Assembly (NCBI GenBank): GCA_020726185.1
Contig: DYTB01000005.1
Span: 1-63,737, forward strand
Direction of reading: 5' to 3'
Origin: Candidatus Odyssella sp.
GTDB lineage: Bacteria > Pseudomonadota > Alphaproteobacteria > Paracaedibacterales > CAITNM01
Length of the DNA: 63,737 nucleotides
Below are positions 1 through 63,737 of the stretch, piece after piece (within the stretch, counting starts at the first letter, position 1; each line of letters opens with the position of its first letter). A program made the translations under genes and the position numbers. The notes below the pieces were generated by a model. The model had not been told where the DNA came from, did no database searches, and was given only the letters and a program-made list of their open reading frames with translations.

Positions 1-379
1 AATCTTGAAAAACTACTCAAACCCTTCTTATCGTTCTTTAGTTAAGTGTCTCTAAAAAATTTATATATATAAGTCTAATTGCTGTATTTAACGTTAGCAT
101 CTGCAAAGAAATAGGTACTTTATCACTCCTAGAAATCCATACTTTAAGATCAGATAAATTAAAAAAAAGCAGACTGTTCTACAGCAAAAAAAATTTACTA
201 AGGCTATTTGGTAAGAATGCAATTTTTCTAGTAAATGACGCCGCAGATATGGCAAATAGAGTAGGATGCGATAAAAGTATGCAGACAGCGACAAGACGTA
301 TTTTAGGAAAAAAAGCAAAAAAATCCAGCAATGCAATAACTGCTGCATGCGAATCTAAAAACAGAGAAAAATGAATTAA

Positions 380-979
380 CTAATCTATCTTAAAAACAGA
401 TGGATCGATTTTAATCGCCATATGAGTTTTATCGGGGTTTAAGTACACATTTGTTACTGATCCATCTGGGTTTTGAATGGCCCACCCCATTAAAACCATA
501 ACAGGATTAGGCCTAAAATATAAAACTACCGGGACAGACCCAACTGGACTTTCGTAATTTAAAGAAAGCTGCCAAAGATCCTTTATTGATGTTAAACTTT
601 TGACAACAATACCTTTGCTTTCGAAATCAATTTTAGGGCACAAAAGAATACCTGCTGGTGTATCATCAGTCATGTATTCTTGAGGGCGTTCATTTTCTTG
701 TCGCACAACTAACGTGCCCTTTTTTGCCACCATAAAGCTTTTTCCGTAGTTAATACGCAATAGGCCATTTCCACGATCAAGCCAAATTTTTCCTTCATGA
801 CGCTCCGCAGGAACCTGCTTATTTCCTGAATCAATATCCATCTTTATATCAGCCTCAAGGCTAATCATGGAGCTTAAAAAGTCTTCGATTTTCTTTAATT
901 TAATACCATCAATAGAAGATGGTGCATCTGCAAAAATAGCACTGAAAAATAAAAATGACACAAACAGAAAAAATCGCAT
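380..979 (-). CDS. lolA: LolA-like outer-membrane lipoprotein carrier protein
   Basis: 199 aa with signal peptide; GKIWLDRGNGLLRINY resembles the LolA G-x-x-x-x-x-RPG-x-x-R-x-x-Y segment; recognised by eye. Confidence 0.6.
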   Translation of the reverse strand: MRFFLFVSFLFFSAIFADAPSSIDGIKLKKIEDFLSSMISLEADIKMDIDSGNKQVPAERHEGKIWLDRGNGLLRINYGKSFMVAKKGTLVVRQENERPQEYMTDDTPAGILLCPKIDFESKGIVVKSLTSIKDLWQLSLNYESPVGSVPVVLYFRPNPVMVLMGWAIQNPDGSVTNVYLNPDKTHMAIKIDPSVFKID

Positions 980-994
980 ATTTATCTCATGGTT

Positions 995-2371
995 TTATAA
1001 ATAATATGGGCGAATAGAGAATAACTTCTCAATCTTATGAACAGATTCTTTTTGAGTCACAATAATAAGCTTATCATTTGCACTGATATTCATACGATCA
1101 GGCAAAAAATGTAAGGTATCTTCACGTATCAGCGCCACAACCATAATTTCTGAAGCAATAGTAACATCTTCAATATCAAGGCCAATAATGTGACTGGTTT
1201 CTCTTGCGCGCGCTTCAATAACAACGACATTTCCTTCAGCTATGGGGTGTATGCTTTGTAAATTGCCTTCCCTAACATGTCTCAATATAGTAGACACAGT
1301 CAAAGCCTTGGGACTGATTACAGCATCAACCCCCAAAGATGTAACCATTGAGGCATACTGCATGTTATTTAAAAGAGCCAATGAACGCTTAGCTCCATGC
1401 CGCTTACTAATTAAAGATGATAGTATGTTAACCTTATCATCATTACTGACAGCAATAACTGTTTCACAATTTTCAATATTAGCCTCTTGAAGCAAATCAT
1501 AATCTAAAGCATCACCGTATAAAATTTCTGTGCGCTTTAAAAAGCGTGCAATTTGTTCGCAACGCTTTGGATCTTTTTCAATAATACGCGCGTGAACATT
1601 GCGATATTCTTTTTCCATACCAATAGCAAGGTTTAATCCAATATTTCCCCCTCCTACAATTAGAATTTCTCGGCTTTCAGATGTTGAATATCCAAAGGTC
1701 TCCATAATTTCATTAAGCTGCTCTCGTGGCGCAATAACATACACTTCGTCGTCAACCAAGAGATGATCACGTGACGAAGGAAAAATAATTTGCTCTTCCC
1801 GTTTTATAAGAACGATTGCCAAATCAAGGTTAGGGTACAGTGAACTAATGTGTTTTATAGGTGTATTTACAATACCTGAATGAGCTAAACACCGAACTCC
1901 AATAAGTTTAAGAGACTCATCAACCAAAGAAATAACATCAAAGGCACCAGGAACACGCAGATTTCTGCTAATTGTTTGAGCAACCTCAACTTCCGGCGAA
2001 ATGATCACGTCAATGGTCGATTGTTTTAATGCTAACATTTCAGACCAAGCAGAATGTAAATAATTTTGATGTCGCACTCGTGCTATTTTCATAGGAACAT
2101 TAAATAGATTTTTTGCAACCTCACAAGCAATCATGTTTACTTCGTCCGAAGAGGTAACTGCAATAATCAAATCAGCTTCTTTAGCGCCTGCCCGATCAAG
2201 CACATCGGGGTGAGATGCAAATCCAAGAATCGGCTGAACATCTAGTTTGTCAGAAATTATATCAAGAACTTGGGGAGAATTATCAACAACAGTAATATGA
2301 TTTTGTTCTTGCACTAAATAGCGCGCAATACTAAATCCTACCTGACCTGCACCAAGTATAATTACCTTCAC
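995..2371 (-). CDS. trkA: Trk potassium uptake NAD-binding subunit
   Basis: 458 aa; two RCK Rossmann motifs (IILGAGQVG, IVGGGNIG); downstream of ntrX as usual in Alphaproteobacteria. Confidence 0.95.
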   Translation of the reverse strand: MKVIILGAGQVGFSIARYLVQEQNHITVVDNSPQVLDIISDKLDVQPILGFASHPDVLDRAGAKEADLIIAVTSSDEVNMIACEVAKNLFNVPMKIARVRHQNYLHSAWSEMLALKQSTIDVIISPEVEVAQTISRNLRVPGAFDVISLVDESLKLIGVRCLAHSGIVNTPIKHISSLYPNLDLAIVLIKREEQIIFPSSRDHLLVDDEVYVIAPREQLNEIMETFGYSTSESREILIVGGGNIGLNLAIGMEKEYRNVHARIIEKDPKRCEQIARFLKRTEILYGDALDYDLLQEANIENCETVIAVSNDDKVNILSSLISKRHGAKRSLALLNNMQYASMVTSLGVDAVISPKALTVSTILRHVREGNLQSIHPIAEGNVVVIEARARETSHIIGLDIEDVTIASEIMVVALIREDTLHFLPDRMNISANDKLIIVTQKESVHKIEKLFSIRPYYL

Positions 2372-2374
2372 TTT

Positions 2375-3766
2375 TTAACCTTCACGATAATCACTAACAC
2401 CTAAAGCACGTAATTTTCTGTGTAATGCAGACCTTTCCATGCCTATAAATCTAGCTGTCTGTGAAATATTTCCATCAAAGCGCTGAATTTGAGCAAGCAA
2501 ATATTTTCGCTCAAAAGTCTCTCTGGCTTCACGTAAGGGAAGCACAATAATATCTGCAGATTTTTGTTGCCAATTATTTCCAAGAGGGGCATCGTTTTGA
2601 ATTTCAGGAGGAAGCATTTCAGGAGTTATGGCACTTGCTGGATCTCCTCCCGCCATAATCAACAACCATTCAACAACATTCTTAAGCTGAACAATATTGC
2701 CAGGCCAGCCATACGTCTGCAAAACTGTTAAGGATGAATCATCAATTTTTCTAGGCATGGAGCAACGGCTTTTTGCCATACTGTCCATAAAATAAGAAAT
2801 TAACAACGGGATATCACTAGCCCTCTCTTTTAATGAAGGAAGGCGAATATGATTTGCTGTAAAACGATAATACAAATCCTCTCGTAAATTCCCATTTTGA
2901 ACAAGATCATTTAAATTTTCAGATGTGCTTGCAAAATAGCGAATATCAACCTTAATTGGATCTTTTGACCCCAATCTAAAAAATGTTCCGTCCTGCAAAA
3001 GCCTGACTATCTTACCTTGAATAGGCAAAGGTAAAAGCTGAATTTCTTCTAGATACAGCGTACCGCCATGCGTTTTTTCAACAATTCCAATTTTACGAGG
3101 CTCACTTTGGTTTTGCCCCTGAATCTCAGTACCAAAAAGTTCTGCTTCAATAGCCGTAGGATGAATGCTACCGCAATTAAATACTGTAAAAGGAAGGTTA
3201 GTCCTTTTTGAAAGCCGATGTATTTCTCGGGCAACGCTCTCTTTTCCAGTGCCAGCTTGACCTGTGATAAACGCTCTACTATTCCCTTCAGCTATTTCAT
3301 CAATGAGATGGCGAATCTGTTCAATAACTAAACTTTTTCCGATAAGTCCTGAGCTTCCGGCACGTTGACGCAATTCATCATTTTCACGTTTCAGCGAAGC
3401 TGATTCAATTGCGCGCTCAACAACCATAAGAAGACGCTCAGTTTTAAAGGGTTTTTCGATAAAATCGTATGCCCCTTTTTTTATAGCAGAAACGGCTGTT
3501 TCAATAGTGCTGTGCCCACTAATCATAACAGTTGGCACATACGGGTGATCACGTTTAATAATCTCTAAAATTTTTAGACCATCACGCTCCCCATCACCTA
3601 GCCACACATCAAGTATTACCAAATTTGGCTGACGTTTCCTTATTTCTTCCAGCGCCTGCACACCATCAGCTGCCACACGACAATTGTAGTCTTCATCGCT
3701 TAAAATACCGCCAATCAGTTCGCGAATATCTTTCTCATCATCTACAACTAAAATATCAAACGCCAT
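2375..3766 (-). CDS. ntrX: Sigma54-type response regulator NtrX
   Basis: Receiver domain (ILVVDDE, LDVW), AAA+ domain (GTGKE, ELFG), C-terminal HTH (RSALHRKL); pairs with ntrY. Confidence 0.9.
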   Translation of the reverse strand: MAFDILVVDDEKDIRELIGGILSDEDYNCRVAADGVQALEEIRKRQPNLVILDVWLGDGERDGLKILEIIKRDHPYVPTVMISGHSTIETAVSAIKKGAYDFIEKPFKTERLLMVVERAIESASLKRENDELRQRAGSSGLIGKSLVIEQIRHLIDEIAEGNSRAFITGQAGTGKESVAREIHRLSKRTNLPFTVFNCGSIHPTAIEAELFGTEIQGQNQSEPRKIGIVEKTHGGTLYLEEIQLLPLPIQGKIVRLLQDGTFFRLGSKDPIKVDIRYFASTSENLNDLVQNGNLREDLYYRFTANHIRLPSLKERASDIPLLISYFMDSMAKSRCSMPRKIDDSSLTVLQTYGWPGNIVQLKNVVEWLLIMAGGDPASAITPEMLPPEIQNDAPLGNNWQQKSADIIVLPLREARETFERKYLLAQIQRFDGNISQTARFIGMERSALHRKLRALGVSDYREG

Positions 3767-5663
3767 GGTATTCCTTTTTTGAATAAGAGAACTCTAAAAT
3801 AACTTTCGCACCCGCTTGGTTATCGTTGTCTTTAAATTCTACATTCCCATTGTGATCCATTGCAATTTTAGAAACAATCGCTAAACCTAATCCTGTACCT
3901 TTTTCACGAGTTGTGTAATAAGGCTCAATTAAGCGCTCACGATTTTCTTTTTCAAATCCAGGACCATTATCTTGTATGATCATATAAAAATGTTTGTCTT
4001 CAAGCAACAATCTTATTGAAATTAAAGGTTTTAAAACTTTATTTTCTTCAACAGCATTGACTGCGTTTTGCAAAATATTTGTTAGCAACTGGCTTATTTG
4101 CTGACTGTCACAGCTCCAAAGAAAATTCTCAGGCCCCTTAAACTCAAATGTAATATGCGGATACGCTTGAATTTGCAATTCCATTGCCTGTTTGCATAAA
4201 TCAACAAGATCTTCTTCTTGTATATTTGGTTCTGGCATTCTGGCAAAAGATGAAAATTCATTCACAAGATTGCCAATGTGATTTACCTGACGAATAATCG
4301 TGTCGATACAGTTTTGAAAAGTATCTGGGTCATTTTCAATTTGCTTTAAGTATTTACGTTTTAATCGCTCTGCTGAAAGCTGTATTGGAGTCAGTGGATT
4401 TTTAATTTCATGCGCAATTTTACGCGCAACATCGGCCCATGCAGCTTTTCTCTGATTAAAAGCAAGCTCTTCATTCTGCTTTTTTAATCGGTGTGTCATG
4501 TGATTAAACGCACCTATTAGATTATCAATTTCATTATTTAAAGGCTTATTTGTAATATGCACATTCAAATCACCATGACTTACTTTATGTGCTGCCTCAA
4601 TGAGTTTTGATATAGGAGAAAAAAGTGCATTAGCTAATGACAACCCCATCCAAGCAGAGGCCAAAATCAGAACCAGCACTAAAATTGCAAAAAATGCCAG
4701 AAAAGTTAATTGAATATCCCCTTGCTGAAGCTCAAGCATCGAATATGCTGTAACAGCCCCTTTTGCCTTATCCATTGCTTTAGTAACGTCTTCAGAAACA
4801 GTTTTTCCAATGAATAAATATGTATCACTAACCGGATCCAATTGTATTAGCGCACGAACCTTGTCCTTGTGAGTAAACAAAACAATTTCACCTTCTTTGG
4901 CTTTTGCTAGATCTTGCAAGGTTATATTTTCAAATGCCAATGCAAAGGTAAAATAGGATTTTGCAATAATGTTAAGCAGCCCATCAAAAACAAGAACCTC
5001 ATTCAGACCTCGTTGCTCTGAGTGCTGAGTCAAAAGAAGATTGAAATCTTCAGTATTTTGAATAAGCATTGAAGCAACAGGGCGTAGTTGCATAACCATA
5101 CTCATTCCATCAATACGAATAGTTTTTTGGTTTTCCTTAATGTAGTTTTCAGCGATTTCTGTTGCAGCATTAATAGTGGTTTTAAAGGGCTCTGTAAAAA
5201 GTGATTTTATCGATGAATTAAAAAAGAAAGTAGAGAACACAGAAATGCCAACAGCAGGAAGAAGACAAGTTATGGCTAAAACCATAACTAAATGAAGATG
5301 TAACTTGATGCCACGAATTCCTCGTTTACGATCTAACCATAAAATAATGACACGCCGAATAATAAAAATAGCCATCAATACTAGCAAGCCAAGATTGATA
5401 TAGAGATAGGGAAGCACAGCTGTTGCTCTTAAAACACCTGATCCGAGACGCATAACCCAAAGTGTTGCAACACATGAGCAAAGGGCAAGCGCCATGACTA
5501 TGTATTGTGATGTTCTTGCTATATTGTCACGGCCCAGGAACTGAACAATACGATCTGTAAGTGATGATGTTTCTGTTATCATTTGCTCTTTAATAAAATA
5601 AAAATTAGACAAAATACATCTTCGATGCGGCTTCAGAACAATATCCTCATGAAAAAGTATCAC
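3756..5663 (-). CDS. ntrY: Sensor histidine kinase NtrY (start uncertain)
   Basis: TM segments, HAMP, H-box AWADVARKIAHEIKNPLTP, G boxes DNGPG and GTGLGL. Confidence 0.85.
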   Translation of the reverse strand: MILFHEDIVLKPHRRCILSNFYFIKEQMITETSSLTDRIVQFLGRDNIARTSQYIVMALALCSCVATLWVMRLGSGVLRATAVLPYLYINLGLLVLMAIFIIRRVIILWLDRKRGIRGIKLHLHLVMVLAITCLLPAVGISVFSTFFFNSSIKSLFTEPFKTTINAATEIAENYIKENQKTIRIDGMSMVMQLRPVASMLIQNTEDFNLLLTQHSEQRGLNEVLVFDGLLNIIAKSYFTFALAFENITLQDLAKAKEGEIVLFTHKDKVRALIQLDPVSDTYLFIGKTVSEDVTKAMDKAKGAVTAYSMLELQQGDIQLTFLAFFAILVLVLILASAWMGLSLANALFSPISKLIEAAHKVSHGDLNVHITNKPLNNEIDNLIGAFNHMTHRLKKQNEELAFNQRKAAWADVARKIAHEIKNPLTPIQLSAERLKRKYLKQIENDPDTFQNCIDTIIRQVNHIGNLVNEFSSFARMPEPNIQEEDLVDLCKQAMELQIQAYPHITFEFKGPENFLWSCDSQQISQLLTNILQNAVNAVEENKVLKPLISIRLLLEDKHFYMIIQDNGPGFEKENRERLIEPYYTTREKGTGLGLAIVSKIAMDHNGNVEFKDNDNQAGAKVILEFSYSKKEYHGV

Positions 5664-5692
5664 ACAAGAAGCGCATTAATGAAACGAAGTTT

Positions 5693-6730
5693 GTGCACAA
5701 TGATAAAAGATATAGCACACAGAAAGTTGATCTTGTACTTATTTTCATTAATAATAAAATTCAGAGATCAAAACTAACAAGCGAGAACTTAATTTTGCTT
5801 CTTAAATTTGCTTTGTGTATTTTAGTTTTTTGCATAAAAGCTCACTCAAAAAATTCTGATAATACAAATATAGACACTGAAGAACCGAGCTGCGCAACTA
5901 GCAGCACCATCAGCAAACCAAGAAATTATCAAGTTTTTCTTGAAAATTTTACTCAAAGTACCAAACGAGCCTGCTTATCTCTTGCTTTTGACATACCGAC
6001 TATTCTTCGGCAAGTCACTGGATCATCTTACAAGAACATTGCTAATGATTTGTTTAACAAGAAAATTCCTTACATTGGTCTTTTAAGCGTTCATAGCGCA
6101 GAAACATTTCTCAGATCACAGGTAATTTATTCTCTGTATTTGACGGTTACACCTCAAGCAAAAGTGTTAATGCCTGACTTATCAAAGGAATACCCATTAA
6201 TTCCACAGTTATGTGCAACGGCCATTATAGCTGGGAGCGATGTGATCTGCATGAATCCCTTTGAACGCATAAAGGTGTGCCTTTTAAATAAAAGAGATAT
6301 TCCGTTCTTTGATACAAAAATTAATTGGGCACAGTTTTGGAAAAGTAGAGAATGGCTTTTTACGGGAGGAACACTAACCTTTCAAACCAGCTTTGTGCAT
6401 GTCGGCACTTTTTTAGCGCTAAAGAATTATATAAGCCCTTTAGTAGTAAAGGGCGAAACTCCCAGTTTTTATGAATCTCTCCAGATGGGGGCCGTAATTA
6501 CCTGTGCCCAAACTGCCATCACATACCCATTACTGACATTTAGAGCAAGATTACACGATCAACAAGCAGAGTTATTCAATGCTGGCAAAAAGAGAATTTC
6601 CACTTCGCGTTTTTTTTATGAATTTTACAAAAAAAACAGATTGTTTCTTTTATACTCAGGCACATATTCGCGTTTAATGCGTGGCTTCGTGATAGCAGCT
6701 CAAGATGCTTCAGCTCTTCATAACAAGTAG
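5693..6730 (+). CDS. Mitochondrial carrier family (SLC25)-like protein; start may be TTG at 5795
   Basis: Three-repeat pattern: NPFERIKVCL fits Px[DE]xx[KR]; degenerate YPLLTFRARL and AFDIPTILRQ; even-helix motifs WLFTG and LLYSGTYSRLMRG. Confidence 0.7.
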   Translation: MHNDKRYSTQKVDLVLIFINNKIQRSKLTSENLILLLKFALCILVFCIKAHSKNSDNTNIDTEEPSCATSSTISKPRNYQVFLENFTQSTKRACLSLAFDIPTILRQVTGSSYKNIANDLFNKKIPYIGLLSVHSAETFLRSQVIYSLYLTVTPQAKVLMPDLSKEYPLIPQLCATAIIAGSDVICMNPFERIKVCLLNKRDIPFFDTKINWAQFWKSREWLFTGGTLTFQTSFVHVGTFLALKNYISPLVVKGETPSFYESLQMGAVITCAQTAITYPLLTFRARLHDQQAELFNAGKKRISTSRFFYEFYKKNRLFLLYSGTYSRLMRGFVIAAQDASALHNK

Positions 6731-6797
6731 AATATTAGCACTGGATTAATCGATAGATATTTGATACTTTGATCACACCTAGATAATGTGAAATTAA

Positions 6798-7646
6798 ATG
6801 AACACAGACAAATGTTTATCGTTCTATTTAAACAATGGCACTTTAAAAGGACATTTTTGCAGATTAACCCATTCGACCGCAGAAGCGCTGAAAAATCATA
6901 ACTATCCTAAAAAAATAAACAAACTTTTGGCAGAAATGACCGCGATCTCGCAGTGCTTCACAATGGACGTAAAGTCAGACACACAAGCAACCATGCAATT
7001 AACAGGAACATCTCCTGTTAAGTTGGCTCTTGTTAACTCAAGAAATTGCGAATCTTTCAGATGCTGCGCAACTCTTGATTCAGCATCTGAAGCAGATCTT
7101 GAAGAACTATCAGTGCCTCAACTTTTTGGTCAAAAAGGCATGTTAGTTTTCACAATTGATTTTGAAAACCAGCATTACCAGACCATCATAGAACTGAGCG
7201 CTTCAAATTTACAGGAATGCTTTCAGCACTATTTTATTCAGTCTCAACAAATTCCGACGATTGTTATGCTGTGCAGCTCTGATGAAGAAAACAATATCTC
7301 TAGTGCTGCCCTGATTTTGCAGCGCATTCCAGCGACCCGTGATACAGATAGTGCTGAAGAAAACGACGTATGGCTAGAAGCATCTTGCCTTGCTTCGACA
7401 GTAAAGCATAAGGAATTACTAAATTCTGACCTGCCATTGGAAAAATTCATAAATTTAGTTTTCGGAAGTCTAACTCCAATTGTTTCACGTGAAACACACC
7501 TGACTTTTAAGTGCACGTGTAACCACGAAAAAATTGTTAGTATTGTTAAAAATCTTGATGGTCAGAATCCAGATAGAGAAATAGATGTTATTTGCGAGTA
7601 CTGCAATAAAAAATACACTATAGACAAAAAGGAAATTGATTCATAA
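6798..7646 (+). CDS. hslO: Hsp33 redox-regulated chaperone
   Basis: 282 aa; C-terminal zinc motif CTC...CEYC. Confidence 0.9.
   Translation: MNTDKCLSFYLNNGTLKGHFCRLTHSTAEALKNHNYPKKINKLLAEMTAISQCFTMDVKSDTQATMQLTGTSPVKLALVNSRNCESFRCCATLDSASEADLEELSVPQLFGQKGMLVFTIDFENQHYQTIIELSASNLQECFQHYFIQSQQIPTIVMLCSSDEENNISSAALILQRIPATRDTDSAEENDVWLEASCLASTVKHKELLNSDLPLEKFINLVFGSLTPIVSRETHLTFKCTCNHEKIVSIVKNLDGQNPDREIDVICEYCNKKYTIDKKEIDS
7481..7496. promoter_or_regulatory. parS centromere site inside hslO
   Basis: Perfect palindrome TGTTTCACGTGAAACA, translated as VSRET. Confidence 0.85.
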
Positions 7647-7692
7647 GATTGAGAGATAGTTAAAATATCTTTCTTTTATAGAAAAATCTAAA

Positions 7693-8262
7693 ATGAGCCC
7701 TGAAATATTTTTGCCCTTTATCGCCGAATTAATAAAATGGAACAAATCAATAAATCTAATACATGACGATACGATAAAAAATATTCATAGTCGTCACATA
7801 CTTGATTCCTTACAACTATCGTCATTCGTGGACTACAGCAAAGACATTATAATAGACATAGGAAGCGGTGCTGGCTTACCAGGAATGATATTAGCAATTG
7901 ATGGAGCTAGTAATGTACATCTAATTGAACCGACCAGCAAAAAAAATGTATTTCTGAACCATGTAAAAAATCTATACAGGCTACCTGTTACCATTCACGA
8001 GTGTGGCTGGAAAGATGTAAAAATACACAATGCAACAGTCGTGACAAGCCGAGCATTTTCATCCTTAAATAACTTGCTAGAGGCAATGGTATTTGTTTCA
8101 CGTGAAACAATAGATGCGCGCGGAATATTCTTAAAGGGTGAAAAAATAGAGGAGGAAATTGCCGAAGCAAAGAATAATTGGAACTTTCAATACGAACTTT
8201 CTCAAAATACAATTCATGAAAACGGCTTCATCATAAAAGTTTGGAATGTGTGTAAAAAATGA
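7693..8262 (+). CDS. rsmG: 16S rRNA m7G527 methyltransferase
   Basis: HILDSLQL, DIGSGAGLPG, SRAF motifs; directly upstream of parA. Confidence 0.9.
   Translation: MSPEIFLPFIAELIKWNKSINLIHDDTIKNIHSRHILDSLQLSSFVDYSKDIIIDIGSGAGLPGMILAIDGASNVHLIEPTSKKNVFLNHVKNLYRLPVTIHECGWKDVKIHNATVVTSRAFSSLNNLLEAMVFVSRETIDARGIFLKGEKIEEEIAEAKNNWNFQYELSQNTIHENGFIIKVWNVCKK
8094..8109. promoter_or_regulatory. parS centromere site inside rsmG
   Basis: Perfect palindrome TGTTTCACGTGAAACA, translated as VSRET. Confidence 0.85.
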
Positions 8263-9029
8263 CAGCAAAAATTATTATGTTCGGAAATCAAAAGGGAGGG
8301 GTTGGCAAAACAACTACAGCTGTAAATATGGCAACCATCATTGCAGCTTCTCAATTTAAAACTTTGCTTATTGATTTTGACCCACAAGGGAATAGCACTT
8401 CAGGAGTAAACGGAAACAAAAAAAGTCTTGGCTCTTATGATTGGATGGCCGGTCAGTCAGGCAATCCAATTCAGAGCACTTACATTCCTCACCTAGATTT
8501 AATTAGTGCAAATATGGATTTGGCAGCAGCAGATATTGAGCTACTACAGATACAAAATCGAGAATTTGTTTTGCATAATAAAGTTTTAGAGCTCAAAGAA
8601 AAATATGACTATATTCTTATTGATTGCCCGCCTTCCTTAGGGCTTCTTACGGTCAATGCGCTAACAGCAAGTACACATATAGTTATCCCTATGCAGTGCG
8701 AATACTATGCATTAGAAGGAATAACTCACATTATGCAGATCATTCAGCGAATTCAGGGAGGCTTAAATCCTAAGTTACAATTATTAGGAATTCTTTTAAC
8801 TATGTATGACAAGCGAAGCACGCTCAACCAGCAAATCGCAAACGATATTCGCTTTCATTTTCAGCAAAATGTGTTCACGGCTGTAATACCAAGGAATGTT
8901 AAGATTGCTGAAGCACCATCCCACGGAAAGCCAATTATTTTATACGACGTAAAAAGCACCGGCGCCATATCATACATGGATGCAACAAAAGAACTGCTAC
9001 AACGCATACACACACAAAAGGCGGCATAG
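8259..9029 (+). CDS. parA: Chromosome partitioning ATPase
   Basis: NQKGGVGKTTT deviant Walker A; DCPPSLG; EAPSHG. Confidence 0.95.
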   Translation: MTAKIIMFGNQKGGVGKTTTAVNMATIIAASQFKTLLIDFDPQGNSTSGVNGNKKSLGSYDWMAGQSGNPIQSTYIPHLDLISANMDLAAADIELLQIQNREFVLHNKVLELKEKYDYILIDCPPSLGLLTVNALTASTHIVIPMQCEYYALEGITHIMQIIQRIQGGLNPKLQLLGILLTMYDKRSTLNQQIANDIRFHFQQNVFTAVIPRNVKIAEAPSHGKPIILYDVKSTGAISYMDATKELLQRIHTQKAA

Positions 9030-9031
9030 AA

Positions 9032-9886
9032 ATGATACCCACTAGACCAACTCTCGGAAAAGGTCTCGCAGCATTATTAGGCGAAGTAAATATTCCACAT
9101 GCACAGCAGACACCACAGTCTATTGATGTAACTTCAATTCAAGCTGGGCGCAATCAGCCACGCCAAGAATTTTCTCAAGAAGAATTGTCAGATTTAGTTT
9201 TATCTGTTCAACGAAAAGGAATATTGCAGCCTCTACTCGTTAGGCAAATTCAAGCTGGTCGCTTTGAAATAATAGCCGGAGAAAGAAGGTGGAGAGCAGC
9301 AAAGCTTGCAAACCTGGAACGAGTGCCAGTTGTTATTATTAACTGCAACGACCAAGAAGCATTGGAAATAGGACTTATAGAAAATCTTCAACGACATGAT
9401 CTTAATCCAGTTGAAGAAAGCGAAGCTATAAAAAGGTTACAGGGTGAATTCAATCTAACACAGGAGCAAATCGCTAGCAGCATAGGCAAGAGTCGAAGCT
9501 ATGTAGCTAATATGATGCGTCTAAGTGCTTTGTCACCACAAATAAAAGCACTAATCCGAGAGAGCAAATTAAGCGCTGGTCATGCACGGGCAATCATTAC
9601 TTCAGACACCCCAGATGAGCTAGTTGAGCAAATTTTACAAGAAAAACTTAGCGTACGTGATACAGAGCAGCTAGTTAAAAAGCAAAAAAAACTTAAATTG
9701 CCAGAGCAAAAAATTGCCAAAGAATTTTCAAGTCCGATTGATTCTGACATTGAGTCCATAACATCGCAATTAAGTGAAACTTTAGATATGAAAGTAAATT
9801 TAGCTATTAAAGGAGAAGCTGGGGCACTCACAATCCATTTTAAAAATTTATCGCAGCTAGATAAGCTTTTAGAGATTTTGCAATAA
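9032..9886 (+). CDS. parB: Chromosome partitioning protein ParB/Spo0J
   Basis: LGKGLAALL, QPR, IIAGERRWRAA, ENLQR motifs. Confidence 0.95.
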   Translation: MIPTRPTLGKGLAALLGEVNIPHAQQTPQSIDVTSIQAGRNQPRQEFSQEELSDLVLSVQRKGILQPLLVRQIQAGRFEIIAGERRWRAAKLANLERVPVVIINCNDQEALEIGLIENLQRHDLNPVEESEAIKRLQGEFNLTQEQIASSIGKSRSYVANMMRLSALSPQIKALIRESKLSAGHARAIITSDTPDELVEQILQEKLSVRDTEQLVKKQKKLKLPEQKIAKEFSSPIDSDIESITSQLSETLDMKVNLAIKGEAGALTIHFKNLSQLDKLLEILQ

Positions 9887-9891
9887 AAAAA

Positions 9892-9977
9892 TGGTGGAAG
9901 GGGTAGGGTTCGAACCTACGTAGACATCCGTCGGCAGATTTACAGTCTGCTGCCTTTAACCACTCGGCCACCCTTCC
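9892..9977 (-). tRNA. tRNA-Tyr (GTA)
   Basis: Acceptor GGAAGGG/CCCTTCC-A-CCA; anticodon arm GCAGA-CTGTAAA-TCTGC; long variable arm; T-arm GTAGG-TTCGAAC-CCTAC. Confidence 0.95.
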
Positions 9978-9989
9978 AAAGGTGTGACC

Positions 9990-10018
9990 ACAATAAGAAA
10001 TTTTAAGCCAACAGTCAA
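9990..10018 (-). promoter_or_regulatory. Sigma70-type promoter for tRNA-Tyr
   Basis: TTGACT-N17-TATTGT on the minus strand, 12 nt before the tRNA 5' end. Confidence 0.55.
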
Positions 10019-10109
10019 ATAAAAACGTTATTTTAGTAAGCAGATTCTACTGCAAAACAGAAAAGCACCTAAGTTTTTCAGAGCAATAACTTTCTTTTAA
10101 AGGAATTTC

Positions 10110-10138
10110 TTGCCATTCGCTATAAAAGTTCGCATAAT
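10110..10138 (+). promoter_or_regulatory. Sigma70-type promoter for the T6SS operon
   Basis: TTGCCA-N17-CATAAT, 28 nt upstream of the tssK ATG. Confidence 0.55.
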
Positions 10139-10166
10139 TTTACTAAGATACTCTTATTAAAGCACT

Positions 10167-11495
10167 ATGTCCCAAACTATGCTTTCTAATGTTTATAAAG
10201 TGCAGTGGCACGAAGGAATGCTGTTAAGTCCTCAGCATTTTCAATACAGTGAGCAACGCTTAGAGCAGTTACTCTATACCGCAGGTTTAAGCAGCGCATA
10301 CACAGGATGGGGGATATTAGAGTTAGAAATTGATCAAAGTCTTCTAGCCCAAGGCATTGTAGAAATTTCCCAACTTTTGGCGATTCTTCCTGACGGCACA
10401 ACTGTTTTACATGGTTCAGAAAACACAATAAATGAAGAGCATCCGCTTAACCTTAGGTACAATCTTGCAGAGCTAGCTTTAAAAAGCTCAGCCGAAATCA
10501 CACTTTGCTTGTGTTTACATCAAACAAGCAACAGCAAGAAACGTTACGATTCTATCGAATACAACAATATTGTTGATGAAAATAGTTCTGATAATGTTAT
10601 CAATTTGCCAATTTTGCGGCCAAAACTATTTTTAAATCCAGAAAAAGTTCCCAGTGAATGTATAGGTTTTCCGTTAATAAAACTTATGTTTGATGGAAAA
10701 CAATTCGCCCTAAAATCTTTCCTTTACGCCTCATTATCAATTTTAGCTGGGCACCCAATTAGAAAACGGTTGGCAGAAATAGTTCTAAACATTCGACAAA
10801 AAGCTGCATACTTGATAAACAAATCACAGCAGACCACTTCAGGCCCTATACTCCGAGAGACACAAGCAACATTGAAACCGCTCATTTCATGCCTATGTAT
10901 CCTTGAACCATTAAGTGGCATTGAAAAATTACATCCAGAAAGACTTTTTGATCATTTACTTAACATTGCAGCTAATCTGCTACCGCTACAAACAAGCCAA
11001 ATTCCTGGTATCCTTCCGACATACGATCCCTTTAATCCAGGGAATAGTATAGAATATTTTTTAAACATTTTTGAAAAAACAATTTCTTCCATACAACAGC
11101 GCTATCTAAGCATTCCATTTCATCAACAAGACAGGCTTTTTTATCTTCATTTACAGCCTTCTTACACTAATGGCGATCTATATATAGGATTTCGTTGCCC
11201 CCCGGGCATGAGTGAAAATCAAATGTATGATTGGGTTCAAGAGGCTATCATTACTTCGGATGAGAAAATAGATGTTGTGAGCACACGACGAATTTCAGGT
11301 GCAATCAGAACATCAATCAAGGACGATGAATTAGAAGACCTTATTCCTAATGCTGGTACACTTCTTTTTGTGATTAAAAAAGATGATGAATTTGTTAGAT
11401 CAAGGAAAAATTTAAATATCTTTAATCCAGGAGACACCTCAGATAAACGTCCTTTGGACATTACCCTTTTTGTTCGTCAGAATGATTCACCATGA
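10167..11495 (+). CDS. tssK: Type VI secretion baseplate subunit TssK
   Basis: N-terminal VQWHEGMLLSPQHFQ signature; 442 aa; ATGA overlap with tssL. Confidence 0.88.
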   Translation: MSQTMLSNVYKVQWHEGMLLSPQHFQYSEQRLEQLLYTAGLSSAYTGWGILELEIDQSLLAQGIVEISQLLAILPDGTTVLHGSENTINEEHPLNLRYNLAELALKSSAEITLCLCLHQTSNSKKRYDSIEYNNIVDENSSDNVINLPILRPKLFLNPEKVPSECIGFPLIKLMFDGKQFALKSFLYASLSILAGHPIRKRLAEIVLNIRQKAAYLINKSQQTTSGPILRETQATLKPLISCLCILEPLSGIEKLHPERLFDHLLNIAANLLPLQTSQIPGILPTYDPFNPGNSIEYFLNIFEKTISSIQQRYLSIPFHQQDRLFYLHLQPSYTNGDLYIGFRCPPGMSENQMYDWVQEAIITSDEKIDVVSTRRISGAIRTSIKDDELEDLIPNAGTLLFVIKKDDEFVRSRKNLNIFNPGDTSDKRPLDITLFVRQNDSP

Positions 11496-12292
11496 AAACA
11501 ATAAGTTTTTCTCATCATGGCATTATAAGCGAAGAGTTTGACGTATTTTACTATGAGCTTTTGCGCATTAAAGAAGTGGCCTTAAAGAGCTCTTCTGCTT
11601 CGGCAATTGCAACAGATGAACAAACAGATGACGACATGACAATTACCGTTTCAGGTCCTGTGTTGGCATTGCAAGAACGCTTTATGACATTTTTTGATAA
11701 ACAACGCGAAAGATTTCATCGGATTGCTGTTGGACCAAGCTCTCTTTTTATTCAAGAGGCCCAATACATATTTGTTGCAATGGCTGATGAAGTGATGATA
11801 AATCAAACTTGGCACGGAGCAAATTATTGGAGGCAAAACTGCCTTGAAACTAAAATTTTTCAAACCCAAGTTGCTGGAGAAAGAATTTTTTCTCAAATAG
11901 AAAGCCTTTTGAGAACTAATGATCCTCTCCAGCGCGAGCTAGCAAGGCTGTATCTTCTGTGTCTTTCATTAGGTTTTCAAGGAAAATTCCGTACCCAAGG
12001 AAACTCACAAATCCTATCATATAAACAGCAGCTTTTTAGCTTTATATATCATCGATCAACAACACTAATGCAAGGAGATCGCGCTTATATACTGGAAGAT
12101 TCTTTGAGTTTTGTTTTCACGGAAGCACCAACAAAAGGGCTTCCTGACCTAAGAGCTTGGTCCTTAACAGCCCTTAGTGTTCTGCTTATCTATCTATTTG
12201 TAAGTTATGGAATTTGGATGCTTATCTCACAAGATCTTCACGAAGTACTAGAAAGCATTTTTCATCTTACAAAGCAAGGACCGGTAGTTTAA
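11492..12292 (+). CDS. tssL: Type VI secretion membrane protein TssL/DotU
   Basis: YIFVAMADE, W...LETKIF, AGERIF, YLLCLSLGFQGKFR; single C-terminal TM. Confidence 0.88.
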   Translation: MKTISFSHHGIISEEFDVFYYELLRIKEVALKSSSASAIATDEQTDDDMTITVSGPVLALQERFMTFFDKQRERFHRIAVGPSSLFIQEAQYIFVAMADEVMINQTWHGANYWRQNCLETKIFQTQVAGERIFSQIESLLRTNDPLQRELARLYLLCLSLGFQGKFRTQGNSQILSYKQQLFSFIYHRSTTLMQGDRAYILEDSLSFVFTEAPTKGLPDLRAWSLTALSVLLIYLFVSYGIWMLISQDLHEVLESIFHLTKQGPVV

Positions 12293-15200
12293 ATGACTCC
12301 AATCGCTCCTAGCAGTTTTGCTGATTTTATTCAATTTGTGCAAAACCAAACAAATAATCTACCTAGTCTCATTTTTTTGTTAATATTTTTTGGCTTAATG
12401 GTCATGCTGATATGTATTTTAATAATTAACATGAGCGTTAGAAAAGATAAAAAAATCAGTCTTAATGAAAAAAAATCGTTTTTAAAACGAAATTTTTCTC
12501 TTCCGCCGCTCGGTGGAATCATCACTTCTTTTTTGGTAAAACAGGGTTGGATACAAGTTAATTCTATTAGTCAGATTTTTCTAAAGGGCCTTGAGTTTTT
12601 AAAGAAAAATTTTGGGGAACATGCTTTATACAAACTACCTTGGTATATCGTTTTAGGTTCAAAAAACTCTGGAAAATCAACACTTGTGAACCATACTCAG
12701 TTACACGAGCCTCACAGTAGCCCAGATTTTAGTCTGCATGAACCTAATCCCCCTATTCGTTGGAAATTTTTCAGCCGTGGCGTACTTATAGATGTAGCGG
12801 GTCGATTATTCTTGAATAATCCAGAAATAGAAACAGATACAATCGCCTGGCGTAATCTTCTGATTCTTCTTGCACGATATAGGGCATCTAGACCTTTGAA
12901 TGGTATTGTATTATGCATAAGCGCTAAAGATCTTTATGGCAAAGAAAAACTATCACCAGATGCCTTACAAGCCCGTGCAAACACCATGCTACACACTCTC
13001 AGCAGGGCACAAACAAGCTTGCGCTTGCAACTGCCTATTTATGTTGTTATTACATACTGTGATGCAATTCCAGGTTTTCAAAATTTTGCGCAAGAATTAC
13101 CAGTTAAAAATCAAGGAAATATATTGGGATGGTCAAGTCCATATAATCTGCAATATATGTATTCACAAAACTGGATCAATGAAGCATTTCAGTATCTTGA
13201 TGAAAAAATAGATGAAGCACGTACTGAGCTATTGAGCTCAAACATAGATCCTAGCAACGCTGATGGGCTATTTGTTTTTTCTAAAGAGCTTTTAACAATT
13301 AAAGAAAATCTTAGCGGGTATATAAATCGCATTTTTCATGCCAGTGCTACACATGAAGCTCCAATATTGCGTGGTATATATTTCACAGGCAACAGCGGAA
13401 TTAGTGAGTCATCTCTACCATTTCTAAATGAATCCACTTCTGATCTATCATTAGAAGCACACACTAACACATCGATATCTCCTGTATTTTTACGAGATTT
13501 ATTTCAAGGTAAGATATTCTCTGAGATAGGAATTTCTAAACCGTTAACGGGAAAAGTTGCTACCTTGAATCGTGGCGTAAATATTATTCGAAACACAACC
13601 ATATGTTTCACTCTACTTGGAACTTATGGACTATTTAATGCATACGATACTTTTGGAGAAAAAAAAGAACGTATTTTACCCGTTCTATCAAAAATGAGCA
13701 GTCTTTTAAGAGACATGCAGTATTTAAAAATTGATGAACCTGGTCATTCAGCATCTTTATTTGACACTTACGCACGTCAATTACTTGATATGATGCAAGA
13801 GCTTCAACAGACTGAATTCATTTCTGTTATCGTTCCTGCATCCTGGTTTAGTCCTCTACATAAAGATCTTCATGCAGGTTTGCAAGTTGCTTACCAAGAA
13901 ATAGTAATTCGCACCATTTATGTTGATTTACTAATGAAAGCAAGAGAACTTCTGCAATTACGACCAACAGCAGGTGATAGGTCAACCTCATTGGCAGCTC
14001 TTCTTAATCCTCTAGTATCAAGCGAATACATGCTTTTAAAAAAATATGTCGAGGGATTATGCGAACTTAATGATATGTTATTTAATTTTAACAACTTAAA
14101 AAGTGCGCCCGATGCTCGTGACCTTGATAGCTTAATTATGTACACCTTTAATTCTCATTTACCTGAAAGTTTTGTGGGACAATATGCCAGCTTTCGAAAA
14201 GTTCTAAATGAGTCATCCTATCCTTTAATTAACCTTAAGCCCTATCAACAAATGGCAAGACAAACCTTGTCAATTATATATGAATTTTTTTTAAATGCTC
14301 TATTTTCTAAAAATGATTCGCAAACGCTAGTGTCGCGTATTCAAACCTTAGTTAATCAAACATAAAGCCAAAATGAAAAACACCTTCCTGATCTTACGAG
14401 TCTCCGAAGTACTGTGGGGGATTTATCACTAACCGCACCTTCTTTGGGAGAATTGGGCTCAACATGGATGGACGGAAAAACTTTCGTGCCTGGGAAAGAA
14501 TTTGATAAAATCCTTGACCATATAGATATGTCTCCACTTTTTGGTCGTGATGTTACTCAGTATTTAGTTGATCAAACGGCTATTGGATTTAATCGATTTA
14601 AAAATTTCTTGATGGCTATTAATGATTCTTTAGTGGATAAAGGCCTTAACCAGAAGGCGCTTCCCCCTTCTCATGGATTATTAACACTAGAAAAGTACTT
14701 AACTTCATTGTTTAAACTTAGCTTTATGGGGGTGCCTTCTGGAAAGCCTCTCACGACAAGAATTCCTGTAGGAAAACTTGTGTATTGGGATTCAAACTTA
14801 GTACAAGCAGCATTTAGCATGATGAAGGATTTTGATGTTTTCATTAGCAAAGACTTACTAGCCTACCCAATGTCTGTTCAAGAAAATATAAAAATAGCTG
14901 CTAGAATAAACTTGCAAGATGTTTTAATTGGAACTCTAGGTAAAGCATAAACTTTCATAGAGACTCTAAGAGATGTAAAACCAGGAACTGAATCTGAGCG
15001 CATGTTACGCGCTCAAATAAATGACTTTAAAGCTGTTGTTGATCCACTTGGAAAATTATTAGAAATCTTAAAGCAAGACGATGTTAGTAAGGCCTATATA
15101 GATCTTCGCGATTTACTTTGCAATCAATCACAATGGCTACTTACACACATCGACACTTACATTAAACAACACAAGCTCTACAAAATGAAGCAAGAGGATT

Positions 15201-16609
15201 TTGATTGGTGGGATGGAAAACCAGGAGCATCTATTGGCGCATTCGCTGTTCGCGATGGCAATGATTTAAAGCATTACGTAACTGTTCAGCGAGAGCTGTT
15301 AACTTCAGCAATTAATGACTTTGCAAAACCCATTATCGATCTTTTAAAAACCCCAGCTTTTGATGGTGCAGAGGATCGTGATGAAGCCTTGATTGAGCGT
15401 TGGATAAGATTGACCGAACAGGTTGAAGCTTACAATAAAAAACAACCCAGCAATTCTTTAGCTCAGCTTGAAAACTTCATTCTTACAGCCCTTAATGTGG
15501 GCAACTACAAAGACTCACTCAAACACCTCAAATTGAATGACTTATCAGAGATTTCTGGAGACTACCTGCTAGAAATTTTGCGAGAAATTAAAATGAAAGT
15601 TTTATCACGCGCTGAAGTTTTGCAACGCCATCAAGCCATTCAAAATTACGATAAACTAGTTCTTTTCTTTAATAAAAACTTAAAAGGAAAGTTTCCATTT
15701 GTCGGTGCAAAACTTGAAAAAAACAATGGCGAAGCAAATCCAGAAGACATACGTGAATTTTTTGACATATTTAAAGAGTGTGGTGATTCCACCAAGGTAG
15801 TTCTTGATCAATTATATCAAATTGGCCCAGACATGAAGGAGGCTGTACAATTCTTGCTATCCATGGAAGATGTTCGTCAATTTCTTAATGCCTATCTTAA
15901 GGACCCAAGTGCTGAAAAGCCAAATTTTAATATAAAAGTTAACTTTAGGGTTGCCCAAGATAAAGAAAACGGTGGCATTAACATTCTCGATTGGTACATA
16001 AAAACAGATGAAATAACTACAATTGATAAGCAAGATAAAAAATTAGAAGGCAAGGGAAGCTGGACTTTTGGAGCACCTGTAACTATTGGTTTTAAATGGG
16101 TAGAAACAGGAAATTCACCAAAACCACAATCAGACTCAGGACAATCATCGCTTAAAGTTGAGAGCGCTACCGCTGAATTTGTTTATGATAGTCAGTGGGC
16201 ACTGTTATGGTTAATTCGTGATCACCTTGCTCCTAAAGGTTCTTTTTCTAAAGTTTCAGAACCCAATCCTTATGTTCTAAAGTTCAACGTCCCCATGAGC
16301 GATCAAACTTTCACAACAGTGTACAATTCTATAAGTATAATTGTCTCGTCGAGTAAACCAAAGGGACCACCCAAGATAATTACCCTACCAACTTTTCCAA
16401 CATCTGCCCCTGATTTGCCAGAAAAAATAAAAGAAATAAAAGACAAGCCAGTTTTAACTGATGGAACAATTGAATCAACTGCTTTTGGTTTTTTTCTTTC
16501 TGAAACAAAAAAAGACACAAAAGAAGAAAATCAAAAAAATGAAGATACTTCTGGTGAACAAGAGAACAATCCAGAAGAAAAAAAGAAAGAAGAAACAGGT
16601 GAGCAATGA
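12293..16609 (+). pseudogene. tssM: TssM/IcmF, one 1438-codon frame interrupted by in-frame TAA at 14363 and 14948
   Basis: LPWYIVLGSKNSGKST, RPLNGIV, LPIYVVITYCD motifs; ORFs 12293, 14414 and 15002 share one frame and the gaps hold no other stops. Confidence 0.8.
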
Positions 16610-17793
16610 GCGATAGCCTAACACAAACCTCGACCTTTTCTGATGCATTATTAGCACCAATAAGCACAAACAATGGTGTTGGTGAATGGTTACGCTACGA
16701 TCCCATTTATGTAAAGATTCGTGATGCTCGACGTGAGGAAAATGACGGCATGCACCGAGAAAATTGGGAAGGAGAGTTAAAGCACGCAAATTGGCAAGAA
16801 GTAGAACGCTTGTCGACAAGCACCCTACAAACAAAAACAAAGGATTTACAGCTTCTGACATGGCTTTTAGAAGCAAGACTCCATCTGTATGGAGTGGCTA
16901 ATTTTTCACAAGACACAGCACTATTACTAACATTCATCAGAACTTTTTGGAAAGATCTTCATCCACAAAAAACAGAAGATCCTGATCAAGAATTTCGCAC
17001 AAACATCCTTGAATCTTTTATAAGGTTAGCCAGTGAAACAATACTCCTTGAGCCACTTAATGAACTCTCCCCAATTTTTAGTCAGCCCCCCAACCTCGCA
17101 AAATGTTATGAGGCTGACAATCTAGAAAAAACAGCAAAAAGCGGAGGAGCAGCTGCCGACACTTATCAAAAATCTTTGACAAACGGCCTGATTACTATAG
17201 ACAGAATTCGAAATGCTCTTTCTGAAGTAAATAAAGAAAAAGGAGAGGCAAAAGTTTTTCTGCTTGAAGCATGCATACAAAACCTAAAAAGCATTGATGA
17301 TTTTGTGAACGAAGCGATTGGAAACGAAGGCCCTCGCTTTGATGGATTAATTAGTCATTTGGAAGAACTAAAGGGATTATATTGTTTATGCAAAAAAGTT
17401 CCTGATGAAAAAATTAACAACGAAACAATATCCAGCACAACCCTAGCATTATCAGACGAAGAAAAAACTGAATCTAATAAAGAAGGGGATCCTAAAAAAC
17501 AAACAATAGATGACCGAGCTGGCGTTTATCAAGCTATCCGCCAGTTAGGTGAATTTCTTCTTACACTAGAACCTCATAGTCCTTCTCCTGCCCTTTTAAA
17601 GCTTATCGGCGGATGGGAGAATAAAACCCTATCCCAAATTTTGGCAGAGTTAAAAGCAACTCAACCAGAAACGCGCTCGTTATTAGAGCTTCTAGCGAGA
17701 GCAACTCATCAGGAAAACCCCCAACTTATCGCAGCTAACACCTCACTTGGATCGACAGACATTAGCCAACTGAGCAACATTGTTCCAGGGTAA
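16606..17793 (+). CDS. tssA: Type VI secretion TssA-like protein (ImpA_N domain)
   Basis: LLAPIS..GVGEWLRYDP.Y..IRDARRE...W..V......KTKDLQLLTWL; C-terminal EPHSPSP; ATGA overlap with tssM. Confidence 0.8.
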   Translation: MSDSLTQTSTFSDALLAPISTNNGVGEWLRYDPIYVKIRDARREENDGMHRENWEGELKHANWQEVERLSTSTLQTKTKDLQLLTWLLEARLHLYGVANFSQDTALLLTFIRTFWKDLHPQKTEDPDQEFRTNILESFIRLASETILLEPLNELSPIFSQPPNLAKCYEADNLEKTAKSGGAAADTYQKSLTNGLITIDRIRNALSEVNKEKGEAKVFLLEACIQNLKSIDDFVNEAIGNEGPRFDGLISHLEELKGLYCLCKKVPDEKINNETISSTTLALSDEEKTESNKEGDPKKQTIDDRAGVYQAIRQLGEFLLTLEPHSPSPALLKLIGGWENKTLSQILAELKATQPETRSLLELLARATHQENPQLIAANTSLGSTDISQLSNIVPG

Positions 17794-18745
17794 TTTTTTC
17801 TGCAACCAGTCGTCGTACAGAATTTTCCAAGCATTTTATGTATGAGGGGTTGTCTCCTAAAGCCGGGGCACGTCCGTAAAAAGGAACTCCCCAGGTTTTT
17901 GCTTTTTTTGCATAATCAATATCAAGTTCAACCAGGGTTTCTGAATGCTCAGAAACAAAAGATATTGGAACGACCACCACGGGTGTGGATTGTGACCCTG
18001 CCTTTTTAAGCTCATCCTCTGTAGTTGGGGTCAACCATTTGAGCCTTCCCACCTTACTTTAATAACAAATAACAAATTCAGTTCCATCAAAATCTTGCAT
18101 TATAGCAGCAACACTTCCCTCTATTTGTTTCTGATAGGGATCACCACCATCTACAACTTTCTGGGGCAATCCATGAGCAGAAAAAAGAATTCTGGGGGCA
18201 CCGTGTTTCTTTGCCTCGATCAAAATTGGCCTGATAAGTTCTTGGTGAGCCTTAACAAAATCTGGGTCATTGAAATAGCAGCACTCAATGACAGTTTTTG
18301 ATTGCCATTGAGGGGCTATTTTTTGCCATTCTTCAATGGACGATTTTGTGGTTGTTGTGGAAAACTGTGGATACAAAGGTAACAACACAACCTTAGATGG
18401 TTTAAAGGCTTTTACAGCCTCAAGCACATTGGTGGCTCGGGGTCTCCAGTAGCGCATTGCAGGAACAACCATAATATCAAGATCACCATCCAGTGCAGAC
18501 TTTAGGCGCTTTGCTTGAACAAGTGTATTTTCTAAAATGGGTGATTTTCCCCCAATTAAGGAATAAATGCCCTTAGCCTTCTTGTTGCGCGAAAATGAAA
18601 TCCACCTTGCTAGCAAATAGCGAAAGGGGTTTGGTAAATTCAAAATGGCTTTGTCGTAAAACAAGTTAAACAAAAATGGTCGAACAGCGGCAAGAGAATC
18701 TGGCCCACCGAGATTCATTAAAATCACCACTATTTTTTGTTTCAT
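17762..18745 (-). pseudogene. hemH: Ferrochelatase interrupted by in-frame TAA at 18059-18061
   Basis: LMNLGGP, LPLYPQFS, FSAHGLP, VPISFVSEHSETLVELD; junction reads VICY*SKVGRLKW where the family has [YFW]QS[RK]. Confidence 0.9.
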
Positions 18746-19731
18746 TGTTGACCCCGGACCAAATCAATAAATTCTTCAACATGAGATATTGGGGTTTCAG
18801 GAAGAATCCCGTGACCCAGGTTAACAATAAAAGGCCTATCCTTAGAGAACTCTAAAATAGCCAAAACATCTTCTTTGAAATCACCATTCAGGAGTTTTTG
18901 GGGGTCCAGGTTTCCCTGCAAACAAGCCGTTGTGTCATTTAAGGTGGAAAGGTCTGTATCTTGGCTTACACCAAAACCAATATTTAAATGCCCTAGATTT
19001 TTTATGGCCTCAATAGCAATCCCCTTGCCGTAATAGATAGCATTTGCCCCAGGCACTTGTTTTTGGATCTGGTGAATGATTTTTTCTGCGGGTTCAAACA
19101 GCCACTTCCGTTGAAGTTCGACCGGAACAGCTGACGCCCACGATTCAAAAAGTTGCACAACATTTGCCCCAGACTTTAATTGACGAACTGCATGATCTGA
19201 AATCACCACAGTAAGTTTATCCATGAGCTTATTAAAAAGCGGCCAGGTTTTGGCAAGCTCAACCAACCCCTCAAAGCTATTGGTCTTACCCGCGTTTATC
19301 ATGTATGAAGCGATTGTCCAAGGACAACCAACAAACCCAATCAGTGCTTTTTGTGAGTCCAACTCTCGTCTAACATTTTTTATTGATTCATAGATAAGAT
19401 GAATATCGTCAGCTATAGAGGTACCTAGAATTTTCTCCCAGTTAGGATGCTCAAGAATAGGACCAACCCCCTCTTTAAAATGAACCGCCTGACCTAAAAA
19501 ATGTGGAACGACCAGAATATCACTAAAAATAATTGCAGCATCAAAACCAAAGTGAACAATTGGCTGAAGTGTTGCCTCCACCACCATTTCTTGGTTTAGA
19601 CAAAACCCCATAAAATCAGGAGACTTTTTTCTCAAAGCCCTATATTCTGGCAGATAACGACCAGCTTGCCGCATTATCCAAATGGGTTTTTGAGTTTCGG
19701 TGTGACCGTTTAATGCCTGAATAATCTTCAT
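18742..19731 (-). CDS. hemE: Uroporphyrinogen decarboxylase
   Basis: PIWIMRQAGRYLPEYR, FSDIL, LQGNLDP, NLGHGILP motifs. Confidence 0.95.
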   Translation of the reverse strand: MKIIQALNGHTETQKPIWIMRQAGRYLPEYRALRKKSPDFMGFCLNQEMVVEATLQPIVHFGFDAAIIFSDILVVPHFLGQAVHFKEGVGPILEHPNWEKILGTSIADDIHLIYESIKNVRRELDSQKALIGFVGCPWTIASYMINAGKTNSFEGLVELAKTWPLFNKLMDKLTVVISDHAVRQLKSGANVVQLFESWASAVPVELQRKWLFEPAEKIIHQIQKQVPGANAIYYGKGIAIEAIKNLGHLNIGFGVSQDTDLSTLNDTTACLQGNLDPQKLLNGDFKEDVLAILEFSKDRPFIVNLGHGILPETPISHVEEFIDLVRGQQ

Positions 19732-19734
19732 ACT

Positions 19735-20060
19735 AATAATAATATATATATTTAAAGGTTTTAGTATTGATAGTAGTGCTTGTGCAAAAGCCTAATCCCA
19801 AAGTTGTCCCCATCTTATCCACAAGATTTTCTTTTTGTATAGAGTATAGAGTATAGAGTATAGAGTATAGAGTCCGCATGTGGGTTGGTTGTGTAAAATT
19901 TTTTCTAATCTGGGGATATTTTTTGTTTGTGTGTTTACAACTGGTGTATAAGTTGCTGAATTTCATGGCTAACTGAGCATTTATGCACAGGGGGCTTTTT
20001 TACACAATGTTTACACAGCGCTTATGTGTATTTTTCCACAATTTTATGCACATGGTAAAG
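19735..20060. other. Probable chromosomal replication origin (oriC)
   Basis: TTWTNCACA boxes at 19781(-), 19815(+, perfect TTATCCACA), 19890(-), 19981, 19998, 20032, 20044(+); AT-rich tract 19732-19755; next to hemE; parABS nearby. Confidence 0.8.
19837..19873. repeat. Tandem heptamer (GTATAGA)x5
   Basis: Five exact copies at 19837-19871 plus a partial GT. Confidence 0.95.
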
Positions 20061-20079
20061 TAAACAGAGACAAAAAGAG

Positions 20080-20901
20080 ATGAAGGTTGAAAAATTTTTG
20101 AGTTGTCATTATATTGCTTTCTTGTTGCTTGATATTTTTAAGAAAAGAACTTTTGTGAGAATTTTTTCGTTAGTGTTGTTATCATTTTGGATGTTGTGTG
20201 CTTCTGGTGTTGAGGAGGCCAACTCCACTGTTATTCATGAGCATGTAATGTATGTGGATGGCCAAAAACACACCTTTAGAAAGATACAAAACGAAGAGAA
20301 AATAGCTGTTATTAAAGCTTCTTTTGGTGTAATTCCTTTGCTAGAAAATGGATTAATTCTACCACAGATTACTTTAAAATCATTGAAACTATCAAAGACA
20401 GGCAAGGTGGAGGTTGGATTTAAAAAAACCACTTCGGAAGGAATCATTTTGCATACACATGGTCTATGTGACTGTGTGGGAATTTCTGTATGGAATACTG
20501 AAACCAGAACTGCCAGCCTATTTCATTTTTATGAGGACAATCTTGATGATAATCCTAATTACCTTCAAGAAATTATAGCTGAGATAAGGAGTTTTTCTTT
20601 TGTCACAAGTAATCTGAAGATATACCTAGCAAGCAGTTATTTGAACAATGTAGTTACTATAATTAATAGATTACAAGCAGAGGGGCTTAATATTTCTGGT
20701 CTTTACGTTCCAGATGCTTTGCGCGAAGATTCTGAGTTTGATCATGACGTATATGTTGGTGAAGGAGTTCCTCTTGCTTTCATGCCTACTCCAGATGATG
20801 ATCTTCACGGTGAATTGCAACGACGTCCTAATTTACCATATCTTTCAATGACGATTGACGGCGAAATGGGAGAAGTAAGGGTCTATCCTAGGTGGTTATA
20901 A
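20080..20901 (+). CDS. Hypothetical exported protein with CheD/CNF1-like Cys-His motif
   Basis: Hydrophobic N-terminal segment; THGLCDCVGISVWNTETRTASLFH resembles CheD LGSCV..C.WD.....GG..H. Confidence 0.45.
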   Translation: MKVEKFLSCHYIAFLLLDIFKKRTFVRIFSLVLLSFWMLCASGVEEANSTVIHEHVMYVDGQKHTFRKIQNEEKIAVIKASFGVIPLLENGLILPQITLKSLKLSKTGKVEVGFKKTTSEGIILHTHGLCDCVGISVWNTETRTASLFHFYEDNLDDNPNYLQEIIAEIRSFSFVTSNLKIYLASSYLNNVVTIINRLQAEGLNISGLYVPDALREDSEFDHDVYVGEGVPLAFMPTPDDDLHGELQRRPNLPYLSMTIDGEMGEVRVYPRWL

Positions 20902-22304
20902 TAATTAATAAAACTACGATAAAGCGTTTGTGGTAGGTGGGTTGGAAGGTAGGCATCAATAAATCCAATTTTATTAAGTTCTAATCGCTGAAGTATTCTC
21001 CCATAGCTATCAATAATCGCACTAATACCATTGTTAGCTACGCGTACTAGGGGGAGCCCTTCCTCTATGGACCGTACCTGTACAATTTTAAGGTGCTGAT
21101 AGGGGCCACTAGTTATTCCATACCAAGCATCATTCGTAATGTTCAATAGCCACTGGGGACGGTCTGTGGGGTCAATAACAGCTCCACTAAAAATAGCCTC
21201 GTAACATATAAGAGGGCTAAATGGAGGAAGGCCTGGCATGTGAATTGTACGGGGACCTGTTCCTGCGGAATAATCAAGCGTTCCATTAGTCAGTTTAGGA
21301 AACGGATTTAATGCACGCAGAGGAACATACTCACCAAATGGTACCAAGTGAAATTTATCAAAGGTGGTATGAATTAGCCCCTTATTATCAATAACCTGAA
21401 GGCAACTGAAATCTTTTTCTGGATTATGCATTCTTCTTGGTGCGCCTGTAATCAGGTAACCTTGATTAATAAAGCTACTAAGATGAGCTGAAAAATCAAC
21501 ATGAGCATCAAGTGGAATAGTTATTGCAGCTTCTGGCCAAATGGTTACATGAACTGGTTTTTCACCATCTTCTTTAGATAGTATTTCTAAAATTGATAAG
21601 TTCTTTTCAAAAAATTCAGGGTGCCATTTTTCACGTTGGTCAACTGATGGTTGAACTAATCGTAAGCAAATTTCAGTATTTAATTGTGGTGATTTTAAAC
21701 GCTGATTTCCTTCAATCCAAAAACAGAGCAGGGCGCCAAAAATACTTATTCCAAGCCATTTTTGCTTAGTGTACAAAACAACAGCAGCTGCGGTTGTTAA
21801 AAATGATAATCCAAAGATTCCAAAAAACCTGGTGCATTGTAAAAGTGGTAAATCCCAAACATAGCCATTTAAATTCCAGGGAAAACCGGTGAATAAAAAG
21901 CTTCTGGCTATTTCACTTAAACACCAACCAAGGAAAAACATCCATGCAAATGCAACCGTGTTTTTTTTGAAAAAATAGCTAGGCAAAATAAATATGGTTG
22001 GAAATATACCAATAATAATTGGCATGCAAATTAACCCAATAGGCATAGCCTCGGGAATGCCATATACATTAAATGCCCAAGCCACCCAATAAAGCTGGGT
22101 TAAAAAGAAAAAGAAAAAAAAGATAAACGTTCGTTTGAAAAAGTTATAAAAACAAGTTTGTGTTTGAATATGCGAAAGCAACACATAAATAGATAAAAAC
22201 AAAGCAATAGGCTGGTTGAAAGGCGAGAACGCAAGTCCGCCAATAATGGAAAAAAGTATTAAGTTTTTTAAACTAATTAAAGAGTATTTTAGTGTTTTAT
22301 TCAT
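20883..22304 (-). CDS. lnt: Apolipoprotein N-acyltransferase
   Basis: FTGFPWN, WPEAA, KFHLVPFGEYVP, ICYEAIF, NDAWYG, RSIEEG motifs. Confidence 0.95.
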   Translation of the reverse strand: MNKTLKYSLISLKNLILFSIIGGLAFSPFNQPIALFLSIYVLLSHIQTQTCFYNFFKRTFIFFFFFFLTQLYWVAWAFNVYGIPEAMPIGLICMPIIIGIFPTIFILPSYFFKKNTVAFAWMFFLGWCLSEIARSFLFTGFPWNLNGYVWDLPLLQCTRFFGIFGLSFLTTAAAVVLYTKQKWLGISIFGALLCFWIEGNQRLKSPQLNTEICLRLVQPSVDQREKWHPEFFEKNLSILEILSKEDGEKPVHVTIWPEAAITIPLDAHVDFSAHLSSFINQGYLITGAPRRMHNPEKDFSCLQVIDNKGLIHTTFDKFHLVPFGEYVPLRALNPFPKLTNGTLDYSAGTGPRTIHMPGLPPFSPLICYEAIFSGAVIDPTDRPQWLLNITNDAWYGITSGPYQHLKIVQVRSIEEGLPLVRVANNGISAIIDSYGRILQRLELNKIGFIDAYLPTHLPQTLYRSFINYYNHLG

Positions 22305-22972
22305 CTTCTAATGATACTATCAAAAAATGTATTCCCCCTAAAAGGAATTTTAAAATGCAAAAGATGTTGTATGTTATCTCTTTTATTTGTTTGTGTATAT
22401 TCCCTGCTATAGGGGAGGACACCTGCGAAACTTCAAAAAATGGTGAAAAAGAAGCCTCAGCTTTTATTAAGAATCTGGTTGACGAAGCTCTAGCAATAGT
22501 TAACCAAGGCAATGCATCTGATGACATAAAACGTCAACAGCTAAGTGAATGCATTAATAAATACCTAGATATTGAGCGTATTACAAAAGCTGTTTTTTCA
22601 AGGCTTGGTTACAATAATAAAGATGGGGGGGAGCGTAAGGCTTTACCCGAGGAAGATAAGCAAAAAGTAAGAGAATATTTAAAACAATACCTGATTCGCT
22701 TTTACGCTGGAGAAGGAAAACTATCGGCAATGGTAAATGCAAAAATTTCGGGTCAATTAATTGCAGAAAAAAAGGGAAATGATAAAGATTTTTCTGTTAC
22801 AACGCAATTTGAGAAAGGCTCATCTCCTTCTATAAAAATTATTTGGGTAACGGATGGTAAGAAAGTTTTTTACGTTGAGATAGAAGGTATCAACCAAATC
22901 ATAACACTAAGATCAGAAATGGAAGCAGCTGTTGGATCTGGCACATTAATGGATTATATTAATAAGCAATAA
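22292..22972 (-). other. Placeholder not used; see plus-strand entry
   Basis: No minus-strand feature is claimed here beyond lnt overlap. Confidence 0.01.
22292..22972 (+). CDS. mlaC: MlaC/Ttg2D-like periplasmic phospholipid-binding protein (start probably at internal MQKM)
   Basis: Signal peptide; A.AFI..LVDEAL, YLDIERITKAV, VEIEGINQIITLRSE resemble MlaC. Confidence 0.6.
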   Translation: MFYSSSNDTIKKCIPPKRNFKMQKMLYVISFICLCIFPAIGEDTCETSKNGEKEASAFIKNLVDEALAIVNQGNASDDIKRQQLSECINKYLDIERITKAVFSRLGYNNKDGGERKALPEEDKQKVREYLKQYLIRFYAGEGKLSAMVNAKISGQLIAEKKGNDKDFSVTTQFEKGSSPSIKIIWVTDGKKVFYVEIEGINQIITLRSEMEAAVGSGTLMDYINKQ

Positions 22973-22989
22973 TCTGAAGAAATTCATAC

Positions 22990-23271
22990 ATGAAAAAAGA
23001 TGTATTTGGTGCAGTAATAGCACCCGTAAAAAAAGAACCAATAAAAGAAAAACCAAAATCTTCTTTTCCTGACCTTTCTTTGATTAAGGGACTTCATAAG
23101 CAAGAAGCAACTTCTGAATCAGTTTTTTGGCATAGAATTTTATTAAACAAATCTATTCGTCAACAAAAGCCTGTACAGTTTTTGAAAATTTTATCAAATG
23201 AAATAGCCCTTAAAAAGGGGAGCAAAGATTCTTATTTAGCAATTTTAGACAGCTTTAAGCAAGAAATCTAA
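22990..23271 (+). CDS. Small basic hypothetical protein
   Basis: 93 aa ORF filling the gap, same strand as the upstream gene; no motif recognised. Confidence 0.45.
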   Translation: MKKDVFGAVIAPVKKEPIKEKPKSSFPDLSLIKGLHKQEATSESVFWHRILLNKSIRQQKPVQFLKILSNEIALKKGSKDSYLAILDSFKQEI

Positions 23272-24614
23272 ACTACCTGGCATATCCTTGTTGTTTCTAT
23301 ATCACCCTTAACCTGTCGTTGAGGGGAAGAAGATTCTTGCCAATAAATCTGATCAATAGATGAGCAATTACTACAAACAAGTTGCCATTTATCAAAATGA
23401 TTGCGGCAAGAATTACATTGCCATTCATAATCGGATGAAATTTGGGCAGCTTTATGTAGCCATTCGCGTGCTAAATCAAATTGAGTTGGATGCTGAAGCT
23501 CCATTAGCTCTGCCATAAGATTGCACCCAGTTCGTGTGTAACCATGGGTTAATAAATTATCTAGGTGCTCTTTAGCTTGGCCCCATAATTGGGCTTTAAT
23601 AGCGCTAGAAGCTAAACAAAATTGGCTTTCGGGATGATTTTCTTGAGATGCTACAAGTTTTTCTATTGCTCTATATCGATCGATAGCTTCCATTTCATGA
23701 AAAACTGAATTCCATAACAAGCCAAGGGCACGATGAGGATGCTGCTTAAAAGCATCAATCAGTAATTTTTGTGCTTTTGAAAATGATTGATGGTGAATGT
23801 AGTATTCTGCTAGCTGTTTAACATTCTCAGTCCAATCAGGAGCCAAATCAAAAATCTTTAAATGTAATTTTTCTGTTTCGCTGCTGGTTAAAGAGTTTTT
23901 ATTTTGTAAATGTAACCAGTTTAGCATTGCCTGATGACGAGACCACTGAGTTTTAGATACATACTTCGTAAGTTTATTTTTTTCTGCTTTTGGAAAAATT
24001 CCTTTTTGTGCTAGGTGAATGGTATTTAAAAGGTATTCGTCTTGTAGCCATGGAGAGTCTGGCCTAATTGAAAGAGCCTTACTGATGTATTCTTGAGCAA
24101 GTTTATTATCTTCTTTATCTTTAGCTTGCAAAATTAGCCCACGGAGTCCAAGAAAGCTTGTTCGTCTATCTTTTTGCATAGACATATACTGGCGAGTGGC
24201 AGTTTCCGTATCTCCAGTCATGTATGAGGCTTGTGCAGCAATAAATTGAGTAAGTGGATTGTCTGGTAAAAGCTCACAAGCTACAGCAATAACTTCTTTT
24301 GCTTCTTGATTTTGCCCTGCTGCAATCGCGCTAAGTCCATCAATTAAAAGATTATTCCCTCTTTGGGTACGCTTTTTTTGAAGGTAAATTAAATAGTTTT
24401 GAGGAAGATTCCATAGCCATTTCCAAAAATTATAAAGCGAAGCGATAATAGCAAAAACAATAACTAAGCAAGTTAAAAACAACCCTATTGGTAATGAAAC
24501 AGAATAATCAAACCAACTGAATTTTACTTCACCAGGATAGCTAGTAATTAAAATGCCTATAACGCAAAGCACACTAAGAGCGATGAAAAAGCGTAAGCCT
24601 TTGATAAGTGCCAT
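23268..24614 (-). CDS. HemY_N/TPR membrane protein (Orf52-like)
   Basis: Two N-terminal TMs, GL.AIAAG, FLGLRGL, TPR-like helices, C-terminal WQCNSC...WQLVCSNC zinc ribbon. Confidence 0.8.
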   Translation of the reverse strand: MALIKGLRFFIALSVLCVIGILITSYPGEVKFSWFDYSVSLPIGLFLTCLVIVFAIIASLYNFWKWLWNLPQNYLIYLQKKRTQRGNNLLIDGLSAIAAGQNQEAKEVIAVACELLPDNPLTQFIAAQASYMTGDTETATRQYMSMQKDRRTSFLGLRGLILQAKDKEDNKLAQEYISKALSIRPDSPWLQDEYLLNTIHLAQKGIFPKAEKNKLTKYVSKTQWSRHQAMLNWLHLQNKNSLTSSETEKLHLKIFDLAPDWTENVKQLAEYYIHHQSFSKAQKLLIDAFKQHPHRALGLLWNSVFHEMEAIDRYRAIEKLVASQENHPESQFCLASSAIKAQLWGQAKEHLDNLLTHGYTRTGCNLMAELMELQHPTQFDLAREWLHKAAQISSDYEWQCNSCRNHFDKWQLVCSNCSSIDQIYWQESSSPQRQVKGDIETTRICQVV

Positions 24615-24673
24615 TAAGGGATATTCTCCTGTGTTGTTTTAATTGGCGCTATTTTATTCTCTATAGGTGGCTG

Positions 24674-25561
24674 CTAAACCCAATTCTGCACCTTTTCGGC
24701 AAATGAAGAATAATCTTCTTCAAGTGATAAGCGTTCAGCTACGTGCTTTGCCCACAATCCAACTGATTGTATCTGAATATTCTTTGCAAAAGAATACGCC
24801 AACCTCAAGTCTTGCGCTTCAAGAGCATCAGCAATTGGCTGAAGAGGGCTTTCATCACTTTGATTAGCTTTTTCTATTTTGATGTTCCCATGAAAAGTGG
24901 AAGCAATTTTTTCTAACCATTTGGGGAGACTACTTTTTGCTTTTGGTGGCGTGTAGTTTTTTCGTATATCTTCAAAAGCTTTTTTAAGTTGCTGATGATT
25001 TAAGGGAAGACGAACGGAAAATTGTTTCAATGTTCTATACCCAGAAAATGATGAGCATTCTTGAGGGAGACTTGTAAGCAACCCAGAAAATGGTTCATTT
25101 AGTCTGATTTTTTCTCCAATACGATCAAGGGTGTCCAGAGTAGTTTTTTTGAACAGATTTACAGATGGTGAGCTACCTTGTTGCACAGTTGCTGTCAATA
25201 ATATTGAGGCTTTAATAAATTTTGCGTGTTGAATTTGCAAGGCCACAAATCGCTGATTTAGCTCATTAAAACGATGCTCAATATTTTTTATATGAGCAAC
25301 AAGCTGTTTACTGGTATCAGCATTATTTTTTTTATCAAAAGTTGTGACCGTTTGTTTAAATGGTAAAATTAAACAAATGATTAAAGCAGGGAGCTGGGCC
25401 AAAAGTAAAATAGGCCAATACGCCCGAAGCGCCTGTTTATTTTTAAGAAGTAATTTCTGGGCTCTGCTTTTTACAGACCCGACTAAAATTGTTTTTTTAG
25501 TTTGTTGCGACATCAACATGAACCTGATCGACTTGTAAATTAGCTGGAATTTTAGCGGCAC
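24674..25561 (-). CDS. Mitofilin/Mic60-like (COG4223-type) membrane protein
   Basis: N-terminal TM, coiled coil, C-terminal LEAQDLRLA...W....AERL resembling the mitofilin motif; directly upstream of the hemY-like gene. Confidence 0.55.
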   Translation of the reverse strand: MPLKFQLIYKSIRFMLMSQQTKKTILVGSVKSRAQKLLLKNKQALRAYWPILLLAQLPALIICLILPFKQTVTTFDKKNNADTSKQLVAHIKNIEHRFNELNQRFVALQIQHAKFIKASILLTATVQQGSSPSVNLFKKTTLDTLDRIGEKIRLNEPFSGLLTSLPQECSSFSGYRTLKQFSVRLPLNHQQLKKAFEDIRKNYTPPKAKSSLPKWLEKIASTFHGNIKIEKANQSDESPLQPIADALEAQDLRLAYSFAKNIQIQSVGLWAKHVAERLSLEEDYSSFAEKVQNWV

Positions 25562-26312
25562 TCTTGAAGGTTAGCTGTTCTCCTGGCTGTAGCAAATCCT
25601 GTTTCCATTTATAAGGCCAAACGCGAATTTCACACAGTCCTTGTTCATTAGCAGATTGTCCCTCTTGGCATGTGCCCCAAGCGGTAATTTGGACGTTATT
25701 TAATGGTACGGTTAGCAGTCCAGAATTTTTAACATTTCCAACAACAATAATTCTTTGGCGCTCTTCATCTAAAGGTTTAACATCAAATTGAATATTTTCA
25801 ACGCTAATTTCTTCTGGTGCAATAGGGGACGACGTATTATCTGCTGTGGGAAGAAATGATAATGCCGGGTTATAATGCATCGCTACCAATGCCAAACTAA
25901 CTGTTCCGGCTAAAATGATTAAGCTCCACAGAGTAATTCGAATAAACATTTTCCATTTTTTTGGCTTTATAATCTCTTTTTGAGCTGCTTGCTGCTGAGA
26001 ATATGTGTAAGCATCAGCCCTCGTTTGTGATATATCTTGCTCCTGGGCAGGTCTATAAGCATAACCAGTCGACTGCCTCTGATACAATAATGACAGGTCA
26101 GTTAGGTTTCTAAATGGTTGTTCTGGGACAGCAAACTTATATTCTGCTTGATTCTTGTTTACCGACTCTTTTTTTAGTTCCCACCACTGTTCATGACAAT
26201 TAGCACAAGCTAACTGAACACCTTGACCACTGTTATCAGGTAGATGAGTGTAATTCAACCTACTAACATCAAGTCGATACTGCTTGCGACATCTAGGGCA
26301 AGAAACGATCAT
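25497..26312 (-). CDS. MJ0042-type zinc-ribbon membrane protein
   Basis: MIVSCPRCRKQY...CANCHEQW; central TM; C-terminal Ig-like segment (VVGNVKN). Confidence 0.7.
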   Translation of the reverse strand: MIVSCPRCRKQYRLDVSRLNYTHLPDNSGQGVQLACANCHEQWWELKKESVNKNQAEYKFAVPEQPFRNLTDLSLLYQRQSTGYAYRPAQEQDISQTRADAYTYSQQQAAQKEIIKPKKWKMFIRITLWSLIILAGTVSLALVAMHYNPALSFLPTADNTSSPIAPEEISVENIQFDVKPLDEERQRIIVVGNVKNSGLLTVPLNNVQITAWGTCQEGQSANEQGLCEIRVWPYKWKQDLLQPGEQLTFKSAAKIPANLQVDQVHVDVATN

Positions 26313-26366
26313 AATTATTCATTTTTGTAGTATTGGTGTTATTCTAATCGTTTTTGCTGAGGGCTG

Positions 26367-27182
26367 CTACTTTAATTTCATCAGTTGTTCTTGCCAAACA
26401 CTAGGCCAATTACTATCGTGGTCAAATCCTTCAACAGTCACAATAGTGACTTTGTTTGTATCAATCTGTTGTTTGTACTGCTTGCCTAAATCAATGGTTG
26501 TATTTTCATCGATTGTACCAAGAAAGTGAATTTGCGGAATGTGTCCAAGAATAGCTTTGTTTTTTAATGGGTCGAGAGATTCAAAAAGAGGTTCTGCGTT
26601 ATGATATCTTGTCCAGCTCTTGTGATCTAAATTTCCAGCAAAAGAAGTAATTTGTTCTATGTTCTCTAAATGTGGTGCCAACAATAATGCGACTGATGCT
26701 CCGCCAGAATATGCAACAATTTCAATGGTTTTAAAATGAAACTGTTTCTGACAATTTTTTATGACTTCCAGAATTGACTGAATTACTTCAGGGGCATAGC
26801 GTGCAGTTGTCCAGTATCTAGAATCAGAGCGTTTACTTTTTATATAGTGGAAGGGCCTATTAATCACAATTTTTGTGACATGCCGCTTATCAACAGAAGC
26901 TAGCCTTAATGCCATGGGGTCTGTTGGAGTAGGGTCTATTGCTACCTCTCTATATTTATTGATGACAAGACCGTCACCTTCCAGATATATAGCAGCGTGA
27001 CTAGAATCATTTTCTTGATAAAAAATCTGAATGGGGAATAGCGAAGATTTGATAATTCTTGGTTTGTAGTTATTTTGTTGAGCTAGATCCAAAGCTTTAT
27101 TAATACGCGTTTGATCGCTACTGCAACCAAATAAAAAAAAGGCGGTGAAAACCACCGCCTTTTTTAGTCTTTCTAAAATCAC
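26367..27182 (-). CDS. Alpha/beta-hydrolase lipoprotein
   Basis: Lipobox-like FLFGC; YLEGDG...DPTP; nucleophile elbow AYSGG; AGNLDH; C-terminal His (GFDH). Confidence 0.7.
   Translation of the reverse strand: MILERLKKAVVFTAFFLFGCSSDQTRINKALDLAQQNNYKPRIIKSSLFPIQIFYQENDSSHAAIYLEGDGLVINKYREVAIDPTPTDPMALRLASVDKRHVTKIVINRPFHYIKSKRSDSRYWTTARYAPEVIQSILEVIKNCQKQFHFKTIEIVAYSGGASVALLLAPHLENIEQITSFAGNLDHKSWTRYHNAEPLFESLDPLKNKAILGHIPQIHFLGTIDENTTIDLGKQYKQQIDTNKVTIVTVEGFDHDSNWPSVWQEQLMKLK
27133..27165. terminator. Bidirectional intrinsic terminator hairpin
   Basis: A8-GGCGGTG-AAAAC-CACCGCC-T6, just after the outer-membrane protein stop codon. Confidence 0.8.
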
Positions 27183-28350
27183 TAGAAACCGTAGTGAACA
27201 CGAAGACCAGTTACGTAAGTAGACAATTGACCACGTTTTGTGTAATCGAATTGCAAGCTTCCTGATAATTGGTCATCATTTTTCACTTGGAAACCAGTAC
27301 CACCACCAAAGGCTGAGCGGTTTATTTCGTATTTTTTACCTTTTGCGTATGTAACACCTTTGTTTTCTTTCACGTCATATTGACCATGAATGTTTACGAA
27401 AGGCATAACACTTGGAGTCATTTGGTAACCAACTAAAATTTTCGCCACTGCAGTTTGTGCTTTGAAAGTGTTAGATGGAACAACTTTAGCTTCATTAGCA
27501 TACGCTGCATCTGCAGAAGTTTCCTTAAACTTGCTCATTTTGCTTTGCATCATTAAGTAACCAACTTGCAAGCTGAAAGATGCTTTGTTCACTTTGTTTA
27601 CAAAGTTAGCAAACACACCACCAAACATTGCCTGTGACTTTGGTGAGCAGTTGAAAACGTTGTCGATGTTTTTAATTGGAGCACCGTTCACTGGAGCTTG
27701 TGCGATCCAACGACGCGTGTCTTTTCCGTTTGTTGTGCTCCATCCACCAACAAATTCAACATTAAAGTTCTTGTGTGGAACAATGATCAAGTAAGGGTTA
27801 ACGCCTAATGTATCTTGCTTCATAGTACCTTTGTTGAATTCTGTTCTTGCATCAAGGTGAGAATAGCTTAAGCCTAAACCAGCGCAGAACATGTTGTTGA
27901 ACTTGTAGTCAGCACCAACCATAGTTAGGTATGATTTACCATTCCACTGTTGATCTTTTGTTGCGTTGTCAATAAAGCCCATGCTTGCACGGATCCATGT
28001 AGATGCACGGTGAGCGGAACCGGTTGAACCAGCAATTTTTACGCCAGCATCTGAACCAGAAGTAGCTGCGCTTGAATCACTTCCACGCATTGCTTCAGCA
28101 GCTTCAGCAGTTACTGCGCCAACCAAACCCATATTTTAGTTACTTTAATTGCCATGATAGAAGCTTCTGTAACAACTGCAGAAGGAGTTGTTGCGACAGA
28201 GTCATAAGCGTTTGCTGAGTATGATCCGCCAGTACCAGCTGATGATGTTCCAGCAGGGGCGCCTGAAGTGATTACAGCAGACAGTTGCCCGCTTCCTATA
28301 AATGCAGCAGCAAGAGCAAGCGCCTTTACTGCCTTAAATTGTTTAAACAT
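27182..28350 (-). pseudogene. Autotransporter-type beta-barrel outer-membrane protein, split by a one-base frameshift near 28134-28137
   Basis: RBS GAGGA then MFKQFKAVKALALAAA signal peptide; Ser/Thr/Ala-rich N-terminus; alternating beta strands ending VHYGF; one extra A in the A4 run joins both ORFs (KVTKNMGLV). Confidence 0.7.
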
Positions 28351-28509
28351 AGATATCCTCTTAAAAAATATATTATTACAATCTAAAATATATACTAACT
28401 CTGTAAAATCTTTTGTTTTTTGCTTCAATTTTTCTGTATAATCCACAGATGTATCCCACATGCAACAAATTAAGTTTTGCTTTAATAATCTATTAATATG
28501 GGTTAACCA

Positions 28510-30459
28510 ATGACATTGCCTTTTTTAAATACATATTTTTATCTTTTGGCTTTTTTGCCTTTTATTCCAGTAATTTGGCCTTTTGGCACTTTTCACGAAT
28601 CAGATTTTGCTTTTTTTGGCTTATGGTTTGTAGCAGGGCTATATGCGTTCTTTTTTGGATTTAGAAAAAATGACAAATTAGAGGTTCCAGTTCTCGCAAG
28701 TGGCTTTTTTTTATTAGCAGTCTTTAGTATTTTAGGAATTTTTCAAAATGGCTTGACCACATTAGGCGGCATTAATGAAATACGCGAGGGCACAGCAACG
28801 TTTTTAGCCATGGCTATTTTATTAATTGTTGGAAAACGTAGTTATATAGGAAAGATGCCACTTTGGTTGATTCCAGTGGCATATAGTGTGTTGACTATTT
28901 TGGGGTATCATGGGCTTTTACGCACAAAACCATATGTGTTTCTTGATCTTGGTGCGTTTGCGTTATTGGCAAGCTTACCTATGTATGTCGAATTCAGAAA
29001 ATTTTTAATTTCCTTAAGGGGTGCGTGGGATATAGTTTATGCAACTATATTTTATTATTTATTGTTCTTGCTCACTAATGATGCAGCAATTGTTGGGTGT
29101 TTGTTTGCTCTTGTGTTTATTTTCCTGCTGCCAATAACTAAAAAATACATAATTTTCCTACCGAGGAAAGATGGTTGGTACATTGTCAGTGGGCTTGTTT
29201 TTATTGCCCTAGTAATTTTGTTTTCGTATTTATTTTTGCCAGTTTTACCTTCGCATTTACAAAGCAGAGCTTTGCTTGGGATTGTTACGATTTCTCAATA
29301 TTTTGATCAAATTACTTTTTCAAAGTTTTTACATTTATTGTTTGGATATGGTTGGGGGAGTTGTCAGGAATTTCCTGTTTTAAATCTTTTTACGCTTGAA
29401 AATTTTAGTATTTATATAGACGGAAACTTTAAACCTAATTGGGAATTGTTACATCGAAATCTTTTGCATAGTCATAACTTAATTATAGAATCACTTGTTT
29501 CATCAGGCTTGGTAGGAGTCGGACTTTTACTGACTATTATTTACAAGTGGGTAGAAAATATTGACTTTAGTGATTGGTCGGGAAGATTTTTTGTTGTTAG
29601 CTATTTAATCGTTATGAGTGTCTGGTTTCAAACGCCTCCTGTTTTAATTTTTTCACTTCTTGCAATGTCGTTAATCAAAGAAAAAATTAGCTATAGTTTT
29701 AAGATTCCTGGTTCTTTATGGTTTGGATGCGGTCTATTCTTAATAGTGTTTTCTTGCACTGAATTATGGTCTTCTCTGGTTCTTAGTCAACATAGATACA
29801 ATAATATTCAGTCATTCAAGGAAGATGTATCTAAATTCATTAATGAGCCCGCGCATTCATATGATAAATTTAGTACGTACAAGTGCTCTAACAGAGTTAT
29901 AGGGCAATTTTCTTATGGACTAAATACCGCAACAGCTATTGACAGTAAATATCTGCCTGAGATTGAACAAGCTATTGTTTGTTTGGTGCAAGATTATTTG
30001 GGTTCATATCAAAAACGAAACGTTGTTAGTTCTGTGCATATTATCAACCTGTGTAATACATACGTTAGCTTATCCAATGTTAATATCTCAAAAAATTCTG
30101 AACTCTTTAAGGTATTTAAAGCTGTGGTTGTTAAGCATATTTCTAATTTTCCAGAGCGCGCAGACATGGCTATAGGATTTTTAAATTTGTGTTTTGATAA
30201 AATGGAAAACATGAAAGAGACAGCAGATATGGCCGATATCGTTTTAGAAGCTGCTCAAGAACACCCTGTTGGGCTTTGGTTTAAAGGTTTATCTGGATTG
30301 AGCTTGGGAATTGAGAAAAAACAGTCATTAGAGAAAATGCAACTTGCTGTAAAAAAAGGTTTATGCAGATTTATGCCAATACCTAAAGAACTGCTAAAAA
30401 GCATGGGTGTTTACCAAGAGGCAATAGCTATAGATAAGGCTGCCAAAGTAATAAAGTGA
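28510..30459 (+). CDS. O-antigen ligase / O-oligosaccharyltransferase-like (Wzy_C) membrane protein
   Basis: Many TM helices; HSHNLIIESLVSSGLVG matches the Wzy_C H-x-HN...GLVG motif; long C-terminal soluble region. Confidence 0.6.
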   Translation: MTLPFLNTYFYLLAFLPFIPVIWPFGTFHESDFAFFGLWFVAGLYAFFFGFRKNDKLEVPVLASGFFLLAVFSILGIFQNGLTTLGGINEIREGTATFLAMAILLIVGKRSYIGKMPLWLIPVAYSVLTILGYHGLLRTKPYVFLDLGAFALLASLPMYVEFRKFLISLRGAWDIVYATIFYYLLFLLTNDAAIVGCLFALVFIFLLPITKKYIIFLPRKDGWYIVSGLVFIALVILFSYLFLPVLPSHLQSRALLGIVTISQYFDQITFSKFLHLLFGYGWGSCQEFPVLNLFTLENFSIYIDGNFKPNWELLHRNLLHSHNLIIESLVSSGLVGVGLLLTIIYKWVENIDFSDWSGRFFVVSYLIVMSVWFQTPPVLIFSLLAMSLIKEKISYSFKIPGSLWFGCGLFLIVFSCTELWSSLVLSQHRYNNIQSFKEDVSKFINEPAHSYDKFSTYKCSNRVIGQFSYGLNTATAIDSKYLPEIEQAIVCLVQDYLGSYQKRNVVSSVHIINLCNTYVSLSNVNISKNSELFKVFKAVVVKHISNFPERADMAIGFLNLCFDKMENMKETADMADIVLEAAQEHPVGLWFKGLSGLSLGIEKKQSLEKMQLAVKKGLCRFMPIPKELLKSMGVYQEAIAIDKAAKVIK

Positions 30460-30473
30460 TGTCGAATATTGGT

Positions 30474-31259
30474 CTAAGTGTTAAGTAGTAATCGATCGCT
30501 ATCTATTGAACTGCCAAATTGACGCATTAAATCCTGCGGAGTAAGGCGTTTGCGGTCCTCGCCTTTAATGTCATATATAAGCTGGCTTTCGTGCAACATT
30601 ACTGTTCGTGTTCCGTATTGAAGGGCGTGTCCCAAACTATGCGTTACCATCAAGGCTGTTAATTTTTTTCCCTCAACAATTTGTTGAGTTATATCCATAA
30701 CAAAGCGACTTGTTTTTGGGTCTAGGGCTGCTGTGTGCTCATCCAAAAGTAAGATTTTCAAAGGGCTTAATGTTGCCATAAGCAAGCTTATGGCTTGGCG
30801 TTGTCCGCCCGATAACATTGCCATTTGTGTGTCTAGCCTATTTTCCAACCCTAAATTCAAAGGCTTTAAAATACTTTGAAAATATTTGCGTGAAACATTA
30901 GTCACGGCGTTTTTAAGCGTTCGGTTTTTTCCTCTACATAGCGCAAGAGCTAAATTTTCACCGATTGTTAAATAAGAACATGTTCCAGCTATGGGGTCTT
31001 GAAAAACGCGTGCAACATGTTTTGCTCTGGTGCTTGTTTCTTGTTGAGTAACATCTTCTTCATCAATTAAAATCTGGCCGGTATCTGGAAGAACTTCTCC
31101 AGCAATTGCATTAAGAAGAGTGGATTTTCCAGCGCCATTACTACCAATCACAGTAACAAATTCACCTTCTTGAATTTGAAGTGATACATTTTTTAAAGCT
31201 GTTCTAAAGGCAGCAGTGCCCACTCCAAAATGCACGGATATATTTTTTAGGCTAATCAC
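30474..31259 (-). CDS. ABC transporter ATP-binding subunit
   Basis: GSNGAGKST, LSGGQRQ, LLLDEHTAALDP. Confidence 0.92.
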   Translation of the reverse strand: MISLKNISVHFGVGTAAFRTALKNVSLQIQEGEFVTVIGSNGAGKSTLLNAIAGEVLPDTGQILIDEEDVTQQETSTRAKHVARVFQDPIAGTCSYLTIGENLALALCRGKNRTLKNAVTNVSRKYFQSILKPLNLGLENRLDTQMAMLSGGQRQAISLLMATLSPLKILLLDEHTAALDPKTSRFVMDITQQIVEGKKLTALMVTHSLGHALQYGTRTVMLHESQLIYDIKGEDRKRLTPQDLMRQFGSSIDSDRLLLNT

Positions 31260-32146
31260 GCTTTTGTCCTTAGCTGCCTTTTTAAGTCGGGCAATAACAT
31301 GGCAATGCCTACAAGAACTGCTGTAACTAAATTTAAGTCAGAGGCTTGTAGCAGGGATCCGCCAATGTTTAAAGCTGTTGCAATTACAAATCTGTATAGT
31401 ATTGCACTTGCAATACAAGCGAGAATTGCGTGGCTAATTTTGCGTATAGGCAACACGGCTTCTCCAATAATCACGGCAGCTAGTCCAATAATAATAGTGC
31501 CGACACCCATGCTTATGTCTGCATAACCACTAACCTGAGCAAAAATTGCACCGCCTAATGCAACAAAGCTATTCGCTAAGCACAAACCTAAGCTAACCAT
31601 AGCTTTATCATTAATTCCTTGGGCTCTTGCCATGCGTGCGTTGTTACCTGTGGCTCGTAACGCCAGTCCAGTATTAGTTTTTAAAAAGCAGTTTAGAGCA
31701 TAGGCCAAAAGACCGATGAAAATTAAAATAGGAAAAATTCTCCAAAAAAGCCCCAATGGTCCTTTCAAACAAAGAAAAAATTCTTCAAAAAGGGTATTTT
31801 CTCCCAAAAGTGGGATGTTTGGTCGTCCCATGACCCGAAGATTTATAGAATAAAGTGCCGTCATCACCAAAATTCCAGACAAAAGATTCATGAATTTTAA
31901 ATGAGTTGATAGCCACGCAGTAATCAATCCTGCTAGCCCACCTAAAATCATCGCAGCTATAGTTGCTATCAATGGATGAACGCCAGCAACAATTAAAGCT
32001 GCACATGTAGCTGCGCCTAGCGGAAATGTGCCATCAACGCTTAAGTCAGGAAAATCAAGAATTCTTAGGGACAAGTACACCCCCATCGCTACGAATCCGT
32101 AGATTAATCCAAGCTCGATAGCTCCTATAATCTGAATAGTGTTCAT
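31256..32146 (-). CDS. ABC transporter permease
   Basis: FPDLSVDGTFPLG, ALRATGNN, YADISMGVG motifs. Confidence 0.9.
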   Translation of the reverse strand: MNTIQIIGAIELGLIYGFVAMGVYLSLRILDFPDLSVDGTFPLGAATCAALIVAGVHPLIATIAAMILGGLAGLITAWLSTHLKFMNLLSGILVMTALYSINLRVMGRPNIPLLGENTLFEEFFLCLKGPLGLFWRIFPILIFIGLLAYALNCFLKTNTGLALRATGNNARMARAQGINDKAMVSLGLCLANSFVALGGAIFAQVSGYADISMGVGTIIIGLAAVIIGEAVLPIRKISHAILACIASAILYRFVIATALNIGGSLLQASDLNLVTAVLVGIAMLLPDLKRQLRTKA

Positions 32147-33057
32147 AAATCTGCGCCACCAACAGTAACGGCTTCGTCCAATAAGTCACCAGAATCTAAT
32201 TGTATACCAAGGTGGTCAATAGTATCCATGTTTAAATGTAATTGTGGATACAGCTCATCAAAAGCATTGTCTTTAATATTTTTCTGATCTTTTAAAAAGC
32301 AACTAGCAACTTCAGCAATGCTATGGGCAATTTCTTGTGTATCAAAATCATATCCGCCTAATGCTCCAGAGCGAATTAATCCCGCATGATTTGCAAATAC
32401 TGGGATTTTTTTTATTTTGAAATATTCTAGAATAAGCTCAGAATCTGAGAAAACAATTTCTCCTGGAACAAAAATAACTGCATTGATGTTTTGGCTAACT
32501 TCTTTTAAAAGCGTGGGAATGTTTCTATTTGCAGAGAGAATACACGTACGTAATTCTATTCCATTAATTTTAGCTAGTTCTTGAAATTGCAAGGCTAGAC
32601 GCTTTGAATGTTCACTGCTTTCATCGTATATCAATAAGCAGCTAATGGCTTTTTTCACAATCGTTTTTGCTAGTTCCAACAAAGCTTCAGTGTCATCTTC
32701 CTCGGGCAAGTTAATAACATTAGGATTTTCTTCCCCCAAAGAATCATTTAAGCGAATACCAATTTTTAGTGATGAGTCATCTTTTTTTGCATATTCATCA
32801 AATTTTTTTTGCTCTAAGAATATTTTTATGAAAGCGCTATCACAATTTGTGTTTTCAGTAATTTGATTACTTTTAATGTCATAGAGTTGCAGGGCTTGAC
32901 GAATAAAACGAACGTCGTCTTTAGATCCAGGTGTCTTAGTTGAAAAAATGCAAAATTTCCTGTCATCAACAGAAGAAAATGAGAGTTTTTTATAAAGCCC
33001 TATTCCACCTACAGCAACAGCTGCAGTTATAACAATAAAAAGTATTCGTATATTCAT
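32143..33057 (-). CDS. ABC transporter substrate-binding protein (divergent)
   Basis: First gene of the ABC operon; N-terminal anchor; KIPVF...GALGGY..D. Confidence 0.7.
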   Translation of the reverse strand: MNIRILFIVITAAVAVGGIGLYKKLSFSSVDDRKFCIFSTKTPGSKDDVRFIRQALQLYDIKSNQITENTNCDSAFIKIFLEQKKFDEYAKKDDSSLKIGIRLNDSLGEENPNVINLPEEDDTEALLELAKTIVKKAISCLLIYDESSEHSKRLALQFQELAKINGIELRTCILSANRNIPTLLKEVSQNINAVIFVPGEIVFSDSELILEYFKIKKIPVFANHAGLIRSGALGGYDFDTQEIAHSIAEVASCFLKDQKNIKDNAFDELYPQLHLNMDTIDHLGIQLDSGDLLDEAVTVGGADL

Positions 33058-33211
33058 AAATTTTGCCTTTACACGGAGAAACTATAACTCGTTTTTTGTA
33101 AAAAAACTATGGGCATTGTTTTGCTTGGATTAGTTTTCTCGTTTAGATTTTTAAAAGAGCATTTTTTCATCTTTTTTTAACGGTTTGCCTGCAGAATAAA
33201 AGAAAAAACAA

Positions 33212-34720
33212 ATGAAGCTTGCAACCTGTTATACAGTCGCTTTTTTTGGAGTGCAGCCCAAGTTAATTGAGGTTCAGGTTCAGTTTGCTCCTGGATTACC
33301 TACTTTTACAATTGTTGGCTTGGCAGATAAAGCTGTCGCGGAATCGCGCGAGAGAATTCGTGCGTGCTTACATGGCTTGGGAATGGATATTCCAGCAGTT
33401 AGATTAACCGTTAATTTAACGCCCGCTGATCTTCAAAAAGAAGGCACGCATTACGATTTACCTATTGCTTTGGCAATTTTAGGTGTAATGAATATCATTC
33501 CCAGAGATGAACTGACAAATTACATTGCGTTGGGAGAGATTACCTTAGATGGGCGTATTTTAAGCGTGCCTGGGGTTTTACCTTCGGCGCTTTTATCTGC
33601 AGAACATGGTAAAGGCATTATATGTCCGAAAGATTGTGGGCCAGAGGCTGCCTGGGGTGGAGATATTCATATTTTGGCCCCAAGAGATATTTTAGAGCTT
33701 ATCAAACATTTCAAAAATGAAACTATTTTAGTGCAACCCGAGCCTAAGCTTGATGAAATAAGTGCATATAATCTTGATATGAAAGACGTAAAATCTCAGC
33801 GTTTTGCTAAACGTGGATTAGAAATAGCAGCTGCTGGTGGTCATAATGTTTTAATGATCGGTCCCCCAGGTGCAGGTAAATCAATGTTAGCTTCAAGACT
33901 GCCTGGAATTCTTCCAAAGCTTAGCCCTAAGGAAGCTCTCGATGTAACAGTTGTGCATAGCTTGGCGGGTATGGCACCGAAAGATGGTTTAGTAAAAACT
34001 CGTCCATTCAGGGATCCTCATCACAGCGCGTCCTTACCTGCATTAGTAGGAGGAGGGCAGAAGGGTAAGCCGGGAGAAATATCTTTGGCGCACAACGGAG
34101 TTCTTTTTCTTGATGAGCTCCCTGAATTTTCTAGGGGGTGTTTGGAAAGTTTACGACAACCGCTTGAAACAGGGACCATTACTATTGCCAGAGTTCAACA
34201 CCATTATACGTATCCTGCAAGATTTCAGTGTATTGCTGCCATGAACCCATGTAGGTGTGGATATTTTGGCGATGAAGATCGTCAATGTAATAAAGTTCCA
34301 AAATGTGCAGATGAATATCAACAAAAAATATCTGGACCTATGCTAGATCGTTTTGATTTAGTTGTACCCGTCCAAGCTTTAAAGCCGGAAGAGCTTCAGG
34401 CAGAGCGTAATGAGGAATCAAGTCAAAGTATTTTGCAGAGGGTTGAGAATGCAAGGAGTCGTCAACATGAACGCTATAATTCTCAAGTAATGATCAATGC
34501 TTATGTTGATGGAGAAATGCTTGATAAAGCAGTGCGCACAAATGCTGAAGTCGATGCACTTTTGCACCAGGCCATTAATCGCTATAATCTGTCAGCACGT
34601 GGGTATCACCGCTTATTGCGAGTATCTCGCACGATTGCCGATTTAGAATCCCATGAAAATATCTCGAGTAAACATGTGCTAGAGGCACTTAATTATCGAT
34701 TGGATATCTTGCGAAAATAG
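33212..34720 (+). CDS. comM: YifB/ComM Mg-chelatase-like AAA+ ATPase
   Basis: GHNVLMIGPPGAGKSMLA, LAHNGVLFLDELPEF, AAMNPCRCG, ISGPMLDRFD. Confidence 0.93.
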   Translation: MKLATCYTVAFFGVQPKLIEVQVQFAPGLPTFTIVGLADKAVAESRERIRACLHGLGMDIPAVRLTVNLTPADLQKEGTHYDLPIALAILGVMNIIPRDELTNYIALGEITLDGRILSVPGVLPSALLSAEHGKGIICPKDCGPEAAWGGDIHILAPRDILELIKHFKNETILVQPEPKLDEISAYNLDMKDVKSQRFAKRGLEIAAAGGHNVLMIGPPGAGKSMLASRLPGILPKLSPKEALDVTVVHSLAGMAPKDGLVKTRPFRDPHHSASLPALVGGGQKGKPGEISLAHNGVLFLDELPEFSRGCLESLRQPLETGTITIARVQHHYTYPARFQCIAAMNPCRCGYFGDEDRQCNKVPKCADEYQQKISGPMLDRFDLVVPVQALKPEELQAERNEESSQSILQRVENARSRQHERYNSQVMINAYVDGEMLDKAVRTNAEVDALLHQAINRYNLSARGYHRLLRVSRTIADLESHENISSKHVLEALNYRLDILRK

Positions 34721-34839
34721 ATGTTGCGGTTTCATTTTATTTTCTCAAACCTGAAATTCAATAATTTTCACATGCCAAGAATAGACTTTTTGTCAAATTC
34801 CGGTTAAAAAAGCAAGATGGATTATACTATAGCAGTCTT

Positions 34840-36237
34840 GTGAGTTTATTGAATTCTATACGCATATCGGGTAAAGAGGTGCTTCCTCTTGTTGAAGGAG
34901 GAAAGGGCATTTCTATATCTAACGGAGAAAGTTCTGGTGCCTGGGCAGCGGCTGGGGGAGTTGGAACATTTTCTGCAGTTAACGCAGACGCGCATGATAC
35001 AGAAGGAAATCTAATTCCTGTAATTTATCACGGAAAAACTCGTAGAGAACGCCATGAAGAGTTAATCGCTTATTCTATTAAAGGCGGAATTACGCAAGCG
35101 CGCATTGCTCATGAGCGTAGCAATGGTCAAGGTCGCATTCACATGAATGTTCTATGGGAAATGGGCGCTGTTGAGCCTATTTTGCATGGAGTATTATCAC
35201 AAACAAAAGGCCTTGTGCACGGCGTGACGTGTGGCGCTGGTATGCCATTTAAATTAGCTGAAATTTGCGTTAGCTACGGATTATTCTATTACCCTATTGT
35301 TTCATCAGCGCGAGCTTTTCATATTTTGTGGAAACGTGCTTATAGTCGTTTTTCAGAATCATTAGGCGGGGTTGTTTATGAAGATCCTTGGTTAGCCGGC
35401 GGTCATAATGGTCTTTCTAATAGCGAAAATCCTTTGATTCCAGAAAATCCTTTACCTCGTGTTATTGCTTTACGCAAAGCTATGCGTGAGGTTGGGTTGG
35501 GTGAAACGCCTATTTTTATGGCTGGTGGGGTTTGGTGGTTGTCAGAATGGGCTGACTGGATTAATAATCCCGAATTGGGACCGATTTCATTTCAATTTGG
35601 TACTCGTCCGCTATTAACGCAAGAAAGTCCTATTTCTGAAAGCTGGAAAAAGAAGCTTTTAAATCTTAATAAGGGCGATATCTTTTTAAATCGATTCAGT
35701 CCAACCGGGTTTTATTCTTCTGGGGTACGTAATGCTTTCATGCAAAATTTAGAAGGCAGATCGGTGCGTCAGGTTGCTTATTCTGTTGAGCCCATAGGTG
35801 AGCATACTCAGCAATTCCCAGTAGGTGCGCGTGGTAGGTTTGTTTATCTTGCTCAGCATGATAAAGAATCTGCAGATATCTGGGTAAAACAGGGGCACGA
35901 TGTTCCTATGCGAACTCCAGACAACACATTGATTTTTGTATCACAAGAAGAGTCTCAAAATATTTTAACTGATCAAATTAATTGTATGGGATGTTTATCT
36001 GAATGCAAATTTAGTAATTGGGCGCAAAACGAAACTTGGTCTACAGGTAAAAAAGCAGATCCGCGTTCATTTTGCATTCAAAAGACACTTCAGAAAATTA
36101 GTCACAGCGAAGAAATTGATAACCAATTAATGTTTGCTGGTCACCAAGCTTACCGCTTTGGGCAAGATTCATTTTATGCAAATGGATTTGTGCCAACGGT
36201 AAAGCAACTGGTTGATCGATTGCAGACAGGCTATTAA
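34840..36237 (+). CDS. Nitronate monooxygenase-family flavin oxidoreductase
   Basis: PLVEGGKG, GAGMP, AGGHNG, FQFGTR motifs; Cys cluster CMGCLSEC. Confidence 0.75.
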   Translation: MSLLNSIRISGKEVLPLVEGGKGISISNGESSGAWAAAGGVGTFSAVNADAHDTEGNLIPVIYHGKTRRERHEELIAYSIKGGITQARIAHERSNGQGRIHMNVLWEMGAVEPILHGVLSQTKGLVHGVTCGAGMPFKLAEICVSYGLFYYPIVSSARAFHILWKRAYSRFSESLGGVVYEDPWLAGGHNGLSNSENPLIPENPLPRVIALRKAMREVGLGETPIFMAGGVWWLSEWADWINNPELGPISFQFGTRPLLTQESPISESWKKKLLNLNKGDIFLNRFSPTGFYSSGVRNAFMQNLEGRSVRQVAYSVEPIGEHTQQFPVGARGRFVYLAQHDKESADIWVKQGHDVPMRTPDNTLIFVSQEESQNILTDQINCMGCLSECKFSNWAQNETWSTGKKADPRSFCIQKTLQKISHSEEIDNQLMFAGHQAYRFGQDSFYANGFVPTVKQLVDRLQTGY

Positions 36238-36711
36238 GTGATGGAATTTTTTAATTCTCTTAGCAAAGATTCAGCCGTTCTTGTCTATACTGATGGTGCT
36301 TGCAGTGGCAATCCTGGTCCTGGTGGATGGGGTGTTGTTGTGCGCGCAAACGGTAAAACTCATGAATGGAATGGGGGAGAAATTCAAACCACCAATAACC
36401 GCATGGAATTAACTGCTTGTATTGAAGCATTGAAAGCTATACCTAAAGATTTTTCCATTACTTTGCGTACCGATAGTCGTTATGTTCAAGACGGCATTTG
36501 TCATTGGATTGTAGGCTGGAAGAAAAATGGCTGGAAGACTGCTAGTAAGACCCCAGTTAAAAATATGGATCTTTGGCAAGAGCTAGATGTTTTATCCCAG
36601 AAACGTCCGATCACTTGGGAATGGGTGGCTGCACATAATGGTGAAGAAGGTAATGAACGCGCAGACATGATGGCAAAACAAGGAATTGTTGTTGCTACAA
36701 TGAATAGCTAA
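36238..36711 (+). CDS. rnhA: Ribonuclease HI
   Basis: YTDGACSGNPGPGGWG, TTNNRMEL, TDSRY, GNERAD. Confidence 0.96.
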   Translation: MMEFFNSLSKDSAVLVYTDGACSGNPGPGGWGVVVRANGKTHEWNGGEIQTTNNRMELTACIEALKAIPKDFSITLRTDSRYVQDGICHWIVGWKKNGWKTASKTPVKNMDLWQELDVLSQKRPITWEWVAAHNGEEGNERADMMAKQGIVVATMNS

Positions 36712-36715
36712 TTCT

Positions 36716-37180
36716 CTAACCCAAATAATGCTGCACGTTATACGCTGGGCTATCTAAAATAACTTGCCATCCTTCTTGTGAAACAGGATTCAGCATAATA
36801 GGGGCTGCAGTGTTTACACTAATGCAGTTTTTTCCTAGCTTGCTATGCATTGAAGTTACTAAAAATATAGCTACATCTTTTAATTCTAAGTTTTTTGTGT
36901 GAAGAGATATTTCCAGATCTTTCGCATTAATAATACTAGAATCTTTTGGGTTCACCGTGATATTCATCATGATTAGCTTCATGCCCTCGTCTTCAGTTGA
37001 TTGCAAATATTTGTAGTTTTCTGGTGTATCTTGAGGAAGGGATGTAACGATAAATTCCTTTAAATTTTCAAAACCACAAATACCGTTTTTAAAGTAAAAA
37101 ATATTCGCGAGGTTGTTTTCAGTATCTTTCAATTTTTTAACAAGCTTCTTATTTATTTTGCGTTGTGTAGTTTTAATCAT
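36716..37180 (-). CDS. fliW: Flagellar assembly factor FliW-like
   Basis: FKNGICGFENLKEF, YLQS, SVNTAAPIMLN...G.QVILD..Y. Confidence 0.7.
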   Translation of the reverse strand: MIKTTQRKINKKLVKKLKDTENNLANIFYFKNGICGFENLKEFIVTSLPQDTPENYKYLQSTEDEGMKLIMMNITVNPKDSSIINAKDLEISLHTKNLELKDVAIFLVTSMHSKLGKNCISVNTAAPIMLNPVSQEGWQVILDSPAYNVQHYLG

Positions 37181-37184
37181 ATAA

Positions 37185-38096
37185 TTATCCTCGTTGTTCT
37201 AGCATTCTTACTGCGCTCTGCGCATTACGCATTTCTTGGGTAAACAAATGTTGGCAGATATTTTCCATAACGTTTGATGACATGAGCGCAGCTAGTAATT
37301 CTTCAACACTGTCTTCGGTGAATTCTTCTCTTAAGGTCATAGCTTGCTTGATGGAATTTGATAATTCTTCATCTTGCCCCTCGACTTTTTCTAGCTCTGA
37401 CAGTTTTTGATAATATTTTGATAGAAGGGCTTTTTGTGCATCAACCGCATATGCGCTTGCCTGATCAGAAGCGGCGTCGGCCCCAGTTGTTGAATCTCCA
37501 AGCTTCATAATTGCTTGGTACAAAGTAGCAATTTCTGCATCAAAATCATTTCCTGAAAGACTAACAGTATCGCCTTCATCATTTATGTAAACAGTGATTG
37601 AACCCGAAACTGGTGTGCTATAATCAGCCGGTGATCCTGAGTAAGCTGCAAAAGCTGTAACATTTTTCATGGGCTGGTTTTGAGTTGCTACGCCTCCCAT
37701 GGCATATTCTCCGGATACTGAATTTATTCTGTTGCCAATGGACTGAAAGCTATTTTTTATATCTGCTTGAATTGCAGCTAATCCTGGTTTTACACCGCCC
37801 ATTGTATGACTTCCGGGCATAAATTCAGTTTGTATTCTTTTTGCCAATTTTATGAAATCATCCAAAGCCAAAAGTTGAGTTTTCAAGCGACTTTCTACAA
37901 GAGCATTTGCTTTTTCAAACCCTTCCATACGTTCAATTTTGTTTGTAGTTGAAATACTGACATCAATTTGAGAGGTGGTTTTGCTAGACCAAGGTGCTTC
38001 TGCTCCCCCTGATGCAAGCCTTTCGCTATGCTTCAAACTCATTCTGTGTGTATCTCTTAATCTACTTGCCATAGCATCTAAACTATTTATGCTCAT
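37185..38096 (-). CDS. flgL: Flagellin-fold hook-associated protein, probably FlgL (very divergent)
   Basis: Position after flgK; SERLASGG and SGEYAMGG resemble flagellin/FlgL N-terminal motifs. Confidence 0.5.
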   Translation of the reverse strand: MSINSLDAMASRLRDTHRMSLKHSERLASGGAEAPWSSKTTSQIDVSISTTNKIERMEGFEKANALVESRLKTQLLALDDFIKLAKRIQTEFMPGSHTMGGVKPGLAAIQADIKNSFQSIGNRINSVSGEYAMGGVATQNQPMKNVTAFAAYSGSPADYSTPVSGSITVYINDEGDTVSLSGNDFDAEIATLYQAIMKLGDSTTGADAASDQASAYAVDAQKALLSKYYQKLSELEKVEGQDEELSNSIKQAMTLREEFTEDSVEELLAALMSSNVMENICQHLFTQEMRNAQSAVRMLEQRG

Positions 38097-38140
38097 ATAA
38101 AATTCCTTGTGCTGTTATGGATTTTTTACGCAGTTAATGA

Positions 38141-40066
38141 TCATTGCCCCATCTCCGCGACACGACTCATCATTTGCCAGTAGTTATTAAGAAAAGAAAA
38201 ATACAAATCCTGGCTTTTTGAAATTTGCATTGAACGAATAGCTATTTCTTGCTCATCCATCCCATATGCTTGTGAAAATAATGTTTCTTGTTGTTTGTAT
38301 GCTTCTGTTTGCGCTTCTTTTTCTTCTTGCAAATTACTAGCTTCATTCGCAACTTGTTTGACTAAACCTGAAGAAAAAGCTTCAAGTGTTTGAGAAATCG
38401 TTCCGCCTGAAGGCGTTTGAAAACTAATCTTAGAGCGTGTAAACAAATCGCTTAGAGCACGTCCAACACTTGGATCACCAGACACTGCTTGTGCTGTAGT
38501 TCCTAGCGTATCATCACGTAATTTGTTAATTGAAAAATAAGCTGGGTTACTTAGCATTGAGCTGTTTACGCTAAGACAAGAAGCTAACCCTGTTATTGAC
38601 CCACCACGCCAAAAATCTGGAGTTGTCGTGATTACATCATTCAAATGAAAAAACTCACTGAATCCATACGCAGAAGAATCAGCTGCAGAAATTGATGGTA
38701 ATGCAGCTCCGTCAACACTTCCTAAGCTTATGCCACATTCAGGGTCTGTTGTGGTAATTCTTAAAGAGCCATTTACAATACTTGCGGTAACGTGGCCATC
38801 TAATGTTGAATTACTATTAATCAAATGACACAAAGCACCGACATCTGATGTTAGTGTGCTTAAATCAATATCGGCACTCATGGTTGCTATATTTGAGGTT
38901 GTGTTAATTACAGCAATTCTAAGTGTTCCAGCACCGGTAATTGCTACATCTTCTGACAGACTGGCTCCGCCAATATAACCAGTAATACTTCCTTGCAATG
39001 TTGCTCGAGGTTGAATTGATGAGCTTAGGTTGTGAATTGCATTGAAAGAATCTCGTAATCCTGCTGCGTAAGAATCAAGTGCCTGACCAAATATTGCAGA
39101 ATCTTCTTGTAAAAAGGCCATAAGTCCAGATATTGCACCACCTTGAGTGTCAGAAAAATCTCCAGATACATCAAAAATGAAAGCTTCTTCGCGTCGATCT
39201 AAATAATGGGGAGGTGCCAAAGGATCTGGAGTACCTTCTTTAGCTGTTGAATCAATAGCTACTGATTGCAAGCTAATGGTTCCAGCACCAAAGGTTTGAG
39301 AGGCATCAATTGCAGGAGGAGGGGAATAAATAAATTCAGCAGCTAATGCCCCCTGAACAAGCACTCGACCTTTCGGAGTGCAAACTAAAAAATCACTATT
39401 AGCGTTATCTTCTATATTGATTTGCATATATCCTGCTAGTTGATCTAGCAAAACTCGACGCTGTCTCAGATATGAAATATTAGAATCTGAAGATGCCCCT
39501 GATGCGTCCATGTTAGCATTTATTGATGCTATGTCAGATAGCAATTTATTAATTTCTGGAATTTCACCTGATAATTCTTTCGATGCTGCATCACGCAAAT
39601 TCTGTAATTTATCTGCTACAATTTTTATTTGCCTTGTGTGGTCTGCAATTGCATCAAGTACCGCTCGTTTATTTACCGGCGTATCTCCACCCTGACTGCA
39701 TACTGTGTTGATGGTTGTTACAACTTTGTTTCCACTAGCTATAAAAGCGTTGCTACCTCCCATTTGCCCAAAAGCATTCTCAAAATTGCTTACGTATTTT
39801 GCTAATTCTTCGTTTCTATTCACTTGCGAAGCAATGCTGCGCAGTTGATTTTCTGCGGCAACATCAGTTATTTCTTTAAGTGGGCCATCTGTAACACCAA
39901 TTGCATTACCACTAGCATAATGAATGGAAGGTTCTTGAAGTGTTTTTGTGGAGCCAGGTTTTCCCATTGAGATCATGTCAATCTCTAGACGTTTCATGGC
40001 CCTAGTTTGCTGCCTGAGTCCTGCTAAAGCTAAACCTGCTCCTGAACCCCAAATCTCACCAGTCAT
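38141..40066 (-). CDS. flgK: Flagellar hook-associated protein FlgK (divergent)
   Basis: 641 aa; INKLLSDIASIN, QRRVLLDQLA, GGAISGL, FNAIHN; RBS AGGAGG. Confidence 0.7.
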   Translation of the reverse strand: MTGEIWGSGAGLALAGLRQQTRAMKRLEIDMISMGKPGSTKTLQEPSIHYASGNAIGVTDGPLKEITDVAAENQLRSIASQVNRNEELAKYVSNFENAFGQMGGSNAFIASGNKVVTTINTVCSQGGDTPVNKRAVLDAIADHTRQIKIVADKLQNLRDAASKELSGEIPEINKLLSDIASINANMDASGASSDSNISYLRQRRVLLDQLAGYMQINIEDNANSDFLVCTPKGRVLVQGALAAEFIYSPPPAIDASQTFGAGTISLQSVAIDSTAKEGTPDPLAPPHYLDRREEAFIFDVSGDFSDTQGGAISGLMAFLQEDSAIFGQALDSYAAGLRDSFNAIHNLSSSIQPRATLQGSITGYIGGASLSEDVAITGAGTLRIAVINTTSNIATMSADIDLSTLTSDVGALCHLINSNSTLDGHVTASIVNGSLRITTTDPECGISLGSVDGAALPSISAADSSAYGFSEFFHLNDVITTTPDFWRGGSITGLASCLSVNSSMLSNPAYFSINKLRDDTLGTTAQAVSGDPSVGRALSDLFTRSKISFQTPSGGTISQTLEAFSSGLVKQVANEASNLQEEKEAQTEAYKQQETLFSQAYGMDEQEIAIRSMQISKSQDLYFSFLNNYWQMMSRVAEMGQ

Positions 40067-40075
40067 AATTTCCTC

Positions 40076-40492
40076 CTATACCATATGCTGCACACCCAAA
40101 CTGGGTGCATAGGAGGTTTCAAACAATTTGCCGAAAGCTGTGTAAAATGCAGGTTTGAATTTCACTTTATCAAAATACAAGTCCATTAGTTTCTTGTTTC
40201 CACGACTTGAAAGATCCAACAAATCAACGTTTTGTTTCATAGCATTTGTAATGGTTTTCAATAGAGTGTTTACGTTTTGCTGTTGTGGTTTTTCCAATTG
40301 TTTCCAGCATGTGGGATCAAGAATTTGATCTGCTAAATGCTGATTACTTTTAAACAATTCTGATTTTTTTTGTAATAATGAATCTAACTGAGTAAGACGC
40401 GTATCTCTTAGATATTGCTCTTCCATTTGCATAATCTGAAGCAAACTTTCTGCTGTTTTACAAAAATCATCGTATATACTAGAGAAGGACAT
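40076..40492 (-). CDS. flgN: FlgN-like flagellar export chaperone
   Basis: ATG 40492 preceded by AGGAG; helical protein, E..YL...L....KK.L pattern; between flgJ and flgK. Confidence 0.5.
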   Translation of the reverse strand: MSFSSIYDDFCKTAESLLQIMQMEEQYLRDTRLTQLDSLLQKKSELFKSNQHLADQILDPTCWKQLEKPQQQNVNTLLKTITNAMKQNVDLLDLSSRGNKKLMDLYFDKVKFKPAFYTAFGKLFETSYAPSLGVQHMV

Positions 40493-40883
40493 TGACCGAC
40501 TCCTGATTGTTGAAATGAAAGTCTTCACTATCAGTAATTGCGTTCGTATTTAGCATTTCTGGAGTATTTTCTACCCCCATATTTTTGTATAAATCTTTCT
40601 TAATGCTTGCTCGAATATTGAGTGACTCGGCTCCACCAGAATTAGCAACGGCGTCAATAAACATTGAGCGTAAAATCCCTGAAGCATGACTGTCTCCCCA
40701 CAAAGCACTATCTTCTGTAGTGGCAAACATAGCTTTTACTAAATGCGCATAACACATAGACTGGAATTCTCCAGCAACCTTATCAATTTCTTTTTCATTA
40801 CTTTTTGAACGAGAAAGTGATTCCAATTTATTAAGTGCAGATTGCGAAGTCAGTGTAGAAATATCGACATTTGATTAAATCAT
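40479..40883 (-). pseudogene. flgJ: Short rod-binding FlgJ; in-frame TAA at codon 3 if ATG 40883 is the start
   Basis: A.EFQSM....LVKAMF...........RSMF.D Rod-binding pattern; ATG ATT TAA TCA in frame just after the flgI stop; fallback start TTG 40826. Confidence 0.6.
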
Positions 40884-40886
40884 GGC

Positions 40887-42542
40887 TTAACTCACTATAA
40901 CTTCTGCATGAAGAGCACCAGCTGCTTTTATACTTTGCAAAATTTGTGCCATTTCTCGTGGTGAGGTTCCCAAGATATTTAAAGCATTTACTAATTCTTC
41001 AAGGTCTGCGCCCGCATCTAAAATGGCAAATTTACCTTTTTGTTCTTCAATTTTAAGCTTTGTTTCATTAACAACAGTTGCTTGCTGCAAAGGGGTATTC
41101 GTATTAAGCGCAGCATTCATCATTGATGGTGGCTGAGCAGTAGTTGGTGTTTGTGTTGTTGTATTATTAACTGCGGGAGCAGGGATAATTCCACCAATTG
41201 CAGATGCTATTTGAACTGGTGTGGCGACTACGGGAAGAGTAGCTATTGCTGCAACTATTTGAGCAACTGTAGTGCCTGCTGGAATAGCAACAGGAGCTTC
41301 TGCAGCATTAGGTGCGCCAACGGTTCCTATCGCTGCGGCTATTGCAGTAAGTGATGCCTTTGCAGGAAGAGCAGCTAACGCAGTGCCTATTTGTCCTATA
41401 TTAACTCCATTACGGATAACTGTAGGTATTGTGGTGCCTAAAACTTGTCCACTCGTTTGCACAACAGTTGCAGGAGCAGCTGTGCTTGTTGTCTGCCCGT
41501 TCAATGCCATTCCAAGTCCAATAGAGGCTCCTGGATTATTTGCTAATGGATTAACCACCTGAGTAAACGGGTTTGGTTGCGAAACAGAAGCAGATTCTGC
41601 AATACGAACCGTGACAGAGCCGTGCGTTAAAGCAACTGCACTAATGCGCACTTTATTTCCAAGAACAATCACCCCAGAAGGATCAATAATAACTTTTGCA
41701 ATCTGATCTGGCTCAATTTCCAGCTGTTCAATTTGAGTCATTGCTTCAATGATTTTTTCAGATGATCCTCTTGGCATTTCAATGTTAATGCTTGCTGAAT
41801 CTTGAGTTGTTGCAACGGTGCGATGAAAATGCCCATTGACTGCTTCTGCCATGCGCTTTGCAGTTGTTAAGTCAGGGCTTCTAAGGCTTAAGGTTTGACT
41901 TTTTAAATCTGTTAATTGGAAAGCTATTTCTTTTTCAACAATAGCACCGTTTGGAATTTTTGCAGTTGTTGGGATGCCTGTTACTTGAGATGTGGCAACG
42001 CCTTGAGCAGATGTTCCCGATACAATAACTTCTCCTTGCCCAACAGCATAGACTTCGCCATCAGCTGCCATTAATGGTGTTACTAATAATGTGCCGCCAT
42101 TTAAATCTTTCGCATCACCAAGTGCAGATACAACTATATCAATAGTTGTGCCTGCATGCGCAAACGGGGGTAATTTAGCAGTAACCATGACAGCTGCCAC
42201 ATTTTTACCTGATGGCAGGGTATTATCACGAATGTTGACGCCTAAACGTTCAAGCATCCCTATTAGGCTTTCTTTTGTGTAGGGAGAGCTTGAAAGTGTA
42301 TCGCCGGTTCCATTTAAACCAACAACCAAGCCATATCCAACTAATTGGTTGTCGCGAATGCCAGCGAAACGAGCAATGTCCTTAATTCGAACTTTAAGAT
42401 TTTTATTGGACGCTGCAGAAGAACGTATTATTTTTCTTTCAGTTATGGGCTGTGGATCTTTAGGTTTTCCTGAATCTTCATCAGCATCTGCATGAACGCT
42501 AAGGCTGAACCCCATACACAAAATAATATAAACAAAAACCAT
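40887..42542 (-). CDS. flgI: Flagellar P-ring protein with a large internal insertion
   Basis: RIKDIA...RDNQLVGYGLVVGLNGTGD, KNVAAVMVTAKLPP, GGTLLVTPL, LQSIKAAGALHAE; 551 aa. Confidence 0.92.
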   Translation of the reverse strand: MVFVYIILCMGFSLSVHADADEDSGKPKDPQPITERKIIRSSAASNKNLKVRIKDIARFAGIRDNQLVGYGLVVGLNGTGDTLSSSPYTKESLIGMLERLGVNIRDNTLPSGKNVAAVMVTAKLPPFAHAGTTIDIVVSALGDAKDLNGGTLLVTPLMAADGEVYAVGQGEVIVSGTSAQGVATSQVTGIPTTAKIPNGAIVEKEIAFQLTDLKSQTLSLRSPDLTTAKRMAEAVNGHFHRTVATTQDSASINIEMPRGSSEKIIEAMTQIEQLEIEPDQIAKVIIDPSGVIVLGNKVRISAVALTHGSVTVRIAESASVSQPNPFTQVVNPLANNPGASIGLGMALNGQTTSTAAPATVVQTSGQVLGTTIPTVIRNGVNIGQIGTALAALPAKASLTAIAAAIGTVGAPNAAEAPVAIPAGTTVAQIVAAIATLPVVATPVQIASAIGGIIPAPAVNNTTTQTPTTAQPPSMMNAALNTNTPLQQATVVNETKLKIEEQKGKFAILDAGADLEELVNALNILGTSPREMAQILQSIKAAGALHAEVIVS

Positions 42543-42614
42543 GACAACCCTTTCAGTTGTAATGATTTATGCAATTAGTGTGCCATTCTGTTTTTGTTAG
42601 TGCGCGCTCTTGAA

Positions 42615-43985
42615 TTAGATATGATTTTTTATATTTTCATAATTTTGCTCAATGCGGAAAATTTCAACTGGAAGGCTTAGCCCTTCTGCCGTTAGTTTTC
42701 CTTGCAGAGAAAGCATTTGATATAGATTTTCATAGTACTTTTGTATGGTGCTAATTTGTCCAAGTTTTGCTTCCAAAAGCTTTGCTTGGGCTTGCAAGAC
42801 ATCAAATAAAATTCTTGTGCCAACTTCCATTTCTTGCGTATTTCCATCAACAGCCACTTGCTGTGCTTTTACTTGTTTTACAGAATTATCCATATTTATT
42901 TTTGCAGCAAGATAAGCTTTGTATACTTGTTTACAAGCTTGAGTAGTTTCTTGACGCACTCTTTCAAAATGGATACGAGTCGCTACTACAGTTTCTGAAG
43001 CTTGACGTCGTTGAGAGCGAGTCGCACCCTGGTCATACAAGGGAACAGAAAGCGTTAATCCAATACTTTTATTTAAACTTGTTGTTCTGGAAGTGCCTGT
43101 ATTGTAATCCAAGCTATTAATAAAATTCTTCTGATCACCAATGCTGCGCTGGCCGCTTGCTTCCAAATCAACAGACGGTAACAGCTGTCCAGTGTATACC
43201 TTTTTGCCTTGCTTTGCGCTTTCTATGTCTTCAATAGCTTGAGTAATTCTTGGATTTTCTTTTAAAGCAACTTCTTGTAATAATTCCATTGATTCTGGAA
43301 TCTCTACCAATTCTTTCGGGTGATCAACATATTCAGGCGCAACAGTCCCTGTTAGTTGTTCAAAAGTAGCTTTTGCCGCTTCTAAGTCAGCTGATGCATT
43401 TTCAAGTTTTGATTGTGCGTCTGCATATTGGGCTTCTGCCGCTGATTCTTGCGTTAATGTTTCTTCACCAATGTTGCGTTTAGTGCTAGCTGTCTCATAA
43501 TTTTTTTTCATAGAAACAACGTTTGCCTTGTGAGCTTCAACGGTTGCATATTTCGCATATAGGTCTAAATAAGCTTTTATGACTTTTAGAAAAACTTCTT
43601 GTTCTTGTGTCTTCAGCTGTGCCCAAGCACTAAAAATGTCATGCTCAGCTTTAGAAACTTTTGCTATATCAGAAAATCCACTGAAAATATTTTGGGTTAC
43701 AGTAACACTGCCACTTTGATTTTTTGATAAGCTTCCTCTATGCAAGCTATCCGAATCATATTTCGTTCTTCCTTTTGTAAGTCCGCTTTTAGCTTGCGCC
43801 ACAACTTTTGGTCGAAAACCACTTTTTGCCTGAACAATTTGTTCATGAGACGCAATGACTTTTTGTCGGATTTCCAAAAGTTCTTGATTGTTTTGATAGG
43901 CTGACGTTAGCGCATCTCTTACATTAATTGCAGATGCGGACCCACAAACTAGTGAAGCGCTTAAAAATATAATACGAAATTTCAT
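42615..43985 (-). CDS. tolC: TolC-family outer-membrane efflux channel
   Basis: Signal peptide MKFRII; ALTSAYQNN; two TolC-like repeats; GTRILFDVLQAQ. Confidence 0.85.
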   Translation of the reverse strand: MKFRIIFLSASLVCGSASAINVRDALTSAYQNNQELLEIRQKVIASHEQIVQAKSGFRPKVVAQAKSGLTKGRTKYDSDSLHRGSLSKNQSGSVTVTQNIFSGFSDIAKVSKAEHDIFSAWAQLKTQEQEVFLKVIKAYLDLYAKYATVEAHKANVVSMKKNYETASTKRNIGEETLTQESAAEAQYADAQSKLENASADLEAAKATFEQLTGTVAPEYVDHPKELVEIPESMELLQEVALKENPRITQAIEDIESAKQGKKVYTGQLLPSVDLEASGQRSIGDQKNFINSLDYNTGTSRTTSLNKSIGLTLSVPLYDQGATRSQRRQASETVVATRIHFERVRQETTQACKQVYKAYLAAKINMDNSVKQVKAQQVAVDGNTQEMEVGTRILFDVLQAQAKLLEAKLGQISTIQKYYENLYQMLSLQGKLTAEGLSLPVEIFRIEQNYENIKNHI

Positions 43986-43998
43986 GATTACCTTAAGT

Positions 43999-44307
43999 TT
44001 AACAAAGAGACACAGAAGGGTCAATTTCCCTTGCCCATGCATCTATTCCACCAACCACATTGTAGACAGTGGTGAACCCATGTTGCAAGAGGAAAGCCGC
44101 AGCCCTGGCACTTCTTGAGCCATGGTGGCAGATTACTGCAATTGTGCGATTTTGATCAAGTTCACTAATTTTGGCAGGGAGATCCTTTAATGGCATGTGT
44201 ACAGATCCTGAGATGCAGGCAATATCCCATTCCCATTTTTCACGGACATCTATAACCATAAAGTGCTCAAATTGCTCATATAATTTTTTCACTGAAATTG
44301 ATTGCAT
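43999..44307 (-). CDS. Single-domain rhodanese
   Basis: IDVREKWE, ICHHGSRS, NVVGGIDAW. Confidence 0.9.
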   Translation of the reverse strand: MQSISVKKLYEQFEHFMVIDVREKWEWDIACISGSVHMPLKDLPAKISELDQNRTIAVICHHGSRSARAAAFLLQHGFTTVYNVVGGIDAWAREIDPSVSLC

Positions 44308-44309
44308 GG

Positions 44310-44540
44310 TTAGAATGTAAAATTCTCTGGTTCAATAAACTCAGTGCATGGTGGCATATTTGCTTCAATTGTAAAGACTTCATGCAGTGTATTTGCTTTT
44401 TTTTCAAAAACACAGGCTTTTGCTGAATCTAATTCGCCCATAGTAAGGCATATGGCTACCCTACCTTTTTCTTCTAACTGTTTAATAACTGATTCAGGCA
44501 CTGTGTTAAGCCCAATTTCAACAATTATTGCCTTAGAAGG
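44310..44540 (-). pseudogene. pcm: 3' remnant of protein-L-isoaspartate O-methyltransferase
   Basis: In-frame KAIIVEIGLNTVPESVIKQLEEKGRV...EANMPPCTEF..PENFTF matches the alphaproteobacterial Pcm C-terminus; similarity stops near 44540; pcm-rhodanese-tolC order. Confidence 0.7.
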
Positions 44541-44670
44541 CCAACATATTATAGTTTTTGCTATTCAAGCTTAGAAACGCTTTCAGCTTGAACCCCTTGC
44601 TTTTTAAAGGGTTTTATAATTTTAAGTTTGTTTCTACGAGTGATTAAGATTGACTAAAACATCCATTTCG

Positions 44671-44691
44671 CTCTAACATTACTCTAACATT
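44671..44691. repeat. Direct repeat CTCTAACATT x2, likely integrase arm-type sites
   Basis: Copies at 44671-44680 and 44682-44691, between the pcm breakpoint and int. Confidence 0.55.
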
Positions 44692-44710
44692 TTTGAATGG
44701 AGACACACCA

Positions 44711-45880
44711 ATGCCAAAACTCACCAAAAAACTTGTAGAAAGCAGCTTACCCCGAGAAAAAGACTATGTGATCTGGGATGATGAAATAAAGGGCTTTGGC
44801 TGCCGCATTTTGCCATCAGGCCATAAAACTTATGTTTTCCATTACACATCTCCCACAACAAGAAAATACTCATACCTTAAAATAGGTGTTCATGGTAGTT
44901 ATACGGTTGATCTTGCGAGAGATAAAGCAAAAAAATGGTGTGCTGATATTGCGCAAGATATTGACCCAAAAGACATGAAAAAGGCAAAACAAGTTGAAGT
45001 ACAGCAGTCTATGCTTTTTGAGGATTTTTGGAAGGTGTTTACAGAAAAATATATCAAAGAACACCACAAACTTTCTACAATTAAGCGAGACTCTTCAAGA
45101 ATTCACACTTATATCATTCCTTTCTTTGGCAATAAAAAAATATCAGATATTAGCCAAAAAGATGTACTAGGTTTCAAAGATTCTATGTCTCACATTAGAG
45201 GAAATTGCACAAAGTGCCTTAGATTATTAAATGTTGCCTTTAACCAGGCGGAACTTTGGGAATGCATTCCCAGAAATAGCAACCCTTGTAAGGGGGTATC
45301 TAAGCATCCAGATCGCAGGATGAATCGTTTTCTAAGTGATGCAGAATTAGAGCGACTCAATCAGGTTCTAGCTGAAAGAACTGAAGCTGATGCTGCATCT
45401 AAGTATACTATTGCGGCCTTTCGTCTTCTTATTTATACAGGATGCCGTTTAGGTGAGGTTTTGAGTCTAAGGTGGGAAGATGTTAACCTTAAAGAGAATT
45501 TCATACATCTAAAAGATAGCAAAGTAGGAGAACGAGGTATCCCCTTAAATGAGAGTGCTAAAAACGTAATCTTAGGTCTTAAAAAACAAGCCGATAACCC
45601 TTACGTGTTTTGTGGAGATAAACCAGGGACTCATTTAGTTACCTTACAGAAGACCTGGGAAAGAATCCGTCAAAAAGCTGGCATTCCAGATGTGCGGATT
45701 CATGATCTTAGACATAGTTTTGCTAGCTTTGCTTTAAAGAAAGGAGTGAGCCTTTATGGAGTATCTAAACTTTTAGGACACAAAAATATTGCAACAACCA
45801 CACGTTATGCGCATTTAGAACTAGAAGAATTAAAGAAATTAACCAACATTGTAGATCAAGCCTTTAGCAAGTGTGGCTAG
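44711..45880 (+). CDS. int: Tyrosine integrase with N-terminal arm-binding domain
   Basis: IWDDEIKGFG; catalytic TGCRLGE, HDLRH, LLGH, TTRY; ATG 44711 after GGAGA. Confidence 0.93.
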   Translation: MPKLTKKLVESSLPREKDYVIWDDEIKGFGCRILPSGHKTYVFHYTSPTTRKYSYLKIGVHGSYTVDLARDKAKKWCADIAQDIDPKDMKKAKQVEVQQSMLFEDFWKVFTEKYIKEHHKLSTIKRDSSRIHTYIIPFFGNKKISDISQKDVLGFKDSMSHIRGNCTKCLRLLNVAFNQAELWECIPRNSNPCKGVSKHPDRRMNRFLSDAELERLNQVLAERTEADAASKYTIAAFRLLIYTGCRLGEVLSLRWEDVNLKENFIHLKDSKVGERGIPLNESAKNVILGLKKQADNPYVFCGDKPGTHLVTLQKTWERIRQKAGIPDVRIHDLRHSFASFALKKGVSLYGVSKLLGHKNIATTTRYAHLELEELKKLTNIVDQAFSKCG

Positions 45881-47760
45881 TCTGATGTTTGTGATTTTTC
45901 TTTCAGTCCCGTCATCAGTACCTGGGAGGTCATACCGGTATTTTCCTTGATCAAGTTATTGAGCTTTTGGGCAAGTGGTTCAGTGGGCTGTTTAGCAAAC
46001 TCAGTGGCGAGGTTTAAAAACCTTTTGTTGGTAAGCAACTGAGTGAGCACAGCTCCACCACCAATCACCTTAAGCGGGGCGGTAAAATCTCCGACAACGA
46101 TTGAGGTAACCAGGGCTGCCACCGAACCAACGATGGCCGAACCAGAAGGGTTGGGGGTGTTTTTATTGGCAACTGCCATACTTTCTGCAACTTTAGTAAA
46201 ATCTTTGAGTTTTTTGAAGTTTTGCTCACCTAAGGTAGTTTCGAGTTGCTTGGCATATTTTTTGTCGTTTAAAAGCTTAGCGAGAGGAAGATAGGCAACC
46301 TCTTTGGTAATCGGATCTTCAATCTTGCCGGCTAGAAGATTATCAAGTTTTTCACGTTTGGCAACCTTTTCAAACTGGCGTTCTGCTTGATCAAAGCTCT
46401 TTTTCCATTGTGGGTTAGTCTTGCCATAGGCTTCAATGTCTTTCAGGGTGGCCTGTTGTACGGTTCTTAGCAGGTTTTTCGTACCTTCGTCCTTATCCCA
46501 TTTTATAATACTGTTGAGACTGCGTTTGGTACCCACTAACATTTCTACTGGCATCGATACGGCAAGGCTATTATTAAACATTAGGTTGTTACCAAGCGTA
46601 TCAAGGGTTGCAAGTAATTCTTTCTCTGATGGAGATAAGATGGCGGTCTTGACCTTGGCCTTAACAGCATTGATCGCATCAACCGTGTGAGTAGGGATTA
46701 TTTGAGCGTCTTTAGGAAGAGTATCTCTAACTTTTCCATAAAGACGATTGATCTCTTTTTCTGTGGCCTCATTCTTGATGGGTCCAACTGAATCAGCGAG
46801 CTCTTTAAACGCGGTTTGAAACTGTTTCGATGCGGTTTTAACCTTGTCCCTCACCACATCTCCCATCACAGGCGTGGCTGCTACCATTTGATTGGCTAAG
46901 CCCATCAGCTTGGCATCAGTAGCACCTGAAGCGGGTAAATCAACACCAATGCGTTTAGCTGCTTCAAGTGTATCGGTTTTAAGGTTTTTAGGATCTAAGC
47001 CTAAGGTTTTCATGGCGGCTTTGGCAGGTAAATTTAAAGTTTTCTTATTGAGTAGCATTGATGTTAAAGCCCCAGCACCAATGCCTTCACCAAAAGCTAC
47101 TGGCAATCCTTGACCTTCTTCTATGGCTTTGCTGGTAATTCCACTGGCAACCCCACCTGCGGCTAGATCATGGGCTTTGGTGCTGCCAAGGTGTTTTAGC
47201 GTATTGCCAATCTTGTTTACCCCAAACTTTAGCGCACCCTTAGCAGCTCCACCTGCACTGGCTAAAGATCCAACCGCCTTAAGGCCTTCATGGATAGATT
47301 TCTCATTTTCAGGAGTTTTGGTGTAATCATCGGTTAATTGGTCAACTCCCTTATCAACTGCATCCACTACGGATGGAATCATTGGAATATCAGCACCTTG
47401 CGGGCTTGGTATATGATATTCACCGTTGCTAAACCCTTCTAGAGCCGCCATCAGTTTAGGGTCCATGCCTTTAAAAGCTTCCTTGTTGGTATTAATTGCA
47501 CTACTGAGGAGGTTGATGATGCCGGTGACTGTATCGGCCAAGTCACCAACAACACCGGAGCCAAGGGATTTGGCGGTACGGGCAACACCCTTACCACCAC
47601 GCGTAGCTAGTGACTCTTGATTTTTAGCCTGTCCAACTTGACTCCCATCAACAACCCCTCCCAGGGCTTCGAGATTAAAACTCTGTGGTTGTGATGGTTG
47701 ATCAACCACACCACCTAGGGCTGCTAGGTCAAACTTTTGCGATGCTTGGTTATTCAACAA
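45877..47760 (-). CDS. Phage internal virion/ejection protein (gp16-like by position)
   Basis: 627 aa, Ala/Gly/Lys-rich helical; last gene of the structural operon. Confidence 0.55.
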   Translation of the reverse strand: MLNNQASQKFDLAALGGVVDQPSQPQSFNLEALGGVVDGSQVGQAKNQESLATRGGKGVARTAKSLGSGVVGDLADTVTGIINLLSSAINTNKEAFKGMDPKLMAALEGFSNGEYHIPSPQGADIPMIPSVVDAVDKGVDQLTDDYTKTPENEKSIHEGLKAVGSLASAGGAAKGALKFGVNKIGNTLKHLGSTKAHDLAAGGVASGITSKAIEEGQGLPVAFGEGIGAGALTSMLLNKKTLNLPAKAAMKTLGLDPKNLKTDTLEAAKRIGVDLPASGATDAKLMGLANQMVAATPVMGDVVRDKVKTASKQFQTAFKELADSVGPIKNEATEKEINRLYGKVRDTLPKDAQIIPTHTVDAINAVKAKVKTAILSPSEKELLATLDTLGNNLMFNNSLAVSMPVEMLVGTKRSLNSIIKWDKDEGTKNLLRTVQQATLKDIEAYGKTNPQWKKSFDQAERQFEKVAKREKLDNLLAGKIEDPITKEVAYLPLAKLLNDKKYAKQLETTLGEQNFKKLKDFTKVAESMAVANKNTPNPSGSAIVGSVAALVTSIVVGDFTAPLKVIGGGAVLTQLLTNKRFLNLATEFAKQPTEPLAQKLNNLIKENTGMTSQVLMTGLKEKSQTSD

Positions 47761-49156
47761 GTCGTGCTCCCTGACTAATCGCTAAATCAACATTGGCGGC
47801 GGGAATTAAAACTGCTGTGCCATCGGGTGCCGTCATGCGTACCATTTCAGCTTGGGATTGTGGTGATGATGGTTGAGGTGCTTGAATTTGTTCTGGTGGT
47901 AACTGCTGCGGCTGTACCGGCATCTGCTCTTGCTGTTCTTCATTTGCAATCTGATTCCTTGTCCCATAACTTGGTATTTTATGAATTTCCCGTTCATTAC
48001 GCTTGATTTGTCGATCAAGCGTTGTCTCAAAACGATTGAGCATGCGTTCTAGTGCTGCTTTAGTTTTATGACTGTTGGGGGTTTGTGCGGTTAAAAACTC
48101 AAACTCCTTTTGGTTCATATTACCAAACGCTAAGTTGCCCTTCACAAACGACAATAATCCTTTGCTGATCGCATCATACAGCTCAGTGTCTGCATAAGCC
48201 TTTGTCCCTAATTGTTTACCAATCAAGCGCTCAAACCCTGCTTCTAAGGTACTGCCGGTAATTACCTCACTGACCTTCAGCAGCTCCTTTAAATCCTGGA
48301 TCTTGTAGGTCACATCTTCTAAGGATAAATTCTGTTCTGACAGTTTGGCTTGGCTCTTAGCTAAGGCTTTGGCTTGTTCTTTTCCCAGCATCACCTCATG
48401 CTGTTTATCAGGATCTTGACTAAAGGCATTGCGATTTTGAATGGCATCGGCATTTTGCTGGTTAATACCGAGCTGTTGTTCAGCTCGGCGTTCCTGAGCT
48501 TCTTGCATTTCTAAAGCTTTTTTGGTGAGGTATTCCACATTTTGTTCTTCCCTGATTTTTGGAAACATCGCAAACAAATCATATTTTTGGTCAGGCTTTC
48601 CGGCTTCAGTTAAGAGCACCTTACCATTTTGTTTATCAATCATACTGATCTTGTAATTGGTGCCACTGGATTGGTTAATTCTATCCACAATATTTGATCC
48701 AACCTTAACAACGTCATCATAAGGTAAGTTATGGATATTTTTAGTTAGGGCTTCTAATTCTGGAGTAATCTGTGCTTGTAACTCAGCTTGTTTTGCATAG
48801 ATTTGATTACGCTTACTGGCCTCGTTAGCAATGCCTTCAAGACTCGAGAAGGTGTCCATCATTTTGGCTGCCATGTCACGACGTTTTTCATTGCCTTTGG
48901 ATTTACTTCCCAAAGCTAGCCCTTCCATCAGTCCAGCAAGAGCTGCACGCCAACCCCTTTGAGGACCACTCCCTAATTGACCTCGCATTGCGCTAAATAC
49001 ATTTGCGGCATCATCTTCTTGGGTAGGCACACCAGCACCAATCTCATAACGCATCTTCGCCAGCGATCCTTGAGTTTGTAAGTTTGCATTAAGATCACCG
49101 GGTTTGGGATATTTTTTGGCATGAAGTTTTAAAAGATCCAGTGGTACATTGGTCAT
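47750..49156 (-). CDS. Phage ejection protein (gp20-like by position)
   Basis: 468 aa, Gln/Glu-rich coiled coil. Confidence 0.5.
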   Translation of the reverse strand: MTNVPLDLLKLHAKKYPKPGDLNANLQTQGSLAKMRYEIGAGVPTQEDDAANVFSAMRGQLGSGPQRGWRAALAGLMEGLALGSKSKGNEKRRDMAAKMMDTFSSLEGIANEASKRNQIYAKQAELQAQITPELEALTKNIHNLPYDDVVKVGSNIVDRINQSSGTNYKISMIDKQNGKVLLTEAGKPDQKYDLFAMFPKIREEQNVEYLTKKALEMQEAQERRAEQQLGINQQNADAIQNRNAFSQDPDKQHEVMLGKEQAKALAKSQAKLSEQNLSLEDVTYKIQDLKELLKVSEVITGSTLEAGFERLIGKQLGTKAYADTELYDAISKGLLSFVKGNLAFGNMNQKEFEFLTAQTPNSHKTKAALERMLNRFETTLDRQIKRNEREIHKIPSYGTRNQIANEEQQEQMPVQPQQLPPEQIQAPQPSSPQSQAEMVRMTAPDGTAVLIPAANVDLAISQGARLVE

Positions 49157-49164
49157 AATTTTAC

Positions 49165-50199
49165 CTACCTCATTAATTGTCCACCAAGTTTACCCGCTTG
49201 ACCACCCATCATTGCCCCCATTGGTCCACCAAAATAAGCGCCCACTCCCATACCACCGAGTTGTAGCATCGTATCCCCAAAGGAAGGTCGCTGACTGTTA
49301 TAGCTTGCGAGTTGGTTTTGATATTGGCTATTAATCTGGGCAACTTGAGCATTATGGCGGTTAAGACTATCCATATTGCTTTGCGCAAAGATTGTATTCG
49401 CCAGTTCTGGAGCCCGAGTGGCCATGGCTTTACTTGTGTCTTCTCCACGAATGCTTGCGCCCATATTGAATAAACCACTTTGATTTTGTAAGGCCTGCTG
49501 GTGCATGGTATTGCTTTGATTGTACTGATCGAGTTTGAGTTGATGTTCCATTTGTGCCCGTTGTAATTGTCCGATTCGGCCTTGCTCCCTAAAACCAAAC
49601 TCGTTGCGGCGATTGGCTTGGTCAGCGGCTTTGAGCTGCTCACCATACATCGTTGCATTAACATTGTGTTCTTCCAGTGCTTTAGCCTTGTTATAGCCAA
49701 GCGCATTGCGCATTTCAATTGCTGCGGTACTATCTCCATAGCCTCTGCGACTGAGATACTCACGATTCTCATTTTCCTGTTTTTTAAATTCCTCTTGCAA
49801 AATCGTGTTACCCATCGCTTTAAAGTCGGTTACGTATTGGTTAAAGTCCGGGAGCTTAGATAATTCAGCAATATCGGCTTGCCGTTCCGTATTAAGACTA
49901 TTCATGACATCAACAAACGGCGCAAAATCAACGACCGCTGCAGGATCATAATCACTGAGTTTTTTAATTTCCACAATCGCTTTGTTCATTAAATTCCCAG
50001 CTTCATCATAAAGCTTTTGTTCTTCTTGGGTTCTGGGTAAGCGTTCGACCACGCGTTTTTTCTTGCCATCAGCGCCAATCACGGTAATTGCTTGGGTGCC
50101 CGTGACATGATCAATCACATCGAGTAGCTCTTCCTTAGGAGGTACTGGAGGATAATACGGGGCTGGAGGGGGAGAAGAATCACCACCACCAAAACTCAT
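49165..50199 (-). CDS. Phage DNA-transfer/pilot protein (gp7-like by position)
   Basis: MSFGGGDSSPPPAP start; C-terminal LGGMGVGAYFGGPMGAMMGG. Confidence 0.55.
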   Translation of the reverse strand: MSFGGGDSSPPPAPYYPPVPPKEELLDVIDHVTGTQAITVIGADGKKKRVVERLPRTQEEQKLYDEAGNLMNKAIVEIKKLSDYDPAAVVDFAPFVDVMNSLNTERQADIAELSKLPDFNQYVTDFKAMGNTILQEEFKKQENENREYLSRRGYGDSTAAIEMRNALGYNKAKALEEHNVNATMYGEQLKAADQANRRNEFGFREQGRIGQLQRAQMEHQLKLDQYNQSNTMHQQALQNQSGLFNMGASIRGEDTSKAMATRAPELANTIFAQSNMDSLNRHNAQVAQINSQYQNQLASYNSQRPSFGDTMLQLGGMGVGAYFGGPMGAMMGGQAGKLGGQLMR

Positions 50200-50215
50200 A
50201 ACTCTTTACCCATCT

Positions 50216-50596
50216 TCACGGCCTTTCTACTTTAAACCAAACTTTTTTAGGGTTGTCCTTATCATAGCCGACAAATTCTACTCCCAGCGATTGACATTGA
50301 CGTAACAAAGTAATTATTGATTTTTCTACTGTCGATATCATTATTCTAACAAAATTTAAAGTAAATGGAAAGTTTAACAAGAGTTTTAATCCCGTTTTAT
50401 ACGGGAGTTTATAGCGATACTCTTCAAAAATACACAAAGAAAGTTCACAAACGGCCCTTTCTTTATCAAGGGTTTTGATTCCATAAATCCCGACTTCCTG
50501 ATCTTGATGGGTGATCATAAAGAATTGGGAATGAGGATGATAGAAGCTTGGAAATACTCTTTGCACATCCAGCGGATTGATTTCAACAAGCTGCAT
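50216..50596 (-). CDS. Small GNAT-like phage protein (gp14 position)
   Basis: 126 aa; EVGIYG...CELSLCI; sits just before the ejection genes. Confidence 0.4.
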   Translation of the reverse strand: MQLVEINPLDVQRVFPSFYHPHSQFFMITHQDQEVGIYGIKTLDKERAVCELSLCIFEEYRYKLPYKTGLKLLLNFPFTLNFVRIMISTVEKSIITLLRQCQSLGVEFVGYDKDNPKKVWFKVERP

Positions 50597-50609
50597 AGTT
50601 TATCTCCCA

Positions 50610-51629
50610 TCAAATATAGGAGGGATCATCCTGACCGACTTTAAAAGGTAAATCATTCTTACATAAAGTGACACTCACGTATTGATTTTGATAGGATCCG
50701 ACTTTGATGGAATAAAATAGGATAATCTTAGAGTTGGTTTTTCTTGGGGTGATTCTTAACAAAAATGGTGCAGTTTTAAACGATATGAGATTAATTGGCG
50801 TAGCTGCCGCATCATATTCGTTTCTAACAAAAGCAGCATCTTCGTAAGAAACAATCTGCAGTACCTTACCGACGTTGGCAAAGAAAGATGCTGTACCTGC
50901 ACCATTGGCGGTTAAGACATCCCCCAATTGACTGCCAGCGGAACTTATTTTAGGGGTGGTAACGCTGCTATCGGCAACCTTTACCGTAGTAATCGCAGCA
51001 TCCGCAATTTTGGCAGTTGTGATATTCACATCTGCAATCTTTGTGGTGGTGACATTAGCATCAATAAGTTGGTTGGTACCCACGGCATTGTTAGCAATTT
51101 GTCCTTGGGTTACCGCTTGATTGGCAAGTTTTTGGGTTGTGACAGCATTATCACTAAGCTTTTGCGTGGTTACTGCACCGTCAGCAAGCTTTGGGGTAGT
51201 AACATTGGCATCAATAATTTGATTGGTTGCTACCGCATTTTGGGCAATTTTTTGAGTAGTTACCGCTGCATCACCAATTTTAGGGGTGGTAACACTTTGG
51301 GCTGCAAGCTTTTGTTCAACCACAGCATTGGCCTCAATCTCAGCATTGGTGACATAGGTCCAGGAAAGATTATTAGCGCCATCAGTTTTTAAGACTTTGT
51401 TGGCATTCAAGGGATCATTAGCCCCTGGTATAGATCCTGCCTGGACAGCATTAATTGCTGCAGCCAACGTATTGACATCATCGGTGAGGGCATTAAATTC
51501 AGCATCAAGCATTTCTGCCGTGGGTGGCCTTTTGGTTGTGGTTAAGATGCCGTAGCGCGTATTGTTGGGCAGTGATTGTAAAGGCACGTAAGGCAGTGAA
51601 GGACGACTCGTATTGGTTGGTAAGGGCAT
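50610..51629 (-). CDS. Tail fibre/needle protein with 10-residue repeats
   Basis: About 14 [ASN]VTTxK[IL]ADx repeats (nt 50937-51356), then GKVLQIV domain. Confidence 0.65.
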   Translation of the reverse strand: MPLPTNTSRPSLPYVPLQSLPNNTRYGILTTTKRPPTAEMLDAEFNALTDDVNTLAAAINAVQAGSIPGANDPLNANKVLKTDGANNLSWTYVTNAEIEANAVVEQKLAAQSVTTPKIGDAAVTTQKIAQNAVATNQIIDANVTTPKLADGAVTTQKLSDNAVTTQKLANQAVTQGQIANNAVGTNQLIDANVTTTKIADVNITTAKIADAAITTVKVADSSVTTPKISSAGSQLGDVLTANGAGTASFFANVGKVLQIVSYEDAAFVRNEYDAAATPINLISFKTAPFLLRITPRKTNSKIILFYSIKVGSYQNQYVSVTLCKNDLPFKVGQDDPSYI

Positions 51630-51673
51630 GGGGGTTTTTCTCCTACGATGATTTTCTCTTTTATATCCTTGTG

Positions 51674-53833
51674 TCAGGTACTACGTTCAGCAATGCCAAA
51701 CAGACGAATTTTCTTTAAATATAACGGTCCACTTAAAGTAGAACCATTAAGACTTAGGCTAAAACTTGCGCTGATAAATTTTAAGCGGTTTTTTGGAAAC
51801 GTGTAAGGATCGTCAAGCCTAAAACCTAAGGCATGCGGATTAGGCTCATTTGGATTATCACCAATATCACCCGCGTTTACTAAAGGGACCTGAGCAAGCG
51901 TATCGCCCTTAAACTGCATCTGATAGGTAGCATGCTGCATAAAGGTCTTACTCAAATCCCCATTGATGATCATGAACAAGGTGTTTTTATTGTCAATTAC
52001 AAAACTTGACGGATAGCTACACTGCAGCTCAAAGCGTTTGTTGGCCCAGCGTCTGCCAGGTAAATGCACTACAGGTGGGATCCACATAAAGTTGATTAAA
52101 TCTTTACCATGATTATCCCCATAGATGGGAACATCACCAGATCCGTCCGCGTATTGGTAAATCTGATGATCGATTAAAAGATATAAGATATTATCCAGGG
52201 TTGCTAAAAAGCTTTGGGATTTTTCAAAATCCCCAGAAAACAAACTCCAAGCATAAAGGTTGGTGGAATACAAAGAAACCAAGACCTTATTCAAACCAAT
52301 TTTAAAGCCACAAAACGCTCCAGATTTATACTTAAATGAACGACAGGCCCGGTAGGCTTGATTAGAAGTTGTAGTGGAAGTGACGTATTGCCTGACCAAG
52401 GGATCAACTGCATCACTTGGGGTGGCAGCAAATTGTTTGGCGACATTTAAGGTACTAAACGACAACAGACCATTTTGACTAACAAAATAGACATCGTTAG
52501 CCATTTCCACCACCAGATTACCATGGACAATGCCGATTGGCAGCATTGATGAAAACTCAAACTTTGGTCTGGTCGGGTCAATTGCGGCTCCCAAAGGTTC
52601 TGAACCGGTCCACACCTGGGTACGGCATCTTCCCATAAACACCATCAGCCCACTGACATAAGCAATCGCTTCAAGGTTATCACAACTTCCGTGACCTTCA
52701 GCCAAATTAATACTTGGCACAGTTTTCGTCGTGGGGTTAAACCAATTATGAATCGTATTCGATTGGTAAGTAAAATAGACCCGTAACGCCTGGTCGGGAT
52801 CACGGTAATTTAAGCCCACCGCACCCGGACCTAGAGCCCAAAGACGATTATGGGCAACTATCAAAAAACTAAACGCTGGAGGCCAATCGCGGTAAAATAA
52901 TTCGGGTGGATGATCAAATGCGGGTAAAACATCTTGTGTGGTGATCGTGATCAAATCCCCATGACGTTGAATGTCAACTACCGTGATTGCAGTGATGACT
53001 CCATGAATTTTAAGTTGGATGTGATTACGGTGTTGATATTTGGCAATCTCAAACATTGCAGCCTTGGATTGATCAAGAGAAAAAGAGAAACGTCGATGCT
53101 CAATGCGATTAAAGTCCTTGGCAGTATCTTCTTTAACAAAATCCACAACTTCGCTTAAAGTACTACCGTCCCAAGCCAAAACCCGATCAACCCCATTACA
53201 AATCATGACGGTGTTTAAAAAGGTAACTGACCTTGGCACACAAGCTACACTTAAACCAGTTTTAAGCGCTGCACTTAAGGTTGCGGTTTTTAAGTCATAG
53301 ACATAAAGGCTTCCTTGAGAAAATAACAAAGAATTAATTCTCACCCCATGCAGTGGCAAGGGAAAGGAATTATCTTGTACGGTAATGGTGACAGTTTGGC
53401 CTAATACAGATTTGTTGACAATTGTCGCATAAAGGGTGGTTACCCCAAGGCTGGTATAGGGAATTTTAATTATTGTGTCGACATTGAAGGCACCCAGATT
53501 ATTGGTTTGAAAACTAAAACGATTTGGCGCCAGCACTTGAAAATTCTGAGCTGTCGCATCTTGGACAAAGGTTTGTACATAAAGCAGCATTTGGCTGTCA
53601 CCATTAGCTTTAGCATAAGGGAAAGCTTCGATGATCACCGCATCGGGATCAAGGTTCACACCAGCTAAACGTTTGGTGCCATAACGCACCATGGCTAAAC
53701 CTTGCGGTGTCGGTAAAATGTTTTCTAAGACCGAGGCAAAATCCTGGGGTAACACTTCAGGAGCAATATTACGGTTCATGCCCTGGATGGGTGGATTAAA
53801 TTCTAAAACGTTGTAGTTAGCTTCCTGGAACAT
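51674..53833 (-). CDS. Tail hub / tubular protein B (gp10-like)
   Basis: 719 aa, beta-rich; P...GMNR..APE.LP....S.LEN.LP start typical of podophage stabilisation proteins. Confidence 0.6.
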   Translation of the reverse strand: MFQEANYNVLEFNPPIQGMNRNIAPEVLPQDFASVLENILPTPQGLAMVRYGTKRLAGVNLDPDAVIIEAFPYAKANGDSQMLLYVQTFVQDATAQNFQVLAPNRFSFQTNNLGAFNVDTIIKIPYTSLGVTTLYATIVNKSVLGQTVTITVQDNSFPLPLHGVRINSLLFSQGSLYVYDLKTATLSAALKTGLSVACVPRSVTFLNTVMICNGVDRVLAWDGSTLSEVVDFVKEDTAKDFNRIEHRRFSFSLDQSKAAMFEIAKYQHRNHIQLKIHGVITAITVVDIQRHGDLITITTQDVLPAFDHPPELFYRDWPPAFSFLIVAHNRLWALGPGAVGLNYRDPDQALRVYFTYQSNTIHNWFNPTTKTVPSINLAEGHGSCDNLEAIAYVSGLMVFMGRCRTQVWTGSEPLGAAIDPTRPKFEFSSMLPIGIVHGNLVVEMANDVYFVSQNGLLSFSTLNVAKQFAATPSDAVDPLVRQYVTSTTTSNQAYRACRSFKYKSGAFCGFKIGLNKVLVSLYSTNLYAWSLFSGDFEKSQSFLATLDNILYLLIDHQIYQYADGSGDVPIYGDNHGKDLINFMWIPPVVHLPGRRWANKRFELQCSYPSSFVIDNKNTLFMIINGDLSKTFMQHATYQMQFKGDTLAQVPLVNAGDIGDNPNEPNPHALGFRLDDPYTFPKNRLKFISASFSLSLNGSTLSGPLYLKKIRLFGIAERST

Positions 53834-53848
53834 GATTTATCCATCCTG

Positions 53849-54487
53849 CTAGACACTACTGAACGTAGAAAATACTGTACCACTGGAATTATAGAGATAG
53901 GAGAGGAGTCTGGTCTGCCCAACTTCCCAGCGCTTCTTCGCATCAACCGCTTTTTGTAAGTTTTTAAAACCACCTTCTTCTTGAAACAAATAATACAACG
54001 CGCCATCAACCAAAACTGGATGATAGGCAAAGGGATAGGGAATATCCTGTTCTGGGGTATTCTCTGCTAAAATGATAGGTTGCGGGATATACCAGATCTT
54101 AATCGAGGTGATTGCTGTCTGTATTGGCACAAACTGGAGTATATCCTTTTGCACAAAGTACTGGATGGGGTGGCCAGTTCTGCTAAATGCCGGGTCTTTC
54201 TCCAAGATATCGCTTAAGCAAACTTTGTGGAGTTGGCGCTTATGGGTGAGATCATAAACATATGAGACTAGATAAGGAATCTCGGGCAATTGTACCTGAT
54301 TTGAGTCAGCTTGATTGGCAAGAGTTGTATGAGTTAGTAAATCTTGGTTAAAATTAGCGGTAACCTGGTAGAGCTCTAAATGGGCAAGATTCAAGTATTG
54401 TAAAAAAATCGTCCTCTCCTCTTTAGTAATGTTGTCATTACCCAAAGAGAGATTGCCCATTAAGCTTAGTAACCCTGAAACCTGCAT
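53849..54487 (-). CDS. Head-tail adaptor / tubular protein A (gp4-like)
   Basis: 212 aa; YLNLA...L, IP..YH.VLVDGALY; position after capsid genes. Confidence 0.55.
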   Translation of the reverse strand: MQVSGLLSLMGNLSLGNDNITKEERTIFLQYLNLAHLELYQVTANFNQDLLTHTTLANQADSNQVQLPEIPYLVSYVYDLTHKRQLHKVCLSDILEKDPAFSRTGHPIQYFVQKDILQFVPIQTAITSIKIWYIPQPIILAENTPEQDIPYPFAYHPVLVDGALYYLFQEEGGFKNLQKAVDAKKRWEVGQTRLLSYLYNSSGTVFSTFSSV

Positions 54488-54567
54488 CTACGATCTGCCC
54501 CTCCCACATCACTAACTCAGTAAATTACCACCAATCATAAATTCTTCTTGCCAGCATCTTTTATGTG

Positions 54568-54927
54568 TTAGTAATTACCAACCACCAGCAGCATCGATAT
54601 AATACTGCCCGCAGCAATTGCGGTACCTCCATTGGCCACTGCCACATTGATAATTTTGCCAGTGGCATCAATAGTTATCGAAGTTGTTGCTCCAGGGACT
54701 GGAACATTGATCGCCCCTGCAGCGGTTCTAACCATAAAAGACAAGATGGTTTTAATTTTACCCGCTCCCGTCCAGGTTAAAACATTGGCATTGGCGTTAG
54801 CTGCAATTCCTGCGGTGGTGGTAATATCAAAGGCCAGAAGCTGATAATCACCCCCGGTAGATGCGATGGCATTATTAACATTAGGTGCGGTCGTGGTATT
54901 TTGCATGTAGCGAACAACACTTGTCAT
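54568..54927 (-). CDS. Small beta-rich capsid decoration-like protein
   Basis: 119 aa Ala/Thr/Ile-rich, directly after the capsid gene. Confidence 0.4.
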   Translation of the reverse strand: MTSVVRYMQNTTTAPNVNNAIASTGGDYQLLAFDITTTAGIAANANANVLTWTGAGKIKTILSFMVRTAAGAINVPVPGATTSITIDATGKIINVAVANGGTAIAAGSIISMLLVVGNY

Positions 54928-54959
54928 GATGAAATCTCCCTATTTAACTTGATTAAAAT

Positions 54960-56180
54960 TTAAAAGCTGACAAACGAATGAATAATTCCTTGTTCAACCA
55001 CAGTGTTTGATCCAACTACTGCACCAGCTTGACTTGCGTATAAACTTTTAAACTGCAGCATCTTTTGCCCGCGAAACTCATGACCAAAGTAGAGCTGAAT
55101 CCGCTCCACCAGGTCGTTTTCCATACCAATTTGCGGTTCTTCAGCCCAGCCAATTGAAAGTGCTCCAGCGCCCATAAAAAGATTCCAGGCCGCTTGTTTA
55201 GTACCATCAGCACTGGTAATCGCATATTGGTAAAGGTCACGGCAACTGTAAATCTCAATACCCCGATATTCGCCGATATAATCCGCACCATTTAAGGTTT
55301 GCGGGGTATTTTCTTGATCAATCACGGTGCCACGATTAAAGGTTGAGTTAGCAAACAATGGATCAGCAAACAAACTGGGTAAGGTTTGCGGATGCGCTAA
55401 ATAAATATACTTGTTCATCGGCCAACCGGCTTTACTTTTAATGTAAGCCGGGCGAATTGCGTATTCGCTATTAACCGCAATATCAGCAGCATTACCCCGT
55501 TCAGCATATTGCTTGAGGGTTTCGAGGTGCTTGGCGGAAAGACCAGAACCTGCAGGGGCTGTGTTGGCGGAAGTCTGCATACCATTAACAAGCGTTGGGA
55601 ACGTACCATTCGCTTGATAAGCGGCTCTGGCTAAAAGTGTTCCTGCAGCGACTGGAAAGACGACCCGATCATAAGCAGGAAAATGACCGGCAACGTTACC
55701 GGTTAAGGCAGAACCGGTGGTAAGAGCCGGATAGGCAGTTGATGTCATCGCATTAAACAGATCATAGTTTAAACATCTTGAAAATGCTTCCACCAATTGC
55801 TGACGCGCATAGGGTGGTAAATCAATTGGCGTACCGTAGTCGAGAATGTCATAGCCTTTGATTTGTACCAAAAAGCTTTTAAAGTTCACAGAAACCGCAT
55901 CATAGTCAACTTGTTGTTGCTGGGCATTACCACGGCGTTGATCAAAGTTGACAATCGGGTTTTTGTAATCAAGCGCTTGGAGTTTACTCATGCGGTATTG
56001 CAGACCTTCACCACGACCAAGTATTTTACGAACAATCGGGCGACTTGGTTCCTTACCCATCAGTTGAAAAAGTGGGGTGATTTGCACCCATTCCTTGAAG
56101 ACTGGACTAACGACATCAAAGGGGAAGAGGTTTTGGTTAATCCCGTTATAGCCGGGAGCCGGAACTGGATAAAGCGCCAT
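54960..56180 (-). CDS. Major capsid protein
   Basis: 406 aa between scaffold and adaptor; Y..LAHP, IG.YRG, LFMGAGAL..GWA pattern. Confidence 0.7.
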   Translation of the reverse strand: MALYPVPAPGYNGINQNLFPFDVVSPVFKEWVQITPLFQLMGKEPSRPIVRKILGRGEGLQYRMSKLQALDYKNPIVNFDQRRGNAQQQQVDYDAVSVNFKSFLVQIKGYDILDYGTPIDLPPYARQQLVEAFSRCLNYDLFNAMTSTAYPALTTGSALTGNVAGHFPAYDRVVFPVAAGTLLARAAYQANGTFPTLVNGMQTSANTAPAGSGLSAKHLETLKQYAERGNAADIAVNSEYAIRPAYIKSKAGWPMNKYIYLAHPQTLPSLFADPLFANSTFNRGTVIDQENTPQTLNGADYIGEYRGIEIYSCRDLYQYAITSADGTKQAAWNLFMGAGALSIGWAEEPQIGMENDLVERIQLYFGHEFRGQKMLQFKSLYASQAGAVVGSNTVVEQGIIHSFVSF

Positions 56181-56409
56181 AAAAAAATCCTTTTTTAAAA
56201 ATCCACAAAAACATAAGCGTTGAAAGTTGCAACCATCGTTGTAACTAACATTTAAGTATTTTGGTTCTTTTCAAAAAAGCTAGCGGCTCTACCAGTAACC
56301 AAAGATAATAGCCTTAGGTCATACATTTGGCTGTCTTTGGATTCTTGGCAAAACGGGTCTTTTAATTAAAGCTTGAAGGTTCAAGCGGGCGATTAATAGC
56401 TAGTGGCCT

Positions 56410-57402
56410 TTACCTTCGTCTGACTCTGTCACGTTCCTCAAAAAGAGCAGAGATGGTATCTTTAACACCACCCGTGCCATCTACCCCATTGCCAATTTCA
56501 GCAATACGATAACGTGGTTTATCGAAGTCTTCGTATTGTGATAACTTTTTGTTTAATTTGTCAATAGTTTTATGAAGACTATCAATATCTTGGTTTTTCT
56601 TATCTATATATGCAAAGACTCCACCTGCAGATTTAATATCTTTGTAACTTGTCTCATAATAGTGTTTACCAATAGATAGCATCTTTTTGGTAAGCTTGAC
56701 TGGTTCATCACTTAATTCGGTGAGATCCTCAAGTGCTTCTTGAATGTCTTCAAGGGGAGCGAGGTTTAAGAAATAATCAAAGGCTTTTATTTTATCATCT
56801 AACAGTTCGTCATCACTATATTTACGAAGGTTTATCAATTCGGTGTTGGCAATTTTTAAGACATTCGCAAACGGATGGGAATTATAGGGAGAACCTTCCA
56901 GCTCTGTCGCTGTTTCACCGCTGCTATTTTCTAAAGACTCGACTAAGCTTTGTGCTTCTTCTCGTGATAAACTACCACTTGCAACAAGCTCTTGGGTGAT
57001 CTTTAACGCATTCTTTAACTTTCGAGCATTTTGGTGGCCAAACCTTTGGGTATCGGTAATTACCTTGCGGTTTTTGAGTAACTCCTCCTGCAGGGCTTTA
57101 AGCTCTGATTCAGCACTAACTTCTCCGACAGGATCATGATATCCTGACTTTGCAACGCCCGTTTTTAAATCTTTTTGTGATTCTCGTGTTGCTTCTGCGG
57201 TTTGTTTATCCGGTGTATTTCCTGTTGCCAGATGTGCTTGGTCTTCAGCCAGATGTTTTTGGTCTCTTTCATTAAATAAGTCAGAAATCGTATCACGAAG
57301 TTCACCCTCTATTTTCTTGGAGTTGACTCGATCAATCTGGTCTTCTTTTTTAAGATTTTCAATCATTTTTTTTCTCCTATAATCTGTGTCTAGCCAAAGC
57401 AT
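56410..57402 (-). CDS. Scaffolding-like protein (start probably MIENL near 57366)
   Basis: Acidic, coiled-coil rich; between portal and capsid. Confidence 0.55.
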   Translation of the reverse strand: MLWLDTDYRRKKMIENLKKEDQIDRVNSKKIEGELRDTISDLFNERDQKHLAEDQAHLATGNTPDKQTAEATRESQKDLKTGVAKSGYHDPVGEVSAESELKALQEELLKNRKVITDTQRFGHQNARKLKNALKITQELVASGSLSREEAQSLVESLENSSGETATELEGSPYNSHPFANVLKIANTELINLRKYSDDELLDDKIKAFDYFLNLAPLEDIQEALEDLTELSDEPVKLTKKMLSIGKHYYETSYKDIKSAGGVFAYIDKKNQDIDSLHKTIDKLNKKLSQYEDFDKPRYRIAEIGNGVDGTGGVKDTISALFEERDRVRRR

Positions 57403-57423
57403 TGACTAACGTTGTCATCGTCA

Positions 57424-59259
57424 TTAAACTTTTCCTTGTTGTGGGACGGTTGGGACATGACCTTTCCCAGCAGGGGTCGATACATACTCTGCTGGCGCTC
57501 CGCGTCCTGCAACACTTTCTTCCATCATGGTCTTTTGTTGCATCGCCTGCTGCATTTCACTTGCAATCGTTTCAGGGTCGCGAATCCCCAGGCGTCGCAT
57601 CAGATCAGGAGATGTCATCAGCCACTGAGCATGGGCATTCGACAATAGCGATTCAAAGGTTGCCTTTTGTTCCGCAAAAGAACTTTGATAATCTGGGACT
57701 TCTTCAATGTACAAGGAAATCGGTAGGTTACGAATATCATTAAGCACCATGGGCTTACCATTGATTTCTCTGATCAGGTTTAAAATGATCACCTCTCGTT
57801 CCGGTGGACTTAAAATCTCCACAGCCAGATTCATCGCTTGACTTGCTTGAATCAGAGCCAGGATAAAACGTGCTTCGCGTTTCTTCATTTGCGAAAAATT
57901 ATCAAAGGCAAAGACATTGTTCCTTACACTGTTAACTTGACGAATATTTTGAGCAACGCCACTGGTGGCATTGGTTTGCACCCCGAGCATTTCATCATAA
58001 ATGCCTGTGACACGCTGCATCAGATTAAGGTAGAGTTCGACAATTTTAATCTGCTCTTCACCCATTTGCGCATTACTCGACATCTGAAACTTGGAATCCT
58101 TTGGCAGCACGATCACCGAATCGATTGCTTTGAGTTCTTGGCGAATCTTTTCAAGATCACTTCCTGCCATTGGATTGCCTTCAAAGATCACTCGAGCAGA
58201 ATTGATTGCATAAACCGATTTTGTAACCCTCACATTGCAATCGCGTTGAATATCTTTCATGCTTTCTAACAAGCCATACGCAACGCCTGTTTTAAAACGG
58301 CGTTGAAAGACAATCGGAATATAGCTAAAGTCGTGCTGATCTGGAAAGGTGGCATCTAAGGGGGCATGTTCTAACAGGATGTTATCTAAAAACAAGGTCC
58401 GCATAATGCGTTCTCCCTGACTTTCTGCTATATCCTTATCCGCCGATGCAACGAGCTCTTCAGCAGTTTCAAGCGTAAAGGTTTTAAAGGATCGACCTTG
58501 GTGATCAATACCCTGATACACTTTATGGGGAACTTTGTATTGGACTTCTACCACCAATACACGGTTTTGATTAACCCCGTTATAATTGCTGTAATCAGTA
58601 TAGGCAGAGTTGCGGTCCATCAGCTCTGGACTAAATAGTCCTTCATAGTAAGCAGAATCTTGATTAACCTCAATGTCACTAGCGGTTTTAGGCCACCTCG
58701 CTTTGACCATTCGAGGGTCCATCCAGCGTTTACGGCAGACGTATTTCATGGCCGTATATTGTGGGGTGAGATCATCGGGATCTGGGATAATATTAAAGGG
58801 ATGCACGTAATCATAAAAAATTTCGCCATCTTCTTTGTACAAATAACTCCAGCCAATCCCACAAATTAGGGAGTCTCTGAATTTTAAGCTGCCTTTATAG
58901 GGTAATTCCTCATGCTCTTGAATATAAAACAACAGATGGGTTAGGGCTTCAGCGAGTTTATCATCTTGGATGTTATGGGAATCATTACGGCAAGCGGTAC
59001 GGTAACGGGATTGGATTTCGACACCGGAAAGATTATCGATAAAACCTTTGCAGATATTAACGGTAATTGGCAGTTGGCTACGTTCTTGTAGCTTGTGCAA
59101 ATCAATATTTTGCCACTGGCCCGTGCCATCGTAAAATCCATAGTCATTAATACATTTGTTACGAAACTCCACGGCAGATGGATGCAGATTGGCAGCCCTA
59201 AAATATTCTTGGGCGGTGGTCAGGGCCTTTTGCCGAGATGCTGAAAGTGGGTAGGTCAT
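57424..59259 (-). CDS. Portal protein (P22 gp1-like)
   Basis: 611 aa; FYDGTGQW, TVNIC, G.GW, DPD, YG....MKDIQRDCN, SGVA. Confidence 0.8.
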   Translation of the reverse strand: MTYPLSASRQKALTTAQEYFRAANLHPSAVEFRNKCINDYGFYDGTGQWQNIDLHKLQERSQLPITVNICKGFIDNLSGVEIQSRYRTACRNDSHNIQDDKLAEALTHLLFYIQEHEELPYKGSLKFRDSLICGIGWSYLYKEDGEIFYDYVHPFNIIPDPDDLTPQYTAMKYVCRKRWMDPRMVKARWPKTASDIEVNQDSAYYEGLFSPELMDRNSAYTDYSNYNGVNQNRVLVVEVQYKVPHKVYQGIDHQGRSFKTFTLETAEELVASADKDIAESQGERIMRTLFLDNILLEHAPLDATFPDQHDFSYIPIVFQRRFKTGVAYGLLESMKDIQRDCNVRVTKSVYAINSARVIFEGNPMAGSDLEKIRQELKAIDSVIVLPKDSKFQMSSNAQMGEEQIKIVELYLNLMQRVTGIYDEMLGVQTNATSGVAQNIRQVNSVRNNVFAFDNFSQMKKREARFILALIQASQAMNLAVEILSPPEREVIILNLIREINGKPMVLNDIRNLPISLYIEEVPDYQSSFAEQKATFESLLSNAHAQWLMTSPDLMRRLGIRDPETIASEMQQAMQQKTMMEESVAGRGAPAEYVSTPAGKGHVPTVPQQGKV

Positions 59260-59480
59260 TTAGCTCCTACCTGCGCTGAATAGAGGTTGGCAATTCTAGA
59301 TGGCAAGAGGTTGGTAAAATTGTGGAGGTTGGCAAAAAAACTGCAACGCCTTTGATATGTGATCATGGCTCTCTGCCTTGCTGACCAGAGGTTGGCAAAA
59401 TTGTGGAGGTTGGCAAAACTACAATACCCTTGAGCTGTGGTCGCAACCTTTTGCCAAGCTGATGAAAATGGGTATGCCAT
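59256..59480 (-). CDS. 74-aa ORF made of diverged copies of the portal N-terminus
   Basis: 15/26 identity with portal residues 1-26; ATGA overlap with the portal start; repeats keep frame. Confidence 0.45.
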   Translation of the reverse strand: MAYPFSSAWQKVATTAQGYCSFANLHNFANLWSARQRAMITYQRRCSFFANLHNFTNLLPSRIANLYSAQVGAK

Positions 59481-59544
59481 CGGTTAAGCCTTTGTTAAAA
59501 ACTTTAAAAATGTTAATACGATAAATACTGTTAAGAACTTATGT

Positions 59545-59572
59545 AGTATAACATCTTTGTTGATAAATTCAA
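59545..59572 (-). promoter_or_regulatory. Possible sigma70-type promoter upstream of the mini-ORF/portal operon
   Basis: TTGAAT-N16-TATACT with extended -10 TG. Confidence 0.35.
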
Positions 59573-59600
59573 TATTTATGAATTTACTTCTTACTCCTTA

Positions 59601-61028
59601 TCATAAATAACCAGCTTCTTGCCAACGGGGCGCCTTATCGTGATAGAACTGGGTTTGGGTCCTGGCATAGGGTAAGCCACCTAAAGCGTAAAATAACGCA
59701 TCAATGCAGTGGTCATTCTTCTTTAAAATTAAGCCATTATCATCTCTAGCATACTGCCGCCATTCGGTTACCAGGTGACGACAGCCCATGCCTTTAGTGC
59801 TGGAGATGATCTTGAAACGATCACCTCTGACCCGCTCATAAATCTCATCAATCGTTGCTTCTTTAGTGTTATTGGCCTTGTGGGCTTTCACCAGATACAA
59901 TCCGGAACGGTTTGCTAAAAAATCAATGGTCTTTTCTTTGGTGTGCATGTTTTCACCAGCCCCCGCAGGGTCAACCATGCCAGTACACCACTCAGGTATC
60001 ATTCTTGAAATATTACTTGCGTGTTCTGTAGGTGTAGCATTACTCAGCTTATAATCGGCAACCGCATAGACAATATCTTTGTCGCGGTCATGGGCAAGCA
60101 GTACGGCACCCCAAGTACCACCCGAAGAAGCGGAGGGATCAAGTCCATAAACCCGGGCAAAATGATTGGGAATTTCAAAGGGCTCTACAAAAATTTCTGA
60201 TTCCAGCATGGTAAAGACTTTGCCTTGACCAAACACTGGGATCCCATGTTCGCGCGCTTCAAGTTGCCACGAGGGTACGGATTTACGTAACCGCTCACGT
60301 TCTTCTGATTTAAGGTGAGGATTGTCAGCCCAACTGGCCATAATGTAACAGCGCCCATTACTAATTTCACCTTCAGATGCATTATCTAAAAAGTGCGTAA
60401 TCAGCTCATCCTTACCACGCTCCGGCCACATCGAGACCACCAAAAAGGTTTTTTCACTATCAAAGGAGGTGGTGCGCATTAGGGCTTCTTGATAGACCCT
60501 AAAGTTAGGCACTTCATCAAGGTGGATAAAATCAGCTTTCACCCCTTGAAAGGAGGATTCTCCTTGTTGAAAGGCCTTGAACTTCAGCTCAGAGACCCCA
60601 CCTGAAATGTGATGAATCCTGACCGTATCCCAAGCCCCAGCAATTGTCGTATGGGTTTTGCCCTCAATATAACTCTCATGCAAAATTGCTGGCATCGACT
60701 CATCAATATCACCAACAAAGAGTTTCTTCTGCAAAATATCGCGGGTGTCTTTCAAACTAATCGAGGCTGAGATTGCATTAATCGGGCGGGTGAAGCGATA
60801 GCCCTGCCACCATTTAGGATAATTACCTGTTAAGTGCATGGCGAGCTCCATACAGACAGCATTGGTCTTACCGGTGCGGTTACCGCCAAGAAACAAACGT
60901 TCACCTGCACTGGTACCAGCTTGATGAAAGGCCTGTTGTTTAAGGGTGGGCTCATAAAAGACAAACTGTCTTAGCAGGGTTATCGCCAATTTATCCGCAG
61001 CATCAGCATCGATCATTAACTTTCTCAA
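59601..61028 (-). CDS. terL: Terminase large subunit
   Basis: LFLGGNRTGKT Walker A; FIHLDEVP Walker B; YGLDP nuclease motif; KKNDHCIDALFY. Confidence 0.9.
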   Translation of the reverse strand: MRKLMIDADAADKLAITLLRQFVFYEPTLKQQAFHQAGTSAGERLFLGGNRTGKTNAVCMELAMHLTGNYPKWWQGYRFTRPINAISASISLKDTRDILQKKLFVGDIDESMPAILHESYIEGKTHTTIAGAWDTVRIHHISGGVSELKFKAFQQGESSFQGVKADFIHLDEVPNFRVYQEALMRTTSFDSEKTFLVVSMWPERGKDELITHFLDNASEGEISNGRCYIMASWADNPHLKSEERERLRKSVPSWQLEAREHGIPVFGQGKVFTMLESEIFVEPFEIPNHFARVYGLDPSASSGGTWGAVLLAHDRDKDIVYAVADYKLSNATPTEHASNISRMIPEWCTGMVDPAGAGENMHTKEKTIDFLANRSGLYLVKAHKANNTKEATIDEIYERVRGDRFKIISSTKGMGCRHLVTEWRQYARDDNGLILKKNDHCIDALFYALGGLPYARTQTQFYHDKAPRWQEAGYL

Positions 61029-61433
61029 TTCAAAAAAATAATTAAAAGTCTAGGTTAATAATATGTCTAATAATCAGTTTTAACAAGTAATAATCAGAAA
61101 AATTTTGGCTATATTAAAACAACATCTGAATACTTCTATTTAAGCTTAAACCAATGGCTATAGCCATGCCTATCTATCTCCTGCCATGGTCAATGGTTGG
61201 GTGGCAGCATGCCCTCCTACCCCCCCATACCCATAGTATAAATAAATATTGAATACTGATAGCTGACCAGGTGTATCCGTAAATACTTATAAGCCACAAT
61301 TATTCAGGGCTTTATCGCTGACTAAATCAGTTACTTCGCCTTGTTAAGGCAATCGCTACTTAAGCTAAGCCTATGTATTTAGGGATTTTCAGGCGCATCG
61401 TCACCATTGGTCAGCGCATATGTTAGTGGATTG

Positions 61434-61709
61434 TTAGAAACTTTGCGAGTCATCGCTAGCATCTGCCTCAATAATCTCTATCTCGGTTTCAGTATTGCTA
61501 TCGGTATTAGTAGTGGTATTGGTAAACGCCGGAATGCCACGTTTACTCTTCAGCCACAGCTTTAAAAAGGTTTGCTGGTCTTCAGGGCTTAAGGCGCTGC
61601 TGAAGTTAAGGTTGATCTCGGTGTTTTCCTCCCTAGAAATTGCCACAAAGGTCCCAGGCTTGGGGTAGAAGTACTCCATGCATAGTTTGATAGCCCAAGG
61701 CTCCACCAC
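61434..61709 (-). pseudogene. Probable terminase small subunit, 5'-truncated
   Basis: VEPWAIKLCMEYFYPKP resembles the G-D/E-x-x-A-x-K-L motif of small terminases; upstream frame blocked by several stops; upstream of terL. Confidence 0.4.
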
Positions 61710-61915
61710 TGTGTGGTATTATGCTTATCTTCAACGCCCATGTTTTCAGCTATTCCTTATAAAAATTGAGTGGGTTTTGCGCTATTTTCTTAGGTGTTCG
61801 TCGTTATTTCCTGCTTTAAAGAATTCTGTAAACGAGTAAATCAATGCGCTTGGCTGCACGTCAGTTTTCATGGTAAATCTAGTGGTATAAATTTTAGCAT
61901 GAGAAATCTACCATC

Positions 61916-63175
61916 ATGACCTATACAGACAGCACTTTCCGTAACGCTAAGCCTAAAGACAAACCCTATAAACTTACTGACGAAAAAGGCATGTTCCTTC
62001 TCATCCAACCCAGCGGTAAAAAACACTGGCGTTTTCAGTATCGCTTTGCTGGAAAAATAAATACCTTATCTTTTGGTGCTTACCCTGAAGTTTCCTTGGT
62101 GGATGCACGTCAAAAACGAGAGGATGCTCGCAAGCTTTTGGCTGAAGGCGCAGATCCAGGGCATTTACGCAAACAAGCAAAACAAGAGCTGCTCATCCAG
62201 CATGAACATACCTTTGAGCTAATTGCTAGAGAATGGCACTCTAGAAGAGAAGAGGTGATTAATAATCGTCATTCTCAAAATATTTTAAATCGCTTTAAGA
62301 CTTAAGTTTTTCCTTTCATAGGAAATATGCCAATTACCAAAATTAATGCCGTCAATCTTTTGAGTATTTTACGTAAAATCGAGAAGCGTGGCACTCTGGA
62401 AACGGCACATCGAATCTTGCAAACCTGTGGCCAAGTGTTTCGCTATGCTATTGTTACAGGAAGAGCGGAGCGTGACATTTCGGCTGACCTGAGAGGAGCA
62501 TTGAAGCCGGCTGTACAAAGACATCATTCTCACCTTAAAGACACTGAATTACCTGAATTCCTTCAAAAGCTAGAAATTTATGATGGCTCTGACCTTACGC
62601 GTCATGCAATTCAGCTGCTTGCTATAACTTTTGTTCGTACAAATGAACTACGCAAAGCTACTTGGGATGAGATTAATTGGGCGACTTGCACATGGTCAAT
62701 TTCAGCTGAACGCATGAAAATGAAGAAACCGCATATGGTGCCACTTTCTCGTCAAGCTATGGATATATTGAAAGATTTGGAATCTAGACGTGTGGAGGCA
62801 AATCGTTATATTTTTCAAAATCATATTAATCCAGAAAAATGCATGAGCGAAAATACCATCCTCTACGCACTGTATCGTATGGGGTATCACTCAAGAGCAA
62901 CTGGTCATGGATTTCGTGCTACAGCATCAACAATTCTAAATGAACTGGGGTTTCGCAGTGATCTGATTGAACTGCAATTGGCTCATAGAGAAAAGAATGA
63001 AGTGCGGGCTGCCTACAACCATGCGGAATATCTGCCAGAACGATTTAAAATGATGCAGTGGTGGGCAGATTATTTAGATGCAGCAAAACAAGGGGTAACC
63101 GTGTTAGATTTCAAAAAACAGCTCTTTCCTGAAACTGAGGTGACTCATGCCCAACTCTTTGCATGCTACGGATAA
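61916..63175 (+). pseudogene. int: P4-family tyrosine integrase interrupted by in-frame TAA at 62303-62305
   Basis: KPYKLTDEKGMFLLIQPSG.K.WRFQYR; FVRTNELR, HGFR, QLAH, AYNH; junction NRFKT*VFPFIG in one frame. Confidence 0.88.
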
Positions 63176-63737
63176 TCTAGTTTTCCCTTTGGAATCTCTA
63201 GGAGCATTTCAAGAACCAGTCCAAGCCCTACAACAAGAATGCCAGGCTGCTCCGGAGATTTGCTTTGCCTCAGCGTTTATGGTGATTAACCATGCAGCCC
63301 AAGCCATTGCCAATGTTAAAATCGAAAACCGCACATCACCATTATCATGCTTCTTCATTACCGTTGCTGAATCTGGCGAACGTAAAACCTCCGCTGAAGA
63401 TATTACGCTAGTTGCTACTAAAGAGTATCAGGCAAGCTTAGAAAAAATCTATCAAGAGAATCTCAAACGATATCAGGTTGATGTTACTGTGACTGAGCTT
63501 GCCCGTAAAAAATCCTTGCTTCAAAAGATTCCATTGAAACCAAAACACAACAGCTACTAGAGTTATCCACACCCACTCCACCCAAGATTCCAAGACTAAT
63601 CACCAATGAACCAACCATGCAAGGGATTACCAGACTATTTCGAGAAGGATTCCCATTGATTCTGTTAACTTCTTCAGAGGGTGGCAGTTCTTTGGCAGTT
63701 ACGCCATGCAGCATGGTAATCAGCTGCACACATTAAC
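63147..63737 (+). pseudogene. YfjI/DUF3987-family protein, two frameshifts, truncated by the window end
   Basis: PLSCFFITVAESGERKTS; continues as RKKILASK...PRLITNEPTMQG...SEGG after +1 at A6 (63507-63512), and as QFFGSYAM after +1 near 63684. Confidence 0.7.

Follow-up and report, generated by a model that had tools for sequence, protein, structure and literature searches.

The open reading frame at 5693..6730 on the forward strand of the window (the whole 63,737 nt stretch that was analysed) encodes a very diverged homologue of the mitochondrial carriers (SLC25) with a six-helix fold. On balance, we favour the view that its product is a diverged carrier-fold transporter, inserted by the Sec pathway into the inner membrane of the symbiont so that its matrix face points to the cytoplasm of the bacterium. 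From the evidence below we infer in which membrane it resides, how it is oriented, which way it transports and what class of substrate it moves: the carrier most likely takes up a host metabolite, and this substrate is probably anionic. The gene belongs to a Candidatus Finniella-like MAG of 1.54 Mb (Paracaedibacteraceae).

Extent and genomic setting of the carrier gene

Mechanically, the frame opens at GTG 5693. This extension is not conserved, because a stop codon 12 codons upstream of the equivalent of TTG 5795 closes it in genomes G002 and G009. TTG 5795 is most likely the start codon, predicting a protein of 311 aa; the equivalent codon is TTG in close relatives and ATG in G006 and G004, the two species of the genus that lie further away. 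The initial annotation had pointed to this TTG as a possible signal-peptide-like start (MLLKFALCILVFCIKAHS), a suggestion upheld by the starts of the homologues and the upstream stops in G002 and G009. Residue numbers given for motifs refer to the 311 aa form. The features of the region are as follows.

3756..5663, reverse strand: ntrY sensor kinase, the divergent upstream neighbour (Pfam NtrY_N/HAMP/HisKA/HATPase_c; synteny)
5664..5794, no strand: divergent intergenic region, 131 bp separating the starts of ntrY and the carrier
5795..6730, forward strand: carrier gene, most likely 311 codons from TTG 5795 to TAG 6728-6730; homologues open at the equivalent codon
5795..5848, forward strand: signal-peptide-like segment MLLKFALCILVFCIKAHS (aa 1-18), with K in the n-region, a hydrophobic core of 10-11 residues and AHS at -3..-1
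5849..5926, forward strand: low-complexity N-tail, net acidic or neutral (aa 19-44), predicted to be disordered
5927..6184, forward strand: carrier repeat 1 (H1, short matrix helix, H2), placed by the hhalign register, the AF2 helices 43-75, 79-87 and 93-125, and the motif table
6185..6460, forward strand: carrier repeat 2 (H3, matrix helix, H4), with PFERIK at 6257-6274 and LFTGG at 6356-6370
6461..6727, forward strand: carrier repeat 3 (H5, matrix helix, H6), with the Pfam stretch at 223-302 of the 311 aa form and PLLTFR at 6527-6544
6610..6636, forward strand: homopolymers T8 (6610-6617) and A8 (6629-6636) within repeat 3, length variants of which shift the frame and remove H6
6798..7646, forward strand: hslO (Hsp33), the downstream neighbour, followed by rsmG, parA, parB and the T6SS genes tssK/tssL/tssM

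The gene sits in the housekeeping setting originally described for it, with ntrX/ntrY upstream and hslO, rsmG, parA and parB downstream. The ntrY-hslO slot is common to species of the genus, ntrY being the conserved flank. Between lineages the neighbours differ, with housekeeping genes in every context examined, and gene context was set aside as a clue to the substrate on both counts. Two distant relatives adjoin gcvTHP and folD/bioY, to which we attach no weight. The GC and GC3 of the gene equal those of its neighbours, and recent horizontal transfer or residence on an island was rejected on this basis. No Rfam family was found in 5664..5794 (best E 3-7), indicating that no riboswitch lies upstream of the carrier. 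A weak sigma-70-like match is present at 5727-5755 on the forward strand, promoter-like matches were no commoner than chance, and promoter and terminator scans of the region returned nothing informative.

Homology to mitochondrial carriers and predicted fold

A Pfam search with the carrier protein returned Mito_carr (PF00153) at 37.3 bits (E 2.2e-9; cut-off 22.3), and the same family was matched by all 11 of the 11 family members. Pfam scores repeat 3 only; repeats 1 and 2 on their own gave no match, or E 0.028 at best. Profile-profile alignment with hhalign placed all three repeats in register with 21 eukaryotic carriers (probability 98.9 %, E 2e-17, 244 columns), and the three repeat sub-alignments did not detect one another (hhalign probability <1 %). 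No NCBIfam family was matched by the protein, a sequence search of the PDB yielded weak matches to repeat 3 only (E 0.006-0.3), and the closest eukaryotic sequence matches bear generic names only. The AF2 model (pLDDT 77, pTM 0.72) consists of six long and three short helices. Its best 14 Foldseek matches in the PDB are all mitochondrial carriers (probability 1.0, TM 0.59-0.64, ~290 columns), and the folds ranked after them have TM <0.27, leaving the carriers as the only convincing fold matches of the predicted six-helix barrel. Pfam, hhalign and AF2/Foldseek all agree with the initial description of the protein as mitochondrial-carrier-like, and hhalign with its three-repeat pattern.

The protein shares with the SLC25 carriers (ADP/ATP carrier 1OKC, 4C9H and 6GCI; UCP1 8HBV; oxoglutarate carrier) three tandem repeats of ~90 residues, six long helices with three short matrix helices, a gate of the Px[DE]xx[KR] type in which two of three salt bridges are retained, and a contact-point arginine on H6. 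It differs from them in several respects: it is encoded by a bacterium, it is 11-16 % identical to the solved carriers, it carries an additional hydrophobic signal at the N-terminus with an acidic tail behind it, and it lacks both the bridge between the H5 acid and the H1 base and the cytoplasmic [FY][DE]xx[KR] network.

Gate and binding-site residues

Inspection of the odd-numbered helices confirmed one intact and two degenerate signatures, as first noted. NPFERIK in repeat 2 (aa 154-160, nt 6254-6274) is the sole intact Px[DE]xx[KR] signature, so that a complete set on the three odd helices is lacking. The degenerate versions are AFDIPTILR in repeat 1 (aa 64-72, nt 5984-6010), where the acid is retained and the base is gone (relatives read PFDxxT), and YPLLTFR in repeat 3 (aa 244-250), where L takes the place of the acid within PLLTFR and the base is retained. 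The P-equivalent positions of the three motifs are 91 and 90 residues apart. The accompanying claim of even-helix [YF]xG motifs held for repeats 2 (LFTGG, aa 188-192) and 3 (LYSG, aa 286-289) and failed for repeat 1, which has none.

Of the three salt bridges of the matrix gate, two can still form (H1 acid to H3 base and H3 acid to H5 base). No acid/base pairs occur at the positions expected for [FY][DE]xx[KR] on H2, H4 and H6, positions that we located manually with the [FYW][KR]G motifs as reference points. Arginines occupy the contact-point positions of H2 and H6, that on H6 being R296, after LYSG. Across family sequences only 34-40 % identical there are 26 invariant columns, including the cavity-facing residues R58, R158, R250, R296, H202 and Q239. 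The H5 acid and the H1 base were jointly lost in 20 of 21 aligned sequences of the signal-bearing clade described below, with the other two bridges kept; the remaining sequence, an N-terminally truncated copy from G009 without repeat 1, could not be scored. The signal-less P0029 retains both residues. Paired loss of one salt bridge with retention of two is the pattern expected of a working gate.

Distribution, decay and selection

The carrier is an accessory gene that has been lost repeatedly within the genus. Six of the 14 genus genomes lack it, the slot being empty in G010, and single disabling lesions were seen in G002, G003, G009 and G042. About half of the genus has either no copy or a broken one. 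In G003 the homopolymers of repeat 3 read T9 and A9 in place of T8 and A8, a contig from RNA run X26 shows the same +T and +A, and in P0001, a cluster of 68 sequences, the A run holds a frameshift. Parts of the carrier are spanned by metatranscriptome contigs from four runs, that from run X23 starting at 5735; these contigs are fragments from environmental relatives, and DNA carry-over is possible. In a class-wide sample of Alphaproteobacteria, carriers were present in 6 of 401 genomes, all of them small and host-associated. The carrier diverges more quickly than the genes around it (G000 and G006 share 41 % identity here, against 59-93 % for the neighbours), and its dN/dS of 0.08-0.15 indicates purifying selection on the protein.

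These patterns bear on whether the protein transports anything. An inner-membrane protein with the carrier fold that moves no metabolite, be it a channel, a scaffold or a relic nearing loss, would be consistent with the absence of the gene from 6/14 genomes, the empty slot and the four single lesions, and with signature motifs of which one in three is intact, a missing cytoplasmic salt-bridge network and repeats 1 and 2 to which Pfam is blind. We nevertheless consider it quite improbable, as the dN/dS values reflect constraint on the protein, cavity-facing residues are among the 26 columns held invariant at 34-40 % identity, and one salt-bridge pair was lost in a correlated manner while two were kept.

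N-terminal signal and predicted topology

All full-length relatives, and the wider set P0011-P0036 too, begin with a hydrophobic signal and an acidic tail behind it. We assessed the signal peptide manually, and a lipoprotein signal was rejected on inspection as no lipobox precedes the conserved Cys8. Residues 1-41 have an AF2 pLDDT <50. On a crude Hessa-scale sum the signal segment scores -1.9 and is the sole segment of the carrier in the SRP/Sec range (thresholds from PMC12981334), whilst the carrier helices, at +1.5 to +2.4, are weakly hydrophobic. Being the sole strongly hydrophobic segment, the N-terminal signal should therefore route the protein to bacterial SecYEG/YidC. Summed over 11 sequences, K+R minus D+E amounts to about +107 on the matrix-side loops versus about 0 on the outer loops. 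Positive matrix loops are also a general trait of eukaryotic carriers. From the signal we infer the in/out topology of mitochondrial carriers, which would place the positive matrix loops on the cytoplasmic side; this assumes stable Sec/YidC insertion of six weakly hydrophobic helices.

Under the favoured inner-membrane transporter, the signal would bring the nascent chain to SecYEG/YidC and would then be cut after AHS or retained as an extra anchor. The acidic N-tail (aa 19-44) would end in the periplasm, so that the six-helix barrel would be oriented as in mitochondria, with the matrix gate and positive loops towards the cytoplasm and the open side towards the periplasm/host cytosol. A small, probably anionic host metabolite would be moved into the bacterium by alternating access. 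In carrier theory, absence of the cytoplasmic-side network favours net uptake over strict exchange, and the near-absence of that network here would tip the carrier the same way. The gene would serve as an accessory gene for nutrient scavenging beside the Tlc/NTT nucleotide transporters; Tlc is present in all 14 genus genomes.

A clade of signal-bearing bacterial carriers

The signal-bearing bacterial carriers formed one clade in the tree (support 97/96), split at 100/99 from the sampled eukaryotic carriers, which comprise closest matches only in a tree that contains long branches. Carriers of Paracaedibacterales and related MAGs (P0011-P0036) belong to the same clade, share the signal, the acidic tail and the loss of the H5 acid and H1 base, and have in common a conserved Asp on H6, where the symbiont gene reads QDASALHN and most relatives D-[ST]-Y-W-x-N. 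The Finniella family stands apart from them as a separate sub-branch (E 1e-62 or weaker to the rest); its contact-point residues are particular to it, it has no riboswitch, and its ntrY-hslO site is fixed in the genus. No paper on the P0011-P0036 carriers was found.

A TPP riboswitch was identified directly upstream of one clade member, P0019 (67.3 bits; gathering score 54.3), which is distant from the Finniella family (E 1e-18 to the family profile). Its presence indicates that this clade member serves the metabolism of the bacterium itself. We found no paper tying TPP riboswitches to bacterial carriers. By transfer from such riboswitch-controlled relatives, the symbiont carrier might be read as an importer of thiamine pyrophosphate, which we regard as very improbable and rejected for this gene. 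No riboswitch precedes the symbiont carrier or the Finniella-family, f3-family, P0011, P0021 or P0024 homologues examined, and the even-helix contact-point residues differ between P0019 and the Finniella family. The reading is further weakened by the single TPP riboswitch of the genome (C21:1200-1301), which lies ahead of a 403-codon MFS-like transporter frame; since this sole riboswitch controls the MFS transporter, the substrate of the carrier is unlikely to be thiamine. Each genus genome has exactly one TPP riboswitch, whether the carrier is present or not.

Proposed delivery to host mitochondria

The initial annotation had proposed an effector for host mitochondria, which was not borne out by the Sec-type signal, the lack of a VirB4-type T4SS or the riboswitch on a clade member, and the carrier is probably not injected into these organelles. 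Such an effector would leave the bacterium and be inserted by host TOM/TIM22 into mitochondria or another membrane, there to drain or disturb metabolites in the manner of LncP. There is a precedent: LncP, which lacks a Sec signal and presumably bypasses YidC/SecYEG, reaches host mitochondria through Dot/Icm (PMC3252375). LncP and other carriers of Legionella and Neorickettsia (PMC3252375) likewise are carrier-family proteins of intracellular protist bacteria, presumably acquired from eukaryotes, and they differ from the symbiont carrier, which has a conserved Sec-type signal in a genome without a VirB4-type T4SS. Finniella cells lie free in the cytoplasm of their host (PMC11909080), and two-step secretion through an inner-membrane intermediate has been proposed for hydrophobic T4SS effectors (PMC12981334), both of which suit delivery to the host. 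However, none of the 14 genus genomes and none of the 17 carrier-bearing genomes of the order has VirB4 (PF03135), and the T4SS genes observed in this genome were confined to an F-type conjugation cluster (TraN/TraF/TraH/TraD, contig C42).

Full translocation to the periplasm is conceivable, as the carrier helices are not hydrophobic enough for strong stop-transfer sequences. The genome encodes two secretins, and a T6SS is encoded 3.4 kb downstream of the carrier, but tssM is fragmented in this genome, and we know of no T2SS or T6SS cargo type that combines a Sec signal with a six-helix membrane protein. Fast evolution and a patchy distribution with pseudogenes also point towards an effector, patchiness being an effector pattern too, whereas the location of the gene outside islands, its genome-like composition, its housekeeping neighbours in every context examined and the TPP riboswitch on a clade member point away from one. 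Taken together, we judge delivery to the host to be unlikely.

Origin and significance

Other obligate intracellular bacteria encode carriers as well: genes of the family have been described for Cardinium and Neorickettsia (PMC6232779) and for Babela massiliensis (TM6), where they are listed among nutrient importers with their specificity given as unknown (PMC4378268). These belong to different lineages, and the papers that describe them report no signal-peptide analysis, localisation or substrate. The Tlc/NTT transporters of Rickettsiales, Chlamydiae and Holosporales have the same proposed role as the symbiont carrier, that of inner-membrane importers tapping metabolites of the host cytosol, but have an unrelated 12-helix fold, making the analogy functional only. 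Our literature search turned up no publication that connects carriers to Holosporales or Finniella.

A eukaryotic origin of the carrier by gene transfer is the most economical reading. The placement of the bacterial carriers on one side of the 100/99 branch is also compatible with an ancient bacterial lineage, in which the signal-bearing, Paracaedibacterales-type carriers would be surviving kin of the stock that gave rise to eukaryotic SLC25, including the ATP exporter, at the origin of mitochondria. We give this very little credence; transfer from a eukaryote is far more likely because occurrence is patchy and confined to small host-associated genomes (6/401).

To our knowledge, the carrier family is treated as a eukaryotic invention, and LncP, an injected effector, is its only studied bacterial example. 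The practical value of this particular gene is modest until its substrate is known. If the favoured reading is true, a clade of carriers with Sec signals, one of them under riboswitch control, would mean that endosymbionts put the carrier fold in their own inner membrane. This would be the same membrane and the same orientation as for the carriers installed by the host at the origin of mitochondria, but with the gene encoded by the symbiont. Symbiont carriers of this kind would then offer a tractable model for TIM22-free insertion, for symbiont uptake of metabolites besides ATP, and for the origin of the family and the direction of its transfer.

A mitochondrial carrier homologue beside ntrY

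The ORF at 5693-6730 had been described in the initial annotation as mitochondrial-carrier-like, and by profile and predicted fold its product is a mitochondrial carrier homologue. The Pfam Mito_carr model matched at 37.3 bits (E 2.2e-9; cut-off 22.3 bits), with the match restricted to repeat 3 (helices H5-H6), and the same model matched 11/11 aligned family members. Repeats 1 and 2 were not detectable when searched singly, nor did the three repeats recognise one another when compared. A family profile aligned with a profile of 21 eukaryotic carriers over 244 columns (probability 98.9 %, E 2e-17), with all three odd-helix motifs in register. The AlphaFold2 model, built from the 11-sequence family alignment, comprised six long and three short helices with a mean pLDDT of 77 and a pTM of 0.72; pLDDT was 84-92 at residues 100-290 and below 50 at residues 1-41. 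When this model was searched against the PDB with Foldseek, the top 14 matches were carrier chains, including UCP1, ADP/ATP carriers and the oxoglutarate carrier (probability 1.0, TM 0.59-0.64, ~290 columns), followed by unrelated folds with TM below 0.27. Both the Pfam match and the carrier fold, on which the initial annotation had made its assignment depend, were thus found.

The gene and its surroundings are arranged as follows:

3756-5663, divergent from and upstream of the carrier gene: ntrY, with ntrX and trkA beyond it
5693-6730, plus strand: mechanical ORF of 345 codons from GTG, by ORF calling
5795-6730, plus strand: carrier gene of 311 codons from TTG, by homologue starts
Downstream flank of the carrier gene: hslO, rsmG, parA, parB, then type VI secretion system (T6SS) genes tssK, tssL and tssM
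12293-17793: tssM (IcmF-like) as four consecutive ORFs at 12293-14365, 14414-14950, 15002-16609 and 16606-17793

The in-frame TTG at 5795, suggested earlier as a possible start, was borne out. All six database relatives and the orthologues of related genomes begin at the matching position (M-L-L-K-F-A-L-C...), the codon being TTG in close relatives and ATG in G004 and G006, two species of the genus that are less closely related. The extension to GTG 5693 is not conserved, since G002 and G009 of the same genus carry a stop codon 12 codons 5' of the equivalent start, and the gene was therefore taken as 5795-6730. Contigs from four independent metatranscriptome runs matched parts of it at 95-99 % identity, the longest match (5735-6019) spanning the TTG start, which shows that the gene is transcribed in close environmental relatives, with DNA carry-over possible.

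A 53-contig, 95 %-complete genome of 1.54 Mb contains the window as its contig 49. The nearest public relatives of this genome are MAGs labelled Candidatus Finniella (Paracaedibacteraceae, Holosporales), and Finniella species live as symbionts in the cytoplasm of ciliates and cercozoan amoeboflagellates (PMC11909080). Near-identical DNA was present in biofilm, cave, lake and river metagenomes. Downstream of trkA, at 380-979 on the minus strand, lies a 199-codon ORF with 52-99 % identity across the genus, for which Pfam returned no family.

Gate residues and putative contact points

The odd-helix motifs, numbered in the 311-residue form, are:

Residues 64-72, H1: AFDIPTILR (PFDxxT in relatives)
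Residues 154-160, H3: NPFERIK
Residues 244-250, H5: YPLLTFR

As had been noted, one Px[DE]xx[KR] signature is intact (NPFERIK) and two are degenerate, H1 having lost its base and H5 its acid. The H1 acid with the H3 base, and the H3 acid with the H5 base, are kept, so that two of the three matrix-gate bridges appear to be retained. The H5 acid and H1 base were jointly missing in 20/20 sequences covering both positions from the clade of bacterial carriers with an N-terminal hydrophobic signal, and both were present in a signal-less bacterial relative (P0029); the pattern of loss looks co-adapted rather than random. No cytoplasmic [FY][DE]xx[KR] network was recognisable in the carrier sequence.

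Substrate contact points were located by counting +7 from the G of [FYW][KR]G-type motifs, a rule based on sites R79, G182/I183 and R279 of the ADP/ATP carrier. This placed the H6 point at an invariant arginine, R296, in agreement with a HMMER alignment to ADP/ATP carriers, and the H4 point at T198/S199, which matches none of the classical substrate keys. The H2 point is probably R107. Two arginines in the cavity suggest an anionic substrate.

N-terminal signal and predicted topology

The N-terminal segment, MLLKFALCILVFCIKAHS, combines a basic n-region with a hydrophobic core 10-11 residues long and small residues at positions -3 and -1; the tail that comes next, 10-25 residues long, is acidic or polar. 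When Hessa biological hydrophobicity values were summed crudely over windows of 12-17 residues, this segment scored about -1.9, the best window within the six carrier helices +2.4 (+1.5 to +2.4 across the family), and sampled eukaryotic carriers -1.7 to +1.4. Segments recognised by SRP lie at about -2 to -1 and those escaping it at 0 to +1 (review, PMC12981334). Because the N-terminal segment falls in the SRP range and the helices outside it, the segment is, on these sums, the only plausible membrane-targeting signal of the carrier. Whether cleaved or retained, such a signal would leave the start of helix 1 in the periplasm; as in mitochondria, both termini would then lie on the outer side, and the matrix loops would face the cytoplasm. 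Charge counts over 11 sequences agree with this arrangement (matrix-side loops, 179 K+R vs 72 D+E; outer segments, 64 K+R vs 62 D+E), but they represent consistency and not proof, since eukaryotic carriers show the same bias.

Distribution, decay and phylogeny

A pattern scan found relatives of the family in 12 of 185,579 species genomes, and when 1.84 billion representatives were searched exhaustively with the profile, 12 proteins scored below E 1e-30 and 20 scored below 1e-10. PF00153 was present in 17/62 genomes of the GTDB order, spread over 7/20 genera, and in 6/401 genomes of an even sample of the class, all six being 1.2-1.8 Mb in size; the 14 control genomes lacked it. Within the genus the gene always occupies the slot between ntrY and hslO where present, whereas in a related family it lies elsewhere. 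It is intact in five genomes (G000, the genome of the window, with G004, G005, G006 and G011) and missing from six, with the slot empty in G010. G002 (L019:5874-6800) and G009 (L020:3747-4672) each carry a different single lesion, TCA to TAA and A7 to A6 respectively, in an otherwise well-conserved gene, pointing to very recent loss of function or to polymorphism among strains; the lesion in G003 is T9/A9.

Two homopolymers near the 3' end, T8 (6610-6617) and A8 (6629-6636), lie 11 bases apart and vary in length between strains. T9 and A9 occur in G003 and in a contig from metatranscriptome run X26, and in a JGI cluster of 68 sequences (P0001) the frame shifts at the A run. Each length variant deletes helix 6. 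The variants may be genuine alleles prone to slippage, which slippage during transcription might rescue, or assembly errors that recur.

Close orthologues displayed dN/dS values of 0.08-0.15. The carrier gene evolves more quickly than any of the genes around it (G000 vs G006, 41 % identity; neighbours, 59-93 %) and does not differ from them in GC or GC3. A maximum-likelihood tree (LG+C20 PMSF) split all bacterial carriers from the sampled eukaryotic ones (support 100/99) and united the signal-bearing carriers in one clade (97/96), with signal-less compact carriers of other small alphaproteobacterial genomes outside it. With a narrow eukaryote sample and long branches, this tree does not fix which way the gene was transferred. 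The compact carriers form a separate bacterial branch of ~250-270 residues with canonical PLD/PLE/PLD motifs and no signal peptide, found in genomes of 1.2-1.8 Mb (L030/L035 in G200, L031/L036 in G350, L032/L037 in G252); the G252 copy contains an internal TAA.

Own membrane or host mitochondria

We lean, with moderate confidence, towards a putative Sec-inserted inner-membrane transporter whose substrate is probably anionic. The initial annotation had instead proposed an effector delivered to host mitochondria, a reading favoured by the weakly hydrophobic helices, the secretins encoded in the genome, the patchy distribution of the gene and the possibility of an inner-membrane intermediate route for hydrophobic effectors (PMC12981334), yet it is probably wrong. 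The carrier itself bears a Sec-type signal, VirB4 was found neither in any of the 14 genomes of the genus nor in any genome of the order that has a carrier, and the type IV secretion genes of the window's genome, on contig C42, belong to F-type conjugation (TraN/TraF/TraH/TraD). T6SS is the main secretion system of the lineage according to a Holosporales review. A six-helix protein with a Sec signal is not a known T6SS or type II secretion cargo type, and the tssM adjacent to the carrier locus is fragmented in this genome; its orthologue in G006 is a single gene of 1429 codons.

Service to the bacterium is further supported by a scan for riboswitches on contigs of ten distant members of the signal-bearing clade. 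A TPP riboswitch (RF00059; 67.3 bits, gathering score 54.3) at 280-384 of a 4.9 kb metagenome contig (L047) overlaps the start of carrier gene P0019 (372-1250), making P0019 a candidate bacterial importer of TPP or thiamine with a carrier fold. Control by a riboswitch that responds to the bacterium's own TPP pool is to be expected only of a protein serving that bacterium; the argument applies at clade level and not directly to the window's carrier gene, which was scanned for a riboswitch with none found. The sole TPP riboswitch of the window's genome (C21:1200-1301, outside the window) precedes a 403-codon MFS-like transporter ORF, exactly one was present in 14/14 genus genomes whether or not they carried the carrier, and at least one in 52/62 genomes of the order. 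Thiamine is therefore an unlikely substrate of the window's carrier.

Among distant signal-bearing carriers, the P0024 gene lies immediately upstream of gcvT-gcvH-gcvP (glycine cleavage), and P0010 lies near folD and bioY (L046:7001-10826, L045:7001-10517); these neighbours might offer clues to what the two sub-branches transport. On contig C42 (290-10127, outside the window) the gene order is TraN, TraF, TraH, a 908-codon TraG-like ORF, a TraD-type coupling protein and a DNA cytosine methyltransferase-like ORF. In the order, 33/62 genomes have weak coupling-protein matches of this kind, although VirB4 (PF03135) is almost entirely missing from the order.

Bacterial carriers have been reported from Legionella (LncP and three L. 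longbeachae genes) and Neorickettsia (PMC3252375), from Cardinium (PMC6232779), and from the TM6 bacterium Babela, where they are listed among nutrient importers of unknown specificity (PMC4378268). We found no paper on carriers in Holosporales, on a signal-peptide-bearing carrier clade or on a link between such a carrier and a riboswitch.

Follow-up and report, generated by a model that had tools for sequence, protein, structure and literature searches.

The five in-frame TAA codons that interrupt otherwise continuous genes in the analysed stretch of DNA (the window; 63,737 nucleotides) are very probably ordinary and very recent loss-of-function nonsense mutations in a genome undergoing reductive evolution. 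A preliminary description of the window had proposed three origins for these codons, and the one that is supported here is nonsense mutation in a recent burst of C-to-T changes: stops recur in independent samples, relatives have intact genes, and lesions of all types occur throughout the genome. Since the stops would thus be real, recent gene-breaking mutations and neither a new code nor a sequencing error, the finding is an ordinary one.

Genomes and samples

The source genome, which includes the window, is 1.54 Mb in size with 39% G+C. Its lineage is of the Candidatus Finniella type (Paracaedibacteraceae, Holosporales), a grouping whose known members are obligate protist endosymbionts. Genome reduction has been documented for the Holosporales as a group (PMC11909080). 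The source genome (G000) and its sequencing run (X1) were compared with two independent runs, X2 (a cave metagenome of 2025 from a different study) and X25, which were sampled 11 years after the source sample. A related run that is ~96.5% identical to the source (X3), a lesion-poor sister genome (G003) and a further relative (G011) were also included.

Premature stops in the window

All five TAA codons were found where they had been described, and the translations confirmed that the frame is open beyond each of them. The proposal that all five could be former CAA codons holds for the two sites in tssM and for those in hemH and flgJ, since the sister genome carries CAA at these four resolved sites, each within a continuous ORF; for the integrase the ancestral codon is not shown. 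In G011, the ORFs are uninterrupted at the sites of the two tssM stops and at that of the hemH stop. The related run X3 has C at 14363, C at 14948, and G at 40877, the last of which gives CAA at the flgJ site. Three of the four window sites that were testable in X2 or X25 carry the stop there, and only the hemH stop is absent. Because the first tssM stop and the flgJ and integrase stops recur in independent metagenomes, they are not basecalling errors.

The IcmF/TssM-like gene of the type VI secretion system (T6SS) membrane complex, tssM, lies on the plus strand at 12293..16609 and would have 1438 codons if read through its two in-frame TAA codons (14363..14365 and 14948..14950). Its first fragment matches the Pfam family IcmF-related_N. 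In G003 and G011, the orthologous ORFs are unbroken, with 1440 aa and 1438 aa, respectively, and at both stops the ancestral codon is CAA (Gln), as seen in G003 and from the C in X3. A contig of X2 that spans 13973-14899 is identical to the window, and this independent run therefore has T at 14363, whereas position 14948 is covered by neither X2 nor X25. The dN/dS of tssM against G011 was 0.15; the segments after the stops gave 0.04 and 0.15 versus 0.21 upstream, so that no rise was observed. This fits very recent stops, and it would equally fit continued function. The lesions would be too young for decay after inactivation to show in tssM. The identity to G003 drops stepwise across the stops (97.8%, 93.3%, and 87.9%). 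This drop was considered as a sign of decay after the stops and rejected, since a three-taxon comparison placed the changes on the G003 branch.

The ferrochelatase gene hemH (17762..18745, minus strand) is split into pieces of 228 aa and 98 aa by a TAA at 18059..18061 (read 18061-18059), where the ancestral codon is CAA. The Pfam Ferrochelatase match covers positions 2-230 of the family in one piece and 232-315 in the other, breaking exactly at the stop. Four relatives in the genus, read directly, have CYQSKVG at this site. The stop is private to the source sample: the contigs of X2 and X25 are otherwise identical and have G at 18061 on the plus strand, which corresponds to CAA. In the Logan contig of X1, the stop is present at a word depth of 10.6. 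The hemH lesion, at least, still varies among near-identical populations whose samples lie 11 years apart. The stop could be a private polymorphism; a library artefact at the consensus depth of ~10x is less likely.

A gene for a small FlgJ-like rod-binding protein (40479..40883, minus strand, by translation) directly follows flgI and has its TAA at codon 3 (40877-40875). The Pfam Rod-binding match of this protein is weak (21 bits, below the cut-off). The orthologue in G003 has 134 aa, is 98.5% identical, and has CAA at codon 3, and the stop is present in an X2 contig of the identical strain. Downstream re-initiation may occur in flgJ and also in flhF, the stop of which is at codon 2.

The P4-type tyrosine integrase gene (61916..63175, plus strand) encodes the Pfam domains Arm-DNA-bind_3, Phage_int_M, and Phage_integrase, and its TAA (62303-62305) splits Phage_int_M. 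The stop at 62303 is shared by X25, whose sequence is identical across the site. Variant unitigs that differ in one base were found in X1, as a minor allele, and in X2; from the unitig ends at 62304|62306 we infer that the variant lies at 62305, the third base of the codon. No orthologue of the integrase was found among the relatives, and the sole paralogue has Asp at the position of the stop.

The preliminary description had stressed that all five stops are TAA. This is correct for the five and only weakly unusual (p ~0.02 against the 45% expected from CAA, CAG, TGG, and CGA usage), but the window also holds a CAG-to-TAG stop and a frameshift. The additional TAG, at 24674..24676 on the minus strand (read 24676-24674), separates the last 19 codons from the rest of the ancestral gene, which encodes a 315-aa protein of unknown function. 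The tblastn comparison with the G003 orthologue showed that the corresponding Q296 is CAG and that the 19 codons past the stop are 100% conserved. The frameshift, at ~28132 in a minus-strand gene at 27182..28461, breaks a 393-aa protein without a family assignment into ORFs of 116 aa and 316 aa, and was recognized from a pair of tblastn HSPs, one in frame -3 and one in frame -2, that meet at 28132.

Genome-wide lesion spectrum

In the genome-wide screen, same-frame junctions were tested at the gene level against relatives in 61-aa blocks. Among 144 such junctions, 29 are continuous in relatives, and they comprise 19 TAA, 8 TAG, and 2 TGA, the last of which is under-detected by this screen because ATGA overlaps change the frame. 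All three stop types therefore occur as internal stops and not TAA alone. A codon-usage log-odds score in 40-codon windows was also tried as a stop caller but was too weak, since only one of the four sites already known passed the strict threshold. The codons of the relatives at the lesion sites were CAA (11), CAG (2), TGG (3), CGA (1), and AAA, AAG, or TAT (3 together), with two sites uninformative. The spectrum thus consists almost entirely of GC-to-AT transitions, namely CAA to TAA, CAG to TAG, TGG to TAG or TGA, and CGA to TGA. CAA is the commonest sense codon that a C-to-T change can turn into a stop (30.5 per 1000 codons), and the proportions of the stop types roughly track codon usage, with a mild excess of TAA and a deficit of TGA against a transition-only expectation (chi-square p 0.04).

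The raw count in G000 was 29 frameshifts and 38 stops over 172,000 aligned codons (38% of the genome), versus 9 frameshifts and 13 stops in the reciprocal count in G003, a load about one-third of that in G000. When only clean internal nonsense sites were considered, there were 14 in G000 and none in G003. By extrapolation, we estimate ~100 lesions in ~1,500 genes. Some genes were hit repeatedly: tssM carries two stops, one gene of contig C44 was hit twice, and anmK carries a stop and a frameshift. Three stops of C44 (at 636, 5851, and 6049) and its frameshift near 15550 are also present in X2 and/or X25, which differ from G000 by only two SNPs over 20 kb of this contig.

The broken genes are accessory ones. 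They include tssM, hemH, flgJ, flhF, anmK, and dprA, genes for an L,D-transpeptidase and a PBP5-type carboxypeptidase, and those for a porin, HlyD, GT2, a methyltransferase, EIIA-man, an ABC ATPase, an amidohydrolase, and a response regulator. The affected functions are the T6SS, the flagellum, wall recycling, haem synthesis, competence, and a mobile-element integrase. The ~20 TAA sites that were found all lie within accessory genes. Loss of uracil-DNA glycosylase was considered as a cause of the C-to-T changes and rejected, since G000 has an intact gene of the UDG family, as do 19 of the 20 other genomes that were searched. The motifs of MutS, MutL, and MutM are present in G000.

Error, suppression and methylation

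It is very unlikely that the stops are artefacts of sequencing, of the consensus, or of DNA damage, in which C-to-T errors, caused for instance by deaminated cytosines or by amplifying a scarce template, became fixed in the assembly of genes that are in fact intact. In favor of such errors, the source depth is only ~8-11x, the hemH stop is missing from the otherwise identical X2 and X25, and all three differences private to X1 (18061, C44:9378, and C44:13913) are A or T in G000 and G or C in X2. Against this, the stops at 14363 and 40877 as well as the three stops and the frameshift of C44 are found in independent samples of other studies taken 11 years later, the integrase stop at 62303 is found in X25, and every site is seen again when the source run is assembled separately by Logan. 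Deamination would moreover leave the frameshifts unexplained. The artefact proposal thus fails at the first tssM stop, flgJ, and the integrase, and keeps a slight probability for hemH alone.

Readthrough or ochre suppression, in which TAA is decoded, for example as Gln by a near-cognate tRNA-Gln(UUG) or by an unseen suppressor, and the full-length protein is made, has very little chance of being correct. All four resolved window sites changed from CAA to TAA, and insertion of Gln would therefore restore the wild-type protein; the dN/dS past the tssM stops is still low. On the other hand, the TAA lesions are accompanied by TAG and TGA lesions and by a similar number of frameshifts, and most genuine terminators are TAA, which ends 56% of the called genes. 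The relatives carry sense codons at these sites, so that no stop is conserved. The sequence downstream differs from site to site without a common context, and neither element of a programmed readthrough signature, a conserved stop with a conserved context, was found. That hemH is polymorphic among near-identical populations also speaks against suppression. Both release factors, for which an inspection had been suggested, are intact (RF1 with PET and GGQ, RF2 with SPF and GGQ). A lineage-specific alteration of RF1 was considered and dismissed, since a 70-aa stretch around PET and GGQ is identical in the lesion-poor G003. No tRNA with a TTA anticodon was found by ARAGORN among the 33 tRNAs of the MAG. 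Since the completeness of the MAG is 94.7% and several tRNA genes are missing from it, a suppressor tRNA may have escaped detection. If TAA were leaky, with tRNA-Gln(UUG) or a suppressor tRNA encoded in the unassembled 5% keeping hemH and tssM partly functional, this would account for the downstream frames still looking fully constrained, although such leakage is likewise very improbable.

The remark that restoring C recreates GANTC was borne out for flgJ and the integrase, whereas the link with methylation drawn from it found no support. That the mutated cytosines belong to the target of a methyltransferase (GANTC or another) and are preferentially deaminated, as in E. coli lacI, is exceedingly improbable. 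GANT precedes just 2 of the 24 nonsense sites genome-wide, and since these 24 sites have no other motif in common, nothing points to a methylation target. Furthermore, it is established that CcrM methylates the adenine of GANTC and not the cytosine, and the integrase variant is at the third codon base rather than at the putative C.

Discussion

The present results favor pseudogene formation by nonsense mutation and frameshift. GC-to-AT transitions, the usual mutational bias of such bacteria, would turn CAA into TAA; TAG (from CAG or TGG) and TGA (from TGG or CGA) would arise less often. Nonsense mutations and frameshifts would then persist because populations are small and selection on accessory functions is relaxed. 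Drift together with relaxed selection is the probable cause of the lesions, and the truncated products are presumed to be non-functional. The evidence indicates routine gene decay, which has no significance for the genetic code or for translation.

The lineage carries a lesion load about three times that of its sister species, and the lesions are young, as seen from the conserved downstream sequence and from the stop that is polymorphic. Near-identical populations sampled 11 years apart and carrying such young lesions might be used as a natural time series for the rate at which pseudogenes arise and become fixed in a protist endosymbiont. Annotators of this genome should not presume that its T6SS (tssM), its haem synthesis (hemH), or every part of its flagellar apparatus is functional.

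Nonsense hot spots in E. coli lacI reportedly arise by deamination of 5-methylcytosine at Dcm sites (CCWGG; Coulondre et al. 1978). As at those hot spots, C-to-T transitions create stops from Gln codons here, but no motif is shared by the 24 sites. Reassigned stop codons are known from ciliates and some other eukaryotes, where UAR is read as Gln (NCBI table 6), and from bacteria, where UGA is read as Trp or Gly (tables 4 and 25). The present genome resembles these recodings in having in-frame TAA codons where relatives have Gln. It differs from them in that TAA still serves as the main terminator, RF1 and RF2 are intact, a cognate tRNA was not found, and only ~1-2% of genes are affected, with TAG, TGA, and frameshifts alongside; none of the defining features of a recoding was found. 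The closer parallels are the pseudogenes of reductive evolution known from Mycobacterium leprae, Sodalis glossinidius, Rickettsia prowazekii, and the Holosporales. As in such host-restricted genomes, single nonsense or frameshift lesions occur here in otherwise well-preserved accessory genes of motility, secretion, wall recycling, cofactor synthesis, and mobile elements, mutations run from GC to AT, several lesions may fall in one gene, and the orthologues are intact in close relatives. In contrast to those genomes, the process is at an early stage in the present lineage, in which no rise in dN/dS was detected and the hemH lesion is still polymorphic.

Stop-interrupted genes in the window

The assembly G000 (1.54 Mb, 53 contigs, 39% G+C, 94.7% complete), of which the window is contig C49, has a permuted tmRNA. 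The genome nearest to it is G003, a MAG that bears the label Candidatus Finniella inopinata; other matches are labelled Paracaedibacteraceae. Reading of the sequence confirmed five in-frame TAA codons at 14363 and 14948 (tssM), 18059 (hemH), 40875 (flgJ) and 62303 (P4 integrase), each flanked by the two open halves of a single gene, and the gene names were borne out by Pfam. The first tssM fragment carries IcmF-related_N, which identifies the gene as TssM. The two hemH pieces cover positions 2-230 and 232-315 of the Ferrochelatase profile, indicating that the stop stands in place of exactly one residue. The integrase pieces contain Arm-DNA-bind_3, a split Phage_int_M and Phage_integrase. The gene called flgJ is short, follows flgI and matches Rod-binding only weakly (21 bits, under the cut-off); its stop is codon 3, just behind the ATG. 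The flgI ORF (40887-42542, minus strand) encodes 551 aa against the 343 positions of the Pfam FlgI profile, which is matched in two stretches, and may contain an insertion or fusion. The hemH C-terminus (17762-17790, minus strand) is likewise unlike that of relatives: the protein ends in EQCCSVG followed by TAA, where G003 has TTG (Leu). This terminal TAA lies ~11 codons ahead of the ancestral end, and the sequence beyond is diverged. It is possibly a second hemH lesion, by which part of the Cys-rich tail is lost.

Presence of the stops in independent samples

The preliminary description had considered an artefact, a recent burst of C-to-T nonsense mutations, and suppression or readthrough. 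Logan contigs of four runs were compared at the stop sites. All stops were reproduced in X1, a biofilm metagenome of 2014 that is the probable source of the assembly. The strain in X2 and X25, cave metagenomes of 2025 from other studies, was virtually identical to G000: X2 equalled the window over 13973-14899, including the T at 14363 (tssM), and over 40700-40908, including the flgJ stop, and X25 equalled it over 62194-62344, including the integrase stop, while position 14948 was outside the coverage of both. Over positions 1-20000 of another contig, C44 (L069), these two runs differed from the assembly by only two bases and no indels, and the stops at 636, 5851 and 6049 and the frameshift near 15550 recurred in one or both of them. 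At hemH, both have G at 18061 (plus strand), which gives CAA, and are identical elsewhere; the hemH stop is thus private to the 2014 sample. At all three X1-private differences (9378 and 13913 on C44, 18061 in the window), G000 has A or T where X2 has G or C, which reflects either GC-to-AT mutation that is still under way or slight damage to the library. An artefact is excluded for most sites.

Ancestral codons

At 14363 and 14948, the freshwater relative in the fourth run, X3 (~96.5% identical), carries C, and at 40877 it carries G. All four resolved sites (tssM twice, hemH and flgJ) are CAA in G003, and hemH reads CYQSKVG in four genus relatives read directly. The proposal that all five codons could be CAA thus held for these four but was not supported for the integrase. 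No integrase orthologue was found in the relatives, and the sole paralogue (contig C47) has Asp at the stop position. A one-base variant in X1 (minor allele, depth ~3.4 vs 10.8) and X2 was placed, from unitig ends at 62304 and 62306, at 62305; since this is the third codon base, a CAA ancestor is unsupported there. Over 62100-62500, the summed word depth was 40-80 compared with ~10 for the genome, with several contigs 85-95% identical; these communities harbour a number of related integrases or mobile elements.

Nonsense mutations and frameshifts across the genome

Crude gene calls gave 144 same-frame pairs of coding segments split by one stop, and their 61-aa junction blocks were concatenated and searched against G003 and a second relative, G011. 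Continuous stop-free ORFs in a relative were found for 29 junctions, ~5 of them doubtful (repeat proteins). The genome-wide count advised earlier thus yielded all three stop types (TAA 19, TAG 8, TGA 2). The relative's codon was read at 21 junctions beyond the window: CAA>TAA (11), CAG>TAG (2), TGG>TAG (2), TGG>TGA (1), CGA>TGA (1) and AAA/AAG/TAT>TAA (3), with two uninformative. From codon usage (per 1000: CAA 30.5, CAG 10.5, TGG 10.8, CGA 5.2), transitions alone predict TAA:TAG:TGA of 45:31:24%. Five TAA out of five in one window has p ~0.02 against this expectation, and the genome-wide 19:8:2 departs from it mildly (p 0.04), in a junction screen that under-samples TGA. The TAA-only appearance arises because CAA is far more common than any other codon that a single transition turns into a stop. 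The five sites are indeed all TAA, but the window is not: tblastn against G003 revealed CAG>TAG at 24676-24674 (minus strand), which shortens a 315-aa protein of unknown function by 19 codons that are 100% conserved, and a frameshift at ~28132 (minus strand) splitting a 393-aa protein without family assignment.

As a reciprocal control, 700 kb of G003 were compared by tblastn in both directions (~170,000 aligned codons). Raw lesions in G000 came to 38 stops and 29 frameshifts, and those in G003 to 13 stops and 9 frameshifts; when gene-terminus and frameshift-caused sites were removed, 14 clean internal nonsense sites remained in G000 and none in G003.

The broken genes are tssM (twice), hemH, flgJ, flhF, anmK (stop and frameshift), dprA and those for an L,D-transpeptidase, a PBP5-type carboxypeptidase, a porin, an HlyD-type protein, a GT2 glycosyltransferase, a SAM methyltransferase, a hexapeptide transferase, EIIA-man, a pyridine-nucleotide disulphide oxidoreductase, an ABC ATPase, an amidohydrolase, a response regulator and several ORFans. 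A single Pfam domain runs across the stop in several of them, and no core information-processing gene is in the set. The flhF orthologue (SRP54-type GTPase; contig C3, ~2877, minus strand) is 99% identical to that of G003, and its codon 2 is changed from CAA to TAA, a counterpart to the codon-3 stop of flgJ; both flagellar genes may re-initiate downstream or be dead.

Translation machinery and age of the lesions

Suppression had no positive evidence and several lines against it. A TTA-anticodon tRNA was absent among the 33 tRNAs found, RF1 (PET...GGQ) and RF2 (SPF...GGQ) are intact, the 70-aa RF1 stretch around both motifs is identical to that of lesion-poor G003, and TAA terminates 56% of called genes. 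Nothing points to recoding. No common sequence motif was found across 24 nonsense sites; for the suggested GANTC link, GANT stands ahead of the mutated base in flgJ and the integrase only, 2 of the 24. A UDG-family gene is intact, and MutS, MutL and MutM motifs are present.

The tssM gene is 97.9% identical to that of G011 in nucleotides, with differences skewed 45:22 toward A/T in G000. Its dN/dS is 0.15 over the whole gene and, fragment by fragment, 0.21, 0.04 and 0.15, indicating no post-stop decay so far. The post-stop fall in tssM identity to G003 was rejected as decay, since the changes sit on the G003 branch. TssM (12293-16609) is 98-99% identical to that of G011 (L076, G011:C9) throughout, and G003 TssM (G003:C1:168425-172744) has 58 private changes within the C-terminal third. 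HemH is nearer to G003 (92%) than to G011 (82%). These relationships look mosaic and suggest recombination among Finniella species.

Stops shared with independent samples, sense codons in relatives, and all stop types together with frameshifts show that the mutational reading was right: this is a recent, lineage-specific build-up of GC-to-AT nonsense mutations and frameshifts in a host-restricted bacterium. Finniella species are endosymbionts in the cytoplasm of cercozoan and ciliate protists, and genome reduction is seen across Holosporales as a whole (PMC11909080).
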